Positions 1 through 64,000 of a DNA stretch of 64,000 nucleotides are shown here, piece by piece. Within the stretch, counting starts at the first letter, position 1, and each line of letters opens with the position of its first letter. A program made the translations under genes and the position numbers. The notes beneath the pieces are model-generated. The model had not been told where the DNA came from. It saw only the letters and a list, made by a program, of their open reading frames with translations, and ran no database searches. The stretch is from Blastocystis sp. Blastoise. Lineage: Eukaryota > Protista > Bigyra: Opalinata. The DNA is taken from NCBI GenBank assembly GCA_039096225.1, contig JBBPEB010000024.1, positions 1-64,000 of the forward strand. The letters are read 5' to 3'.

Positions 1-460
1 TATAAGTTAATAAATCTGTTTTAATAAACCAATTAGTAAAGACATGCATACCCCAACTATAGACAGTATCATTTACTTTAATTTTTCTATTCACGGTTTT
101 CTTTGTAGTTAAGATATTCATATCATTTGGATTATATATTTTTATAAATAATTCACTAACTCTTTCAATTAATTTATGAATATTTTCATCAGTAAGATCT
201 GAGAAATCATTAGTATGGCGGCAACAATCGAAATCAAACCAGAGTCGGCGGTAAGCTTTTTCTGTGGCAGTAGGGACAACATCGACACAATGTTTTAATT
301 CAGGGATTCCACCAGGTTGTTAACTATCAAGATAATTATTAAACATGAACTCATAAAATCTTTCAGGATTGGTAATTAACGTTGGCGGGTGGTTATCCAT
401 GGTATCTTCTTGGTTGAATGTAGAATATTTGCAAATTGTCTGATTTTGAATTTCAGCCAT
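1..460 (-). pseudogene. N-terminus of AEP-type primase (probably D5-like primase-helicase), with in-frame TAA at 320-322; runs off window
   Basis: Manual translation from ATG 460: ...YLDS*QPGG...YRRLWFDFDCC (hhhDhD motif)...YSWGMHVF (His motif); not in ORF track. Confidence 0.75.
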
Positions 461-517
461 TTTCAACGATAATTACATAAAATACAAACAAAATAAATAT
501 AAAAAGGAAAATTAAAA

Positions 518-594
518 TAAATATTGCTCCAAAGTTCGTCATATCAGGAAAAAAATGGAATGAGTGGTTTTAAATATTGCTCCAAACGTCGTCA
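518..594. repeat. Two 24-bp direct repeats in the divergent primase/SSB intergenic region
   Basis: TAAATATTGCTCCAAAGTTCGTCA (518-541) and TAAATATTGCTCCAAACGTCGTCA (571-594). Confidence 0.85.
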
Positions 595-746
595 GAGTGA
601 CTCAGTGATTTGTCAAAAGATATTGGAATATTATTGGTTAAAAACGCAATTATAGTGGAAACAGAGAATTGTTTCTCGCCAGTGTCATTTTAGGTTTTGA
701 AGATATTTATTTTTCATATTTTATTTATTTTTTGATTTTTTTGAAA

Positions 747-1487
747 ATGTCTAGTGTTGTTATCCGCCCTGAAGAACCCTTTGATACTGCGAAGTTATCC
801 CTTATTAAGTTAGAATCTACTGATAATGTCTCTAAAAGGTATGATGTATGTTATGATGGTAAGAAAATGTTAATTCAAACTCCCGCCTTAATTGCTCCTT
901 TTGCTTTGAAATATTTCCCTGATGGTTTCTCTTCTAAATTAACTTTATTTATGGATAATGAAGAATTTAATAATATGGTAAAGCTGATTGATGAATTTGT
1001 ATATATGTCTTTATTCCCTAATGCTGAAGATCGTGCAACTTATATGGATTTTGTAATGAAGAAATATCCTTTTTCTCTTGATAATAATAATGGAATTAAT
1101 TGTTCTTCTGATAAGTGTTCTTGTTTATCTGTTAATAGGCCTTCTAATTTACTTTATTATATAGATTCTCCAATGAAAAGTACTCCAATTAAGGTAATGA
1201 CTGTGAATGTCCCATTAAGTAATAATTGTGTTCGTTTGAATACTTATGATTGTGAGCAACACCTGTTAACTTGTTTTCAAAATGAAAGATACCCCGTACA
1301 AAAATTTAATGAAACGTTCTTAACTCCTGGTAGCTTAATTAAGATTTTATTTTCAGTTGGTGTGAATTATAAGATAATAAATGGTAATCCCCGTTATTTT
1401 TTCAATTTATATGCTAATCAATTGATGATCATTGAAAGAAATACTCAAAGTCTGAATACTATCCCTGTATGCTCTATTAAACCTTAA
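747..1487 (+). CDS. Putative ssDNA-binding protein (DUF2738/T7 gp2.5-like OB fold)
   Basis: YDGKKMLIQTPALIAPF...KLTL motif and C-terminal ANQLMI; likely ATG at 747; divergent from primase. Confidence 0.55.
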   Translation: MSSVVIRPEEPFDTAKLSLIKLESTDNVSKRYDVCYDGKKMLIQTPALIAPFALKYFPDGFSSKLTLFMDNEEFNNMVKLIDEFVYMSLFPNAEDRATYMDFVMKKYPFSLDNNNGINCSSDKCSCLSVNRPSNLLYYIDSPMKSTPIKVMTVNVPLSNNCVRLNTYDCEQHLLTCFQNERYPVQKFNETFLTPGSLIKILFSVGVNYKIINGNPRYFFNLYANQLMIIERNTQSLNTIPVCSIKP

Positions 1488-1574
1488 ACATTTTTATTAT
1501 ATATTTTTTTGTCTTTTTATAATATTTTTATATTTTTAATATTTTGTTTTGTTTTATAATTTAATTATTTCTAT

Positions 1575-2417
1575 ATGTCAAAACAGTGTTTTTCCTTTAT
1601 AATTTGGCCAGGTAGTAAACGTCGCTTTGCTTCTCAAATTGCTGATATTATTCAAACATTACCTAATGAAAAAAATGAATTTCCAACTTATGTAGAACCA
1701 TTTATAGGTAGTGGTCATGTATTTCTGAATATAATTCAGCAAGATATTGCCCATGGAATAATAGGCCGTCAATACGTAATTAATGATACAAATACTGACT
1801 TAATTAATTGCTGGAAATTTATACGTAATTTTCCAATGGAATTAATGCAAGAATTAGAAAAAATAAGTTTTGATGAAGATAATACTGAAAATTACTATAA
1901 TTTACGTAAAGTCTTTAATGAATGTAAAGAACCATTTTTACGTAGTGTATATTTTATTGCATTAAATAAGAAATGTTTCTGTGGTGTATATTCTGTAAAT
2001 AAAAAAGGTGAATTTAATACTCCTTGGGGATATAATAAGAATCGTCGATTATATAATGAAAAAATAATATTGAATATATCTTCATTTTTAAATTTGAATG
2101 ATGTATTAATATTAAATGAAGATTATAAAACAATAATAAAAATGTTTCCAAAAGCTATATATTATATGGATCCTCCTTATTTAGGTACATTTGATCGTTA
2201 TAGTAAAGATAAATTTTCTAATGATGAATTTTTAGAAAATGTGAAAACTATGAAAGATGCTACTGGTGTATATATATCATGTAATAATGATATGAAAGAT
2301 ACATTTGATAAAAAAGATATTAAATATACTGAAGTATTATCTTTTTGTCGTCAAAATACTTATATACGTAGTAAAGGTGCAAAATATGATGAATATCTAT
2401 TACATATAAATTATTAA
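1575..2417 (+). CDS. dam: Dam-like (D12 class) DNA adenine methyltransferase
   Basis: WPGSK, YVEPFIGSG, IND.N.DLIN, N..G.FN.P.G and YMDPPY motifs. Confidence 0.93.
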   Translation: MSKQCFSFIIWPGSKRRFASQIADIIQTLPNEKNEFPTYVEPFIGSGHVFLNIIQQDIAHGIIGRQYVINDTNTDLINCWKFIRNFPMELMQELEKISFDEDNTENYYNLRKVFNECKEPFLRSVYFIALNKKCFCGVYSVNKKGEFNTPWGYNKNRRLYNEKIILNISSFLNLNDVLILNEDYKTIIKMFPKAIYYMDPPYLGTFDRYSKDKFSNDEFLENVKTMKDATGVYISCNNDMKDTFDKKDIKYTEVLSFCRQNTYIRSKGAKYDEYLLHINY

Positions 2418-2480
2418 ATTATATATAAAATTATTTTATTATTATAATCTTAGTTTTGTTTTAAAAAATATTTTATAATA

Positions 2481-3962
2481 ATGCAAAGTTGTGTATTAGG
2501 TATGCCAAGCCCTGGTACGTTTGGAATGAATAAAAAGGGTGTTGGTAAACAATTTCGAACGTATGAAGCACAGCCACTACATACACCAGATCAATATAAT
2601 CCATTAATATTTGAAGTAAATCCAAATTCATCATTTTCAGTTTCTAACTTAAAAAAGAAAGAAATAAATGATGGTAAAAAAGATACTTATATTAACCGTG
2701 AAAAAGAATTTGGTATAAATACCGGTGCTGGCGGTGCATTAATAAAAGCTAAACCCGTGGGAAAAGGTGTAATAAATAAAAGAAGATATGATGATGATAT
2801 TGATGATGAAACAGAAGCTCATGATATAAATGAACCAAGAGTAGTACCTACAAATTTTAGGGCAAGAAACCGTATGGGTCCAAAAGGTAAGGGATTAGCT
2901 TATAATTCCCGTGAATTAAGTAAATTACAAAATAACCAAGGGAGTGGTATATTTACAAAAGCAATAGGTCATACGATGAAAGCTATAGGTAAAGCAACTA
3001 AACATAAATCAGTAGAAAGTATAGGTAATATGTTAAGTGGAAATGGTATAGTACGTAATGTAGTAGGTAATGCTACAAAAGCTGTAGGTAGATTAGCTAA
3101 TAATCAAACAATACAAGATATTGGAGATAATATTTCAGGGAAACGTGACACAGTTATTAATACAACCACTAGAATTTCTAGACCAAATAATGAAAGAGTG
3201 GAATCCGAGAAACCTAATAAATCATTTGGTGGAACACTAATAGAAAATCATTTATCAGGTGTTATAACAGCAATGAATGAATGTAAAGGTGGTGCAATGA
3301 GTGATAAGGCTGTAACACGATTTTATAAAACAAAACATAAAAAAGGAAAATTAATTCCACCACAAATAGCATATGCTTTACAGTATATGGTAGATAACCG
3401 TAAAGGAATGCGTGCAGCTGGCTTAAAACCACTGAATATGTCTAAAATACGTAAATATATAGATTTTAGTGAATCTCCTGATGGTAATCATTTGCGGCTT
3501 AGGCGTGGTGGTGGTGTAGTTGATGAAATTATGGGTGTAGTAAAGAATTTACCAGATATATGGAATACAGTAAAGACAATTCCTTCTAAAATAATGTATT
3601 ATGCACAACCAGGTAAATTAAAAGAAGCATGGGATACAATGAAAGAAGAAAATGAAATTAAAAAACAAGAAATGGAAGTAGAAGGTGATTATCATAAAGA
3701 AGAATTAAAAGAAAGAAAGAAAAATTTAGAAAATTACCAGAAACAGAAAGCAGCAAATTCCAAGCAAATTGTTCAAAATGATAATTTAATTGCTGATAGT
3801 TCTGAAAAAACTTCAGATGCGCCTGAAATAGAAAATAAGCCAGATAAAGCTAGTGGTGTATTACGTGCTGCTGGTAGTAAACAAAAATTAAAAGGTAAAG
3901 CATTTTATGAATATATGCAACAATGTAAACGAAATAAACATGGCAATAAGTCAAAAAACTAA
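2481..3962 (+). CDS. Basic GxG-rich putative virion core protein (paralogue A)
   Basis: Lys/Arg/Gly-rich with repeated GAG/GKG/GSG/GGG; homologous to 24581-25699; ends in A_AAA_AAC-TAA. Confidence 0.6.
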   Translation: MQSCVLGMPSPGTFGMNKKGVGKQFRTYEAQPLHTPDQYNPLIFEVNPNSSFSVSNLKKKEINDGKKDTYINREKEFGINTGAGGALIKAKPVGKGVINKRRYDDDIDDETEAHDINEPRVVPTNFRARNRMGPKGKGLAYNSRELSKLQNNQGSGIFTKAIGHTMKAIGKATKHKSVESIGNMLSGNGIVRNVVGNATKAVGRLANNQTIQDIGDNISGKRDTVINTTTRISRPNNERVESEKPNKSFGGTLIENHLSGVITAMNECKGGAMSDKAVTRFYKTKHKKGKLIPPQIAYALQYMVDNRKGMRAAGLKPLNMSKIRKYIDFSESPDGNHLRLRRGGGVVDEIMGVVKNLPDIWNTVKTIPSKIMYYAQPGKLKEAWDTMKEENEIKKQEMEVEGDYHKEELKERKKNLENYQKQKAANSKQIVQNDNLIADSSEKTSDAPEIENKPDKASGVLRAAGSKQKLKGKAFYEYMQQCKRNKHGNKSKN

Positions 3963-4543
3963 GAGGAGGAGGTTTAGAAGAAAGTAAAAATGAGAAAATA
4001 ATACAAGAACACTTAGATTGTGATAATCCTATTATAAGTGATTCTGATAGAAAAGTAACTCCTAGATCTCCCGAAGATTTTTCTCAAAAAATTAGTCAAT
4101 ATTCATCAGTTCCCATGAATTTATTAAAACAAGTATATAACTACGGTTATTTAAATAAACCAACAAGTGCGGTGGCTTGTAGCCGTGCAAAGTCAACAAT
4201 GAATATGTTAAATCAGTCAAATTCAGAAGGTTTTAATTATTATAATAGTTATGAAGAATTTGAAAATAATATAGATAATGATAGAACAAAATATAATATG
4301 ATATTTCATCAAAGTAATTCAGATCCTAACTTTGGCCATTTTGAAGCTATTATCTATACTCCAAAGAAAATAGAACATTATAGTAGTCTTGGGAATAAAC
4401 CAAATTTTAGTAGAAATTTTGTAAATAGTCATAATATAGTATTCAGTCCAATTCAGCATCAAAGCACGTCTGAAAATGCTAATGGTTGTTTTTATTATTC
4501 TTTATTATATTTAATTAGTCACGGTAATGTAATGCCATGTTGA
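3953..4543 (+). CDS. Adenain/Ulp1-like maturation cysteine protease, probably reached by -1 frameshift
   Basis: FGHFEA (His), YSSLG, QHQS...NGCFYY (Gln/Cys); frame open from 3950 and conserved with element 2 about 50 aa upstream of first ATG (4115). Confidence 0.8.
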   Translation, partial: KKLRGGGLEESKNEKIIQEHLDCDNPIISDSDRKVTPRSPEDFSQKISQYSSVPMNLLKQVYNYGYLNKPTSAVACSRAKSTMNMLNQSNSEGFNYYNSYEEFENNIDNDRTKYNMIFHQSNSDPNFGHFEAIIYTPKKIEHYSSLGNKPNFSRNFVNSHNIVFSPIQHQSTSENANGCFYYSLLYLISHGNVMPC

Positions 4544-4630
4544 AAAATTCTGATGTGAACTGAATATATTAAATAAAATAAATTCAAGGTTATTGACATA
4601 ATTATTTTATTTTTCTATATAGTAATAAAA

Positions 4631-5050
4631 ATGTCACAACCTATTAATATGCATAATATGACTTATGCAAATTTTGCTGAAGAATTACGTGGTATAAAAA
4701 AAGATGCTATAAGGTCCTATGGAAACCGTATATTTAGTTTATGTTGTAGATTTATAGATTTTCATAAGAATGCAAATTTTACAAAAAATGAATTAAATGG
4801 TTTACGTCGTGCCAGTGAATTTATAGACGATAATCAATGTCGTAAAGAAATTCAAAATATTATAGATAAGGAAATACAAAAAATATATTCTAAGAATATT
4901 TATAATAATAATAATTCTATTCTATCTTCACAACCACATATATCTTCTATAGATAATGATTTAACACAGCCACCCTTTATAAATAATAATCGTATGAATC
5001 AAAATGATTGTATGTCAGTAAATTCTTTTTTTAATAATAATAATAATTAA
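4631..5050 (+). CDS. Conserved hypothetical protein
   Basis: Homologous to 23454-23939 (M.QP...F..FH...K.EL..LR/IR); same position after protease. Confidence 0.75.
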   Translation: MSQPINMHNMTYANFAEELRGIKKDAIRSYGNRIFSLCCRFIDFHKNANFTKNELNGLRRASEFIDDNQCRKEIQNIIDKEIQKIYSKNIYNNNNSILSSQPHISSIDNDLTQPPFINNNRMNQNDCMSVNSFFNNNNN

Positions 5051-5196
5051 TTATTTTTTTATATATAATATATATGTGTTTTGTTTTAATTTAAAAAAAA
5101 ATAATAACTAAACAACAAATAAAAGAATTAATAATATTTATTAATACAATAAAAAAAATATAAATAAATAAATAAAATTATATAAAAAATAAAAAT

Positions 5197-5829
5197 TCAT
5201 TCTTTATCAGAACTACTACTATTTTCTTCAGATTCAGAAATACAATCAAGATTAAGCATTGGAAAATCAATTAAAGGAGTTAAATTACGTTCAGGTTGAC
5301 TTGGTTCAATCTTAGTTCTTTTAGCTTCATGAGTAGGAGTTCTTGGTGGAGTATCAATACCATTCTTAGATATATTATACTTTACAAATTTTTCACATTC
5401 ATCATATTTTTCTTTACGAATTCTTTTCATTTCCTTAAATAATTCTCTAGGATTACGAATACTTTGAGCTTCTGTTTCAATATATATAAGACAATTATCT
5501 ATATCTCTGAGTCCCTCAAAAATTCGTTTTTCTATATATACATGAAGCTCTCTATTATCAGTAGAATAATCAATAAGAGCTAAATGTTCAGGGGCAGCTT
5601 TCTTGGCATTTTCATCATTCAAGATTTCATCATATAATTGTATGGTTTCACCTAAATAAGAAATTAATTGTTTCACATTTTTCATTGTTTCACGAATATC
5701 AAAAACATTATCTACAAAAGTACTTTCATGAGGTTCACCAATATTCCATTTCAATAATTTCAGTTTCTTTTCTAATTTTTTTTCTTTAAGGAGTTCAGAG
5801 TAAGGTAATTTATTCAAATCTTCAGACAT
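5197..5829 (-). CDS. Hypothetical protein, helical N-part, TP motifs, acidic Ser tail
   Basis: 210-aa ORF with ATG and downstream TGTTTAGTT motif. Confidence 0.65.
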   Translation of the reverse strand: MSEDLNKLPYSELLKEKKLEKKLKLLKWNIGEPHESTFVDNVFDIRETMKNVKQLISYLGETIQLYDEILNDENAKKAAPEHLALIDYSTDNRELHVYIEKRIFEGLRDIDNCLIYIETEAQSIRNPRELFKEMKRIRKEKYDECEKFVKYNISKNGIDTPPRTPTHEAKRTKIEPSQPERNLTPLIDFPMLNLDCISESEENSSSSDKE

Positions 5830-5950
5830 TTTCAGCAGAATTCAGAATTATTTAAAAATAATAAAAATAAAATAAAAATGATTTATAAAATAAAATAAAA
5901 AAATAGAGAAAAGTGGAAACTTATATCTTTAAAAAGAGAAACTATTATTT

Positions 5951-8267
5951 TTAATTATATTGGATCTTTAATAGTATGACACACCTAACGTCACAACGAA
6001 TTTCAAATGACGTAATACTTGGTAATAATGACAGCATACTGCGATTACATACATACGTATTTGGTTTCATATATTGTTTTATACAATCATATTTTTGATC
6101 AGAATTATAAAAATAAGGTAATTCCCCTGGGAATATCATATGAATAATATTTTGATATTTATTAGGGAAACAATTAAGAGAAACTATTCCATTTGTGTTT
6201 TCTGTAATATTTGTAGATAATACTAAAATATTTGTTAAATAAACATTATTATATTTTAAGACTTTATGAATATTAAAACTTAATTTGTCTGAATTTGTAA
6301 AATCACAATAAATTTCATCCCAATCTAAGAATAACCGTGGGATTGTTACAGGTTCACAGACATTACAAATAATATTTCCTTGAAAAGGATGATCAAATAA
6401 TAATTTTATATTATGATTTACAGAAATTGGAGAATTTACATTATTATAATAGAGAAACTTTTGATCTGTATTAAATATACAAACAGGATTTTGAAAATTA
6501 TTTATATATAATGAATTTATTTGACCAGTAGTTGTAGGACTATAATTTTGTATAATAATATCTTTTATAGTTTTATTTATTAAATTCAAATCTTTAAAAT
6601 CAGTTTCAAAATCGATATCTTGAGTTAAACATGATAAATTTAAATTTTTTAATGTTTGTGGCTGTTCTAAACAATCAACAGTATCTTTTAATTCTAAAAA
6701 ACCAAGTAATTTTGTATTATCTGCTATTGCTATTCCATTTCCTAAATTATCAGTAAAACGAAATCTTAAAAAATCTGTATGTGTTGTTCCTACATTAACA
6801 TGACTATTTATCATTTCATGAAATTGATTATTCCCAAGGGGATTTCGTATTGGTATACAACATAAGCAATTATTCATAGTATCTGATATATTACAGTGAC
6901 ATTGTAAAACTGATTTTTTTCCCAGTAATATTAGCTACATTCTCACTTATTTTTATATCATCATTTAAATAATATTCTTGTGTAAATCCTAATATTTCAC
7001 GTAACTGTGGGCAACTAGCAAAATTAATAAATCTTGCATCTATATATGTATGATATGTAGGAATAATAGTAGTATTTATTGGAGGTGTATATCCTGGTAC
7101 CCATTGTTTTAATTCTTCTGGATAATCTGTATATTTAGGCATTGGACCATCTTGTACATCCCACATATTTATAGGTGTAAATGAATTAAAATATTTAAAT
7201 GTTTGTAAATTATGTAATATACCATAATAATCCATTAAACTATGTTCTAAGTCATAATTACTTAAATAAACATAATTTAATTCTTCATTTTGTAAATACC
7301 AGAATGGATGTTCTTCTGTCCAGTCATCAAGTGTATCAATACCACCGGGTTGTATTGTTGTCACCCATTCAATACTTATTTGTCTACAAAATTCTTCATA
7401 AAATGATTTTTGTGTATATGTTCCAGGAGGTATAGTAATAAGAAACATTTTTGGATCATCAGCACCCATACTCACATATATTGTATTTTTTCCTTCTTCA
7501 ATATCAGCAAAATTAACTACTCTATCAAATTTCCATTCTTGTTTACATATTGTTTTATCATTAGTATCAATAAAATTAATATAATTATATTTATTATAAT
7601 CACCTGATATACTACTTGCTAATGTATTAAAATGAAATGTATGTGCAGTACTAAAAATACCTGTAGTAGTACCATGATTAATCCAATGTATAGTTTCACC
7701 ACTATTTGCTAATCGTATACTATAAACAAATTCACTCCAATCTACGCAAAATCTACTTGTTGTATCTTTATCAGACCAAAAACTATTCATTCCCCATACA
7801 ATTTCTTCTACATATTCTTGTTCTGTATATTTACCATTAGGTATAGTTGATTGTTGATTTCTTCCTGCACTAATATATATTTTTACTTTATTATTATTTG
7901 AATCTACAACAAAGATTTTAGGTTGTTCATAAGTATAAGATAATAAAGCAATATTTTCATTATTTTCTTCTTGTTTTAATTTAAATCCAGTTCTATTTAA
8001 TAAAGTAGATAAATCATAATAACCTTTAGGAATATCAATAAGACTACCATTTATAGCTAATGTTTCATCTTGTTCAATAGTATTAAATATAGGTATTTGC
8101 TCATTATTAGAATTAATATTACTACATAAATTAAGATCAACAAAACCTATAGTATCACCTTGTATATCAATATTTGTATCAAGATGTACATCAAATTCAT
8201 TATTAACACTTAAAGTGTTAATAGGTATAATTTGTGTTTTAATAATATTATCATTAGTTTCAAACAT
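5951..8267 (-). CDS. Large minor-capsid/penton-like protein with repeated IPxGxY insertion modules; split by 1-nt frameshift near 6915
   Basis: Removing one A from the A7 run gives ITGKKSVLQCHCN, collinear with ITQGKSMLRCHSN in element 2. Confidence 0.65.
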
Positions 8268-8339
8268 ATTTATATATATAAATTATTATTTTAAAATATA
8301 AAAAATAATTATTTATTTTTTTATTATATTTAAAAAAAA

Positions 8340-9929
8340 ATGAAATTATTAAGAATAAATAATACTATTCCTATTCAATCAGATGTTGATTTACTTAATG
8401 AATCATTTGCATTTGAATATGATTGGACTAATGTTGATAGTCGTTTTACTAATTTTAATCAAAGTTATTTAGAATTATCTATTATAGTAAATGATCAAGA
8501 GGATACGATACCAGAACATTTAACAAGTACTGAAGAAGATGAAAATTATTGGGGAAACTTTATTACTCCTATATATAAAAATGGTGCATCTTCTCAGTTA
8601 AAATTATGGGAAGTAACTCCTGGTAATGGTGTATGGAATGATAGTCTAGGTGTTACATATACATTTAATAATTTATTATTTTTTACAAAACAAAAATTAT
8701 TAAAATATTTATTAGATCAGTTAAAACAGTTAGTTAATATATATTCACTTATTGATAGTGCTGATATAGAAATGGTTTATGGTTTACCTGATGGTAGTGA
8801 ACGTGCTATAAAATATCATGAATCTTCATTATTTTCATCTAGAGCTAGAAAAATGATTTTATTAAAAGATATTCCAAAATATGAATTAGAAAAATCTATG
8901 TATGGTGAATCTTTATATTGTCCACAAAATGAATTAACATCATTTCGTTATTTAGTAAGACATAATAATGAATCATTAAAAATAGCTATACCATTATATC
9001 TTATAACTGGTTTAGGTGTTGATGGTGATTGTTTAAGTTTAGTAAAACATATGAAAATATTATTTCGTACAGCTCCTATTAAATCAATGCTTAAAAATGA
9101 TGATATTATATATACAAAAAAATTTATACCTTCAAAAACATCAGGTCAAATATATGATAAAGTAAATGAACAAACTATATGGAATACTTTAAATATAAGT
9201 TGGATAGATAAATTTATTTTAAAAGGTGCAAATTTATATTTAATGACATATGAAGATGTAACATTTAATCATGATGAATTATATAAAACAATACCTACCT
9301 ATATACAACTAGATTATAGATATGATCCTATTAAAAGAAATACATTTAATATTAATAGAGCATTACCATTTATACCAGAATATGTATTATTTTATTTTAC
9401 TGAAGGATGGGATATTAATAGAGTTAGTAATATTCCTACACCATATATATGGCCAACATATTTAAGTTGTTTAGTAGGTAATGTACAAATGTTTCCACAA
9501 ACTGAATTTCCTACTCAAAAATATTATAGTAATTTATTATTAAATGGTTGTGTTGGTGATACTCATGAATTATATCATGATCAATGTCCAAATAAATCAT
9601 TATATTCATTATGGGCAGATAATTCAAATCCTGAAACAAGTTTAGATTATGATCATTGGATGAAACATCCTATATATATTATACCTTGTAAAAGTTTAAT
9701 GAATGTTATTCCTAAACAAGGTGTAGAATTAAATTTTGATTGTGTTCTTGATGCTCATAATGTAAAATATATTTTTAAAGATGATTCTACATATTTTGAT
9801 GAATTAGGAAAATCATCTGATATGATTGTTAAACATGCTGGATATGAAAGACAAGTTAATGAAGAAATAAATGAAACTCATATGTATACAATACATATGG
9901 TTGCAGTTAGAAGTTCAAGAGATATTTAA
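8340..9929 (+). CDS. Putative double-jelly-roll major capsid protein, paralogue 1
   Basis: 529 aa, beta-rich; shares F..SYLEL, NIYS.ID, S.ARK, IPL.LITGL, F.P.Y, PIY..P with the next gene; in block with penton and ATPase. Confidence 0.6.
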   Translation: MKLLRINNTIPIQSDVDLLNESFAFEYDWTNVDSRFTNFNQSYLELSIIVNDQEDTIPEHLTSTEEDENYWGNFITPIYKNGASSQLKLWEVTPGNGVWNDSLGVTYTFNNLLFFTKQKLLKYLLDQLKQLVNIYSLIDSADIEMVYGLPDGSERAIKYHESSLFSSRARKMILLKDIPKYELEKSMYGESLYCPQNELTSFRYLVRHNNESLKIAIPLYLITGLGVDGDCLSLVKHMKILFRTAPIKSMLKNDDIIYTKKFIPSKTSGQIYDKVNEQTIWNTLNISWIDKFILKGANLYLMTYEDVTFNHDELYKTIPTYIQLDYRYDPIKRNTFNINRALPFIPEYVLFYFTEGWDINRVSNIPTPYIWPTYLSCLVGNVQMFPQTEFPTQKYYSNLLLNGCVGDTHELYHDQCPNKSLYSLWADNSNPETSLDYDHWMKHPIYIIPCKSLMNVIPKQGVELNFDCVLDAHNVKYIFKDDSTYFDELGKSSDMIVKHAGYERQVNEEINETHMYTIHMVAVRSSRDI

Positions 9930-10040
9930 TAATATATTTTATAATATATTTATTTTATTATTATTTATTTATTTTTTTTTTATTTAATAAATATATATTT
10001 AATTATATATATATTTTTTAATAAAATATTTAAATAAAAA

Positions 10041-11342
10041 ATGAATGGATTTCCACAAGATTTTTTACCTGCAGTAAATCATCAAACTATTACAGAAAAT
10101 TTTATAACTGTATCTGTAACAACTGATCAAAGTTTATTAGAAGCTCCATGTAATGTAGATTTTCGTTATAATACTGTTGATAATCCTTATATTGATTTTA
10201 GTAATTCTTATTTAGAATTATGGTTTGGTGTTAGAAAAAGTGCTACTAATAATACTGCTGTTACACAAAGTTCTAATATATATTCTATAGTTGATAAAGT
10301 TAATATTAATATGACTTATATTAGTCCAGTTGGAAAAGATGTAGCTATAAACTTTGCTGAACCATCATTAAATAGTAGTAAAGCTAGAAAATTTGTAGCA
10401 CTTAAAGAATTAAGTAAATTTGAATTAGATAAATCTATGTATACTCCATGTGAAAAATTATATGCAAAAAAAGATGAATTACATCTTATAGAAGCTATGA
10501 GACAAAATGCTACAACTTCAAAAGATGCATTTACAACTTATAAAATATATATTCCTTTAATGCTTATTACTGGTTTAGCTACATTTGATTGTGCTATTAA
10601 AATAAAATCAATGTCATTTCAATTTGTTTTAAATCATATTAAGAAAATAGCTACAAATTTAGATGGTATTTCAGCATTTGTTATTCAAAAAGCATTTATT
10701 AATTTTAGACATATGTATGATATTAACTGGGGTAATGATCCAAAAAATTTAATAAAATGTATACCTAATAATTGTGAAATTTGTTTTTTTACTGAACAAA
10801 TTGGTACTCAAACAATAACAAATTCAACTGGTAATACTGCATCATTATCTTTTACAGGAGATTTAGTAACCAGTAAAAATAGAAGTATTACATTTGTTCC
10901 TGATTATTGTTTAATGTATATTACAGATTCAGAAGATAGTATGATTCCTGTTAATACTCATTGTCCAACAACTATTAATTTTCAAATTGGTGGAAAGAAT
11001 ATGTTTACACAAACACAATTTCCTACAGCTACTAGATTTATACCTGATACATATACTTTAGAAATTATTCCTAATAGTATGTTATATAATGTATGGAGAT
11101 CACAATCAAATCCTATGTGTGTATTAGATGGTAATGAATGGTATAATCAACCTATATATTTATTTCCTATTGCTTCTGTTGTTGATGTTAATACAGAATC
11201 TGGTTGTGAAATTAATTATTATATACAAACATCTCCTTCTGGTATTAATAAATATCAGTTAACTAATGGTGCTTCTAAAACACAAAATATATTTATTAAT
11301 TTTATTTTTGTGAAATTTGTTAGAGATGGTTCTATGAATTAA
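10041..11342 (+). CDS. Putative double-jelly-roll major capsid protein, paralogue 2
   Basis: 433 aa; strongly similar to 34361-35671 (ends FIFVKF.R.G.MN). Confidence 0.65.
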   Translation: MNGFPQDFLPAVNHQTITENFITVSVTTDQSLLEAPCNVDFRYNTVDNPYIDFSNSYLELWFGVRKSATNNTAVTQSSNIYSIVDKVNINMTYISPVGKDVAINFAEPSLNSSKARKFVALKELSKFELDKSMYTPCEKLYAKKDELHLIEAMRQNATTSKDAFTTYKIYIPLMLITGLATFDCAIKIKSMSFQFVLNHIKKIATNLDGISAFVIQKAFINFRHMYDINWGNDPKNLIKCIPNNCEICFFTEQIGTQTITNSTGNTASLSFTGDLVTSKNRSITFVPDYCLMYITDSEDSMIPVNTHCPTTINFQIGGKNMFTQTQFPTATRFIPDTYTLEIIPNSMLYNVWRSQSNPMCVLDGNEWYNQPIYLFPIASVVDVNTESGCEINYYIQTSPSGINKYQLTNGASKTQNIFINFIFVKFVRDGSMN

Positions 11343-11392
11343 AATAATATTATTAAATTAATATTTTATTATATTTTTATTTTTAAAAGATT

Positions 11393-12047
11393 ATGAATTC
11401 AATATCTCATTGTAGTTTTATTGAAGGACCATTCTATACAGAACATATAGAACCTTCATTAAATTTAGTTGGAAAAAATATATCTCATATAACTACTGTA
11501 GTTAATGGTATAGCTTTAGAAAATGTAAAAGATTTTATTTTAACTGATATACAAAATAAAACATATCAATTTCCTGGTGGTAATTATGATTTAATGGATT
11601 TCATTAATAAATTATGCACTATTATACCTGAATTTGAATATAGTTCTTCTTTAAATTGTTTAAGTTTAATAGGTCATACATTCTTAAGGTCAACAGCTAC
11701 AAATGAATATTTTTTTAAAATATTAAATTTACCTCATGATGCTACTGGTAGTTCTACTAATATGAATAATTTTGTTTTTTTTAACTGATAATTATGTACT
11801 TAGTTCTACTATACGTAAAATATATTTATTACGAATATATAGTAGTATTATTAATAAAGATAATGATTTAATAAGTATTCCAATATATACTCAAGATGGA
11901 TATGATAATCATTGGTCATTAAGTAATATATCTATACCCTTAATAGATGGATTTTATAATGATATACAATGGGAAGTACGTGATCAAAATGATAATCCTG
12001 TTAATATATCACATAATAATATACAAATATTCTTTACATGTTCTTAA
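11393..12047 (+). CDS. Small penton/minor-capsid-like protein, split by 1-nt frameshift in T8 run at 11775-11782
   Basis: Two ORFs together match the single 122-aa ORF 35716-36084 (LR.Y...I..DNDLI.IP, YN.I.WE..DQ...P), plus an insertion containing PGGNY. Confidence 0.65.
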
Positions 12048-12169
12048 AATAATAATATTTATATCTTTATATTATCAATAATTTATCATTAATATATAAT
12101 ACTAATATAATTTTTGTTTTGTTATTTCTTTTATAAATATATATATATATTATTATTTAAAAAAGCATA

Positions 12170-13216
12170 ATGGTTAATAAAAAGAATTTATTAGAAAATG
12201 ATAAAAGTGGTTGTGGTGTATTAACATTTAAATATGGTAAAACACATCATAAAACTTATGAATCAAAATTTATATTAATTATTGCTAGAACATTTAGTGG
12301 TAAATCATGGTTAACAGTTAATTTACTTGCTTCTATGGATTTAAATAATAAATTCCGTCAAGTAAGTTTATTTTGTCCTAAAGCTAGTTCTATGAATGAA
12401 TGTTATACATCATTACAAGATTTATTAGAACATGCTGAAATAAAATATCAATGGTATGATAGTATTGATGATAAATTTAAAAAAATAAAAAGTATTGATG
12501 ATCTTGTAACTACATATAAATTACCAGAACATAATTTTATTATTTTTGATGATATATATCCATTATCAAAAGAAACAAAGCTATTATTAATATCATTATT
12601 ATCTAAAGGTAGACATTATAAACAAAATGCTATTATATGTTTACAAAGCCATAAAGATATTACAAATCAAAGTGTATTAAGTCAAGTAAGTCATTTTTTT
12701 ATTAATAGTCAAGTTTTAAAACGTGATCCTGGTTTATTATTAAAAAAATTACAGTTAGATCCACCTAATTTAGAAGAAATATTATCTGATATGGAATTAA
12801 TAGAAGATAAACATCAATTTTTTATGTTAAAACAAGGTTGTGATGATTTAATACCTTGGACTAATCCTGATGTTAGTACAAAACAAAATGCTTATAAAAT
12901 GATGAAAAAACGTAAATGGACTGATATGGATGAAGCAAATGAAAAACGTGAAGAAGGAAATGGTGGTAATATTAATTCTGATAATAAGAAAAATAATAAT
13001 GTAAATAATGATTATCTTTCAAAAAGAATAAAAAAAATATTACCAAATGAAGAAGATATACAACTACGTGGTACAGAAATACCTGATAAAGATAAACCTA
13101 AAGATGATATTCTGCAAATATTACATGAACAAATACTACAAGATCAAAGATTAAAATATTTTAATCCATATCCTATGAAACGTAGATATCATGGTGCTCC
13201 ATATCAATATAATTAA
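12170..13216 (+). CDS. A32/FtsK-HerA-like genome packaging ATPase
   Basis: Walker A variant ARTFSGKS, Walker B FIIFDD, KGRHY arginine motif, ICLQS. Confidence 0.88.
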   Translation: MVNKKNLLENDKSGCGVLTFKYGKTHHKTYESKFILIIARTFSGKSWLTVNLLASMDLNNKFRQVSLFCPKASSMNECYTSLQDLLEHAEIKYQWYDSIDDKFKKIKSIDDLVTTYKLPEHNFIIFDDIYPLSKETKLLLISLLSKGRHYKQNAIICLQSHKDITNQSVLSQVSHFFINSQVLKRDPGLLLKKLQLDPPNLEEILSDMELIEDKHQFFMLKQGCDDLIPWTNPDVSTKQNAYKMMKKRKWTDMDEANEKREEGNGGNINSDNKKNNNVNNDYLSKRIKKILPNEEDIQLRGTEIPDKDKPKDDILQILHEQILQDQRLKYFNPYPMKRRYHGAPYQYN

Positions 13217-13218
13217 TT

Positions 13219-13253
<35 letters not shown>

Positions 13254-13269
13254 TTATTAAATAAAAAAA

Positions 13270-13962
13270 ATGGCTAGTATTGCTTATAACTATTTAAGTC
13301 AAAATTGTGATCCATCTAAATATGGTGGAAATATAAGAATTAAACCATCTGATGGATATATGTTTGATAATGAAGGTGGAGCTATTAAAAATTTTGAATC
13401 ACTTAATAAAGATATTAATATTAAAGAATTAGCTAGTAAACAAGAAAAAAAAAATTGGATTCAAAAGAAATATGATACTGTTAAAGATTATTATGAAAAT
13501 GTTAAAGAAATTCCAGACTATTATATTGCAACAGCATTTGGTGCTGCAGCTGTTCCTGTTATATTTCATTTTGGCCGTCAAGCTTTAAATTTTAGAAATA
13601 ATTTTGTTGCTAATCAAAGAAGAAATCTACTTAATAATGATGAAGATGGTTTTTTTGGAAGAAATGAAAACCGTCATAATGTTCGTAGAGGTAATCCATT
13701 AGCTATTATGGATATGAGTCCAAGAGATGATGCAGATGAAAATAATCATCATAGACTACAACTACCTATATTATTTGATGATTTTAATTTGTTAGAAGTA
13801 AATCACAATGACCTGCCTGATAATGTCGATTTTACTAATATGCCACCATTAGAACCTATAGATGAATTACCAGATAATAATAGACGACATGGTCATGGTA
13901 TACATAATAAAAAAATAATAAAAAATAGAAAGAATAAAGTTATTAAACATAAATATAATTAA
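13270..13962 (+). CDS. Conserved hypothetical protein, possible hydrophobic segment
   Basis: N-terminal NCDPSKYG shared with ORF at 37254. Confidence 0.7.
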   Translation: MASIAYNYLSQNCDPSKYGGNIRIKPSDGYMFDNEGGAIKNFESLNKDINIKELASKQEKKNWIQKKYDTVKDYYENVKEIPDYYIATAFGAAAVPVIFHFGRQALNFRNNFVANQRRNLLNNDEDGFFGRNENRHNVRRGNPLAIMDMSPRDDADENNHHRLQLPILFDDFNLLEVNHNDLPDNVDFTNMPPLEPIDELPDNNRRHGHGIHNKKIIKNRKNKVIKHKYN

Positions 13963-14020
13963 ATATTATTTTATTTTTAATTTTATTTTTATTTTTATTA
14001 TTATTCGTTATTTTTATATA

Positions 14021-15003
14021 ATGGATCAAAATAGTAGATATAGACATATTACTTTACAAGATATTTTAAATCGTAATTTTAAGCAACAATCTTGGGATCC
14101 ATGGTTACCAAATAGTTATATATGTGAAGATGAACAACCAGTAATGCGTATTGCTCATGATCCTAATGCACAAAATTCTATGAGTCAAATTATGAATATG
14201 GAAAAATATTTAAAAGAAAAAATGACTGATAAAGATATATTTATTAGTCAAATGAATGCAGCTAGAAAAGAAGGTGATGAAGAACGAGTTACAGCTATGG
14301 CTAAAATATATGCTAATAATAGTGGACTTTATACATCCAAACAAAACTGGTCTTTAAACAAAGAGTATTTATATATTTTAGTTTAATATAGATATATAGT
14401 CTAGAAAAAATCCCTCCAAATCTAAAATTCCAAAATCGAGTTGATGATAAAAATACATCCCCTAATAGTGGTTATGTTAATTCTTTACTAAATTATTTTA
14501 CTGTTAAAAAAGAAGAAAATAATGATTTTTTTAATAATAATGAATTACCAAGTTTAAGATATGAAAATGAATATACTGAGAATAAAGATAACAAACAAGA
14601 TGATAAACAAGATAATAATCAAAATAATAATGATCAACGATCAGATATACAAACAGTATTAGATACAAGAGTAAATAATTTTGTTAATATGGTAACTTCA
14701 TGTTTATTTACGGATGGTAAAATTAATGGAAAACAGTTACGTAATTATTTTGAAAAAAGTGAATTATTATATACTCAACCAAATCGTATACGATATGATC
14801 CAGAACAAAATAAAGCTTTACATGAAAAAAGAGAATATATATCTAATTTTAAATATATACTAAATTCTATCAATCTAAAACAAAGCGCTGAAAATGTTAA
14901 ATATATTATATATGAAAAATTAAGTAAATATTTTGAAGACTATAAATTTGGTAAAGAAGAAGAAAACATGTTATGGAATAATCCATATTCATTTCGTAAA
15001 TAA
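14021..15003 (+). CDS. Conserved hypothetical protein with one 35-nt intron (14365-14399)
   Basis: GTATTT...ATATAG intron joins ORF 14021 in frame to the open frame 14401-15003; RNF..QSWDPWLPN.YIC.DEQP shared with 38082. Confidence 0.7.
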
Positions 15004-15077
15004 AAATTTATTTTATATAAGTTTATATATATATATTTTTTTTATTATTTGTTTTGTTATATAACATTTTTTTTTAA

Positions 15078-16802
15078 ATGCAAAGTGCACCTATTGGTAA
15101 TCATTGTCCAGGTTCATTTCATTGTAATAAACTTGGAACAAAAGAATTATGGTTAGGGTATACTAGGCCACATAAAGTTCCTACTATTCTTGTTACACAA
15201 CCTATTAACTATAATATAATTCCTAATAGTATTGAAAAGGTATGGGAAGATGAAAATGAAATGCATACACGTAGTTATCTTATGGGTAATACCCCTGAAA
15301 ATAATAAAGCTTCCATTTCTAATATTCCTATTGAAACATCACCAAATAATGATTATGAAGAATATGAATCTAATGATTCTGAAGAAGGTGATTCTGAAGA
15401 TAATGAATCTGATGATGATGAATCTGATGAGTCTCTAAAAGGATCTGGAGGAGGACTACTGCCAGATGGTAGAATCCCCAGGCATACCGTAAAACGTCTA
15501 CAAAGATATATTAACGTTGATTACCCTAGATTCAGACGAAATAATCCTGATTCAGACAATAAATATGATTCTCTATTAACATCTGAAAATTTTAATAAAT
15601 ATATTAAAATAGATAAAAGTGGTTGTGGTATACTAGATCCCGAAGGAAGCGGTTGGTGGGATACCGCCAAAAATTTATTATCAAAAACATATAATACTGG
15701 AAAATCTGTTTATAACCTTGGTACTAAAGCAGTTAAAGGTGCTAGTAAATTATTAAATGGTATTGATTATGCTACAAATATTCCTGGAAAAATCAAAGAA
15801 AAATTAGATACTGTTTCTAAAAATATTAATGGGAAAATCATACATACAAAAAATGGAATTAAAAGGGAATATTATTCTCGTTTTGGAGATTCTACTGAAG
15901 CACCAAAAACTATGTTAAATAATTTAAAAGCTTTAAAAAATACTCAATATGAGGGTATGACTGATAAAATGAGTAAATTAACAAAAAAGCGTATTCATAA
16001 GTCTTATATAAAAAGTGATGAATTAAAAACAAATGAAGGTAAACAAAATGTAACTAAACGTATGAACAATGTTGATAATCTAAAAGATGGTTTTAACGCA
16101 TTGGCTAAAGCTGAAAATAAAAAAATTGATAAATATAATAAAAGTCAAATTAAAGCTCAAAAACAAAAGCTGAAAGATGCTGAATATGAAAAAGCTAAAC
16201 AAGGTACTATACAAAGGCTTAAAGGTAGCCTATCAGATATAGTTACTAATGCTGGTAAAAAAATATATAATAAAACTGTTGGAGAAGTTACAGGTAATAA
16301 GTATACTGAAGAAAAACCAGATCAAAAGAATAAATTAGATCTTGTGGAAACTGGAGGAGATAGACGTAAAGTCACTAAACCTAAAAAACAATTTAATAAA
16401 GATACTTTAAGTCAATTGAGTGATGATAAAAAATCTGAAATTGAACAAAAACGTGCTGAACGTGCTGAAAGAATTAAACATACTGAAGAAATTAATCAAA
16501 AACGTAGAGATGGTTTTAAAGCAAGAAGAGCTGAAGCCCATAAAAAAGTAGATGAAGAAGAAACAAAACGGAAAAAAGAGAATGATGAGTGGAATAATAA
16601 GAGCTACTTAGGTCAATTCTACTCTTATATGACGACGCCAAGTAAATCAAAAGGAGAATCCGAGAAACCAAAAGACGACGGTGATTGGGTAAATAAAGAA
16701 AATGACATAAGCAACATCGATGTTGCGTCAGGTATGCGTCGACGTCGACGAACCCTACGTAAGAAAAAGAGAAACCAGATTCTCAAAGAAATAAATTGGT
16801 AA
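15078..16802 (+). CDS. Basic GxG-rich putative core protein (paralogue B)
   Basis: N-terminus resembles 2481 ORF (MQS..G...PG.F..NK.G); GSGGG, GCG, GSG motifs; Arg/Lys-rich tail. Confidence 0.6.
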   Translation: MQSAPIGNHCPGSFHCNKLGTKELWLGYTRPHKVPTILVTQPINYNIIPNSIEKVWEDENEMHTRSYLMGNTPENNKASISNIPIETSPNNDYEEYESNDSEEGDSEDNESDDDESDESLKGSGGGLLPDGRIPRHTVKRLQRYINVDYPRFRRNNPDSDNKYDSLLTSENFNKYIKIDKSGCGILDPEGSGWWDTAKNLLSKTYNTGKSVYNLGTKAVKGASKLLNGIDYATNIPGKIKEKLDTVSKNINGKIIHTKNGIKREYYSRFGDSTEAPKTMLNNLKALKNTQYEGMTDKMSKLTKKRIHKSYIKSDELKTNEGKQNVTKRMNNVDNLKDGFNALAKAENKKIDKYNKSQIKAQKQKLKDAEYEKAKQGTIQRLKGSLSDIVTNAGKKIYNKTVGEVTGNKYTEEKPDQKNKLDLVETGGDRRKVTKPKKQFNKDTLSQLSDDKKSEIEQKRAERAERIKHTEEINQKRRDGFKARRAEAHKKVDEEETKRKKENDEWNNKSYLGQFYSYMTTPSKSKGESEKPKDDGDWVNKENDISNIDVASGMRRRRRTLRKKKRNQILKEINW

Positions 16803-16851
16803 ATTCAAATATTTTATTTAATTCTGCCGCCTTAATTTGAATTTTTTGAAA

Positions 16852-17952
16852 ATGAACTGTACTATTCCTATGAAGAAAATGAAGAATATACATTATAATT
16901 CTATTTACTTTACGATTATCCATGTAGCTAAGTGGACTGATGAATGGAAAAATAAGCAATTGAGTAACTTTGAACAATATATTAATCCTATGCCTGAGAA
17001 AGTATTCATGCGAATGATTGGTACACCTACTATCTTCATTGATTATATACGTAATAAGTATAAACCTTCTATTAATACAATTAAAGCAATTGCCGAACTT
17101 ATTATGTTTATCTGTAAAGAAGATAAAACCTTAAAGAAGCGTATTATTGTTATTAAAAGCTGGGAAGCCATGTATTCTATTATTAATAGTATTTATACTG
17201 ATGTTCTTAAATCGAAGACTGATGCTGCTTTAAAGATGTTAAAAGATAACAATTGCTCTTTAGAAAATTTTAAAAAGATAAGAGATACTTGTTCTGTTGC
17301 TGATCCTCTACGTTTATTAATTGAGCTATATGTCTTGATGCCTCCTGCTCGTGCTGATTATGGTAACTTGATGATATATAAAGAAAAACCTGAAAAACCT
17401 GAATCTACTTCTTATGTCATTCCTACTCTAGATAGTACTATTGAAAATCCTTCTTATGAAATTCATGTTACTGAATATAAAACAGTAAAAACTTATGGTG
17501 AACGTATACTTAAGTGTTGTTCTGAATTTAATTCAGATTTGAATGAAATACTTACTTTGAATTCTAATAGTCGTTATTTATTCCATAAACCTGGTAAGAA
17601 TGAATGTTATTCTCCTAAACGCTTTTCTGAATTTGTTAAAAATATTATGAGACGTGTTGTTCCTGGAGGTATTACTATTAATAGTCTACGTAAACTCTAT
17701 TGCTCTACTCATGGTAATAACTTTGAAGAAATGAATCAATTGGCTTTAGATCTTGGACACTCTCTTAAAACTCATATTAATAACTATATGTCTATTACTA
17801 CTACTGATTTCTTAACTAATTTAACTAAGGAAAATCAACTTACTATTACTCCTGTTCCTGTTGATGATGAAGATATACCTATTAACGTTAATAATGATTC
17901 TTCTAATCTTGAAAACTGGTGTAAAAACTTAAGTCAATGTTGGACTGAATAA
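16852..17952 (+). CDS. Tyrosine recombinase A
   Basis: PPARADYG (R), YKT (K), NSLRKLY (R), LGHS (H), THINNY (Y). Confidence 0.88.
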   Translation: MNCTIPMKKMKNIHYNSIYFTIIHVAKWTDEWKNKQLSNFEQYINPMPEKVFMRMIGTPTIFIDYIRNKYKPSINTIKAIAELIMFICKEDKTLKKRIIVIKSWEAMYSIINSIYTDVLKSKTDAALKMLKDNNCSLENFKKIRDTCSVADPLRLLIELYVLMPPARADYGNLMIYKEKPEKPESTSYVIPTLDSTIENPSYEIHVTEYKTVKTYGERILKCCSEFNSDLNEILTLNSNSRYLFHKPGKNECYSPKRFSEFVKNIMRRVVPGGITINSLRKLYCSTHGNNFEEMNQLALDLGHSLKTHINNYMSITTTDFLTNLTKENQLTITPVPVDDEDIPINVNNDSSNLENWCKNLSQCWTE

Positions 17953-17975
17953 ATCTTAATTTATTTATATATACT

Positions 17976-17993
17976 TGTTTAGTTAACAAAACA
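17976..17993. terminator. Back-to-back TGTTTWGTT 3'-end motifs between convergent recombinase genes
   Basis: TGTTTAGTT then AACAAAACA; similar pairs between convergent genes at 5077/5106, 23392/23422, 28026/28065. Confidence 0.65.
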
Positions 17994-18021
17994 ATTTTTT
18001 ATTTTATTTATTTATAACAAC

Positions 18022-19821
18022 TTAATATTTTAATTTTAAAAATAGACCTGCACCATGATTATGTTTCTTAGGAATCTTTATACGTATTATATTTGGTTTT
18101 CGTATAATATTAGACTGACTACGTGTAGCATAAGGGTGTTCTTTACCATCTTCTACATAAGCATCATACTCACTACTTCTCTTACTCATATTATGTAATG
18201 CCTGACTTTCTCTAGGTATCATCACACCAGTACGAGTATCTTTATCGATTTGACGAACTAATGATTTACTCTTTATATACTTTATATATTTCTCACGATC
18301 TTTATCTTTCCAAATTACAGTCTTATCTGGACAACCCTCAGGTAACTGTTTTTCTAAATCTGTTCTATTTGGATATTCACCATTTTTAAATTTTGAATAT
18401 ATTTCTAATAAACCTTTTTTAAACTCTGGAAAATCATTTAATTTATTAAACGATATATTCTGACCTTCACTTAGATACTCTCCAAAATTCTCTTCACCAA
18501 ATACATCTGTATAATCTTCATGATATTCTAAAATACGTTCTAAAAATCTTCTATAGAGAAACATATCCTTCTCTTTATCTTCTAATAACCATTCTTTAAA
18601 TAGAGATCTACCATTTATCTGAATAGGTCTAAATTGTTTATCTATTTGTTTTTTCTTTTTATTTACACGTTCTAAGAAGGGTGTTATATATTGTTCTAAA
18701 TGAGTTGATGTAGCATGTAGCATCTTCTCTACACTTTTCTCAAATATTTCTTGACCACGTACTTCTAACTGAGGATCTCCACTCTCTGTTAATCTTAAAT
18801 ATATTTTATAATAACATTGAGCGAACAAATGACGTATTACATCACAACCTGTTATTAACTGTCTTTCTACTGCTTGACCATTTATCTCATCTTTATATGT
18901 AAATATACTACCTAAATGCATCTTTATATATTCTCCAAATTTATTTTCTCCAATAAATCCATGAGTTATTTCATTTATAAATAACTCATCTCTTGGATAT
19001 AATCTTAATGATCTTGCTAATACATTTAAAAATTCTTCAGATACTTCTTGTTTTGTTTTAACACGATTTATACCTAACTGGTATACATTCTTAGTATCAT
19101 TTACATTTATTGTTAAATCATTTAAATCTAAATAATTTGTAGACTTTTTAAGACTTGAAGGTACTTTAGAACTAAGAGTATATATCTTACAATCACCATA
19201 ATCATTACGACAACATAAACAATCATAAGTTAATACTAATAAATAACTATTAACATAAAATAAATCATTTGGATTCTTTAAATAATCATCTTTTGTTTTA
19301 TTTATTAAAGCATCCCACTGAGCCCCAGACTCAGTTATTCTATCGGTATATTCGTAATGTCTAGCGGTAGTAGCGTCATGCTGTAAAGCTACCCATAATG
19401 TCTTAAATTTCTGAATATTTGACCTTAAAAACACGGGAGAACGCAATATCTGCCTATCATCTGTTAATATATCTATATTTTCCATTATAAACTCTAACAT
19501 AGCCATATAGTTAGCTACAGAGGTCTTAGATAACCCTCCTGTTTGACCATGAGCTTTTGTCTCAGAATTTAATAAAATACTTGAAATATATTCAGGATAA
19601 CCTAATGCTTCTATACAGAAGTATGGAGCTAAATCAGGTTTATGAATACTTTCATCAATATTAATATTAGCAGCTACACGAAACTTAGAACATATAGTAC
19701 GCATATTACGCATATATACTTCATAAGTAGATTCACGTATACGTTTAAAATGATATAAATCACGAATACAGTTCATAAAAAAATCTTCACATTCTTCATC
19801 AGAATCCCCACGTTTATACAT
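18022..19821 (-). CDS. Tyrosine recombinase B (large, C-terminal extension)
   Basis: CRNDYG (R), DTKN (K), DVIRHLF (R), MLH (H), THLEQY (Y); orthologue of 28107-29942. Confidence 0.8.
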   Translation of the reverse strand: MYKRGDSDEECEDFFMNCIRDLYHFKRIRESTYEVYMRNMRTICSKFRVAANINIDESIHKPDLAPYFCIEALGYPEYISSILLNSETKAHGQTGGLSKTSVANYMAMLEFIMENIDILTDDRQILRSPVFLRSNIQKFKTLWVALQHDATTARHYEYTDRITESGAQWDALINKTKDDYLKNPNDLFYVNSYLLVLTYDCLCCRNDYGDCKIYTLSSKVPSSLKKSTNYLDLNDLTINVNDTKNVYQLGINRVKTKQEVSEEFLNVLARSLRLYPRDELFINEITHGFIGENKFGEYIKMHLGSIFTYKDEINGQAVERQLITGCDVIRHLFAQCYYKIYLRLTESGDPQLEVRGQEIFEKSVEKMLHATSTHLEQYITPFLERVNKKKKQIDKQFRPIQINGRSLFKEWLLEDKEKDMFLYRRFLERILEYHEDYTDVFGEENFGEYLSEGQNISFNKLNDFPEFKKGLLEIYSKFKNGEYPNRTDLEKQLPEGCPDKTVIWKDKDREKYIKYIKSKSLVRQIDKDTRTGVMIPRESQALHNMSKRSSEYDAYVEDGKEHPYATRSQSNIIRKPNIIRIKIPKKHNHGAGLFLKLKY

Positions 19822-19830
19822 AACTGAAAA

Positions 19831-20118
19831 TTACTTAAAACAATTAATATTTTTTGATATTTCTGACAAAGTCTTTATTAGTAAATCTAATTTTGTATTT
19901 ATTATTTCAATAGACTCTGTTTCATCTAATGTATTTTCATGTATATCCTTTGCTTGATCTTTTATATCAGTTAACATTTTTTCTATTTTATATTGAGACT
20001 CTCTTAAGTGATGTAATCTAGCTACTTTATAAGGAGAACAACAGTTACAGTTAAAATTAATATTTTCTATTATACAACTTACTAGTTCACTACTTTTAGA
20101 GAATATAGATATTATTTT
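19831..20118 (-). pseudogene. Coiled-coil ORF whose 5' end coincides with the element 2 terminus
   Basis: Frame open up to the TIR with no upstream ATG; the GTG start given lies inside the TIR. Confidence 0.4.
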
Positions 20119-20759
20119 ATTACTAATTCTTCGCACAAACCCAGGCGGCCAAGATATGGCCTACATCCCTATACTGCGAAGTTCGTAGAACTTCGCTAGC
20201 ATAGGGATGTTGCCCATATTTGTGTGGGTTTGTGCGAAGAATTACTAATTCTTATCATATAGAAAAATCAAGGAAATAGTGAAAAATACACTATAAAATA
20301 TGTTTTTCCCATAAATAACTATTTTAAACAATTTGATTGGTTAAATCAGTGATGATGCACCCTCTGTCATCCATTTTTACTTTTCTAACTTTTTATATAT
20401 TCTATTTACTTACTTACTACTTTATAAAAAAAATGAATAAGTAAGTAACCCCATATATACAAAAGTTTATTTTGACAAAAAAAAGAGCCAGTTCGGAATC
20501 ATTTGATTGGATGAATCTTGGAACACAATTTATCATCCAATAAAAATTATGTGTTCCAAAAAGATGAAATTTGATTGGTTAAATCAGTGATGACGCACCC
20601 TCTGTCATCCATTTTTACTTTTCTAACTTTTTGTATATTCTATTTACTTACTACTTTATAAAAAAAATGAATAAGTAAGTACGTAACCCCATATATACAA
20701 AAGTTTATTTTTGACCAAAAAAAGAGCCAGTTCGGAATCATTTGATTGGTTGAACGAAA
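20119..20759 (+). repeat. Left TIR of element 2: terminal ~120-bp hairpin plus two ~180-bp direct repeat copies (20331-20510, 20569-20750)
   Basis: Reverse complement of 44446-44854; multiple TTTGATTGG (CCAAT) boxes. Confidence 0.93.
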
Positions 20760-20936
20760 TGTTGTTCTTTAAAATATTTCAAATCAAAAAATGAATTTGA
20801 TATCTTTTAAATTCACCCCTGGATTTCTTTTTTCATTATAAAAATTTAATAAATAAAATATACCCCCATGATTATAATTTTTTTTATTTTTTTTTAATTT
20901 AAAATATTTCTCATTTTTATTTTATTTTTGGAAAGA

Positions 20937-21349
20937 ATGAGTGAAGGTGCTTTCAGATTATTGAATTTCAAGGAAAAGTCAAATTAGTAAATATTTAAGA
21001 TATATATATATATTAATTATATAGTTCCGTTGAAGAACTTAATCAAATTAAGAAAGATCTTTGTGAATCATTAAGATCTCAATTAGTAATGACTAAATTA
21101 AGTATTGATATTATAAAAAGGAATTGTCAACGTACTAAAGGAAACCAGTATTTATTAAGTAAGCAAATGATGAAATACTTTGATAAAGAATATTCTCCAG
21201 CAATTAATAAAGCTTTAAATTTAATTGAAGAAAGTGATGATAATATTATGAATACAATTAATAAAAATAAAGAAGATTTTATTAATTTTGATAAATGTTT
21301 TGATAAGATGCTTGATTATCAGTCTAGAATATCGAAATATCTTAATTAA
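20937..21349 (+). CDS. Small hypothetical protein with 38-nt intron (20987-21024)
   Basis: ATG 20937 exon spliced GTAAAT...ATATAG in frame with ORF 21089. Confidence 0.7.
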
Positions 21350-21531
21350 AATAATTGAATTCCTGTTAGTATTTTTTTATTTATTTTTTAAATTTTTAAA
21401 CCACTAAAATCGAATATTCTTTTTTAATATTTATAAAAAGAATAATTAGAACTGACTCTATTTAAAAATATATTTTAATAATTTCACATAATTTATTTAT
21501 TTTTTAATTCTTTAAAAGTGGATATTTACGA

Positions 21532-21816
21532 ATGGATAAGGAAATTAATAACACCCAGGATGTATGTAAAGATGTTGAAATGGATTCAGATCATCCTAAA
21601 ACCCCTAAGAAGCCCCGCCAACCCCGTGCAGTCTCAATAATTAAACGTAAAGGTGAAGATATTCAAGTTATTCCTGATTATTTACTGGTTTTCCTTAAGA
21701 ATTTTAAAGTTATGCTTGATGATCTGCTAATGAATGATATGACCCAACGTCAGAAAATTGATGAATTATTTGAAAATGATGAATCATCAAGTTCTAAAAG
21801 AAAAAGAACTGCTTAA
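21532..21816 (+). CDS. Small hypothetical protein (PKTPKK, C-terminal KRKR NLS-like)
   Basis: ORF with ATG and downstream TGTTTTGTT. Confidence 0.65.
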   Translation: MDKEINNTQDVCKDVEMDSDHPKTPKKPRQPRAVSIIKRKGEDIQVIPDYLLVFLKNFKVMLDDLLMNDMTQRQKIDELFENDESSSSKRKRTA

Positions 21817-22091
21817 TTTGTCTTAAAATTATCATTAATTAATAAAATTTTGTTTTGTTTTCTTTAAAACTATTGGATAAATATCTTTAAGCCCATAATA
21901 CACAACTCTATTAATTTTTTATAATAAAATGTAATTTAACCCCTGGATAATAACATTCCAGCCCCTGGATTGTTTCTCTATTATTTTTTAATAATAAACT
22001 TTCAATACCCCCTGGATCACTAAAAACGAAATCTTTTTTATTTTATTATAAATTTATTTTCATATTTATTTATATTTATTTGGTGAAAAAA

Positions 22092-22328
22092 ATGAAATTT
22101 TCGTTACAACACGATTTGATGACTGCTTGCTTAAATATTAAAAGATTGCAGCGTATGATCACAAAGATGCAGGAGGAAATAGATGATATGGTTGATACTA
22201 TTGGTAGAATTAATGATACTGTTCTAGAAGATTATTTAGAATTAACTGATGAAGATGATGATATTGAAGATCCTCCAAAATCACCAAGAAGCCCTCGAAG
22301 TATGGTCGAAAAAATCTTAAAATTTTAA
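22092..22328 (+). CDS. Small coiled-coil/acidic protein with SPRSPR
   Basis: ATG at 22092; downstream TGTTTTGTT. Confidence 0.6.
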   Translation: MKFSLQHDLMTACLNIKRLQRMITKMQEEIDDMVDTIGRINDTVLEDYLELTDEDDDIEDPPKSPRSPRSMVEKILKF

Positions 22329-22428
22329 TTCATCTGCTTTTTATTTTTATCATATGAGTTTTAAATATATTCAGTTTTCTTTTGTTTTGTTTCTAAAACT
22401 TCACATAATTATTTTATTTTGATAAAAA

Positions 22429-23364
22429 ATGAGAAATAAAAATTTTGATGCCATTAAGTTAGCAATAATCAAAAGTACCTATTGTGCTGGAAGTAAACGT
22501 AAATTTGCTATTATTATAGAAAAATATATTGAATATTTGCCTTGGGAAAAATTTAAGCAATTCTTGGAAAATCCTTATGCTTTTGCTGATGAATTGGTGA
22601 ATAAGAAGTTTATCAAGATTCATGAACTACTGAAATTATCTGAATTAATCTTATATTTAATAAAGGTAAAACACTTTGAATCTAATTTTTGTGAAGATAT
22701 TCATAATGATTGGTTAGAATTTAAAGATATTATTAAGAGTGCTTATGAACAATCCCTTCGTGAAAAGAAATCTGCTAGAATAGAAAATCTTCGAAAAGAA
22801 TATCCAAATATAGAATCATTGGAATGTAAACGTGATGAATTAGATAAAGATGATATACTTAGAATTATTATTGATTTATATATATTATGTCCTCCTCAAC
22901 GTGCTGATTATGGTATATGTTCTATTCAAACACCAGAAACTGTAACTAATAAAATGAGAAATTATATCATTTTTGATAAGAATAATGAAACTGCTGAAAT
23001 TCATCTGAAAGATTATAAGACTTCATATAAATATGAAGAAATTATAATTAAGAATAATGATAAGTTATATGAAGACATGAACTATATGTTAGAAAAAGAA
23101 CCTGGTAGAATGTTTATATTTGAAAAGACTCCTGGTAAACCATTTTGTGATGTTAAAGATTATGATAGATATATTAATAATCATTTACGTAGATTACATC
23201 CAGAATTAACTATTAATGGTTGTCGTTTCTATTATGCTACTACAAATTGTACTTCTTTTTCTTCTTTAAGAGATGATTCTGATAGATTAGCTCATACTAA
23301 AAGAACTCATATTGGCAGTTATGTATCTTTTACTCAAAGTGATTTGTATAGAAAATTAATTTAA
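22429..23364 (+). CDS. Tyrosine recombinase A (element 2)
   Basis: PPQRADYG, YKT, NGCRFYY, LAHT, THIGSY. Confidence 0.85.
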   Translation: MRNKNFDAIKLAIIKSTYCAGSKRKFAIIIEKYIEYLPWEKFKQFLENPYAFADELVNKKFIKIHELLKLSELILYLIKVKHFESNFCEDIHNDWLEFKDIIKSAYEQSLREKKSARIENLRKEYPNIESLECKRDELDKDDILRIIIDLYILCPPQRADYGICSIQTPETVTNKMRNYIIFDKNNETAEIHLKDYKTSYKYEEIIIKNNDKLYEDMNYMLEKEPGRMFIFEKTPGKPFCDVKDYDRYINNHLRRLHPELTINGCRFYYATTNCTSFSSLRDDSDRLAHTKRTHIGSYVSFTQSDLYRKLI

Positions 23365-23453
23365 TTATTATTTATTTATTTAAAAAAAAGTTGTTTAGTT
23401 TTAAAATAATTATTTTATTATAACAAAACACAATAATTATAAAAACATATATA

Positions 23454-23939
23454 TTAATGACAATTATTATTAGAGAATAAATTAATAGGATTAGGAGAAA
23501 AATTATAATTATTTAAGACTTCATTAGTAGACGGCAAGGAGTAGAAATCTTCATGATTTTGTATATCTTTTGGAATAGGGATATTAACTTGTTTTTCAAG
23601 TTGTGTAGATAAATGAGGCATCGTTTCAGAATTAACAGGATTTGAGATAGGAGACGTGACATTGATTTGATTTTTTTCTTTGTTTCTTGAGTGTTCTTCA
23701 ATTTCATAATATAAATTATCTAAAGTATTTTCTAAATATTGTTTTTGTTCAGGATTAGAAATATAAATGATTAAATTTCTAATAGAATCTAATTCTCTTT
23801 TTTGTATTGGACGAGTATGAAAATTAAGAAATTGTTCAATCAATTTAAAGAAATCATTTCCTTTACATTTACATGCATCTAATTGAAGACTTTTAATATT
23901 TTTTGAGAATGTTGGCCACGGTAGAGGTTGACGATACAT
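23454..23939 (-). CDS. Conserved hypothetical protein
   Basis: Orthologue of 4631-5050. Confidence 0.75.
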   Translation of the reverse strand: MYRQPLPWPTFSKNIKSLQLDACKCKGNDFFKLIEQFLNFHTRPIQKRELDSIRNLIIYISNPEQKQYLENTLDNLYYEIEEHSRNKEKNQINVTSPISNPVNSETMPHLSTQLEKQVNIPIPKDIQNHEDFYSLPSTNEVLNNYNFSPNPINLFSNNNCH

Positions 23940-24008
23940 ATTAATTAAAAAATAAATAATTATGATTAATGTTTTAATCTAATAAAATATATTCGTTTTT
24001 ATATTCGT

Positions 24009-24605
24009 TTATGTAGGTATGATGGTACCTAAACTAGTTAAATATAATAATGCATAATAGAAACATCCATTAGAGTTTGATGCAGTACTTTGGAATTGAA
24101 TAGGGTTGTATTGAGTATTATGTGTCTTAATAAATTGTGGAGAAAATTCTGGAGAATTCCCAAGACTGGAATAGAATTTCATATGTTCTGGACTTTCATA
24201 GATAACAGCTTCAAAATGACCGAAATTAGGGTCATCTTCAGATTGATGAAATAACATATTAAAGTTAGATTTTATATTATCAATATTATGTTCAAAATCA
24301 TTTAAATTATCCCAATATTTCCATGAACCTTTACATTGTGTATTCAGATTTTTCATTGTAGAATCTGCTATATCGCATGCAACAGGGTCACATGGATTAT
24401 TTAAATATCCATATTTATATATTTTTGAAATTAAGTTTCTATTAATTATACCAGATAATTGAGCCAATGATTTAGCTATACTATCCAGAGGTTTAGGCTG
24501 ACTAGATAATTGTTTATCAGAATAAATTTTTGTATTACAATTTAATTTATCTTGAATAATATCTTCATCAGGGCTCACTTTTAAACCTCTGGTTGGTAGT
24601 TTTTT
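24009..24605 (-). CDS. Maturation cysteine protease (element 2), probably reached by -1 frameshift
   Basis: FGHFEA, YSSLG, QFQS...NGCFYY; no ATG for conserved N-part; slippery heptamer 24605-24599. Confidence 0.8.
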   Translation of the reverse strand, partial: KKLPTRGLKVSPDEDIIQDKLNCNTKIYSDKQLSSQPKPLDSIAKSLAQLSGIINRNLISKIYKYGYLNNPCDPVACDIADSTMKNLNTQCKGSWKYWDNLNDFEHNIDNIKSNFNMLFHQSEDDPNFGHFEAVIYESPEHMKFYSSLGNSPEFSPQFIKTHNTQYNPIQFQSTASNSNGCFYYALLYLTSLGTIIPT

Positions 24606-25699
24606 TGTAATCCAGCTCCTTCACCACAACCATTTTGTTGACATTGTCGTTTAGCAGCTTTATATTTTTGCATATATTCATAAAAGGCACGACCACATAA
24701 TTTTCTTGGTTTTTTTAATCCAGAAGCATTATTAGGTTGCATTGCTTCTGCTAATGCTCTTTTCTTTGCTTCTATTTCTTGTTCTTGATAAACATTATCT
24801 ACATTATTATCTAATTTATTATTTTCATTGGCTTTTCTCCAAAATTCAGGTGTGAATATTTTACCAATTGCACGTGGAATTGCTGCAATATTATTTCCTA
24901 AATTCGTGACACCATCTTTTATTGCATTTGGATTAGTTGCTAATCCTTCAAATGCTTTTGAAGCCGCACCAATACCAGCTAACATTGTAAGGAATCCACC
25001 ACCTTCTTTCCAAAATTTTCCACCACGACGTACAGTACATCCGTTACCACTTGAATCACCTGAAAAATTAATATAAGAACACAATTGTCTTTTTGAGGGT
25101 CTTTTAATACCACATCCAACTTTATTTAACCCTTTACCACCTAAATTCATGGTACTTGCTATACTTCTTATAATTGAAGGTGGAATTAGCATTCCAGCAC
25201 GAATTCTATGTTTTGACCATTTCTTATAATCTTTCATAGCTTCTTGAGAATAGCCAGCTGCTTTTAATACACCTTGACCAATTGAATTATATAATTTTGA
25301 CATTTCTGCTTTATTAAAAGCTAATCCATTTCCATTTTTTGGTTCTAAAGCATCTGATTCTGAAATTACTTTTTTATTTGTAATTCCACGTCCATTTCTT
25401 TGAATACCTATTCTTGTAACTGGATTAGCAACAACCAATGAACCACCAGAATCACCATTATTATCACCAAACATTTTATCTCGATTAACATAATTATCAA
25501 CATTACCATTATTTACATTTTGTGTTTTTAATTGTCTTGTCTTTGCAACACTATTTTCAGGTATTGCTACCATTAATGGATTATGCCTTTCAGCATTATT
25601 TAATGGTTGTGTAATATAATTTCTATTTTCTTTTCCATGTCCTAAATGAATAATACCTTTATCACCTGGACTTGGATATTTTAATATAGTTTGTTCCAT
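24581..25699 (-). CDS. GxG-rich core protein paralogue A (element 2)
   Basis: ATG 25699 (MEQT..YPSPG); shares QPL...NPL, LIPP.I, G.AFYEYMQ with 2481 ORF. Confidence 0.65.
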   Translation of the reverse strand: MEQTILKYPSPGDKGIIHLGHGKENRNYITQPLNNAERHNPLMVAIPENSVAKTRQLKTQNVNNGNVDNYVNRDKMFGDNNGDSGGSLVVANPVTRIGIQRNGRGITNKKVISESDALEPKNGNGLAFNKAEMSKLYNSIGQGVLKAAGYSQEAMKDYKKWSKHRIRAGMLIPPSIIRSIASTMNLGGKGLNKVGCGIKRPSKRQLCSYINFSGDSSGNGCTVRRGGKFWKEGGGFLTMLAGIGAASKAFEGLATNPNAIKDGVTNLGNNIAAIPRAIGKIFTPEFWRKANENNKLDNNVDNVYQEQEIEAKKRALAEAMQPNNASGLKKPRKLCGRAFYEYMQKYKAAKRQCQQNGCGEGAGLQKNYQPEV

Positions 25700-25733
25700 A
25701 TATATATAATAAAAAATAAATAAAAAATAAATA

Positions 25734-26534
25734 TTAAGCAATTTTAATTGTTACATCTGAATATTCATCATAATTTTTAATATTAAATTTATTCTTACGA
25801 ATATATCGTAAAACCTCTTTATAATATACATTATTTCGACCTAATTCAACAAGCATATTCTCATTATCAGATAAGTATATATGTAATGTTTCAGGAGCAG
25901 ACTTTAAATAGTTTATTAACTTATTGTTATCAAATATTATAGGTATATATTTATCATACATATTCATATAGGGTGGGTCCATATAAATAATACCATTTTG
26001 TATATTTTTAAGTAAATCATGATAATAATCACCACAAATAAATGAAACAGGCTGAATTAATTCTGAAATTTCTTTCAAATCATTTTCAGTATAAATAATA
26101 GGATTAGTATAATTACCATAACCAACATTAAATTTTCCTTCACGATTTATTCTCCATACACCATGATAACATGTTTTATTTAAATACAGAAATAATGCAG
26201 CACGTTCTATAGAATCTTTACTTTCATTAAATATTGTTCTATATTTATAATAATGTTCACAATCTGTTTTATCATGAATATTTTTTAAATAATCAACAAG
26301 AAGTCTGTAATCTAATTGAAGTATTTTCCAAAAATTAATTAAATCTGAACACATATCACATGCAAAATATTTTCGAGTAATATTATTAGTTTTATCAAAT
26401 TTTAATACATTAATTAATATTGTTCCACCACCTAAGAATGGTTCATAATAATCTAAATTATTATTAAATCGTTCTTTAATAACAAAATCAGAAACAATAT
26501 AATCTTTATTTCCAACCCATTTTAATAATGGCAT
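25734..26534 (-). CDS. dam: Dam-like DNA adenine methyltransferase (element 2)
   Basis: LKWVGNK, YYEPFLGGG, YLNKTCYHG, YMDPPY. Confidence 0.93.
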   Translation of the reverse strand: MPLLKWVGNKDYIVSDFVIKERFNNNLDYYEPFLGGGTILINVLKFDKTNNITRKYFACDMCSDLINFWKILQLDYRLLVDYLKNIHDKTDCEHYYKYRTIFNESKDSIERAALFLYLNKTCYHGVWRINREGKFNVGYGNYTNPIIYTENDLKEISELIQPVSFICGDYYHDLLKNIQNGIIYMDPPYMNMYDKYIPIIFDNNKLINYLKSAPETLHIYLSDNENMLVELGRNNVYYKEVLRYIRKNKFNIKNYDEYSDVTIKIA

Positions 26535-26672
26535 TTTATTTTAAGTTATTAAATTAATTATTTATGTCATTTGAATAATTATTAGAAACAAAACACATAA
26601 AAAATATAAAATAATTAATAATTTAACAATATAAGAAAATAAGAAAAATATATATAAAAAATTACATAATAA

Positions 26673-27986
26673 ATACCTTATAAGAAAGAAGATATGATAT
26701 TTAAAGAATTATTAATTTCTACTCCATTTATTCCTGATTATTTTGAAAATGATGATGCAATGAAAGCTATACATAAATTTGAAGAACATATAAATAGATA
26801 TGCTGGATTTAATCATGAATATGCTAATTATTTAATGCAAATATTATGTAGTTCTTTCTATTATGATTCTAATAAAGGATTTTCTTATTTGTTTTATGGA
26901 CCAGATGGTGCTAATGGAAAAACACTAACAGGTGATTTATTATCTTCGATAATTGGTGATAACCAAGCAATTACTGTGAATCCAGGTAATTTTGAATCAA
27001 AAGAAACACAACCTAAATTAATTGAAATGAGTAATAAACTTATGTATTACGTAAATGAATTAGATGAAGTATCTAGTAGTAAATTCAGTAATCCCGTAAA
27101 TGTATTTAATACTCGAATATTTAAAGAATTAGCTGAAAAGAAATCAGGAGCTTCAGCGAGAAATTTATATTCGAAATCATATGATTCTATTAATTATACG
27201 GGAACATTATTTATTACGTCAAATATTCAACCAGGTTCTCGTAATACTCAACCATTACTTCGTCGTGTTTGTTTCCTTTACGGTGTTTCTCGATATTATG
27301 ATAAGGCAGACCGTAACTTATACGAGATTGAATATAAGAATGACGAAAATAATTCGTTAAAAAGAATTATGATAATTCCCGAAGATTCAAATATGCCGAA
27401 AAGATATAAACCGAATCATTACCCGATGGACCCTTCGATAAAAGATTATTTCGAAAATTATAAATCCTATATATTCTCGTATCTTGTCGATAATTATTTT
27501 TATTTAAGTACAAAATTAACGATAGGGAAACTCGATAGTTGTAAAATAATGGCTGAATGTAAATCACAATTTATCGAGAAATCCAATAGTTTATACGATA
27601 TGGATGAATTTGTCGAGAAACAAATATCTGTCGACCCTTATATGTTGAATGTCGTAAGCCTCGATGATTTATTTAATGTTTATCTTAGTCATACCTTCGA
27701 TAGAAAATTTACGTTAAAGAAAGATAAAGAGACTTTTCGTAAATCATTTTTTGGTTGTTTACAGAATAAACCACAATATATTTGTATCGATATGCATAAT
27801 TTAGATTTGACACACAAATCCGAATATTATGTTGGTAACCAATTACGTGGAATCCTAGGATTACTAATTAATAAAAGATACAATGAAAAAGTATTGTTCA
27901 GTCATTATTGTGAAATGAATAAAGGACGTATTGGTCATCCACCTAATGAAGATGGATACTTTAATGGATTTCAAAATAAAATATAA
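26673..27986 (+). pseudogene. D5-like SF3 helicase, N-terminally truncated (no primase domain)
   Basis: Walker A GPDGANGKT, Walker B YVNE, ARNLY, motif C ITSN, LLRR; frame closed by TAA just upstream of IPYKKEDMI. Confidence 0.85.
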
Positions 27987-28106
27987 TAATTATTTTTTTA
28001 ATTTTTTTTATTCGTTTTATTTTATTGTTTAGTTTAAATCATTCGAAATACAATAATTTATATTAACAAAACAATATAAAAATATAATCATTTTTTTTTT
28101 ACAAAT

Positions 28107-29942
28107 TTAACAATAGAATTTACAATTAAAAAAATTATTTTTTTTGTGTGGTATTTTTGTTCTAAATAATCCTAAACCAATAGAACGGGTAAATAAATGT
28201 GTTCTTGGAACACAAATGCCACTACCAATATTTTCATTATTATCATTTTCATTTAAATATCCAGGATGTTCATTTCTATGAGGTCTTTTATCAGGTACAA
28301 GTGGTTCATGACGACATTCCCATTGGTTAATTGCGCTTGCAGCAAATGTTTCTCTGGTTGTTCGGACTTTATAACGTCTATTTATATCATATTGATTGGT
28401 TAATTCATGACATTTTGAAATATATTTTTCATAATATTGTTTATGTTGTAATGTAATATTTTCAATTTCCAATCCTTCTGATTCTTTAGGAACATCATTA
28501 TTTAAATCAATTAAATTTGGATATTTATTATTTTTTAAATCATCATAATATTGTTGAACTTTTTCTTTAAATTCATTTAAACCATTTAATGAAGAAATGA
28601 ATATTGTTGATGAACCAGGTTCTTTACCTAATAATTCAGGTCCAAATACATCTGTATAATCTTCATGATAAGTATCTAATCTTTGAATAAAACGGTCATA
28701 AATTAATTTATCTCTTTCTTTATCATCTTTATCCATCATCATAAATAATGAATCTTCAGTTAATGGAATTTGTCTTGTAATATTATCTAATACTTTTATA
28801 TGTTTTCCACCTTCTAATAAATATGGAGAAATATAATTATTCATATGTGTTGTTTGTGAATGAAGAATTTTTGAAATACTATTTACAAATACACGAATAG
28901 CTTTTCTATGTTCATCTGGATTTCCTGTACCTTCAAGTATTTTCATTTGCCTATAATAATGTTGTGCAAATAAATGACGAATCATATCACAACCAGTAAT
29001 TAATTGTTTTTCTTGATTATATTCATTTGTATAATGATATAATTCTCCTAAATGGTCTTTTATATAATCACCAAAATTACTATCATTAACTGGACTATCA
29101 AGTCTATCTCCGGAAGTAAATAAATAATTACGGGGACATAAACGTAATGATCTAGCTAAAACATTCATTAATTCTTCAGTTATATATTGTAATGTAGGAT
29201 ATAAGTTATAACCAATTTCAAATTTATTTTTAGTATCATTTACGTGTATAGTTAATGTATTTAAATCAATATAATTTGTACTTTTACGTAAAGTTAATGG
29301 GATTACATCACCTCTTCTATATATTCGACATATACCATAATCATTTCTACAACATAGACAATCATAACATAATACTAATAAATATGAATTAACATAAAAT
29401 AAATCATTTGGATGTTCAATATAATTTTGTTTACAACGTTGTATTAATTGACCCCAATCACATTTTGCACTAATAATTTTATTTGTATATTCTTTATGAC
29501 GAAGATTTGTTGCATCAACATTTAAAGAACCAAAATGTTGAGTCCACTTTTTAATATTTTTATTACTAAATACAGAATGTCTTAATATATCATTATCATC
29601 TGTACATAATTCAATATTTTTCATTATATAAGTAAACATTTGCATATAATTTGATATTGTTGTAACTGACAAACCTCCTTGTTGTCCACGTGCAGATGTA
29701 GGTAAATTCATTAATGTTTCTTGAAATGCTTCAGGATTTCCAAGAATTTCAATACATAAATATGTTTTGGGGTCTAAATTTCCTTCTTCAATACCTTGTT
29801 GCATTTTTACAGATATATTATGTATCCAATTTTTCCAATTAATACTAGTTGATTCTTGTATCTTTCTAAAATGTCTTAATTGATTAACACACATTACAAA
29901 AAAATCTTCACATTCTTGTGGAGAATCACCACGTGATTGCAT
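28107..29942 (-). CDS. Tyrosine recombinase B (element 2)
   Basis: CRNDYG, DTKN, DMIRHLF, ILH, THMNNY. Confidence 0.8.
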   Translation of the reverse strand: MQSRGDSPQECEDFFVMCVNQLRHFRKIQESTSINWKNWIHNISVKMQQGIEEGNLDPKTYLCIEILGNPEAFQETLMNLPTSARGQQGGLSVTTISNYMQMFTYIMKNIELCTDDNDILRHSVFSNKNIKKWTQHFGSLNVDATNLRHKEYTNKIISAKCDWGQLIQRCKQNYIEHPNDLFYVNSYLLVLCYDCLCCRNDYGICRIYRRGDVIPLTLRKSTNYIDLNTLTIHVNDTKNKFEIGYNLYPTLQYITEELMNVLARSLRLCPRNYLFTSGDRLDSPVNDSNFGDYIKDHLGELYHYTNEYNQEKQLITGCDMIRHLFAQHYYRQMKILEGTGNPDEHRKAIRVFVNSISKILHSQTTHMNNYISPYLLEGGKHIKVLDNITRQIPLTEDSLFMMMDKDDKERDKLIYDRFIQRLDTYHEDYTDVFGPELLGKEPGSSTIFISSLNGLNEFKEKVQQYYDDLKNNKYPNLIDLNNDVPKESEGLEIENITLQHKQYYEKYISKCHELTNQYDINRRYKVRTTRETFAASAINQWECRHEPLVPDKRPHRNEHPGYLNENDNNENIGSGICVPRTHLFTRSIGLGLFRTKIPHKKNNFFNCKFYC

Positions 29943-29987
29943 TTTATTTATTTTTATATAATAAAAATAATTTTTTTTAAATTAAAT

Positions 29988-32702
29988 TTATAAATAACTT
30001 ATAGTTAATTTTACTATACATTTACATTCACTTCTTATTGCATAAATATTCACTTTAGGTAATTGATATAAACATTGTCTATTACAATGATATATATTTT
30101 GTTTAATACTAGATTTAACACTTTCATAACTTTGGTCTATATTATAGAAATATGGTAGATTTTCTTTATTAACTATATGTAGTATATTTTGATAATAATT
30201 ATTACTAGCATATAAGTATATTTTATATTGCCCTTTTTCTTCTATATTATCAGATATAACTTGTATATTTGTTAAATATGCATTTTGATATTGACTATTC
30301 TTTTGTAATTGAAATGATAATGTTGAAATTTCATTAAAATCACAATAAACTTCATCATAATCATTAAATTTTACTATATTTTGTTCAGGTTCACAAATAC
30401 ATAAGGCTATAGTACCTTTAAATAATTTTGTAAATCTTAATTGTATTATTTGTTGAATAGTAATTGGAGCATTAATACAACTATAATGTAAATAAGGTGT
30501 ATTTGTTTGAAATATAAAATTAGGTTCTGGACTTCCATTAATATAACAACAATTAATTTGTTCATCTGTTGTAACAGATTTATTTAAAATAATTACATCT
30601 TTAATTACTTTTTTTTCTAAATTAACTGTAGGTAATGTTTTTGTAAATATAATATCTTGTGTTTCACAACTAAGACATAAATTCTTTATTGTTTCATGAG
30701 GAAACATAGCATTAATACTATCTCTTAATTCTATAAACCCATTTAATTCAGTTCCATCATTAATTTTTATATAATTTCCATAAAAATCACTAAATCTAAA
30801 CCATAATTCATTAATATGTGTTAATCCAGGATGTACTTTAGTATTTACCATTTCATGTAATTGATTATTACCTATTGGATTACTTATAGGTATACTACAT
30901 AATGCATTAGAACTATTATCTACTAAATTACTATGACAACGTAACATTGATTTTCCTTGTGTTATATCAGCTGGATTTTCACTTATAATAATAGAATTAT
31001 CAATTATATCTGTTTTATAATATCTAACAAATGTATATGTATATTTTCTTGTTGTAGAAAAATCTGTTATTTGTATTTTATCATAAGGATAATTTGTTTT
31101 TATAAAATACCATGAATGTTGTTGATTATATGACCCAATGTATTTTTTTCCATCTAATCCATAATATTCTTTATTTGATTCAACTGTAAATATAGTAATT
31201 TCTATTTCATTATATGAATACCAAAGACGTATTTTATTTAATGTAGCAAAATCTGTCCATATACTATTTATACCTAATAATGTTTTTTCTATTAATTCTA
31301 TATCTATATAACTACCTTCAGGAACTAAGGTTGTACGTTCAGTTGTTGCATTATTTATTTTAAATGTATTATTTGTAGAATTTATTGTAATTGGTAAATA
31401 TATTAGTGTTTGAGATATTTCAGCTTTATAAATTGTATTTTTATATCCTAAAATCTTTTGTATATTAGGTCCCATAGAAAAATCAAATGATTTTCCAACC
31501 ATATAAACATGACCATAAGGAATATTATATTCATTAACTCCACCAATACCTGTAGAAGGATTTGTTGGTTTTGCAGGACTTTGTGGTTCTTGACCATCTG
31601 AATTTAATTTATAATTAATATAATATAAATTTAATGGTTGCGTTCCACCAAAACTAGTATATAAAGGTATATTTTGATTATATCCCTTATAATATGATAA
31701 TGAATTATCCAATCCTTGACTATAAAATTGATAACATTGTGTATTTTCATTATTTGTATCTGTTATTCTCCAACCAGGTAACGATAAATCTTGTTTTAAT
31801 ATTAAATTATCCTATTCTTTATGAATAGAAACTCCTAATGCAGTATAAAATTCTGCTTCTGTATAATCACCAGTAGGAACAATAATTAATTTCTTATCAT
31901 TTGTTGGAACATGAACTAAAAATATTTTATTATGTTCTTCATCAATATGATATTTATTGGTTCTACTAAATTTATATGTATTTTTCTTAACAACATCATA
32001 ATCGGTAATACAGACATTATCTATTACTTTTAATTGACTATCAGTTGAACTACATACAAAATAAAATGTATCTTTATAACTATATGAACCAGTATATGTA
32101 ACACCATCATAATATGTTTTTGTTTCATTAGCTTTGGCAATATACATAGTAATAGCATTTAAATCATATGTAATAAACCAATATAATTTCTTTTGAGCAA
32201 TACCATCCCATATATTAGACATTTGTTTTGTTAATTCTTGCATATATTCATAATCATAATAATCTCCATTAGGTATTGTTAATGTATATACTTTATCATA
32301 CATCCATATTTCAAATTTATTATTATTTTCATTAATTGTAAATTTTGTTTCAATTGGTTCTGGATATGTTTCTATTCCATATGTTTTAATAGTATTCACA
32401 GGATTAGAAGGTAATGCTATTTGAAATCCATATGCTTTTAAGATATCTGCTAACGTATAATAAGTATTAGGATATAAATATGTGTAAGAACCATTATAAA
32501 AATTCACTGTTTCTTGATTATTCATATTTGTATAAAAAACAGGAATATTTGTATTTCCTTTTAAATTTAAATCAACAAATCCAATAGTATCAGATTGAAC
32601 ATCAATATTATCATCTAGAGATACCCTAAATTCATTATTTTTACATATTGCATGAATAGGTATTATTTGTGTTTTTATTCGAGGGTCACTATCTTCAACC
32701 AT
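29988..32702 (-). pseudogene. Large minor-capsid/penton-like protein with in-frame TAG at 31812-31814
   Basis: Both listed ORFs share one frame; TAG aligns with Trp in element 1 (SIEW vs HKE*). Confidence 0.65.
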
Positions 32703-32771
32703 TTAAATTAATTATTTAAAATTAAATAAATTTAATTTTATAGAAAATTTTTAGAATAAAAATTATTAATA

Positions 32772-34299
32772 ATGTCATCAACAAGATTAGTTAGATATAC
32801 TGAACCTATAAATATTCAAAGTGGAGTTGACTTAATGAATAGTCAATATGCATTTCATTTTGAATGGACAAATACTGATAATAAATTTGTTGATTTTAGT
32901 CAATCTTATATTGATTTAGTTGTTCGTACTTCTTCTTATGTAGATCCTGATACAAGTCATAGAATTCCAGAATTTATCGAAGGTTGGTCAAGTTATTTAG
33001 GAACACAAAATAAATACAATAATGTTAAATGGTTAACTCCAGAAATGTTTATGCATGAACATATTGATGAAATGAATCAAAGAGCTAATATTTATTCTAT
33101 TATAGATAGTACAGAAATTGATATGAATTATGTTCATCCTTCTGGTAAAGAAAAAGCATTAAAAGTAATTGATAGTTGTATACATGCTAGTAGAGGTCGT
33201 AAAATGATTGCATTAAAAGATTTAGATAAAGATATTATTGAATAATCTATGTATAATGAATCTTTATTTGCTCCTGTAAAAGGATTAAATTCTTTACGTT
33301 TTATTCGAACACATCCAGACCAAGATATTCATATTGCTATTCCTTTGAATTTAATTTGTGCATTAGGTGCTGATAGAGATAGTGTTGTATTAGTACAACA
33401 TTTAAAAATGCTTTTTCGTACATCTCTTTTAACTTCATTGGTTGAAAATAATAAAAGTATTCCTTATAGATTTGCTGATGTAACAAAAACATCCGATGGA
33501 TGGATTCCTGCACCAACTAAATGGACATATTTTGATGTAAAATGGTTTAATGATTTTAAATTAATTAGTGCCTCTATGACATTAATGACTTATCAGAATA
33601 TATCATTTCAAAGACATGAATTATTTAAAAGTGTTCCTTCTTATTCTCAAGTAGATTATTTTCAAGAAAAAATTACTGATAGTGTTTCTATTATTAATAA
33701 ACCTGTTGCTTTTTTTCCCTGAATATATCTTATTTTGGTTTAGTGATGGATTTGATTTTAATATTACACCAAATATTGCTAGTCCCTCTATTTGGCCAGA
33801 ATATTTAAGTTGTATTTGTGGTAATATACAAATTTTCCCTCAAACTGAATTTCCTACAACTAAATATGGTTATGATATTACTAATAAAGGTCATTGTGAA
33901 GATGATAATGAACCTTTATCTATTTATAGACCTAATATAGCTTTATATAATATATGGGCAGATAATTCTGTTCTTAATACAGCTGTGAAATATAATGAAT
34001 GGATAAAACATCCAATTTATGTTATTCCTGTTAATAATTTAGCTAATGTTCGTAGTAATACTGGTATGGCATTAATTTTTGAATCAAAATTACGTGCAAA
34101 TAAACTTATTTTAAATCATATTGATGATAGTATTTTACCAGATTTTGACAGTTATAATCCTGGAATAACAGAACAAGGAAATGCAATAGTTCAAGTTAAT
34201 AGTCATCCTGGATTACAATATACTTATAATACATCAATTAATAAGAATAATCCTTATACTTTACACATGCTTTGTGTTCGTTCTGCTAGAGATATTTAA
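32772..34299 (+). pseudogene. Major capsid paralogue 1 (element 2), TAA at 33243-33245 and +1 frameshift near 33718
   Basis: Three ORF fragments collinear with 8340-9929 (ends VRS.RDI). Confidence 0.75.
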
Positions 34300-34360
34300 T
34301 TCTTAAAGAACATAAATATTTTTTTTTAATTCATCAAAATTATTTAAAAAAATAATAATA

Positions 34361-35671
34361 ATGAGTAAAATTCCTGCTGCTTTTAATCCTAGTAAAAATT
34401 ATCAAACTATTAAGAATACACAAACACCTATTAGTATAACAAATAATCAATCCTTAATGGACCAACCTTATGTTTTTGATTTTTGTTATAACAGTGTTGA
34501 TAGTCCATATATTGATTTTTCTAATAGTTATATTGAATTATGGCTTAATGTTAGAGCTGTATCCGCTAGTGAGCCACCTGCTACTATTCAAGAATGTAAC
34601 TTATATTCAATTATTGATAAATTAGCTATTACAATGACATATATAAGTCCTACTGGTGTAGATGTTGCTGTAAATTATACTGAAAATAGTATTGATAGTA
34701 GTAAAGCTAGAAAATTTATAGCTTTAAAAGAATTAAGTAAAGATGAAATTGATAGAAGTGTATATTGTGCTAGTGGTGAAGATTTATATGCTGTAAAAGA
34801 TAACGTAGAATCTATTAAATTTATGGAATACAGTTCAGGCTCATTAAAAGATACTGTTTATAAAGTAGCAATTCCATTTATGTTAATTAGTGGTTTAGGT
34901 ACATTTAATTGTGCTATTAAGGTAAAAACATTAAAAATACAAGTTACTACAAATTATTTAAGAAACATGTGTTCTAATATTGGTAGAATAACACAATTTA
35001 ATTTATCTCGTGCTTATATTACATTTAAACAAATTTATGATATTAATTGGAAAGGAAATCCTATGGCTCTTATGCGATGTATTCCTAATAATTGTCAATT
35101 ATGTACATTTAGTACTCCATGTTATGAATGGAGTTATACAAATAGTGGAACACAAAATGTCGTTTTAACTCCTTCTGGAACATTTATTAATAGTCGTAGT
35201 GTTAACTTTATTCCAGATTATTGTTTAATGTATTTTACTGATAAAGCAGGAAGTATGTTCCCTATAAATACAGAAATTCCTACAACTGTATCTTTTCAAA
35301 TTGGTGGTATTAATGTCACAGGTAGAGAAGATTATCCTCCACAATATAAAAAATTATTTAATTCAAAATCATCGACAAATAACGGTTGGACTGGATATTT
35401 AACTCCTAATATTGCTCTTTATAATGATTGGAGAGCAAACTGTCATGAACAATCTCCATTAATTGGTGAAAAATGGTATGAACAACCATTATATATATTC
35501 CCTATTTCCAGTTCAGTGGATGTAAATAATCAAGCTGGTGTTGAAGTTAATATTACATTACATAGTACACGTTCAACTGATGTTTCTACAGCTGCTGGAA
35601 AGACTTCATATTGGATACCTTATGTTAATTTTATTTTTGTGAAGTTTATTAGAAACGGTGCAATGAATTAA
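34361..35671 (+). CDS. Major capsid paralogue 2 (element 2), intact
   Basis: Orthologue of 10041-11342. Confidence 0.65.
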   Translation: MSKIPAAFNPSKNYQTIKNTQTPISITNNQSLMDQPYVFDFCYNSVDSPYIDFSNSYIELWLNVRAVSASEPPATIQECNLYSIIDKLAITMTYISPTGVDVAVNYTENSIDSSKARKFIALKELSKDEIDRSVYCASGEDLYAVKDNVESIKFMEYSSGSLKDTVYKVAIPFMLISGLGTFNCAIKVKTLKIQVTTNYLRNMCSNIGRITQFNLSRAYITFKQIYDINWKGNPMALMRCIPNNCQLCTFSTPCYEWSYTNSGTQNVVLTPSGTFINSRSVNFIPDYCLMYFTDKAGSMFPINTEIPTTVSFQIGGINVTGREDYPPQYKKLFNSKSSTNNGWTGYLTPNIALYNDWRANCHEQSPLIGEKWYEQPLYIFPISSSVDVNNQAGVEVNITLHSTRSTDVSTAAGKTSYWIPYVNFIFVKFIRNGAMN

Positions 35672-35715
35672 TTTTAATTTTAAATTTAATTTTTTTTATT
35701 ATCATAAAAAAAAAC

Positions 35716-36084
35716 ATGGAAGCTGTATCTCATATGAGTTGTATAAATAGTAGTTTTTATCTTGAAAGATTTAATAATACGTTAAATTTAAATAATAAAA
35801 ATATTACTTATATAAATACTATGATTAATACACTAAAAATTAGAAGTAATAATGATGTAACAATGTTACGAGTATATTGTAATTTTATTGATCATGATAA
35901 TGATTTAATCATGATTCCTTTATATGCTGAACAAGGATTGGATAATATTTATTCATTAAGTAATATTTCTATTCCTTGTATAAATGGTCAATATAATGAA
36001 ATTTATTGGGAAATATATGACCAATTAAATCGTCCAATAACTCTTGATGAAGGAGCTTTAACTATTCATTTTACTGCATGTTAA
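35716..36084 (+). CDS. Minimal 122-aa penton/minor-capsid-like protein
   Basis: Orthologue of 11393-12047 without the insertion. Confidence 0.65.
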   Translation: MEAVSHMSCINSSFYLERFNNTLNLNNKNITYINTMINTLKIRSNNDVTMLRVYCNFIDHDNDLIMIPLYAEQGLDNIYSLSNISIPCINGQYNEIYWEIYDQLNRPITLDEGALTIHFTAC

Positions 36085-36167
36085 TAATTTTGAGTTTAAA
36101 TATTGTATTAAGTATAAAGAATTATTATATCAATTATTGTGTTTTGTTTATCAAACATAATTATTTT

Positions 36168-37217
36168 ATGCCAAAAGAAAACAACCAATTAAAATCTAAA
36201 AATAAATCATTAGGAGCATTATCATTTAAATTTGATGAAACTGGTGTAGAGACTTATGAATCTAAATTTATTATGATTATTGCAAAAACAATGTCTGGAA
36301 AATCATTTTTAACCGTGAATTTGTTATGTTGTATGGATTTAGATAATAAATATAGTCAAGTAACATTATTTTGCCCTGATGCTTCTAATAAAAATTAATG
36401 TTATGCTGGATTACGAGATATTTTGAAACATGCTGATATAAAATTTCAATGGTATGATAGTGAAGATGAAAAATTTAAAAAGATACGTAATGTAAATGAT
36501 TTAGTTACAGTTTATAATATTCCACAACACAATTTTATTGTATTAGATGATATATATCCATTAACAATGTATACTAAAGAATTAATAATGTCTATATTAT
36601 CACGTGGACGACATTATAAACAAAATATGATATGTTGCTTACAAAGTCATTTAAAAATTACAATTCAGTCTATTATTAATCAAGTTAGTCATTTATTTGT
36701 GAATAGCCAATTACTTAAAGTGAATTTAGATTTTGTTACAGATAAATTAGATTTACCAGTGAATAACCTAAATGAAATTATGAATGATACAAAATTATTA
36801 GAAGACCCTCATCAATTTTATATGTACGCACAAGGTAGTTATGAATTAATACCATGGAAAAATCCTGAATATAAATCAAAAGAGGAATTATATAGAATAG
36901 TAAAAAAAAGAAAATGGACTGAAGCAGATGAAAAAAAGGAAAAGGAAAAAGAAAAAGAAAATAGAAACAATTCTTTATCAGCAATTTCGAATAAAAAAAC
37001 TTTAGAAAATATTGAGTCAAAAAAATTGAAAAAATTATTTAATATTGAAGATGATTTTACACCACCAAATATAGAAGAAGAAAATGAAAATATTCATGGG
37101 GATGATGTAATGAGTTTAATCAATAATGAAATAAGAAATCAACGTCAATTAAGTATATATAATCCCTTTAATGAAGGTCGTCAATTTCTTAATTTTCCTT
37201 TAAATAATGAATTTTAA
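36168..37217 (+). pseudogene. Packaging ATPase (element 2) with in-frame TAA at 36396-36398
   Basis: AKTMSGKS, FIVLDD, RGRHY; stop aligns with Glu in element 1. Confidence 0.85.
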
Positions 37218-37253
37218 CTTTAATTTGTTTTTATTTTTATTTTATTTTCCTAA

Positions 37254-37907
37254 ATGAGTAGTATCGTTAGACGTAATTTAGCCTATAACTGTGACCCATC
37301 GAAATATGGTGCGGGATTGAATATCCCAGATAAACAAGAAAAAGTAAAAACTTTCAAAAACAGTTATGGTGGTGGATATATTGAGGATGAATGTGATAGT
37401 GTTTCTAGTTATTCATCATCTGAATCATCATATAGTAGTGATTCATATTCTTCATCAGATAGTAGTGATTCATCTTCTGTTTATTCTTCTGATGCTGATG
37501 ATGAAGACACAAATGAAGATGATGGTGATGAAGAAAAAACTGATGGCCCGTAACATTAATTAGAAAAGGTCAAGTATTATCAAAGTAAAAAGAAGAAAAA
37601 GCCAACAACACAAACGACAACAACATCATCAACATCATCAACAGCAAAAAATAATAAATGGAAATATTATTTTAAATTAGCTAAGAAATTTATTATTCAA
37701 GCTGGAAAGTTATGTTTACATTTAGGTTTGTCATTTGTGTTATCATTAATTTTTAAAGTCTATATAAATGACTTATGGGTTACTGGTCATGGTACTATAA
37801 TAAATGCATTTGGTAGATTTTTTAGTAAAGTAATAAGTTTCCTCGGATTTGGTGGTGGATTAAATGGTCCAAATAAAGATGTTAAAATGCAAGTGTATCA
37901 TTGCTAA
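37254..37907 (+). pseudogene. NCDPSKYG protein orthologue, Ser/Asp-rich, interrupted near 37553
   Basis: N-terminal match to 13270; coding-like sequence continues past stops; end approximate. Confidence 0.5.
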
Positions 37908-38081
37908 AAGATGAAATAGATAAGCAAAGAATGAAACCTGGAAATGAAGATATTAATTCAAAAAATGTATCATCTGATTTAATAGCAAAAACAATGTACA
38001 CATTAATAGCATTAGACAAATTCATGCATCATGTAAAAAAAAAATAAAATCCACATAATTTATTTATAAATTCTTTATTAT

Positions 38082-38264
38082 ATGGAATCAATAAATCAAA
38101 ATAACTATACGTCATTAAATCATATTTTACAACGTAATTTTGTTGAACAAAGTTGGGACCCATGGTTACCTAACATGTATATATGCCAAGATGAACAACC
38201 TACACAGCCTATTGCTCACGACCCTTTACTACCTAATTCTATGATAAATTTAGCCCCACATTAA
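38082..38264 (+). CDS. Short orthologue of 14021 protein (N-terminal domain only)
   Basis: RNFVEQSWDPWLPNMYICQDEQP. Confidence 0.65.
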   Translation: MESINQNNYTSLNHILQRNFVEQSWDPWLPNMYICQDEQPTQPIAHDPLLPNSMINLAPH

Positions 38265-38374
38265 ATGATATTTTATTTACTTTATATATATAAATATTTT
38301 TAAATAAATGTTGGTCTTTTTAATATTTTGTTTAGTTCATTAAATTTTTATATTTTTCTATACTTAAAAGAAAA

Positions 38375-39466
38375 ATGGAAAGTAATTACATGACAAATAC
38401 AAAAGCAATGACTGGAATTAATAGACTTGCTATTGGTAAAGAGTATTCACCATATAAAGGAAAATCATATGTTCATGATACAAATTATCATAAAGGAGTC
38501 CATTGGAATTCTAAAGCTAATTCTTATTTTACAAAACAACAAGAAATTGATGATTCTATTAATCAATCATTTGGTGCTGGTATCGCTGGATTTATAAGAA
38601 ATAGTCCAAATAAATCAGTTTTTAAAAGTTTACAACATCCTCATCACAATAATTATGGTGGTGGAATTAATCATCATGGTTGTTTATCCAATGAAATGGC
38701 AAAAAGACTAATTATTACTAATGATTATATTATTCCAAAATTAATTGAACAAAATCATTCCTGTGGAGCTGGTTTAAAGAAAATCATTAATAAAGAAGCA
38801 ATTATTGATAATTTTGATTTTAGTGGCAAATATGGAGGTAATATACATGTCAAAAAAGGTGGAGCATGGAAAATATTAAGTACCATTAATAAATATTTAC
38901 CATTTAAAAGAAATAATGTTTCAAAGAATATTCCAAAAGGTGACGAGGATGAAGATATGCCCCCTAGAAGTCATGGATCAGTAGCTGCTGATTGGAGAGC
39001 TTATACTGAAAGGAAACTGAAACATTTAAAAGAAATGGGTAAAATTGCCTTAGTAGCAGGAAAAAAAGATTTAGGCATGATAAAAGACACATTTCTTCAT
39101 CCTAAACCAGATACTACAATTAAAGACAGATTTGAAAGTATAAAGCAAAATAGTAGTTTGGTGAAAAAATTTAAAAAACTCTACAAGCAAGGCGAAACTA
39201 GATATAATACATATCTTTTCAGTAATCCTAAAAATGAAAGTCCCCTCATTGATAGCGCATCAACTGACTTTTTTAGATATGTTCAAGCAGGTATCGCTGC
39301 AAAACAAGGAATAAAACAAAAAATTCATCATATAAAAAATCAATTATTTAATCATGGAGATAAAAAAAAACCTTATGTTAAACCCAAAATTGGTGAAACA
39401 TATCGTGATGCAAATAAAAGCAAAAATGGAGACTTAATCATCAATCCGCATTGTAGCGACCTCTGA
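38375..39466 (+). CDS. GxG-rich core protein paralogue B (element 2)
   Basis: Syntenic with 15078; GAG/GGG motifs, KKGGAW. Confidence 0.55.
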   Translation: MESNYMTNTKAMTGINRLAIGKEYSPYKGKSYVHDTNYHKGVHWNSKANSYFTKQQEIDDSINQSFGAGIAGFIRNSPNKSVFKSLQHPHHNNYGGGINHHGCLSNEMAKRLIITNDYIIPKLIEQNHSCGAGLKKIINKEAIIDNFDFSGKYGGNIHVKKGGAWKILSTINKYLPFKRNNVSKNIPKGDEDEDMPPRSHGSVAADWRAYTERKLKHLKEMGKIALVAGKKDLGMIKDTFLHPKPDTTIKDRFESIKQNSSLVKKFKKLYKQGETRYNTYLFSNPKNESPLIDSASTDFFRYVQAGIAAKQGIKQKIHHIKNQLFNHGDKKKPYVKPKIGETYRDANKSKNGDLIINPHCSDL

Positions 39467-42299
39467 AGAAATTAGAAAAGGAATTATTAAGGATAATAAT
39501 GCTAGTGTGAATGATAGTATTGAAGATTTAGCAAGAAAAGAACAACGCATTCATTTATCTAGAAAAGTGTTACATCCTGAATATGAATATGACTCTCAAG
39601 CGTATAAGGATAGAATAGACGATAATAATACTGAAAGAGAAAAAAGAATTATGCTAAGATTAATGAAAGCAAAACAGCATTTAGTATATAAATATTATGA
39701 TGAAGATGACCCTTTTAAGATTCCTGAATCAGAATGGTATAAAAAGGAAAATAGTTTATTACCCGAATGGTCAAAAGATATAATAAATAATTTTGAGCTT
39801 AATCATTATGAAAAATTTGGAAATGATGCAGTTAATGATGATTTAACAAATGAATTAATTTCAAATAGTGAGCAACATCAAAATGATATTAATGAAACTT
39901 ATGCAGAAATTTTTGGATTACCTAAATATTTTATGTATGGTATATATCCCCATGGTTCTGAAGACGAAAAAAATAAATCAAATAATAATAAATGGATTGA
40001 GCCAGAACAACCTTATGATAAAACAAAATATCATCCTTATAATAATTTTGATTATTCAAATGCATTTAATATCGATGATCCTGAATATTCAGAGATTTAT
40101 AAAAAATATACTTATAAACCAAATGAAATGCAAGATAATAATAATGAATCCATGAATAATAATAATAATTATCATGAAATTAATCCTGATAGAAATGATT
40201 CTTCTGATGAATATGAAAATAATGATAATGATAATGCAAATAATTCTATGGAAATAGAATCAAATGATCAAAATAGTAATATTGACATTGATAACTCAAA
40301 TCAGAGTAATGGAAGCATGGATAATAATGTTTCTCAACAAAATAATGACAATATTGATATTGATAACCAACCATTCCATGAAGAAAATAATATTCCAAAT
40401 TTAAATGAAATGGTTGATAACAATGAAAATCATAAAGAAAATGATACAAATGTACAAATCGATAATAATAATAATGTTCCAGTCACAGAAGATAGATTTA
40501 TACTTGTTGACAATAATCAATTGAATTCGATGAATTTAAATGCAAATGATGCGGATATCAGTCAATCAAATCAAAAAGAAAATGATGTTCATGACGATGT
40601 TCCAATTAAAAAAGAAATTGAAATTGAAAAAAATGTTCCAGTACAAAAAGAAATGGAAATAGAAAATAATATTCCAGTGCAAAAAGAAATGGAAATACAA
40701 GAAGATGAACGTTCTATAGAATCACCAATAATTGAAAAATTAATTCCAAATATTGATAACATAATTAGAGAATCAAATAATAATAGTTTTCAGAGTTTTC
40801 AGCCAGTAAATAATATTTCAAATGAAATAAATATAAAATCAGAAAATATGTCACTTTTAGACCAAAATATAAATTCACAACAAAATAGTAGTGATAATAA
40901 TATGACTTCATCTGAAAGTGATGATAACATGTTTTCTTCATCTTCTTTTCAAACTGCTGATGATATGTCATCTTCTGATGCCTCTATGAAAAGTTTATTT
41001 TCTGAATCGGAGAATCTAAATGATATGGAAATAGAAACTCAACCAAATATTACAGAAAGTCAAATAAATTCAAATATTCAAAATAATATTAATTATTCCA
41101 TAAATAATAATGTTCCTAATTATAATGATAACACATTCAAAATTGATATTACAACCAATGAATTTAATACATCGGATATAAATATTCCAAAAATTAATGA
41201 ACAATCCAATAATATAATTGCATCTCAAAACTTTATTAATAACTCTTTATTACCCGAAAATTCAAATCAACAAAATGATTATAATGTTCAATTAACGTCA
41301 AACAATAATTTAAATAAAGATTCAGATAATAGTGATTCTGTCGCTGATATTGAAACTGATGACAACAACAAAATATTCAATATATATCCATCATCGTCAG
41401 ATGAAGAATCTGATTTACATTATGATGACATGCATAATTTAGTATTAGATACAGAAGACAAACAACGAGGATACTATAATTACATGGTAAATAAATTAAA
41501 TAGTTTCCAAGGAACATCATATAAAACACTTCCAGAAAATGCAAATATTAATTATCCACTATTAAAGACTTATATGTCTGAGTTGCAAACTAATTATAAT
41601 CAACACTTATCTGATATAAAGAATCTAAAAAAATATAAACATCATTTAACTGACCAAAATGAAATACAAGATACTAATGTATATATTGATGATATTAAAA
41701 CAATGATTACAAATTTAGCAGATGATTTTATTGATACATTCCAGAATTTTGATGATTCTAATTCAAATAACCAATCACAAAGTACTGTTTCATCTAATAA
41801 TAATAGTATGATGCAAAATAATGTAAAACTAGAAGAACCAGCAAACTTAGCAAATGAAATTAATTTACCTCTAAATAAAAATGGCGACACAATTAATTCC
41901 GTTGAAGAATTATTACAAAATGATTTTCAAACATTTTTTAATGAAATGGAAAGTATTCATAATCAAACTTTTAATAATATGGAAGCAAACACAGCCTCAA
42001 TACAAAATCCTCTGAATTCACAAAATCATATTAATGATTCTTTTGAAACAAACATGATAAATAATAGTGTTTCTCCAGATACAAATCAACCTATTCCTAT
42101 TGAACGGCAAGAAACAAATCTATCTTCTGATTCTTCTGAAATAGATACTTTTATGGGAAAACTAGAAAAAACTATAGGGAAAAAATCCAAACCAAAAAAT
42201 ACTAAATTCGCTGAAGAAATGATGAATAATTTAGATGAATCATTTAAAAAATATAATGAAAATACTTTACTTAATCATAAAATTCTCGTCCATCATTAA
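39438..42299 (+). CDS. Large Asn/Asp/Glu-rich low-complexity protein, possibly a frameshifted continuation of 38375 ORF
   Basis: Open from 39438 without nearby ATG; three VP/IP-xxKE-IEI/MEI repeats; coding-like sequence continues past 42299 in another frame. Confidence 0.55.
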   Translation, partial: SSIRIVATSEEIRKGIIKDNNASVNDSIEDLARKEQRIHLSRKVLHPEYEYDSQAYKDRIDDNNTEREKRIMLRLMKAKQHLVYKYYDEDDPFKIPESEWYKKENSLLPEWSKDIINNFELNHYEKFGNDAVNDDLTNELISNSEQHQNDINETYAEIFGLPKYFMYGIYPHGSEDEKNKSNNNKWIEPEQPYDKTKYHPYNNFDYSNAFNIDDPEYSEIYKKYTYKPNEMQDNNNESMNNNNNYHEINPDRNDSSDEYENNDNDNANNSMEIESNDQNSNIDIDNSNQSNGSMDNNVSQQNNDNIDIDNQPFHEENNIPNLNEMVDNNENHKENDTNVQIDNNNNVPVTEDRFILVDNNQLNSMNLNANDADISQSNQKENDVHDDVPIKKEIEIEKNVPVQKEMEIENNIPVQKEMEIQEDERSIESPIIEKLIPNIDNIIRESNNNSFQSFQPVNNISNEINIKSENMSLLDQNINSQQNSSDNNMTSSESDDNMFSSSSFQTADDMSSSDASMKSLFSESENLNDMEIETQPNITESQINSNIQNNINYSINNNVPNYNDNTFKIDITTNEFNTSDINIPKINEQSNNIIASQNFINNSLLPENSNQQNDYNVQLTSNNNLNKDSDNSDSVADIETDDNNKIFNIYPSSSDEESDLHYDDMHNLVLDTEDKQRGYYNYMVNKLNSFQGTSYKTLPENANINYPLLKTYMSELQTNYNQHLSDIKNLKKYKHHLTDQNEIQDTNVYIDDIKTMITNLADDFIDTFQNFDDSNSNNQSQSTVSSNNNSMMQNNVKLEEPANLANEINLPLNKNGDTINSVEELLQNDFQTFFNEMESIHNQTFNNMEANTASIQNPLNSQNHINDSFETNMINNSVSPDTNQPIPIERQETNLSSDSSEIDTFMGKLEKTIGKKSKPKNTKFAEEMMNNLDESFKKYNENTLLNHKILVHH

Positions 42300-42717
42300 A
42301 TAATAATGAACAAGTAAAACGAGTAGTAGTAAATTCTTCAGATAATTCAGATTCTGTTGGTGAATTCCATAAATATGGAAAAAAATCTAAAAAAGATATG
42401 GAGAATCAAGTACAAAAGAAACCAATCATAAATAAAAAAAAACAAAAATGAATCTAAATCCATGATAAAACCACAAATAACTCAACATATCTTAAATAAA
42501 TGATATCAAATAACATCTTTGTACAAATATCTAAACTGATATAAAATCATTAACCAATATATTTATTTATTAAAAATATCTTTTAAACGTAAATCTTTTA
42601 TTTATAAATTATTTATTATATTTTAATTGTTGTGTTTTTTTAAAAATAAGTTTTTAAACTATAAACAAAACAATTTATTATTTAAAAAAAAATTAAACAA
42701 AACAAAAAAAAACAAAG

Positions 42718-42919
42718 TTAATAAAAACCTTTTTTTCTTTGTTGCTCACGATAGTAAGCAAGAGCAGGAGACATTCTAGCTACTTTCTGATCTTTCAGAA
42801 AATTTAAGCTAGCAGGAACGGGTTCACTATATAAATAAATAAATAAATAAAAAATAATAATAAACATACCCTATTGGTTTTGTTTCTAAAAATTTTTCGT
42901 CCTTTTCAGGAACTGGCAT
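42718..42919 (-). CDS. 52-aa protein with 43-nt intron (42827-42869)
   Basis: MPVPEKDEKFLETKPIG/EPVPASLNFLKDQKVARMSPALAYYREQQRKKGFY*; GTATGT...ATATAG; TGTTTTGTT downstream. Confidence 0.65.
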
Positions 42920-43370
42920 TCTTATAAAAAATAAATAAAAAATAAATAAAAAATGATTTGAAAATATTAAAAATGTAAATAAAATAGAGAAACTTGTGTT
43001 TAATGACGAAATATATGACAAATATAAAATATTTAAAATATCCAATCAAAATAAAGTTCTAGAATTCTTAAACATGATCGAAAAGAGAAACTATTACTAA
43101 TAAATCAATTGAAATTGGAGAACTTTGTTCTGAATGTGGTGATCGATCAATGACAAACTTCATGACAAAGGTAGTATACAAAATTTTATCCAATAAAAAT
43201 GTTTTGGAACAACAGAAGCTATAAAAAAGTGGAAACTGAGCAAATGAACTTATTCTTTTAGAATAAATTTTCTCATCTGACTTTTTTTATAACCATTAAT
43301 TTTTATAGCCATTCATTGAGTTTTACTTTTTTTATTTTTACATATTTATTTTATTTTTTGAAAATTTAAA

Positions 43371-44181
43371 ATGCCTAGCCACTATCTTTCCCGTGGTAGA
43401 AGAGCTATTATGAATAGCTATAATCATTACAGTATGTTTTTATTTATTTTTATGTTTTTTATTATATAGTTGCCCACCGATCTGAGGATCGTGCTGTCTC
43501 TGGTGCTGTTCCTGGTGCTGTTCCTGGTGCTGCTGCTGAATCTGTTGATTCAGTAACTTTTAAGTTACTGAATCATGATTCTTCTCTTGGGGAGGTGTCT
43601 GATCACTGGGGATCTATGTCACCACCACCTCTTGAGAGAATTGTTCCTTCGTCTTCAGATTCTGAAAAGACGCTGGAATCAGATTCAGACTCTTCTCTTG
43701 CTACTTTGAAGGTAATTGAACCCGATACCGGGAAAAAAAGTATTTATTTTATTTATATTATTTCTATTTTTATTTTTTTATAGCGCCATTGTGTCCCGGT
43801 TCTCTTGGTCCGCGGGTTTTGGAAGAAACCGCCTTCTACGCTCCAAAAAGGACTAGAAGGGATGGATCTTCCTACCCAGAAAAAAATTTAAATAAAAATA
43901 TTTGTTTTTCTCCTTGTTCTCCTTCTATTTCTGTTTTTTCTTTTTCTCCTGTTTCTCCTTTTTATGTTCCTTGTTCTCCTCCTGTTTCTCCTTCTTTATC
44001 TTTATTTTCTCCTCGTTTTTCTCCTGTTTCTCCTTGTTCTCGCACTTGTTCTATTAATGAAAAAATACCTCCAATTCAATTACCTCCCGTGGTAATTGAG
44101 ATGCCGGTATCTGAGGGTTCAATCATAAAAGGAAATAAAAAGATTGAATATAAGTTACATCTGAAAATTTCAGATTTATAA
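43371..44181 (+). CDS. Ser/Pro-rich protein with two introns (43432-43469, 43740-43783)
   Basis: Both GT-AG introns restore one continuous frame linking ATG 43371 to ORFs 43595 and 43789. Confidence 0.72.
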
Positions 44182-44445
44182 TCAGTCTTTTTTTCTTTTT
44201 TTCTTTTTCTTTATATATATATATATATTTCTTTTTCTTTTATTATATATATTTATATACTTATTTTTTTTTTTTTGCCTAAGTTAATTTTTAAACTCAT
44301 TTGTTTAGTTAAATATTTCAGACTAATACTTAAACTGCTGAATCTAAAATATTAAATAACTTAGAATATTTTTATTTTTTTTGACTTAGATTTTTTTTTT
44401 ATTTTTATTACAATAATTTTCTATACTGTCTTCATGCACCAATTT

Positions 44446-44854
44446 TTTCGTTCAACCAATCAAATGATTCCGAACTGGCTCTTTTTTTGGTCAAAAATAA
44501 ACTTTTGTATATATGGGGTTACGTACTTACTTATTCATTTTTTTTATAAAGTAGTAAGTAAGTAAATAGAATATATAAAAAGTTAGAAAAGTAAAAAAAG
44601 GATGACAGAGGGTGCGTCATCACTGATTTGACCAATCAAATTGTTTAAAATAGTTATTTATGGGAAAAACATATTTTATAGTGTATTTTTCACTATTTCC
44701 TTGATTTTTCTATATGATAAGAATTAGTAATTCTTCGCACAAACCCACACAAATATGGGCAACATCCCTATGCTAGCGAAGTTCTACGAACTTCGCTAGC
44801 ATAGGGATGTCGGCCATATCTTGGCCGCCTGGGTTTGTGCGAAGAATTAGTAAT
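44446..44854 (-). repeat. Right TIR of element 2 with terminal hairpin
   Basis: Inverted copy of left end; perfect stem ACATCCCTATGCTAGCGAAGTTC-tac-GAACTTCGCTAGCATAGGGATGT. Confidence 0.93.
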
Positions 44855-46099
44855 ATTATATTATCTATTAATATGACTTTTAAAAAGTGTGTTAGAACGA
44901 CTTTTTTTGGTACAAAGTCGCAATTAACTTTTTTAACCTTTTTTAAAAAGACTTTAAAGGCAATAAGTATCATAGTGTAACATATAAGGCATCCTTATAC
45001 CAAATAGAAAGTCAAAGATCGAAATTAATGAGGTCAAAATCAGCCGATACAACAACTTTGTTGGCATAAATATGCAATAATGATATATTTGTGTATGGTA
45101 AAGGTCACTGTATTCATAAATGTAGTCAAAATCTGATTTTATGAGGGTCAATCAAACAGATATCGATTCATTCTTGTCTTGAAAGAAATCTAATTGGTTC
45201 AATGAGTGGCGATTTTTGTCTAAATATTAAATTTAAAGTCCAATTTTTTTTATTAAGAGTGAAATGATTTCGATATCTCTTCGACTTTTTTATTTTAAAA
45301 ATATGTTCAAATAATTTGTAAATACAAACACTTACAATAAACCCTGCAATGTTTAAAATTTAATAAAATAAGAATTGTTGACAGAACACGCAATTGAAGT
45401 TTTGTGTTAATTTTTCAACATGTCAAAAACAGGTTTTAATGACTTTTAGGATGTTTTCATGACTAATAATGATGACTGGAGTTGTTTCTATAAAATTTGA
45501 AAGGGGTCAAAAGAGAATGTGTTCGATATTTCCAAACTGTGTGGATGAAATTTTTTAATTTCTTTCTGTTTATTGATTACAGGACTTATTCTATGCATAT
45601 AGGTTGATTATACGTTGCTAAAGTCTCTTTTAAAACTGATTATTTGTTTAATTGTCTTTTTTAAATCTAAAAGTAGTTTATTTGCTTAACCTGATACTTA
45701 AAATGCATAAAAATCATTTTATTAAAAATATATATACTCTTATGTAAACAAACAAATAAAATAAAATAAAAACAGAGGATAATAAAAATTCATAAATAAA
45801 CACAAATTTCTTTTGAAAAATTACAAAAAATAGAAGAAATTTTCTAGAAAAAATAATATATAAGAAAAAATAAATTTTTGGAAACAATTTAAAATTTTAT
45901 AAAGAATTAAAGAATTCTATGAAGTGTACGACAGTTTTTATTGGATAAAAATTCAAGTTTGAGCCTTTTATCTCATTTTAGTGGCCTAGTCGGTTAAGTC
46001 ACTTCTTTGTGGGACCGTTTTAGGCCCTTAGACGTGGAATTTTTGAAAGTTTTAAAAGCGTGTCAGAATACGTTTTTCATGTAGTTTCTAAATCTGTTA

Positions 46100-46745
46100 T
46101 CAGTGTAACATAGACACGTGACACAAAAAAGTAATCGGTCCATTTATATCAGTACAATTTTGTGCGAACTGATCCCTTTTATATATAAGATAGTTAAAAA
46201 ATGTGTTGAATGAACTATTATTTGTACTATTAGCAAAACTCAAAGATTCATTAGACTCATTATTATTAGTATATTGAGTATTATTATTTTCATTATTTAT
46301 TTGCTTATCAGAAATAATGGACATATTAAATATATCTAGATCATCAGTAGTATTTTCAATAATTGGAAGGGGAGAATAAGAATATTGAATAGAATTATTG
46401 TAATTTTTATTATATTCATCACCTAATGATTCATTTAAATAATTTTGAATAGAATTAGCATTATTCTTATTAATCATAATATCATTTTGATTTTGATTAA
46501 AAGAAGGAAGAAGAATAGGAGAAATTGGTATTGAATAATAATTATTATTATTATTATCATTAAATTTGATAATAGGAGAAACAATATTTTTAGGAATAAT
46601 TGAATTAGACTGTTGTATCGAATTATCTATTATAGTTTTCTTTTGTTCAATCTATAGTATTATATGTTTTATATAAAATTAATATACCTTTTTAGAATAT
46701 TCATTATTATTATTTAATTGATTACTATCATAATTATTTGATATC

Positions 46746-46790
<45 letters not shown>

Positions 46791-47340
46791 AGAATAACAT
46801 AATAAAAAATATATTTTTGGTAATATCTTGTTTTGATTCTATATAACGATGTATATCATAATCTGATGTACATTTTCTTACTAAACATTCAAATGTACAT
46901 TCCTATTAAATTAATAAATAAATAATAAATATATAATATAATATAATGAATAATATAATAAATAAATAATAAATATATAATATAATAAATAAATAATATA
47001 ATATATACTAAAGCATTGCAAATAATAATAAGACTTCCATTTGAGTCTCTTTCAGGTACATAATAATTCATGTCTTCTGCAAATTTTTTCTCTAATACAT
47101 AAGTAATAAATACCTTGACACCAAGTTCAGAAGTACAAAGATCTTTCAATTTGAAATTATTCTTATCATATAAAGTTTTATAATTGGTATTGAGGTTGTA
47201 ATATTTGTCGTGTACATCATTTGTATGATGGCAACTTCTAATAAAACTATTACAATAAAGAGGATTGTGCAATTTGTATTTGCAAACCAAGTCGCAAAAC
47301 AATGTCTGTAAGAGTAGCCAGAATGGTCTTTTGGAATATT
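46100..47340 (-). pseudogene. Multi-exon gene fragment of unknown function
   Basis: Coding-like ORFs separated by AT-rich GT-AG introns; no recognisable domain. Confidence 0.35.
46749..46787. repeat. (AT)n microsatellite
   Basis: Direct reading. Confidence 0.9.
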
Positions 47341-47376
47341 ATTGAATAACTTATTTAATTCATTTTTACTACAATA

Positions 47377-47501
<125 letters not shown>

Positions 47502-50500
47502 CAAGCGTTTCACGACTGGCTACGCCAGTTTATGCTTGAATCTAGATAAAAATAAAGGAAATATTTTTTTACAAATAATATTTTCATAGTTAAGAATAAA
47601 TAATTCTAATAATTTTTTTTTAATATTTACAATAATCACTTTATAAAGAAAAACTAAAAAACTAATGAAAAAAAGGAAAAAAGATTACATTCCATTTCAT
47701 AAATAAATGTATTTCAATACTTTAAAATACTTTACCTATTGTACATGAAATAAAGTTCATAAAACAAATAAGTTATTTTTAAAAAACTCTAAAAAACTAT
47801 TAACAATTTTTTCAAACACATTCACTTTTATTTTAACTAATTTTATATTCATATACATATATATTTAATTTGTTATTTTAATTTATAAACAATAACTTGA
47901 ATTTCATTTATTTAAAGTCATAATTACAAAGAATGAGTTCTTTTGAAAGACAAAAAACATTCTTTAAACTATAATAATTTTGTATTTAGTGACATAAAAA
48001 CGTATTATACTGTTTTAGAAACAATTAAAATTATTTTACCCATTCTAACATTCCTATCAAACAGTCAACCATGTTTAATTAAACTAATTTTTAATATTTT
48101 ATGTTCTATAATAAGTCTATTTATTATTATTATAAAAAGTGACTTGAATCTCTTGACTTAACTATTGTAATTCTAAAAAAATAATCTTTTAAACAACTTA
48201 AATTATTTATTTGTTGTAGATTTTTATATAAAACATTCAAAAAACACTCAATGCATACTTATTACAACCATTTTAAAAAAATAGACTCATTTTAACATTT
48301 TGGTCAAACACACAACCACCTTTATTTCAAACAATTCTCTTATTATTATAAACATTAAACACTCTAATACTCATTATTATAAAAAGTGTATTGAATCTCT
48401 TAACTTTTGACAGTTAAACAGACAATTCAAAATTATTTTTCCCTTTAAACTCATTATAAAGTGATAATATTTTCAGAATTGCCATGATATGTGATTTAGG
48501 ACACATTGAACTACTTTTTTCAAAATTATGAGTCAACATGTGCATATACTCATACACTTGTCAACTCCACTTTTGACTATTTTTTGAGAAATGCAATACA
48601 TATAAGGTCTAGTTTTCAAATATGTAAAAATTAATTGTCAAATATGAATTTGATTTGTCAACTTTTGGAAAATTTTTAGAAAAATGATTTTTCAATTTTC
48701 AGTTTTTTAACATGTTATACTATTGACTCTACTGAACTCATTTTTTTATTAATTTTAAATATTAAAATTTATATTATTAATATGTTTTATTCTCTATATT
48801 TATTTGTTAAAATTATATAAAATAATTAAATATTGACTGAGAAATTAAAAATGTAAACTATACCCTTTTTTGAAAAATAATAATTTTTATGTTTTGCATA
48901 TATAATTTTTTTTCTCAAAAGTTATTTTATATTTAGATATTATTTTTATAAATATATAAACTATATGTTGTCTAGTTTATAAATAAGTTTTATTTATTTT
49001 TTTAAAATTAATATTGATGGAGAAATTGTCAAAATAAACTATAGTATCAAAAACGGTTTCTTTTTATAAACGATTTATTTCACTAATTAAAGACTAATAA
49101 AAATTAATTTATTTATCTAAAGATTTTTTATGACATTTACAACTTATAAAGACTGATAACTTACTTTTTAGAACAAACATTGTCTGTATCAGTTCAACAT
49201 GTTGTCTCAACTTTTTCAAATAAGTCACGTACAATGTCTATGAGTGATTCTAAACACGAATTGAAACGTTTTAATAGTTTATTGAGTTAACATTGTCTGG
49301 TGATCTGTTGTCAAAGTCTTTTAAAAACAAAATAAAATTGTAAAATATGTTTATTTTGGTATTTAGTGATTCAATATGAAGTCAAATGTCAAATATATTT
49401 ATTATTGATGAGAATATTGACAAAAAACAAATAAAAAAATTAAAAAAAAAAATTCAAAAAACAATTTTTTATTGGATTCAACTATAGTCTCCTATGACTT
49501 CATTTTTTTATTTTTTGGAAAAGTGATAAAAATGCATCATGTTTGGATTGTCTTATATATAAATATTCTTTAACTTTTATTCTATATTGAATATTGACTC
49601 AGAAATCGTAATCATAAAATATACCCTTTTTAGAAATTTTTCTTTTTTATGTTTTTAATATAAACTTATATATTTTAGTCAATATTGAATATTAAAAGGA
49701 AATATTAAAAATGCATCATGTTTATGTTATCTAGTTTCTAAATATATTTTAATTTTAAATATATGTTGAATATTGACAGAAATATCAAGATCACAAAATT
49801 GGGTATCAAACACTAAAATTTTTAGAAACAAATATATCTCTTTTAAAACATATTATTAAAATATAAAACATATTTATGACGGATATAGAGTTAAATAAAT
49901 ACATTAAAGCTCAAATAAGTTTATTTAAAAGGAATGTGTCGGATATCAGTTTGACTTTTGTTGTTATTTAAAGGAATTATTGTTGTTTCAGAGTAGTTGA
50001 GGTCAGTATCATAACAACTGAAACCATTTTAGAGTTTATAGTTAGTGATGTGTGTATTGATATGTTGTCAAGTTCTAAATATAAACAAATTTACCCGTCA
50101 AAACTATTTATACGACCAACCCGTCAATAAAAGTCAATTTTATAAAAATAAATATAGAGTATGTGAATAGATATAGGAAAAATAAGAAAACAATAAAAAA
50201 TGAAAAACGAAAAATAAGTGTTTTTATAAAAATGAAAAATATTGGATAAAATAAAAATAATCCAATAATTTTGGTTAAAATTTTGTGCGAAAATGGTTTT
50301 TTGCATTTTTTAGCCAGAAATTTAGAGTTTTCGAAAAATTTCTTTACAGTCATTTTCAGAATTGTGTTCCGGATTTTATGATGTTATTTTTACTTTATAA
50401 AAGTTAATAACAAAGTCAATAATACGAAAAATGTGTGAGACACCGTACTTTTGTAGAACTAAATTAAGGATATTAATTAAAGTGATTTAATAAATATTTA

Positions 50501-50519
50501 ACTACTTTTTATATGATAT

Positions 50520-52940
50520 GACATTTAATCCTTTTTGTAAGCAAGTATTATCAAAATTCTTCTTCTCATCTTCATCTCTATAATGAAGAATTTATCTAAT
50601 TGATTCTCTAAAAGACAATGATGAATGTAATTCACTATTTTTGTTACTTGCTTCATTAGTTTCATTTGTTTCATCATCAAATAGAATAGTATCTTCATCT
50701 CATCAATTTGAAATTCTTCAAGAATATCAGAATATTGCTTCCAATCATTAGTTAATAATTTATTCTATTTACTTGAATATTCTGGAAATTTCTTCATAGT
50801 TTTAAGAGCTGATTTATAGAGTAATCACTAAATTATTGTATACATGAATTTCACAACAACTAACCAAGTCGTTCAGACAATTATAAATATATTCACGTCA
50901 TTTTATGGCATTTGTGTACATTTCTTGTATGTTATCAGAAGATGATAAAGTTGAAACATCATCAAACAATTCTTTAATAATTGTTATTGATTCAGCAATA
51001 GTAAGTGTTTCTGATTGTAGTAATATTGATGCACGATTAACAACTGACAGAATACGATACCAGCACTCAAGGAAGATTTGAAAAGGTAATTCACCTAAAA
51101 CTTGAAGCATTTTTTCTGAATTAAAATAACATACATTCTTTTTGTTATAAGAATAAAAATAAAGTAAAAAGACCTTACATAGTGTTATTTTAGGATGGAA
51201 TATATGTGGAAGAATTGAATAATACCTTGCTACAAATCTTGTTTGTGATACTTGTGGTAGAGTATAATATGAAAATTATTATTTTTAATCAGCACTCTTA
51301 AACGAGAGCACTTTGGCCAGGAAACAGCTACATCATTAACATAGATATATACATAGAAGAATCATTGATTCTATTCTATAAATCAATTAAAGCTAAATTC
51401 AGGAGATGAGCTCGACATCCATATCCAAGAACTGTTCCAGATTCCATTTTTAATCCTGATATAATCCCAAGTGTTGTACTTGCATTACAAATGCAATTGT
51501 CGTATGACACAGAACATAATCTCTTTATATCTAAACCTTTCTCATTTATACATTTTTTATATCTTGAGCTATCTTTAAACCTGAAGGAGAAGTTTCTTCA
51601 ACTAGACTAAGGAAGTATTGAAAAATATGTTGTGATTCATCACAATACCTAATAGTTACTACTAATTCCTCTATATTATTGCAGGTAGTACCATCTGTAG
51701 TAATACTGTATTATCTATTTCCTATTCTATTTCTTAAAGTGGAAGAAAGATTATCAGATATTATTTGTACCCATATTTGTGTAGACCTTATAGATGTATA
51801 TATATTCTTGTTTTCAACGAGGAATTGATTGAACAAAGGATCATTTTTGGCTGTCAATAACAATAATTTTAAGAAAATACCACAATGAGGAGAAGAAAGA
51901 CTTGTTGTATCTCCATATATAGAATGAATGCTTGATAAGCAGGTACACATGCAATCAAAAATAATTGTAAAGAAACATTTCCATACCCTTTTATTATTAT
52001 TAGAAATACAATTCGAATTATCTAGAAGAAGTGTTTGATTATTAATAAGATTATTTATTAATTTTTTGAAATTTTTCATAAAATTTTTGTGTGATTTTAA
52101 ATTTTTATGATTATTAATAACAGAAGCTGAATATATTGCTCCATTAAGCATTGGATCATTTGAGAATAATAAGCAGGATATACAATACCATCTACTATCA
52201 GATGTATTATATAAAATAAACTTATTATACGTTTCATTGTGCTTAAAAAGACTCTTAAGACTAGGACATTTATACACCTCGGCATCTAAGAAAAGATGAT
52301 AATCTATAACATATGAGATAGGATTAATTAATATCTCTAAATGATGATCTATATAATTTCTCCATCTCTCTATCATAGATTTCATACATCTTTGATCTTC
52401 ATCATCTTTATAAATAGTATTTCTTATAAGTCCAAATAGTTCTATATTCTTATCTAATACGTTTTTAATAGTTGGAATTGGATAATAATAGGTTGTCGAA
52501 GATGGCACAAACACTGATGATTTCCTAGTATTATCTGCTTGATTATTTGATGATATAGAACCTAATTGACATTTGAAATTTTTATTTTGTGTTGCTATTT
52601 GATACTGTTCAGGAAAAAATATATATATATCTTCAATAATATCAGCTAATGAAGATGAATTTGATAGAATATATTCAAAACCATTTGAGACAAGTCTAGA
52701 TATAGAGCCAAGTTTCTGAGCAAGTAATGAAGTATTTTCTTTATTATAAACCATAGAACAAGAATTAATTGTACTAGAAGCTATATATTATAAATATAAA
52801 CTCAATTAGTTATATATTATATATTATATATTATAATAAAAAATATAAACATATAAACAATATAATATATACCGAAAAATTCTGTAATTGTTGTTTTATT
52901 GTTAATAGCATTGGAACTGTTAACACTATTTCTTTCATCA
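50520..52940 (-). pseudogene. hAT-superfamily transposase pseudogene (DUF4371-type)
   Basis: WYCISCLLFS...H..LKSH Zn-finger-like; NR*YSITTDGTT...EELVVTIRY; SYDN; GCRAHLLNLAL; SQTRF; stops and frameshifts. Confidence 0.82.
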
Positions 52941-53639
52941 CCTATGTATAGAGACACATATTAAATAATTAATATCATATATATATAATTATTATATTAT
53001 CATTACTATATATATGAGAATAGGCAAAAAAATCCCATTGGTCAGTTTTTGGAAAATGCATTTGATTTGCTAATGTATACTATAGTTTGTACCCACAACT
53101 CCTCTAAACTTACTGGGAGTTAACTTTTGGTTGAAACACAGTTCAATAGGATATAACATGTAGTTGTGCACCGTATATTTGGTTAAGCGATATTGCTTAT
53201 AATTACAAAGATATTAATAAAAGAACAGAAAACATGTTTTTTGAGTCGTTTTCGATTGGCTCTTTGGGATCATAAAGATAAAAATTGTTGACCAGACAAT
53301 TGAAAAATAAACATGGGGTAAACTTGATTTTTTCTCAATCCCACAATATACGTTATCCGTGTTTATTCTTTATATTTATCTATTTTTTAATACTTTTTCA
53401 TATTGAACACGTGAGGCCTTAACGGTCAAATTTAGATTCTTATTTTGACATCATATTCTGATTCAGGAGGTCAAAAAACCTAGGTGTACCAATTTTGAGC
53501 TCCTGAGGACGATTTTTGAGTGATCGATATTTTCATCGATCTTCTTAATCGACTAATATTGTAGTATTGTAATCAATAGGTCCTCAAGCTACTATAGTTA
53601 AAACAAAGTTTTAAAATAACCAGTTTACAAGTGACAATT

Positions 53640-54660
53640 TTGAAAAATGTGAATTAAGTGGTCTTAGAGTGAGAGATTCAATATAATGACTTTTGTTTAG
53701 TAAACTAGAGATAATACTCTATACTATGTCAAAAGGAGAGTCAAAATTATGAAGGTCAAAGTGTATGACCAAATGACAAAATGTGTCTTAAAAAGTAAAA
53801 GGGTTTATATATGTGTATAGAATCATATATTGAGTCTATTCTATGAATAAGAGCTTTAAATAAATAGTTTAAGGTTGTCAAATTCAAAAGAATGTGTAAA
53901 ACATAGTCTTAAACTATGAATAAAAAATTTAGAGATATTAATTAGTGTACAGCTGTAGTAGCTCTACAACATATCAAAAGTTCAAAGAAAATAATTTTTA
54001 AAGAGTGGATGTGTGAAGGGTTTTGACTATTATTTAAAAATTATTTTTACTTCAGTTTGAGCAAAATCGTGAATTTCGTGCACTGTAGAAAAATTGATTT
54101 AAAAATTCAACTCTAAGGGTCTTAAATTTTGAAAAATGTAAAAATGAGTGACTTAGAGGACGAGATTCAAAATAAGAGTGTTTATTCATTAAACTAGAGT
54201 GTATGACCTATATTATATTAAAAGGAGGGACGAAAATGTTTTGATCAAAGTGTATGACCAAATGGTAAAGTCTTCTTAATAAGTTTAAAGTGTTGACTAA
54301 TATGTTTATAGAGTCATATAGAGTCTACTATGCAAGTATTAGCTTTTAAAAATATGTTTAAGCCTTTCAATTAGTAAAAATATGTTCAAAGAGAGTAATA
54401 AAATGAGAATTTTAAGAAACGAGATATTGTTCAGTATACACTAAGAGACACTCTACAACATATCAAAAATATAGCAAAAACTATTTTTAGAGAGTGGATG
54501 TGTGAAGGGTTGTGAGAGTTATTGAAAAAATATTTTTACTTCAGTTTGTGCAAAATCGTGTTTTTGGAACACTGTAGAAAAATTAACTTCAAAAATCAAC
54601 TCTAAGGGTCTTAATTTTAAAAAATGTGAAAATGTTTGACTTAGAGGACGAGATTCAAAA
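53640..54660. repeat. Diverged tandem repeat, ~490-bp period, about 2.1 copies
   Basis: AAAAATGT...CTTAGAG..GAGATTCAA recurs near 53643, 54132, 54621; AGAGTGGATGTGTGAAGGGTT near 54002 and 54492. Confidence 0.85.
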
Positions 54661-56930
54661 TTCCCCCTCGCTTTCATATAATTAGACAACACACTCTATA
54701 TTATATCACTATGAGGCAGTTTTCTTTTGCAAAATCTCTCCAAAATGAAGATTTGTAATCAGACTGAATCAGAACTCTTTCAGCTGGTTTATATTTACGG
54801 TTATTCACTATTTATTGCCCAATCAGTGTCTAATTTAGGATGGTTAATTTCATATAAAAATAGTGATTATTCTCAGTCTTAATTTATCTTAAAATTACAT
54901 TTTCAGATAAAATCTAATTGATCAAATATCTGCTGTAACTAACAAAACAATGTAATCAAACACAAAAACGTATTAATCATACAATTCGCTACAAGAATTA
55001 CTAATAAAAAACGACACAAACCAAAGTGATCAGTTAATCGGCATATATCAGCATATTTAACTAACTCCTAATTCCTGTGAATTGAATCCACTCTTCATCT
55101 GTACAAGGTTCTACATGGAAAAAAACTAAAAAAAATTATATTATAAAATAGATAATTAGCAAAAAACAAAACATACAAATATAAATCATTGAATATATAC
55201 CAGTTGATTTCTCACTCTATATATGATATATTCATAATATATGTATAATAATATATATAAAGACATATACATCCAACATCTGCCACTTGTTAGCCCTATT
55301 TCTTCGATGATATTGGCCATAGTTGTTAGTCTATAATAATGAATCACAAATAAAGAATATATCATACAATTTAAGCCTCAAACTAATTAATTTGGTGTCC
55401 CTCTATTATGATTCTGTTCATTATCTATATATATAAAATAAAAAGTAAAACATTTGATTAATAAATAAATATTTATTGTAATAAAGTATATACTTCTTGA
55501 AATTGTCTTATCATCTACGAAGGCATATAATATTAGTCATTCATAACTATAAATAGAAAACATATTGAAAGTCTAATAATAAATATATACATATTAAATT
55601 ATTCCCTATCTTATTCTATTCACATAATATTGACTAAGAAATTATAACCATTAATAAAGTTTATAACTAATTTCAATAATCATACTATAAATAAAAATTA
55701 TAGAAATAGAAATGAAAGAAAGATATGTAGAAAAATATTTAAATAACATCAAAATTGATAATAACAGATATAAATACTTTATAAGCGTGTTATATCACTC
55801 ACAACCATTATTATAATCATTTATAAATCTCTCTTTTAATCTAAATATGTATAATAATATATATTTACTAATATACCTTTAATAATTTAGCCAATATAAT
55901 GTTGACAACCACATCTAAAGAATTATATATATTTAACCTTTCTAGATATAGAGAGTTAATGGCTTAATATATAAATATAAATATACAATATATTATGAAA
56001 TCGCTTTATATCAATTCTAACATATTCAGTTGTCTTATTCAATTGAAATACATAATAGTAACACTTCATTTTCCTAAACTTAAGTATGTATATAATTTAT
56101 ATAAAAATATTTACCTGTGATTCAACTACTAAGATGTAATTCAAGCTTATATTGGTGTAGATTTGTTAGTGACCTTTCGACGTAACTAATAATCAGATTT
56201 TAGCTGAAATATGTAATTCATCAATCTATAATATATATATAATTAATTATTATTATCATAAATAATGGATACAATAATCAAATAAAAACAAAACGTTTAT
56301 TATATACAATGGCAAATCAATTAAATACATAGATGAACAGACCTTTTTAAATATTTTTGAATGACATGTAGCTACAATAGTAAAAAACACGAAAACAAAT
56401 TCTCAATCAAAGACTAATGTTGATTTCAAAGGCTTTGAAATCAAAGAAGGCTACATGGAAATGTTCAAATGACCAAGAGAAAGCAATAATGAATTGTGTT
56501 AGGTTTATAGAAGTCAGGCACCCTTTTTAACGTTGGACAAAGACTATAAAATGTTATTACTATTATTATTAATTTATACATATGTAATTAAAATAATAAC
56601 TTGCCATATTGAAATACACATTCAACGAAATAGACCATAAAAGTCTAAACTACAGTGAATTTATCAAATCATCAACAAAAATAGCATGAAATATGTAAAA
56701 ATAAAAAATTAAAAAAAATGAATCTTCAAAAAAAATTATACGAATCTCGTCGTTTTTTTTTCTTTTTCAATACGGTATTTTTGTATATAGAAATGAATAT
56801 ATATTGGTTAAGATTTCCACTTTAAATGATGAAGTTGTCTTTAACCACATTCATTATGTTTTTTAGTGTGATGCTATTTACTTTCTTTTATTTCAATAAC
56901 GAAGCTGATTTCTATGAATTGATGATGCTA

Positions 56931-57433
56931 AAGTCCCTGGAAAAAACCGGTCCATTTTTTTTTAATGTTATTTTCATGTAAATAATAATTTTTTTACGGC
57001 AAAAAAATATATAACCACGATTTTTAATTTTTTTTTGTTTTATACACAGTTTTATCAGCAACATCATTAATATGCGAGTCATCTATATTTCCTTCCATCA
57101 CTTTTGCAGCACATACCATGATAATAGTTGATTGTCACTTCAACCTGACTTAAATTGACTTATCGAGAATAAATAAGATTACACTGTCAAAATATAATAT
57201 TATATCGCAGATTTTGGTGATAATTACCACATAACAATTCTGTCAAGTGATATGGGAAGTGGATGACATATATAGTAATGATTATATAAACAAAAATGTT
57301 TATAAAACAAAAAAAAATGAAAAATCGTGGTTATTTTGTTTTTGTGGTTAAAAAAAACCGTATTTACATGAAAATAACATTAAAAAAAAAATGGACCGGT
57401 TTTTTCCAGAGGACCGGTTTTTTCCAGGGACTT
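56931..57433. mobile_element. MITE with ~115-bp TIRs and TA target duplication (Tc1/mariner-like)
   Basis: TA|AAGTCCCTGGAAAAAACCGGTCC ... GGACCGGTTTTTTCCAGGGACTT|TA; no coding capacity. Confidence 0.85.
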
Positions 57434-59207
57434 TAATACCTTTTCTTACTTCCTTTTTCTCTATATATTTAATTTTATTTATTTTTTTTAATTTTATAGT
57501 ACACTTTCCAGTTTTTATTTGCTTATACTGAGAGTATTCTGTTGCAAACTTCAATATAATACGTTGACCGTTTTTGAAGTTCTTTTGCCAAAAATTAATT
57601 TGTAGTTTTTGCTTTTATTTAACGTATCAATTCATTTTATATACTTTATCTATTCTCAATAAGTGAATAAATACATATTAACAGAAGCACTATGAAAAAA
57701 GTAACTATGCTCCATAATGGATGGAAAGAGTCTTTATTCTTCAGGTTCAAATCCTGGCATACGTATTGATATGATATAAGAATTTCTATATTGTCTTAAA
57801 TATGCTTAACTTACACGTTTCATTTAGCATTATATCTTGTAGTTTTTGTATAAATTATGCTTCTACTATTTGATGATCATGTAGATCTTATAAATATGTA
57901 TGCCCAACTTATCTTTTGGTTTAGCTTTAACGAATATGTTTTTTGATTTCCATTGTATCTGTTATAAACTATTTAAACTATTTTTTTATATTATATTTTA
58001 TAATATAAATATATAATTAATGTAAAACTTAATTAATATTCAATTTAAATATAAAACATATCTAGTTTTAATTATTTTTTAATAAAATTAAATTTATATT
58101 TAAATAAATAGTATATTAGTTTATAATATCTAGTACATAGATTATTCATTATTTCTAATTTTAAATTGAATATATTATTATTAATACTAGTAGTATAATA
58201 ATAAATAATGATTTCAAAAACAATAGTATAAGGCAACATGATATATTTAGTTATTTATAACATATGAACATAATTTTATAAAAACATAAGATTCTTTTTT
58301 AACTCATACAATATTATTACACAAATATGACAGTCTTCTTATTATTAATTTATCCTCACATTTTAATCTTTTTATTGTTTTCTTCTTTGGATTTATTCTC
58401 CATTCTTGTTTCTATACATGTTTAAAAGTAATATGAAGTACTAATATTATTTATAACACTATATATCTTACATTATAATTATAATTATCTTTTCCTTTCA
58501 CTTCAATACCATTTTTCTATATAGATACAATAGAAATGTTATAAAAATATGATAAATAAACTTATAAAACATACAGTACGAGTTTCATTTCCTTGGTCTG
58601 GCACTTCACTATCAGCTTTAATCATATTAAAATATTTATAAAACGTATTATTTTTCTTCTTATCATTCAACGACTTCTTTAAAGTATTAGCTACCATTCT
58701 TTTTGATATATTTAAATCACCAGCAAATGTATTTGTGTATAAGCAACATAATTTATACATTTTTTTAAATAATAAGCTTTCATCCTGTAAAGAAATTGTT
58801 CCATCTTTACTAATAAATAAATCAAAACAAAGATTTTGATCTTCATCACTTAATACATATGATATACATCGTATAACATCCTAAATACAGTATAAAATGA
58901 CTACAATTATATACGGCAATAAGTTTTGAATTTAGTTTGTAATTCGTAATCGTGATTTTTCTTGTAAGACACTCATGGCGCAAACATTCTTCAATGTTAG
59001 ACGTTAATAAACGATTAGAATTTTCTATATACAATATAATTATTTTTTAATATTTACCATTTCCAAGTTCATTTTTTGTGTGACTAATAAAACAATCCAG
59101 AGCTTCAATCATTTCTTTGCGAAAAGCCTCCATACATAAGAATTTACTTAAAACAAAATAAAATATTAATGGTTTTTTAAAATTTTTATATAAAAGGTTT
59201 TTTCACA

Positions 59208-63080
<3,873 letters not shown>

Positions 63081-64000
63081 TTTATTATTTTTTATTGTTA
63101 TTCAAATGTCTTTATTTTATATACTATTTGTCTATTATATTTAATGCGATGATACTATTGTTTGGGTATATTAAATACACGTCTTTCTATAAATTTGCTA
63201 AATATTAATCATTTTTTTAAAGTTTTAATTAATAAACTTTATTAACAATATATAAAAAATATTATTATGAACAAAATATTATATGGCTTTTATGTATAGG
63301 TAGTAAAATATATATTTTTTAATTTTATTGAATAAACAGGAGATAATCTATTTGATCATTTATTACATAAAGTATTTATTTAAAAAATAGATTCTATAAA
63401 TTTATTAATAACAACAAAAAAATGGTTAACATTGGTTAATAATTATCATAAACAAATACATATATATATTCATCAGAATAAAAGACATGCTGAATATGAG
63501 TAGAATACATTAAACCTATTTTATTTATTTACCAATATAATTACGTTCATAACCGTATATTAAAAAAAATTTAAAAATAAAATAAATATTATCAATATGG
63601 CTATCTTTGCTAATCTAGAAATAATTAAACAGTTATATATAATATTTTTACATATAAAATCATAATAAGATACTTTGCTGAATCAAGCTGAAAGATATAT
63701 TAATCTAAATATTTTCGTTATATAATTAATCATAAAATCTAAACTATACACTATTACTTAACAAAATTTATGTATTTTTCTAAATATCAAAAGGATAATA
63801 ATAAGGATAATAATAAATATAATAATAAATAAAATAATAAATAATAAATAAAAAAAATAAATAATTACAATAGTAATTCCAGGAGAGTTAATAATAACAT
63901 ATAATATTTGAGTATAAGAATTATATTGTCCATATTGTTCTTCTCCTTTCTTTAAGTGTATAAAATGAGTATGTAAGAAGATTGGTGTCTTATTCATTTC

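Follow-up and report, generated by a model that had tools for sequence, protein, structure and literature searches.

Two adjoining, partly decayed Polinton-like viruses without PolB, likely of Blastocystis, with doubled capsid and recombinase genes and a putative core-protease frameshift

Genes shared by the two elements

Two related, partly decayed DNA viruses, whose host is likely the gut protist Blastocystis, adjoin in the window (the whole stretch of 64,000 nucleotides that was analysed; Table 1). The TIR pair of element 2 shows 383 matches (97% identity), and the inner ~190 nt of the left TIR occur once more at 20,568-20,760. Neither a TIR nor a hairpin belonging to element 1 was seen in its windowed part (1 to ~20,118).

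Table 1. Features of the two elements
Feature	Element	Position	Strand	Remarks
Element 1	1	1 to ~20,118		left end outside window
Primase-helicase, N-terminal AEP part	1	2-460	-	runs off window; in-frame stop 322-320
ORF beside primase	1	747-1487	+	246 aa
Dam (D12-class adenine methyltransferase)	1	1575-2417	+	PF02086, E 6.7e-39
Core-like protein A	1	2481-3962	+	493 aa, basic, Gly-rich
Protease frame	1	3950-4543	+	-1 to core A, open back to heptamer; first ATG 4115
Slippery heptamer A_AAA_AAC	1	3953-3959	+	in phase, directly before core A stop
ORF139	1	4631-5050	+	last gene of run, then poly(A)-type motif
ORF210	1	5197-5829	-	99% to a sister copy
Large minor-capsid (penton) candidate	1	5951-8267	-	frame broken ~6,915-6,928 in A run
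MCP1	1	8340-9929	+	529 aa, MCP2 paralogue
MCP2	1	10041-11342	+	433 aa, predicted double jelly-roll
Small penton	1	11393-12043	+	carries insertion; frame broken ~11,780 in T run
Packaging-type ATPase	1	12170-13216	+	348 aa, P-loop, Walker motifs
ORF230	1	13270-13962	+
Intron-split gene (likely)	1	14021-15003	+	35-nt GT-AG intron at 14,365-14,399
Core-like protein B	1	15078-16802	+	574 aa, basic, 19.7% K+R
Small tyrosine recombinase	1	16852-17952	+	366 aa; PHROG integrase E 0.0011; catalytic residues
Large tyrosine recombinase	1	18022-19821	-	599 aa
Element 2	2	20,119-44,854		24,736 bp, TIR-bounded, the complete one
Left TIR	2	20,119-20,512	+	394/396 nt pair with right TIR
Left branched hairpin	2	20124-20245		ATTA-C-TAAT flanks at 20,119 and 20,241
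Small tyrosine recombinase	2	22429-23364	+	311 aa
ORF161	2	23454-23939	-
Protease frame	2	24009-24620	-	-1 to core A; first ATG 24,356
Core-like protein A	2	24581-25699	-	372 aa
Slippery heptamer A_AAA_AAC	2	24599-24605	-	in phase, five codons before core A stop
Dam methyltransferase	2	25734-26534	-	PF02086, E 4.4e-34
SF3 (D5-like) helicase half	2	26673-27986	+	primase half absent
Large tyrosine recombinase	2	28107-29942	-	611 aa
Large minor-capsid (penton) candidate	2	29988-32702	-	in-frame stop 31,812-31,814
MCP1	2	32772-34299	+	in-frame stop ~33,243, frame break ~33,718
MCP2	2	34361-35671	+	436 aa, intact
Small penton	2	35716-36084	+	minimal, 122 aa
ATPase	2	36168-37217	+	in-frame stop ~36,396
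Core-like protein B	2	38375-39466	+
Asn-rich ORF	2	within 38375-42299	+	882 aa
Right TIR	2	44,459-44,854	-
Right branched hairpin	2	44728-44849		ATTA-G-TAAT flanks at 44,723 and 44,846

The initial annotation had proposed about 14 shared orthologues in shuffled and inverted blocks, and both proposals were borne out. Thirteen genes are direct orthologues (tblastn, the ORF139/ORF161 pair by a separate comparison: 24%, E 2e-9), and the fourteenth, the primase-helicase, is linked only through the sister protein P0284. Identities by tblastn were 31% for Dam, 33% for core A, 53% for the protease, 31-46% for the large penton, 35-43% for MCP1, 45% for MCP2, 49% over 73 aa for the small penton, 48% for the ATPase, and 30% and 43% for the small and large recombinases, respectively. 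The ORFs at 14,021 and 38,082 are 65% identical over 46 aa, while the N-terminal 24 aa of ORF230 match the ORF at 37,254 weakly (54%, E 4e-4). Taking the capsid block as reference, the elements differ by an inversion of the primase|Dam-core-protease block and by the positions of their recombinases. The core B proteins of the two elements gave no alignment at E<=1, their pairing being positional only.

The doubling of the capsid genes was confirmed in both elements: MCP1 and MCP2 are 30% identical (E 3e-38) and form separate clades in a tree (support 0.98). A model of element 1 MCP2 (pLDDT 82, pTM 0.83), with structural Z scores of 18.5 to the faustovirus MCP, 18.3 to PBCV-1 and 16.1 to Sputnik, predicts a double jelly-roll fold for MCP2 with good confidence, while MCP1 is a putative capsid paralogue on account of its 30% identity. 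The earlier jelly-roll assignment thus stands for MCP2 by predicted fold and for MCP1 by paralogy only. By analogy with Trimcap PLVs, the two might co-assemble in mixed capsomers.

Two pentons are likely. The large candidate is a single gene of 770-773 aa in sister copies and is broken in both window copies. Its label is a weak one, drawn from motifs and slight similarity: the element 2 candidate is 24% identical to the small penton over 67 aa (blastp E 0.014, five-sequence comparison), and an Atlas search with the C-terminal part of the element 1 candidate gave no usable match. Both halves of the element 1 small penton align with that of element 2. The latter is a predicted single jelly-roll by likeness to Atlas clusters, its feature score being 0.97 to viral clusters and 0.94 to a cluster in which 19% of the members carry PF21507 V18-19. 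The ATPase is likely a packaging ATPase; the sister protein P0295 matched PHROG 2666 (head and packaging, E 1.5e-9), and no Pox_A32 profile match was obtained.

For core A (17.6% K+R and five GxG-hydrophobic motifs in element 1, nine such motifs in element 2), weak similarity and motifs suggest a core function. The N-terminal 50 aa of element 1 core B are 33% identical to core A (E 5e-4). In element 2, the open frame of the Asn-rich ORF extends upstream into the end of core B. The protease frame of element 1, which we take to be adenain-like, carries a His/Glu/Gln/Cys cysteine-protease-like pattern read by eye; no Pfam or PDB match was found for the frame. The 246-aa ORF might encode a single-strand binding protein, a guess from a motif, and matched nothing in Pfam, NCBIfam, PHROGs or PDB sequences. 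None of the core, protease, large penton and SSB labels had a database match. Excision of the 35-nt intron leaves 315 open codons, while 27- and 40-nt alternatives run into early stops, and 14021-15003 is likely one gene.

Neither window copy is a complete virus because both carry in-frame stops. Element 2 is a deletion derivative that lost the primase half and probably one neighbouring gene; its type is also present at a second locus and was therefore likely copied with help from intact relatives.

Ends, replication and affinities

The AEP primase-SF3 helicase of the initial annotation exists as one fused protein in the sister copy P0284 (1,038 aa, AEP-PriCT-SF3; AEP-type motifs at 72 and 139, weak PriCT_2 at E 0.12, PHROG primase at E 3e-12), but element 2 keeps only residues 602-1038 (99.8% identity; PF19263, E 1.8e-4). 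The element 1 part is 40% identical to residues 9-154 (E 8e-25). As proposed before, pPolB and rve were not found: there were no Pfam matches to either among 42 ORFs of the window, and a crude six-frame scan with PolB/rve motifs gave no match between the element 2 TIRs. The AEP-PriCT-SF3 protein may unwind the genome and prime or copy it with host help.

Each element has a small and a large tyrosine recombinase, in agreement with the doubling claimed, and the catalytic R-K-R-H-Y is kept in both (R199, K238, R322, H361 and Y370 invariant in 16 of 16 aligned sequences). A model of residues 1-390 of the element 2 large recombinase gave Z 13.2 with Cre (rmsd 4.7, 289 aligned) against 6.1 and 4.9 with the protelomerases TelA and TelK, which places it, by predicted fold, closer to Cre/Xer. 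The recombinases would integrate the element.

Each element 2 TIR ends in a stretch of ~125 nt, bounded by ATTA-S-TAAT, which by computed folding can form a branched hairpin (left, -47.3 kcal/mol, z -13.2; right, -58.7 kcal/mol, z -16.2; 0/200 shuffles each). The right one has a 23-bp perfect central stem with a 3-nt loop, one 6-bp ear and a ~20-bp outer stem. The two were the most stable of 3,194 windows of 130 nt (-56 and -47 against a mean of -7.5, sd 3.5). Both have the same orientation and hence provide no evidence of flip/flop. Such ends were seen in element 2 only.

There is about an even chance that the genome in its free form is a linear molecule ending in fold-backs, Cre-like recombinases cutting at the stem base; with such ends protein priming would not be needed. 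One recombinase might then serve integration and excision and the other the resolution of replicated ends. Somewhat less probable is excision and replication as a circle through tyrosine-recombinase exchange at ATTA-S-TAAT, the hairpins being only origins or recombinase-binding cruciforms. The Cre/Xer-like fold is consistent with a circle, as are the circular products that 10.64898/2026.10.13.758929 gives as typical of tyrosine recombinases and the recombination-target-like junctions (9-bp core at both, 11/14 symmetric flank bases, a length chosen after inspection). For a circle, however, 125-nt fold-backs at the two ends are unnecessary, simple exchange between inverted sites gives no excision, and terminal palindromes accompany non-pPolB replicases in Halocafeteria elements.

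The search for further copies that had been suggested was productive, revealing two more loci of the element 1 type, two of the element 2 type, one variant, and a third MCP2 subtype in at least 19 accessions under the organism name Blastocystis sp. Blastoise. Proteins almost identical to those of the elements bear this name as well. One MCP1 cluster and one MCP2 cluster have seven identical longest metagenome-contig sizes in common, which suggests that both genes sit on the same contigs; sizes recur near 23.7 kb (23,710, 23,715, 23,719 and 23,956) and 27.4 kb (27,391, 27,396 and 27,522). Elements 1 and 2 probably belong to a DNA virus family of ~24-27 kb whose host is likely Blastocystis, both being integrated copies in partial decay.

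An MCP profile search among 1.84 billion representatives returned 11 matches, the most distant at 19% identity, and the ATPase search only seven clusters (63-99%); in these searches neither protein had a sequence-detectable tie outside its own family. Together with AEP-SF3, tyrosine recombinases and the lack of pPolB, this supports the distinct PLV lineage suggested earlier, which on sequence grounds, and judged by means other than HMM-defined PLV group profiles, is new and likely undescribed. It is unlikely, by comparison, that the family falls into a described group (the Proteromonas MCP cluster of Bellas 2023, Blastocystis MELD, Gosseviruses or Trimcap) as a divergent member whose replication module was exchanged. 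The top viral structural match of MCP2 is indeed a MELD virus protein (TM 0.64, the next rows at 0.41-0.50), MELD viruses have been described from Blastocystis and 285 MCPs from its sister genus Proteromonas, and a search with a single profile often misses the MCPs of other PLV groups. Against membership stand the 11% identity of the MELD match, the isolation of MCP and ATPase just described, the PolB and integrase of described Blastocystis MELD viruses, and ten Blastocystis assemblies without an MCP count in Table S1 of Bellas 2023.

The core A-protease junction and expression signals

The protease is encoded in the -1 frame relative to core A in element 1 as well as in element 2, with an overlap of only 3 and 12 codons, and the conserved N-terminal part of the element 2 protease has no ATG of its own. 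Across the 34 ORFs, with 11,134 codons in all, A_AAA_AAC occurs in phase twice (1.6e-4 per codon expected by chance), both times at this junction. Retroviral Gag-Pro uses the same heptamer to join a structural protein to a -1 frame maturation protease, and the two sites point to a comparable frameshift. The -1 extension is conserved between the elements (alignment score 84, shuffle mean 23, 0/5000 shuffles). Heptamers were not significantly avoided elsewhere in the ORFs (none seen, ~1.7 expected).

It is likely that a core A-protease fusion is made through -1 ribosomal frameshifting in both elements. A few ribosomes would slip at A_AAA_AAC, a small fixed amount of protease would be packaged with the core, and the protease would then cut at Gly-x-Gly sites, as in retroviral Gag-Pro. 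That core A and protease are instead one ordinary ORF of the same virus family, offset by a homopolymer miscall or post-insertion slippage, is improbable. The window has three further frame breaks at A or T runs, where sister proteins or orthologues are intact, so such errors or slippage do occur; the exact core A and protease sequences are absent from the protein collection, so no independent copy is seen; and neither heptamer has a strong stem-loop behind it (-3.1 and -9.5 kcal/mol). One ORF would nevertheless require two independent errors at a homologous site, when about 3 of ~100 runs are broken (98 homopolymer runs of six or more in the 34 ORFs), and twice the rare CTA codon, which stands after AAA at both sites but is used for only 2 of the 58 leucines in that position elsewhere. 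Both sites are, besides, the canonical heptamer in the required phase.

The host poly(A) motif is given as TGTTTGTT in PMC4159000. Of 32 genes, 15 have a motif of this type no more than 110 nt away (a mean of 0.3 and a maximum of 3 in 1000 shuffles), made up of 8/8 run-terminal and 7/24 internal genes, with a pattern widened after a first look (strict form, 10/34). It closes each same-strand gene run, and short GT-AG introns are present; from both, host RNA polymerase II may transcribe the viral genome in the nucleus. The conserved blocks may move as units because they are transcription units. A virophage-like satellite that depends on the factory of a large gut DNA virus for all its expression and replication is improbable: the gene set (MCP, penton, ATPase, protease, YR, primase-helicase), virophage MCPs among the structural matches of MCP2 and the dependence of several PLVs on giant viruses would fit, but the host-type motif and introns of the spliceosome type speak for expression in the host nucleus, and the egovirus preprint found no gene flux between Blastocystis and egoviruses.

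As a whole, a PolB-free virus family with doubled capsid and recombinase genes and a frameshifted protease is the probable explanation. The terminal hairpins, the likely frameshift and the host poly(A) signals go beyond the initial annotation.

Comparison with known systems

A pairing of AEP-SF3 with a YR, in place of the combination of pPolB and rve, is reported as common in PLVs (Aquintoviricetes sensu Bellas & Sommaruga 2026, 10.64898/2026.06.19.733378), which share with the Blastocystis elements size, TIRs, DJR MCP, penton, ATPase and DNA methyltransferase. The Blastocystis elements differ in having no sequence-detectable MCP or ATPase link to them, and add a protease, two core-like proteins, two YRs, branched terminal hairpins, the -1 frame junction, introns and the host poly(A) motif. 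Gosseviruses/Polintoviricetes and virophages likewise have a cysteine protease with the capsid module, but the present elements lack pPolB/rve and their MCP is not detectably related by sequence.

Precedents exist for multiple capsid genes and for terminal palindromes. Trimcap PLVs, for which mixed capsomers were modelled, carry several MCP and mCP genes, in some cases two penton genes, and have stramenopile hosts; their three MCPs are highly divergent and their host marine, in contrast to two 30%-identical MCPs, a protease and a gut host here. The Blastocystis MELD virus (Starrett et al. 2021, PMC8502044) shares the host genus and divergent virion proteins, but has an adintovirus-like PolB and integrase instead of AEP-SF3 and two YRs; the "MELD virus sp." protein closest in predicted structure may belong to a different virus. 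In Halocafeteria endogenous virophages and PLV subtype 4, palindromes at TIR ends are linked to non-pPolB replicases and hairpin priming was proposed (10.64898/2026.07.28.741278); those palindromes are of 52 nt, with RVE integrases and TSDs, whereas element 2 has ~125-nt branched hairpins, tyrosine recombinases only and no clean TSD.

For adintoviruses, penton and hexon-protease slippery sites were suggested computationally, and Hexon-Adenain fusions proposed (PMC11071296). In these and in the Blastocystis elements, a slippery site would, as in Gag-Pro, join a structural protein to a -1 frame protease; here the upstream partner is core-like, and the site is conserved between elements only 33% identical in core A.

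Gene content and capsid module

Open reading frames were densely packed across positions 1 to 44,854, which contain element 1 and the 24,736-bp element 2. The terminal inverted repeats (TIRs) of element 2 agreed at 383 positions over 394/396 nt, and a segment of ~190 nt from the inner side of the left TIR was present one further time. No end of its own was found in the window for element 1, the left part of which lies beyond the window and the right limit of which is the left TIR of element 2. Direct comparison identified 13 genes common to both elements (protein identity 24-65%; about 65-70% nucleotide identity where alignable). The initial annotation had counted about 14 orthologues, including core B, a basic core-like protein which proved to be a positional match only. 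Its description of inverted blocks was borne out: allowing for loss, both elements carry the block primase/Dam-core A-protease-ORF in the same gene order, with an inversion relative to the capsid block. Since proteins 98-100% identical to those of the window carry the NCBI name "Blastocystis sp. Blastoise", this organism is the probable host.

Structure prediction covered two proteins, MCP2 and the large recombinase. The MCP2 model, built from a 35-sequence alignment (pLDDT 82), resembled the major capsid proteins (MCPs) of faustovirus (Z 18.5, rmsd 4.5 over 322 residues), PBCV-1 (Z 18.3) and Sputnik (Z 16.1). In the viral library its best match was an uncharacterised MELD virus protein (TM 0.64, 11% identity), which outranked virophage and giant-virus MCPs; the virophage matches (8-11% identity, TM 0.43-0.50) were level with other double jelly-roll proteins. 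No match to the MCP family profile was found among the sequences of solved virophage MCPs. MCP2 is predicted to be a double jelly-roll major capsid protein, as in Polinton-like viruses (PLVs), in agreement with the jelly-roll fold originally proposed. By homology to MCP2 (30% identity), MCP1 is presumed to have the same fold; it formed a separate clade (support 0.98) in a tree of 23 MCP-family proteins.

The small penton (122 aa) was linked in the Atlas, a protein cluster resource, to viral clusters (0.97) and to a cluster in which 19% of members carry PF21507, the Sputnik V18-19 family (0.94). Based on these features it is a candidate for the single jelly-roll penton of a PLV. The large penton is a single gene of 770-773 aa in three sister copies, and a count of three pentons per element was rejected, the 458+308 split being one gene. 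A weak tie between large and small pentons was seen (24% over 67 aa, E 0.014 among five sequences), and the C-terminal part of the large penton had no Atlas match. The ATPase, encoded inside the capsid block, has Walker motifs and a PHROG packaging match (E 1e-9). None of its family members (7/7) matched the Pox_A32 profile. A Gly-x-Gly-hydrophobic motif was also noted near the ATPase N-terminus, conserved in 7/7, and near the C-terminus of the large recombinase, hinting that both proteins are processed and packaged.

Coordinates of the elements and of associated features
Feature	Location	Position	Remark
TIRs	Element 2	20,119-20,512; 44,459-44,854	
A_AAA_AAC heptamer	Element 1	3,953-3,959	next bases TA
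A_AAA_AAC heptamer	Element 2	24,605-24,599	next bases TA
882-aa ORF/core B overlap	Element 2	39,440-39,466	+1 frame
Gly-x-Gly-hydrophobic motif, ATPase		12,170-12,230	
Gly-x-Gly-hydrophobic motifs, large recombinase		18,040-18,060; 28,170-28,230	
Repeated inner TIR unit	Element 2	20,330-20,760	238-nt spacing, left side only
Three or four short ORFs	Element 2	20,937-22,328	78-94 aa, after left TIR
Small genes	Element 2, right end	42,640-44,300	
GT-AG candidates	Element 2, right end	43,432; 43,740; 42,869	the last on the minus strand
Diverged direct repeats	Flank	53,663-54,451; 48,947-49,799	300 nt at 63%; three 94-nt copies
Broken ORFs	Flank	50,525-52,787	minus strand
Match to hairpin-base site	Flank	54,993-55,005	13 bases
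Long ORFs	Flank	59,515-62,989	Cys motifs, D-x-M-H string
AAT/TAT microsatellites	Flank	59,864-60,366; 62,777-62,951	

Replication genes and the core A-protease junction

The helicase of element 2 (430 aa) was 99.8% identical to residues 602-1038 of P0284, a protein of a sister copy, while the N-terminus of P0284 matched the fragment at positions 2-460 in element 1. AEP-type motifs, a weak PriCT_2 match and a PHROG primase match were identified in P0284. Because this protein joins primase features to the helicase sequence of element 2, the AEP primase-SF3 helicase postulated at the outset was right. Element 2 is without the first 601 residues of the primase-helicase, and a second locus encodes the same 430-aa product (P0283). 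Judged by accession order, the intact copy has one gene between Dam and primase, corresponding to ORF246 of element 1, which the truncated copy lacks. As the annotation had stated, neither pPolB nor rve was found between the TIRs of element 2, a deletion derivative; in the intact sister copy the AEP-SF3 gene occupies the place of the primase-helicase deletion. In-frame stops interrupt MCP1, ATPase and large penton of element 2 and the primase of element 1, and three frame breaks sit in A/T runs. Stop-codon reassignment was rejected, since the residues that homologues have at the in-frame stops are not the same. Scans for Rfam families and tRNAs returned no matches.

The labels core A, core B and protease were based on composition, Gly-x-Gly motifs (counted without a control) and a His/Glu/Gln/Cys pattern like that of adenain-type proteases. 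None of the three had a confirming match in any library searched. Relative to core A, the protease of either element lies in the -1 frame, which is open back to an in-phase A_AAA_AAC heptamer. The protease extension was conserved (score 84 against a shuffle mean of 23, 0/5000), and in element 2 its conserved N-terminal part contains no ATG. Across 11,134 codons in 34 ORFs the in-phase heptamer occurred only twice, both times at this junction (chance rate 1.6e-4 per codon), where core A and protease overlap by 3 and 12 codons. The sequence, with an X_XXY_YYZ heptamer and a conserved -1 frame, makes a -1 ribosomal frameshift between core A and protease likely.

Twin homopolymer errors could also explain the -1 offset in both elements. 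Against the frameshift, the folds downstream of the heptamers were weak (-3.1 and -9.5 kcal/mol, in a pseudoknot-free model), avoidance of the heptamer elsewhere was not significant (0 seen, ~1.7 expected) and no independent copy of the junction was found. However, two events would be required at one homologous site, when about 3 of ~100 runs are broken, and CTA would have to arise twice, a codon which accounts for 2/58 Leu codons after AAA. Conserved splicing was rejected, as no AT-rich GT-AG candidate lies at that place and a 38-nt purine-rich intron candidate fits, by eye, element 2 only. The frameshift is the preferred reading. The A_AAA_AAC heptamer is used by retroviruses. In adintoviruses -1 sites have been suggested (PMC11071296, in its accessible text). 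Separately, the frame of an 882-aa ORF in element 2 extends upstream without a stop into the terminal part of core B; the overlap contains no homopolymer and is either a lesion or a second recoding site.

Recombinases, terminal hairpins and expression

The residues R, K, R, H and Y were kept in both recombinases in 16/16 aligned sequences, with the first His of the signature replaced by Asp in the large and Asn in the small forms. Residues 1-390 of the large recombinase model matched Cre (Z 13.2, rmsd 4.7, 289 aligned), and also XerH and the Tn1549 integrase (11.5). Based on the R-K-(H)xxR-H-Y signature and, for the large one, the Cre/Xer fold, both are tyrosine recombinases, as had been claimed. 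Membership in the protelomerases was rejected, these scoring far lower (TelA Z 6.1, TelK Z 4.9); a role in hairpin resolution would nevertheless be compatible with the Cre-like model. The nearest viral models were those of Aureococcus and Tetraselmis giant viruses.

A palindrome of ~125 nt forms the end of each TIR; its predicted fold has a central stem of 23 bp, one side ear and an outer stem of ~20 bp. The two hairpins (-47.3 and -58.7 kcal/mol; z -13.2 and -16.2; 0/200 shuffles) were the best two places among 3,194 windows. ATTA-S-TAAT is found on both sides of each hairpin, the outer copy being the element end, and the flanks of element 2 were symmetric at 11/14 bases, over a span picked after inspection. 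Opening of a fold-back end at the base of its stem, followed by joining to a target, would give the junction form seen at element 2; a circular intermediate may give the same form, and the one copy fits either. A clean target-site duplication was rejected (best 8-bp match 7/8, in AT-rich DNA).

The inner TIR unit is repeated on the left side and holds several ATTTGATTGG boxes, presumably CCAAT-like; the repeat is possibly a promoter or origin. In the flank a match to the hairpin-base site (AAGAATTACTAAT) occurs with no hairpin and is of borderline chance. The flank also contains diverged direct repeats and two groups of ORFs. The long ORFs, which we take to resemble a CACTA-type transposase, had no Pfam match and are broken by microsatellites; the broken minus-strand ORFs, presumably hAT-like, had no convincing Pfam match.

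TGTTT(T/A)GTT was identified within 110 nt downstream of 15/32 genes (shuffle mean 0.3, maximum 3 in 1000), following 8/8 run-terminal and 7/24 internal genes; the pattern had been widened after a strict form gave 10/34. It closely resembles the poly(A) motif of Blastocystis, TGTTTGTT (PMC4159000). Four AT-rich GT-AG intron candidates were found, and one of 35 nt, if removed, fuses two ORFs to a frame of 315 codons. The poly(A)-type motif and the intron candidates point to host nuclear transcription with the blocks as transcription units. At its right end, element 2 has small genes that are seemingly spliced; no counterpart was seen in element 1. Downstream of two of the short ORFs after the left TIR the poly(A)-type motif recurs.

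Distribution and comparison with known systems

The MCP2 search returned 87 clusters of 44-100% identity (4 Blastocystis, 1 NCBI, 82 ENA/Logan), the ATPase search 7 clusters, all 63-99% identical, and the large recombinase search 163 clusters. Against 1.84 billion representatives the MCP2 profile detected only 11 proteins; of the five examined besides MCP2, four were MCP1 forms and the fifth was distant. The latter, P0216, is a single Logan protein of 403 aa (18-21% identity, E 8e-8); it was the sole distant MCP-family relative found and may link the family to other groups. Each element type has two further loci under the Blastocystis name, which is also borne by a variant and by at least 19 accessions that belong to a third subtype of MCP2. 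The longest contigs in capsid clusters group at 23,710-23,956 and 26,864-27,522 bp, and seven longest-contig sizes occur both in a cluster of MCP1 and in one of MCP2, which hints indirectly at unit-length genomes carrying both MCPs; the recurring contigs could be free viruses or collapsed repeats. No related viral contigs were found with MCP2, its alignment, the recombinase (alignment and P0100), the ATPase alignment or the hairpin stem. No related DNA was detected among metagenome or genome contigs, nor ATPase relatives in the phage collection, and among PDB sequences no useful match was obtained with MCP, recombinases, P0284, ATPase, ORF246 or protease. One sister locus (P0002, P0288, P0298, P0299) looks mosaic against element 1 (large penton 91-92%, ORF210 99%, MCP2 63%, ATPase 77%). 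Large pentons differ by 8-10% between copies otherwise 99% identical, suggesting exchange or selection acting on this gene.

A fuller reconstruction, which we offer tentatively and consider rather doubtful, is that of a so far unrecognised family of gut-protist DNA viruses in active circulation. A linear genome with branched fold-back ends would be copied without any family B polymerase, a second tyrosine recombinase would be dedicated to resolving those ends, the mixed capsid would be built of two proteins, and a Gag-Pro-style frameshift would place the maturation protease in the particle along with the core. If true, such a translation strategy would be shown for the first time in this virus phylum, and the family would be a candidate for the virus-like particles of Blastocystis that still lack an explanation. 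PMC10690189 ranks Blastocystis first in frequency among microbial eukaryotes of the human gut, and the 2026 review PMC12835684 treats its viruses as unconfirmed. With dozens of copies bearing a single Blastocystis name, and with 82 close ENA/Logan clusters of metagenome origin, the family supplies markers for a direct search for Blastocystis viruses. The reason for the pairing of AEP replicase and tyrosine recombinase is called elusive (10.64898/2026.10.13.758929); short defined sequences now make testable this pairing, end completion in PLVs lacking pPolB, and the dosing of maturation protease into the virion.

The family was undescribed in the open-access papers and preprint texts searched, including PMC11296320, PMC13697311 and 10.1101/2024.03.23.586382; subscription journals and bioRxiv supplements, among them the 2026 PLV profile set and tables, may bear on its novelty. 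By word search of the accessible text, viral elements are not discussed in PMC10690189 and Blastocystis is not mentioned in 10.64898/2026.06.19.733378. Accessible text of PMC10120064 lists ten Blastocystis assemblies without an MCP count and 285 for Proteromonas.

Maverick-Polintons (Polintoviricetes) have pPolB and rve, whereas neither was found in element 2. Trimcap PLVs have three MCP genes and sometimes two pentons (10.64898/2026.06.19.733378, accessible text), in contrast to two MCP genes per element here (tblastn; element 1 incomplete in the window). The Blastocystis MELD virus (Starrett 2021; PMC8502044, accessible text) has an adintovirus-like PolB and an integrase, unlike these elements, and the capsid likeness is a structural match to an unnamed MELD protein at 11% identity. 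For the Mriyavirus markers HUH endonuclease and VLTF2/VLTF3 there was no Pfam match, and HUH-like strings lay in closed frames only, both being weak tests. Terminal palindromes of 52 nt with RVE are reported in 10.64898/2026.07.28.741278. Doubled capsid genes and terminal palindromes each have a separate precedent. The distinct PLV lineage first proposed was upheld in its PLV character and, as far as gene content goes, in its separation from Polintons, Trimcap and Blastocystis MELD viruses. Without precedent in the literature searched is the combination of an isolated gut-protist capsid family, branched hairpin ends with tyrosine recombinases only, and a conserved, probable core-protease frameshift. 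With 24,736 bp between TIRs, element 2 falls within PLVs in the broad sense (15-45 kb with terminal repeats), and the family operates in the manner of a Polinton-like virus that lacks PolB and is equipped with AEP-SF3 and tyrosine recombinases.

Follow-up and report, generated by a model that had tools for sequence, protein, structure and literature searches.

A probable programmed -1 frameshift between a likely core protein and a predicted protease in two Polinton-like viruses of Blastocystis

The 64,000 nucleotides of Blastocystis sp. Blastoise analysed here (the window) carry two adjacent, related elements, each about 20-25 kb long, and both raise the same question. Each has an ORF that stops at or shortly after the heptamer A_AAA_AAC, and each has a second ORF, open from that heptamer in the -1 frame, that leads into a conserved product. 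How is the second ORF translated? An earlier note on this DNA argued that the same offset in two diverged copies points to a programmed frameshift rather than to decay or a homopolymer error. We believe this position is now stronger, since the shift falls at the same codon in diverged elements, a stem is predicted downstream of it, and relatives exist in which the two ORFs are fused. Programmed -1 ribosomal frameshifting that yields a core-protease fusion, in the manner of Gag-Pro, is the reading we prefer, with a probability of roughly 0.8.

Element 1 (E1) occupies approximately positions 1 to 20110, with its left end beyond the window, and element 2 (E2) approximately positions 20113 to 44860. 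E2 has palindromic ends and terminal inverted repeats, with 203-nt arms that are 99% complementary and lie 24.2 kb apart. The gene at 10041-11342 probably encodes a double jelly-roll capsid protein (Atlas structure matches of TM 0.62-0.67 to Sputnik and NCLDV capsid clusters, from a model with pLDDT 0.57) and the one at 12170-13216 a packaging-type ATPase (phrog_2666, E 1.4e-9, plus weak P-loop Pfam matches that give no finer family). A weak match (phrog_216, E 0.001) suggests an integrase at 16837-17952, whose E2 homologue had no match. The elements also have a primase-helicase, tyrosine-recombinase-like genes and an adenine methyltransferase, and for a further Polinton-like virus criterion position alone offers candidates at 35716-36084 and 11393-12047. 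Among the 31 ORFs scanned neither PolB nor a retroviral integrase was seen, and none had a Pfam match to an aspartic protease, a reverse transcriptase or a retroviral Gag. Judged from their sequences, E1 and E2 are Polinton-like viruses. By the same measure they are independent elements, since their downstream ORFs are 47% identical and their upstream ORFs 25-33% identical over the aligned parts. Other genes are damaged: three in-frame stops and one frameshift lie in E2 and two frameshifts in E1, and these three frameshifts are all +1, occur in A or T runs and are each private to one element. Contigs from sequencing runs (X1) match parts of E2 at about 99%; among the listed pieces none spans the junction, and neither a joint nor an indel at the A run is listed, so they speak neither for nor against any reading of it.

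The upstream ORF lies at 2481..3962 on the plus strand in E1 (493 aa) and at 24581..25699 on the minus strand in E2 (372 aa). The E1 heptamer (3953..3959, plus strand) is read in TCA AAA AAC TAA, with the zero-frame stop directly after it at 3960-3962. The E2 heptamer (24599..24605, minus strand; zero-frame codons xxA AAA AAC) is read in CAA AAA AAC TAC CAA CCA GAG GTT TAA, where the stop at 24583-24581 comes 5 codons past the heptamer. In both elements the heptamer begins at codon position 3 of the upstream ORF, so the phase is the same. The -1 frame then runs for 196 codons in E1 (3953..4543, plus strand) and 198 in E2 (24009..24605, minus strand), reading KKLRGGGLEESKNEKIIQEHLDC and KKLPTRGLKVSPDEDIIQDKLNC respectively, with 12 residues between KL and IIQ in each. 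The shared phase and this spacing had both been claimed earlier, and the sequence and the -1 translations bear them out. The same is true of the motif said to be common to the two sites: the pattern AAAAAACTA-N7-GAGGTTTARAAG matches the window only at 3953-3980 (+) and 24578-24605 (-). It was absent from 100 shuffles, a circular test because the pattern was derived from these same two sites.

AAAAAAC in any phase occurs 49 times in this AT-rich window (29 times on the plus strand, 20 on the minus). Across 23 element ORFs with 9,616 codon positions, A_AAA_AAC stands in the slippery phase only twice, at the E1 and E2 sites; any in-phase X_XXY_YYZ heptamer occupies 97 of the same positions. The C of the heptamer gives a rare codon in either frame, with AAC used for 7% of Asn and CTA for 6% of Leu residues. 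According to the available text of PMC5009743, A_AAA_AAC and G_GGU_UUU are among the shiftiest heptamers for eukaryotic ribosomes.

Both sites also share GAGGTTTA, which by itself proves little because GGT and TTA are the commonest codons for Gly (60%) and Leu (73%). The earlier note left open whether it is a stimulator or merely a trace of conserved Gly-Leu. Both probably contribute: the codons are common ones, yet in both elements GAGGTTTA is predicted to pair with a partner 95-105 nt downstream, forming the 5' arm of a long-range stem with a shared register. In E2 a 6-nt spacer (24593..24598, minus strand) separates the heptamer from the 5' arm (24582..24592), which forms 11 Watson-Crick pairs with the 3' arm at 24485..24495, its best duplex partner within 600 nt. 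In E1 the 5' arm (3968..3977, plus strand) forms 10 pairs, 2 of them G-U, with 4062..4071, after a spacer of 8 nt, or 6 nt if an extra G-C pair beyond a bulge is counted. The spacers of 6-8 nt thus fall within the usual 5-9 nt (PMC7618472, in the part available). The predicted stem encloses about 85 nt and lies on the same diagonal in both elements, the partner of its 5' arm is the best within 600 nt, and its pair probability is 0.96-1.0 in both across four window sizes. No helix shared by the aligned ORFs is longer than its 9-bp core; 11 others reach 7 bp. E1 and E2 differ at three stem positions, all of which still pair (one compensatory change, two one-sided), and within the loop a 6-nt deletion and a 6-nt insertion cancel, so the distance between the arms is kept.

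When both sites were shuffled, the same diagonal arose in 0 of 1,500 trials and one within 6 nt in 1 of 1,500, whereas single-site shuffles produce a 9-bp helix at that spacer in 8-9% of cases at either site. Taken singly, the structure is strong in E2 (z = -5.41; P 0.0002-0.025 under synonymous recoding) and weak in E1, where it is not significant on its own (z = -1.31, with 23 of 200 shuffles equally good; P 0.04-0.085 under synonymous recoding, with 25% of recodings folding equally well overall). A covariation control gave 248 of 500, two sequences being too few for a covariation statistic. The pseudoknot that the earlier note had thought worth seeking downstream of the sites did not appear; the predicted long-range stem was found instead. 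H-type pseudoknots with a first stem spanning less than 50 nt were no better than in shuffles (27 of 40 and 17 of 40 shuffles did equally well), and no loop-to-downstream pairing common to E1 and E2 was found. Two other candidates were set aside: a local E2 hairpin (-8.6 kcal/mol), in which the same 5' arm takes part but to which nothing in E1 corresponds, and GAGG read as a Shine-Dalgarno sequence, since the host is eukaryotic.

The relatives of these ORFs are few. A protease profile found 5 matches in 1.84 billion proteins, core-alignment searches of proteins found 2 and 5, and a word-indexed protein search with the protease alone found none. Related loci did not appear as DNA in viral contigs, metagenome contigs, genome contigs or phages; the DNA-level comparison is therefore one of two sites, E1 and E2, and the relatives are compared as proteins. 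The most informative is a 617-aa metagenome protein, P0025, which is homologous to the E1 upstream protein from its N-terminus and continues in frame into the protease. Its cluster has 30 members, of which 15 are listed; 8 of these have the core motif and the protease in one frame, and the other listed members are 2 with a core tail plus protease and 5 fragments. Fusion is also seen in a second cluster, P0024 and P0004, where the junction NKQPTGGTQFSKDEDKIQ gives a gap-free alignment with KKLPTRGLKVSPDEDIIQ of E2 (NKQPTGG in P0024 against KKLPTRG in E2). At least 9 records thus have core motif and protease in one frame: P0024, P0025 and 7 listed cluster mates of P0025. Because fused relatives carry the junction in register, the two ORFs are, as far as these alignments go, one protein in nature. 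Right after the site, 7 of 29 residues are invariant in five lineages that include split and fused forms. In the core tree, which is unrooted and has E2 on a long branch, the two fused forms make up one clade (100/99) that is sister to one split lineage (98/95), and four more split lineages fall outside; the protease tree leaves most branches without resolution.

Other clusters hold only one of the two parts. The P0003 cluster is protease only in 15 of 15 records. Core-only proteins end in LKAAKGF (7 of 7 in one cluster), in LKGLAGF (14 of the 15 listed out of 20 in another) or in KNSGEGIW (13 of 13 named copies in the P0040 lineage, for which no protease record was found). KN therefore stands at -8 in 13 of 13, and LK at -7 with a GF-stop end in the other two clusters, which places KN or LK 5-6 codons ahead of the stop, as in E2. 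The GF-stop end would be compatible with G_GGU_UUU, a compatibility read from protein ends only, and one core record and one protease record, for both of which the longest contig measures 23,715, have ends compatible, at the protein level, with a -1 overlap. We regard this agreement with heptamers as weak and post hoc, since compatible dipeptides already occupy 6-10% of positions in core proteins.

What are the two products? The E2 upstream protein is basic, Gly-rich and homologous to the N-terminal part of P0025. Composition and context suggest that the upstream protein is likely a virion core protein, although no Pfam family matched it above the cut-off and the Atlas gave just a lead of 0.85. 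Gly-x-Gly-hydrophobic/small motifs number 5 and 8 in the upstream proteins against 4 in 14 non-core ORFs, a motif that was chosen after viewing the sequences and whose frequency is partly accounted for by Gly content.

The -1 frame product is predicted to have a CE-clan cysteine-protease fold. The best 29 fold matches of a model of the relative P0011 (pLDDT 79.9) are nearly all CE-clan proteins, with Z from 8.1 to 4.8, and the low-confidence model of the window's own protease gives the same pattern. They include African swine fever virus pS273R (ASFV; Z 6.8, rmsd 3.8, 128 aligned), the adenovirus protease (Z 6.4, rmsd 3.3, 119 aligned) and poxvirus I7L (Z 5.8, rmsd 3.7, 124 aligned). The best viral fold match is 'Protease [MELD virus sp.]' (E 6e-5), and Sputnik V9 was matched in BFVD. 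A sequence search of solved structures and a Foldseek search of the PDB returned nothing significant. His (in GHFE), Cys (in NGC) and Gln are invariant in 5 aligned sequences, and His130 and Cys181 of the E2 protease are conserved. Judged against P0005 and against FDSLG, which we take to be the reference motif for the usual acidic position of the CE-clan triad, that position reads Ser (YSSLG). E1, E2 and the fused forms all have a Gly or Ala 11 residues ahead of the conserved Gln.

The most serious rival is splicing, in which the host spliceosome would remove an intron that spans the junction; the NCBI gene models assume such an intron. All 5 of those models bridge the ORFs by an intron, and three E2-type copies have the same 89-nt GT-AG intron (24498..24586 on the minus strand in E2), with 24% GC and a CAG end. 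Its ends coincide with the two stem arms, the part removed is the low-confidence N-terminus of the protease model, so that a spliced enzyme might still fold, and in the P0043 cluster every record is without the N-terminal part of the core, a hint of introns or breaks in these genes. Longer and variable introns are reported for Tortoise-clade Blastocystis in the available text of PMC10690189. Against this, the 89-nt intron would delete 29 codons, among them the 7 that are invariant in five lineages including the in-frame fusions, and every candidate E2 intron that spares those residues ends in RAG and not YAG. The E2 intron is impossible in E1, where the donor comes after a stop and the acceptor position has no AG, and two near-identical E1-type copies are modelled with different introns, one of them with a GAG acceptor. 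Splicing also leaves the rare-codon heptamer unexplained. The 89-nt intron codes for conserved residues and is likely an annotation artefact; erroneous introns and merged genes are described as common annotation errors in the part of the genome paper available (PMC10690189). We consider splicing unlikely.

The same fusion could also be made if RNA polymerase added one A in the A run, since one added base equals a -1 shift and E2 has a run of 7 A, E1 one of 6 A. This seems to us slightly less likely again than an intron. Polymerase slippage favours longer runs, and that of E1 is just 6 A. It is ribosomal slippage that is marked by a conserved C, by codon phase and by a stem at the distance of a ribosomal spacer.

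The protease might also be a separate product, started at GTG 24578 or at an ATG at codon 83/84, or reached by reinitiation. All 15 P0003 records are called as stand-alone proteases, 5 of them begin exactly at the position of the Leu after the Gly, and the in-frame ATG at codon 83/84 is common to all lineages. However, that ATG would fall in the middle of a helix of the predicted model and within the region that aligns with the CE clan, and it comes only after the conserved IQ, CDN and YLN blocks. The -1 frame has no start codon common to both elements before the conserved N-terminus. The GTG, at codon 10 of the E2 -1 frame (24576..24578, minus strand), had been named as the start that would count against frameshifting if it proved functional. 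It finds no support from conservation, for E1 has GAA opposite it and no ATG, GTG, TTG or CTG before codon 55. The initial M of the P0003 records is itself compatible, at the protein level, with a -1 arrangement in which a TTG overlaps a TGA stop. A separately started protease is thus quite improbable.

Decay or assembly error, by which an in-frame fusion gene lost one A from a homopolymer, draws on the in-frame fusions among relatives and on the other lesions of E1 and E2, but we give it as little credence as the separate start, because the other shifts are private and +1 while the junction shift is -1 at the same codon in two 47%-identical elements, copies on other contigs need the same bridge (all 5 NCBI models), five core lineages are split and one clade alone is fused, and the predicted stem is left unexplained.

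We return then to programmed frameshifting. An in-phase heptamer 6-8 nt before a predicted stem makes it likely that a fraction of ribosomes slips into the protease frame. Ribosomes with Lys and Asn tRNAs on A_AAA_AAC would pause at the stem, and a fraction of them would slip by -1. Most would stop and release the core protein alone, at the 372 aa of E2 or the 493 aa of E1. A minority would make a core-protease fusion of 563 aa (E2) or 687 aa (E1), the fused relatives having 617 aa. Packaged by way of its core part, the fusion would bring protease into the assembling capsid in a small, fixed amount. In the least certain step, the protease may free itself at the linker Gly and cut the core at Gly-x-Gly during maturation; the Gly or Ala before the conserved Gln is, speculatively, a possible self-release site.

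With less assurance than we attach to the frameshift itself, we lean towards a wider evolutionary reading. A Polinton-like virus lineage of gut protists would have convergently evolved retrovirus-style Gag-Pro expression, with a frameshift and a long-range stem setting the ratio of core to protease. The frameshifted state would be widespread, and one clade would have fixed the fusion in frame. If this is right, the morphogenesis module of a eukaryotic double-jelly-roll DNA virus has here its first well-supported programmed frameshift, and the retroviral way of packaging protease in a small, fixed amount has been reached by a DNA virus. It would indicate the upstream basic protein as the core substrate and account for some Polinton-like virus proteases reported missing or broken. 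Gene finders would then be masking such sites, in host genomes by inventing introns and in metagenomes by calling false starts.

The mechanism is a known one; the setting, the partner proteins and the stimulator appear to be new as far as the literature searched goes. That literature was mainly open and consisted of main texts, and in it no core-protease frameshift is reported for Polinton-like viruses or virophages. Frameshifting is known in few eukaryotic DNA viruses (PMC8310308, available part). The available text of the papers on Polinton-like virus gene sets (PMC11161782, PMC12721341) does not mention a programmed frameshift, and the main text of the Blastocystis genome paper, in the part available, gives intron sizes and annotation pitfalls and no viral elements (PMC10690189).

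The nearest precedent is one speculative sentence on adintoviruses. 'Hexain', a set of Hexon-Adenain -1 fusions, likewise belongs to a Polinton-like group and likewise has its protease proposed to arise by a -1 shift. It is hypothetical, however, rests on KnotInFrame predictions, as does a hypothetical Penton shift of the same viruses, and has the major capsid protein as its partner; the available section offers no conservation, stem covariation or in-frame fused relatives (PMC11071296). The MELD viruses, which include a Blastocystis hominis MELD virus, resemble E1 and E2 in being elements of about 25 kb with terminal inverted repeats, a double-jelly-roll capsid, a packaging ATPase and a vUlp1-type protease. 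The Blastocystis MELD virus has PolB and a retroviral integrase, which were not seen among the 31 ORFs scanned, and E1 and E2 have a primase-helicase and tyrosine-recombinase-like genes instead; no core-protease fusion or recoding is described for it in the text available (PMC8502044).

Adenain, pS273R, I7L and Sputnik V9, whose CE-clan fold the predicted protease matches, are encoded as stand-alone genes. The protease of E1 and E2 differs from these virion maturation proteases in being, on our reading, the C-terminal part of a polyprotein.

It is with the retroviruses that the likeness in working is closest. A_AAA_AAC is the gag-pro site of MMTV, BLV and HTLV, and its spacer of 6-8 nt is the same there as in E1 and E2 (PMC3835772, in the part available). 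The gag-pro genes of beta- and deltaretroviruses likewise place a structural protein upstream and a maturation protease in the -1 frame (PMC8310308, available part). The differences are just as plain. E1 and E2 are double-jelly-roll dsDNA viruses of a protist, their protease is predicted to be a CE-clan cysteine enzyme where the retroviral one is aspartic, and their stimulator would be a long-range stem enclosing about 85 nt, not a compact pseudoknot or a short hairpin. We therefore describe the arrangement, by analogy, as one that would work as gag-pro does, without being a member of that family and with no common ancestry implied.

The genome has been invaded many times by the virus family that includes both Polinton-like elements and the lineage of P0040, a relative represented by core protein only. 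This follows from the 13 annotated copies of that third core lineage (P0040, P0041 and P0044-P0054), all of which are named as the same organism. No protease of this lineage was found in the protein databases searched. The first ~120 core residues are absent from all records of the P0043 cluster, another core-only group, among those listed, and the start of P0024, an in-frame core-protease fusion, is out of homology. There may be a second break, either an intron or a shift, early in the core gene of these last two lineages.

In both elements the capsid-like genes form a tandem pair of paralogues (8340-11342 in element 1, 32772-35671 in element 2) that are 25-30% identical; the double jelly-roll call is based on one capsid-like gene only. 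There are also two tyrosine-recombinase-like genes per element (16837-19821; 22429-23364; 28107-29942), one with a weak integrase match and the other assigned by eye. Among these genes, the longer have a Gly-x-Gly-hydrophobic tail that resembles the motifs of the core protein.

Element 2 is bounded by imperfect palindromes of ~140 nt (20113-20260 and 44715-44860), flanked by further repeats, and these long termini could form hairpin ends. Because the termini are palindromic and no PolB was seen among the 31 ORFs scanned, the data suggest hairpin-primed replication or recombinase-resolved ends for element 2 rather than protein priming. The copy of element 2 in the window looks decayed. Lesions private to one element or the other comprise three +1 frameshifts, each within a run of A or T (about 6920 and 11780 in element 1, 33715 in element 2), and three in-frame stops in element 2 (about 31812, 33243 and 36396). 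At 60365-62989 and 50525-52787 the host part contains transposase-like ORFs, judged by eye and with no Pfam match above the cut-off, and long AAT/ATT microsatellites.

The motif TGTTTTG(T/A)T lies just 3' of element genes on the plus strand (1545, 5077, 12115, 15050, 21296, 21851, 22383) and the minus strand (17993, 23430, 26595, 28073). It occurs 17 times in the elements versus 5 times in the 19-kb host part, and none of its hits in the window falls between core and protease. It resembles the Blastocystis downstream element, TGTTTGTT.
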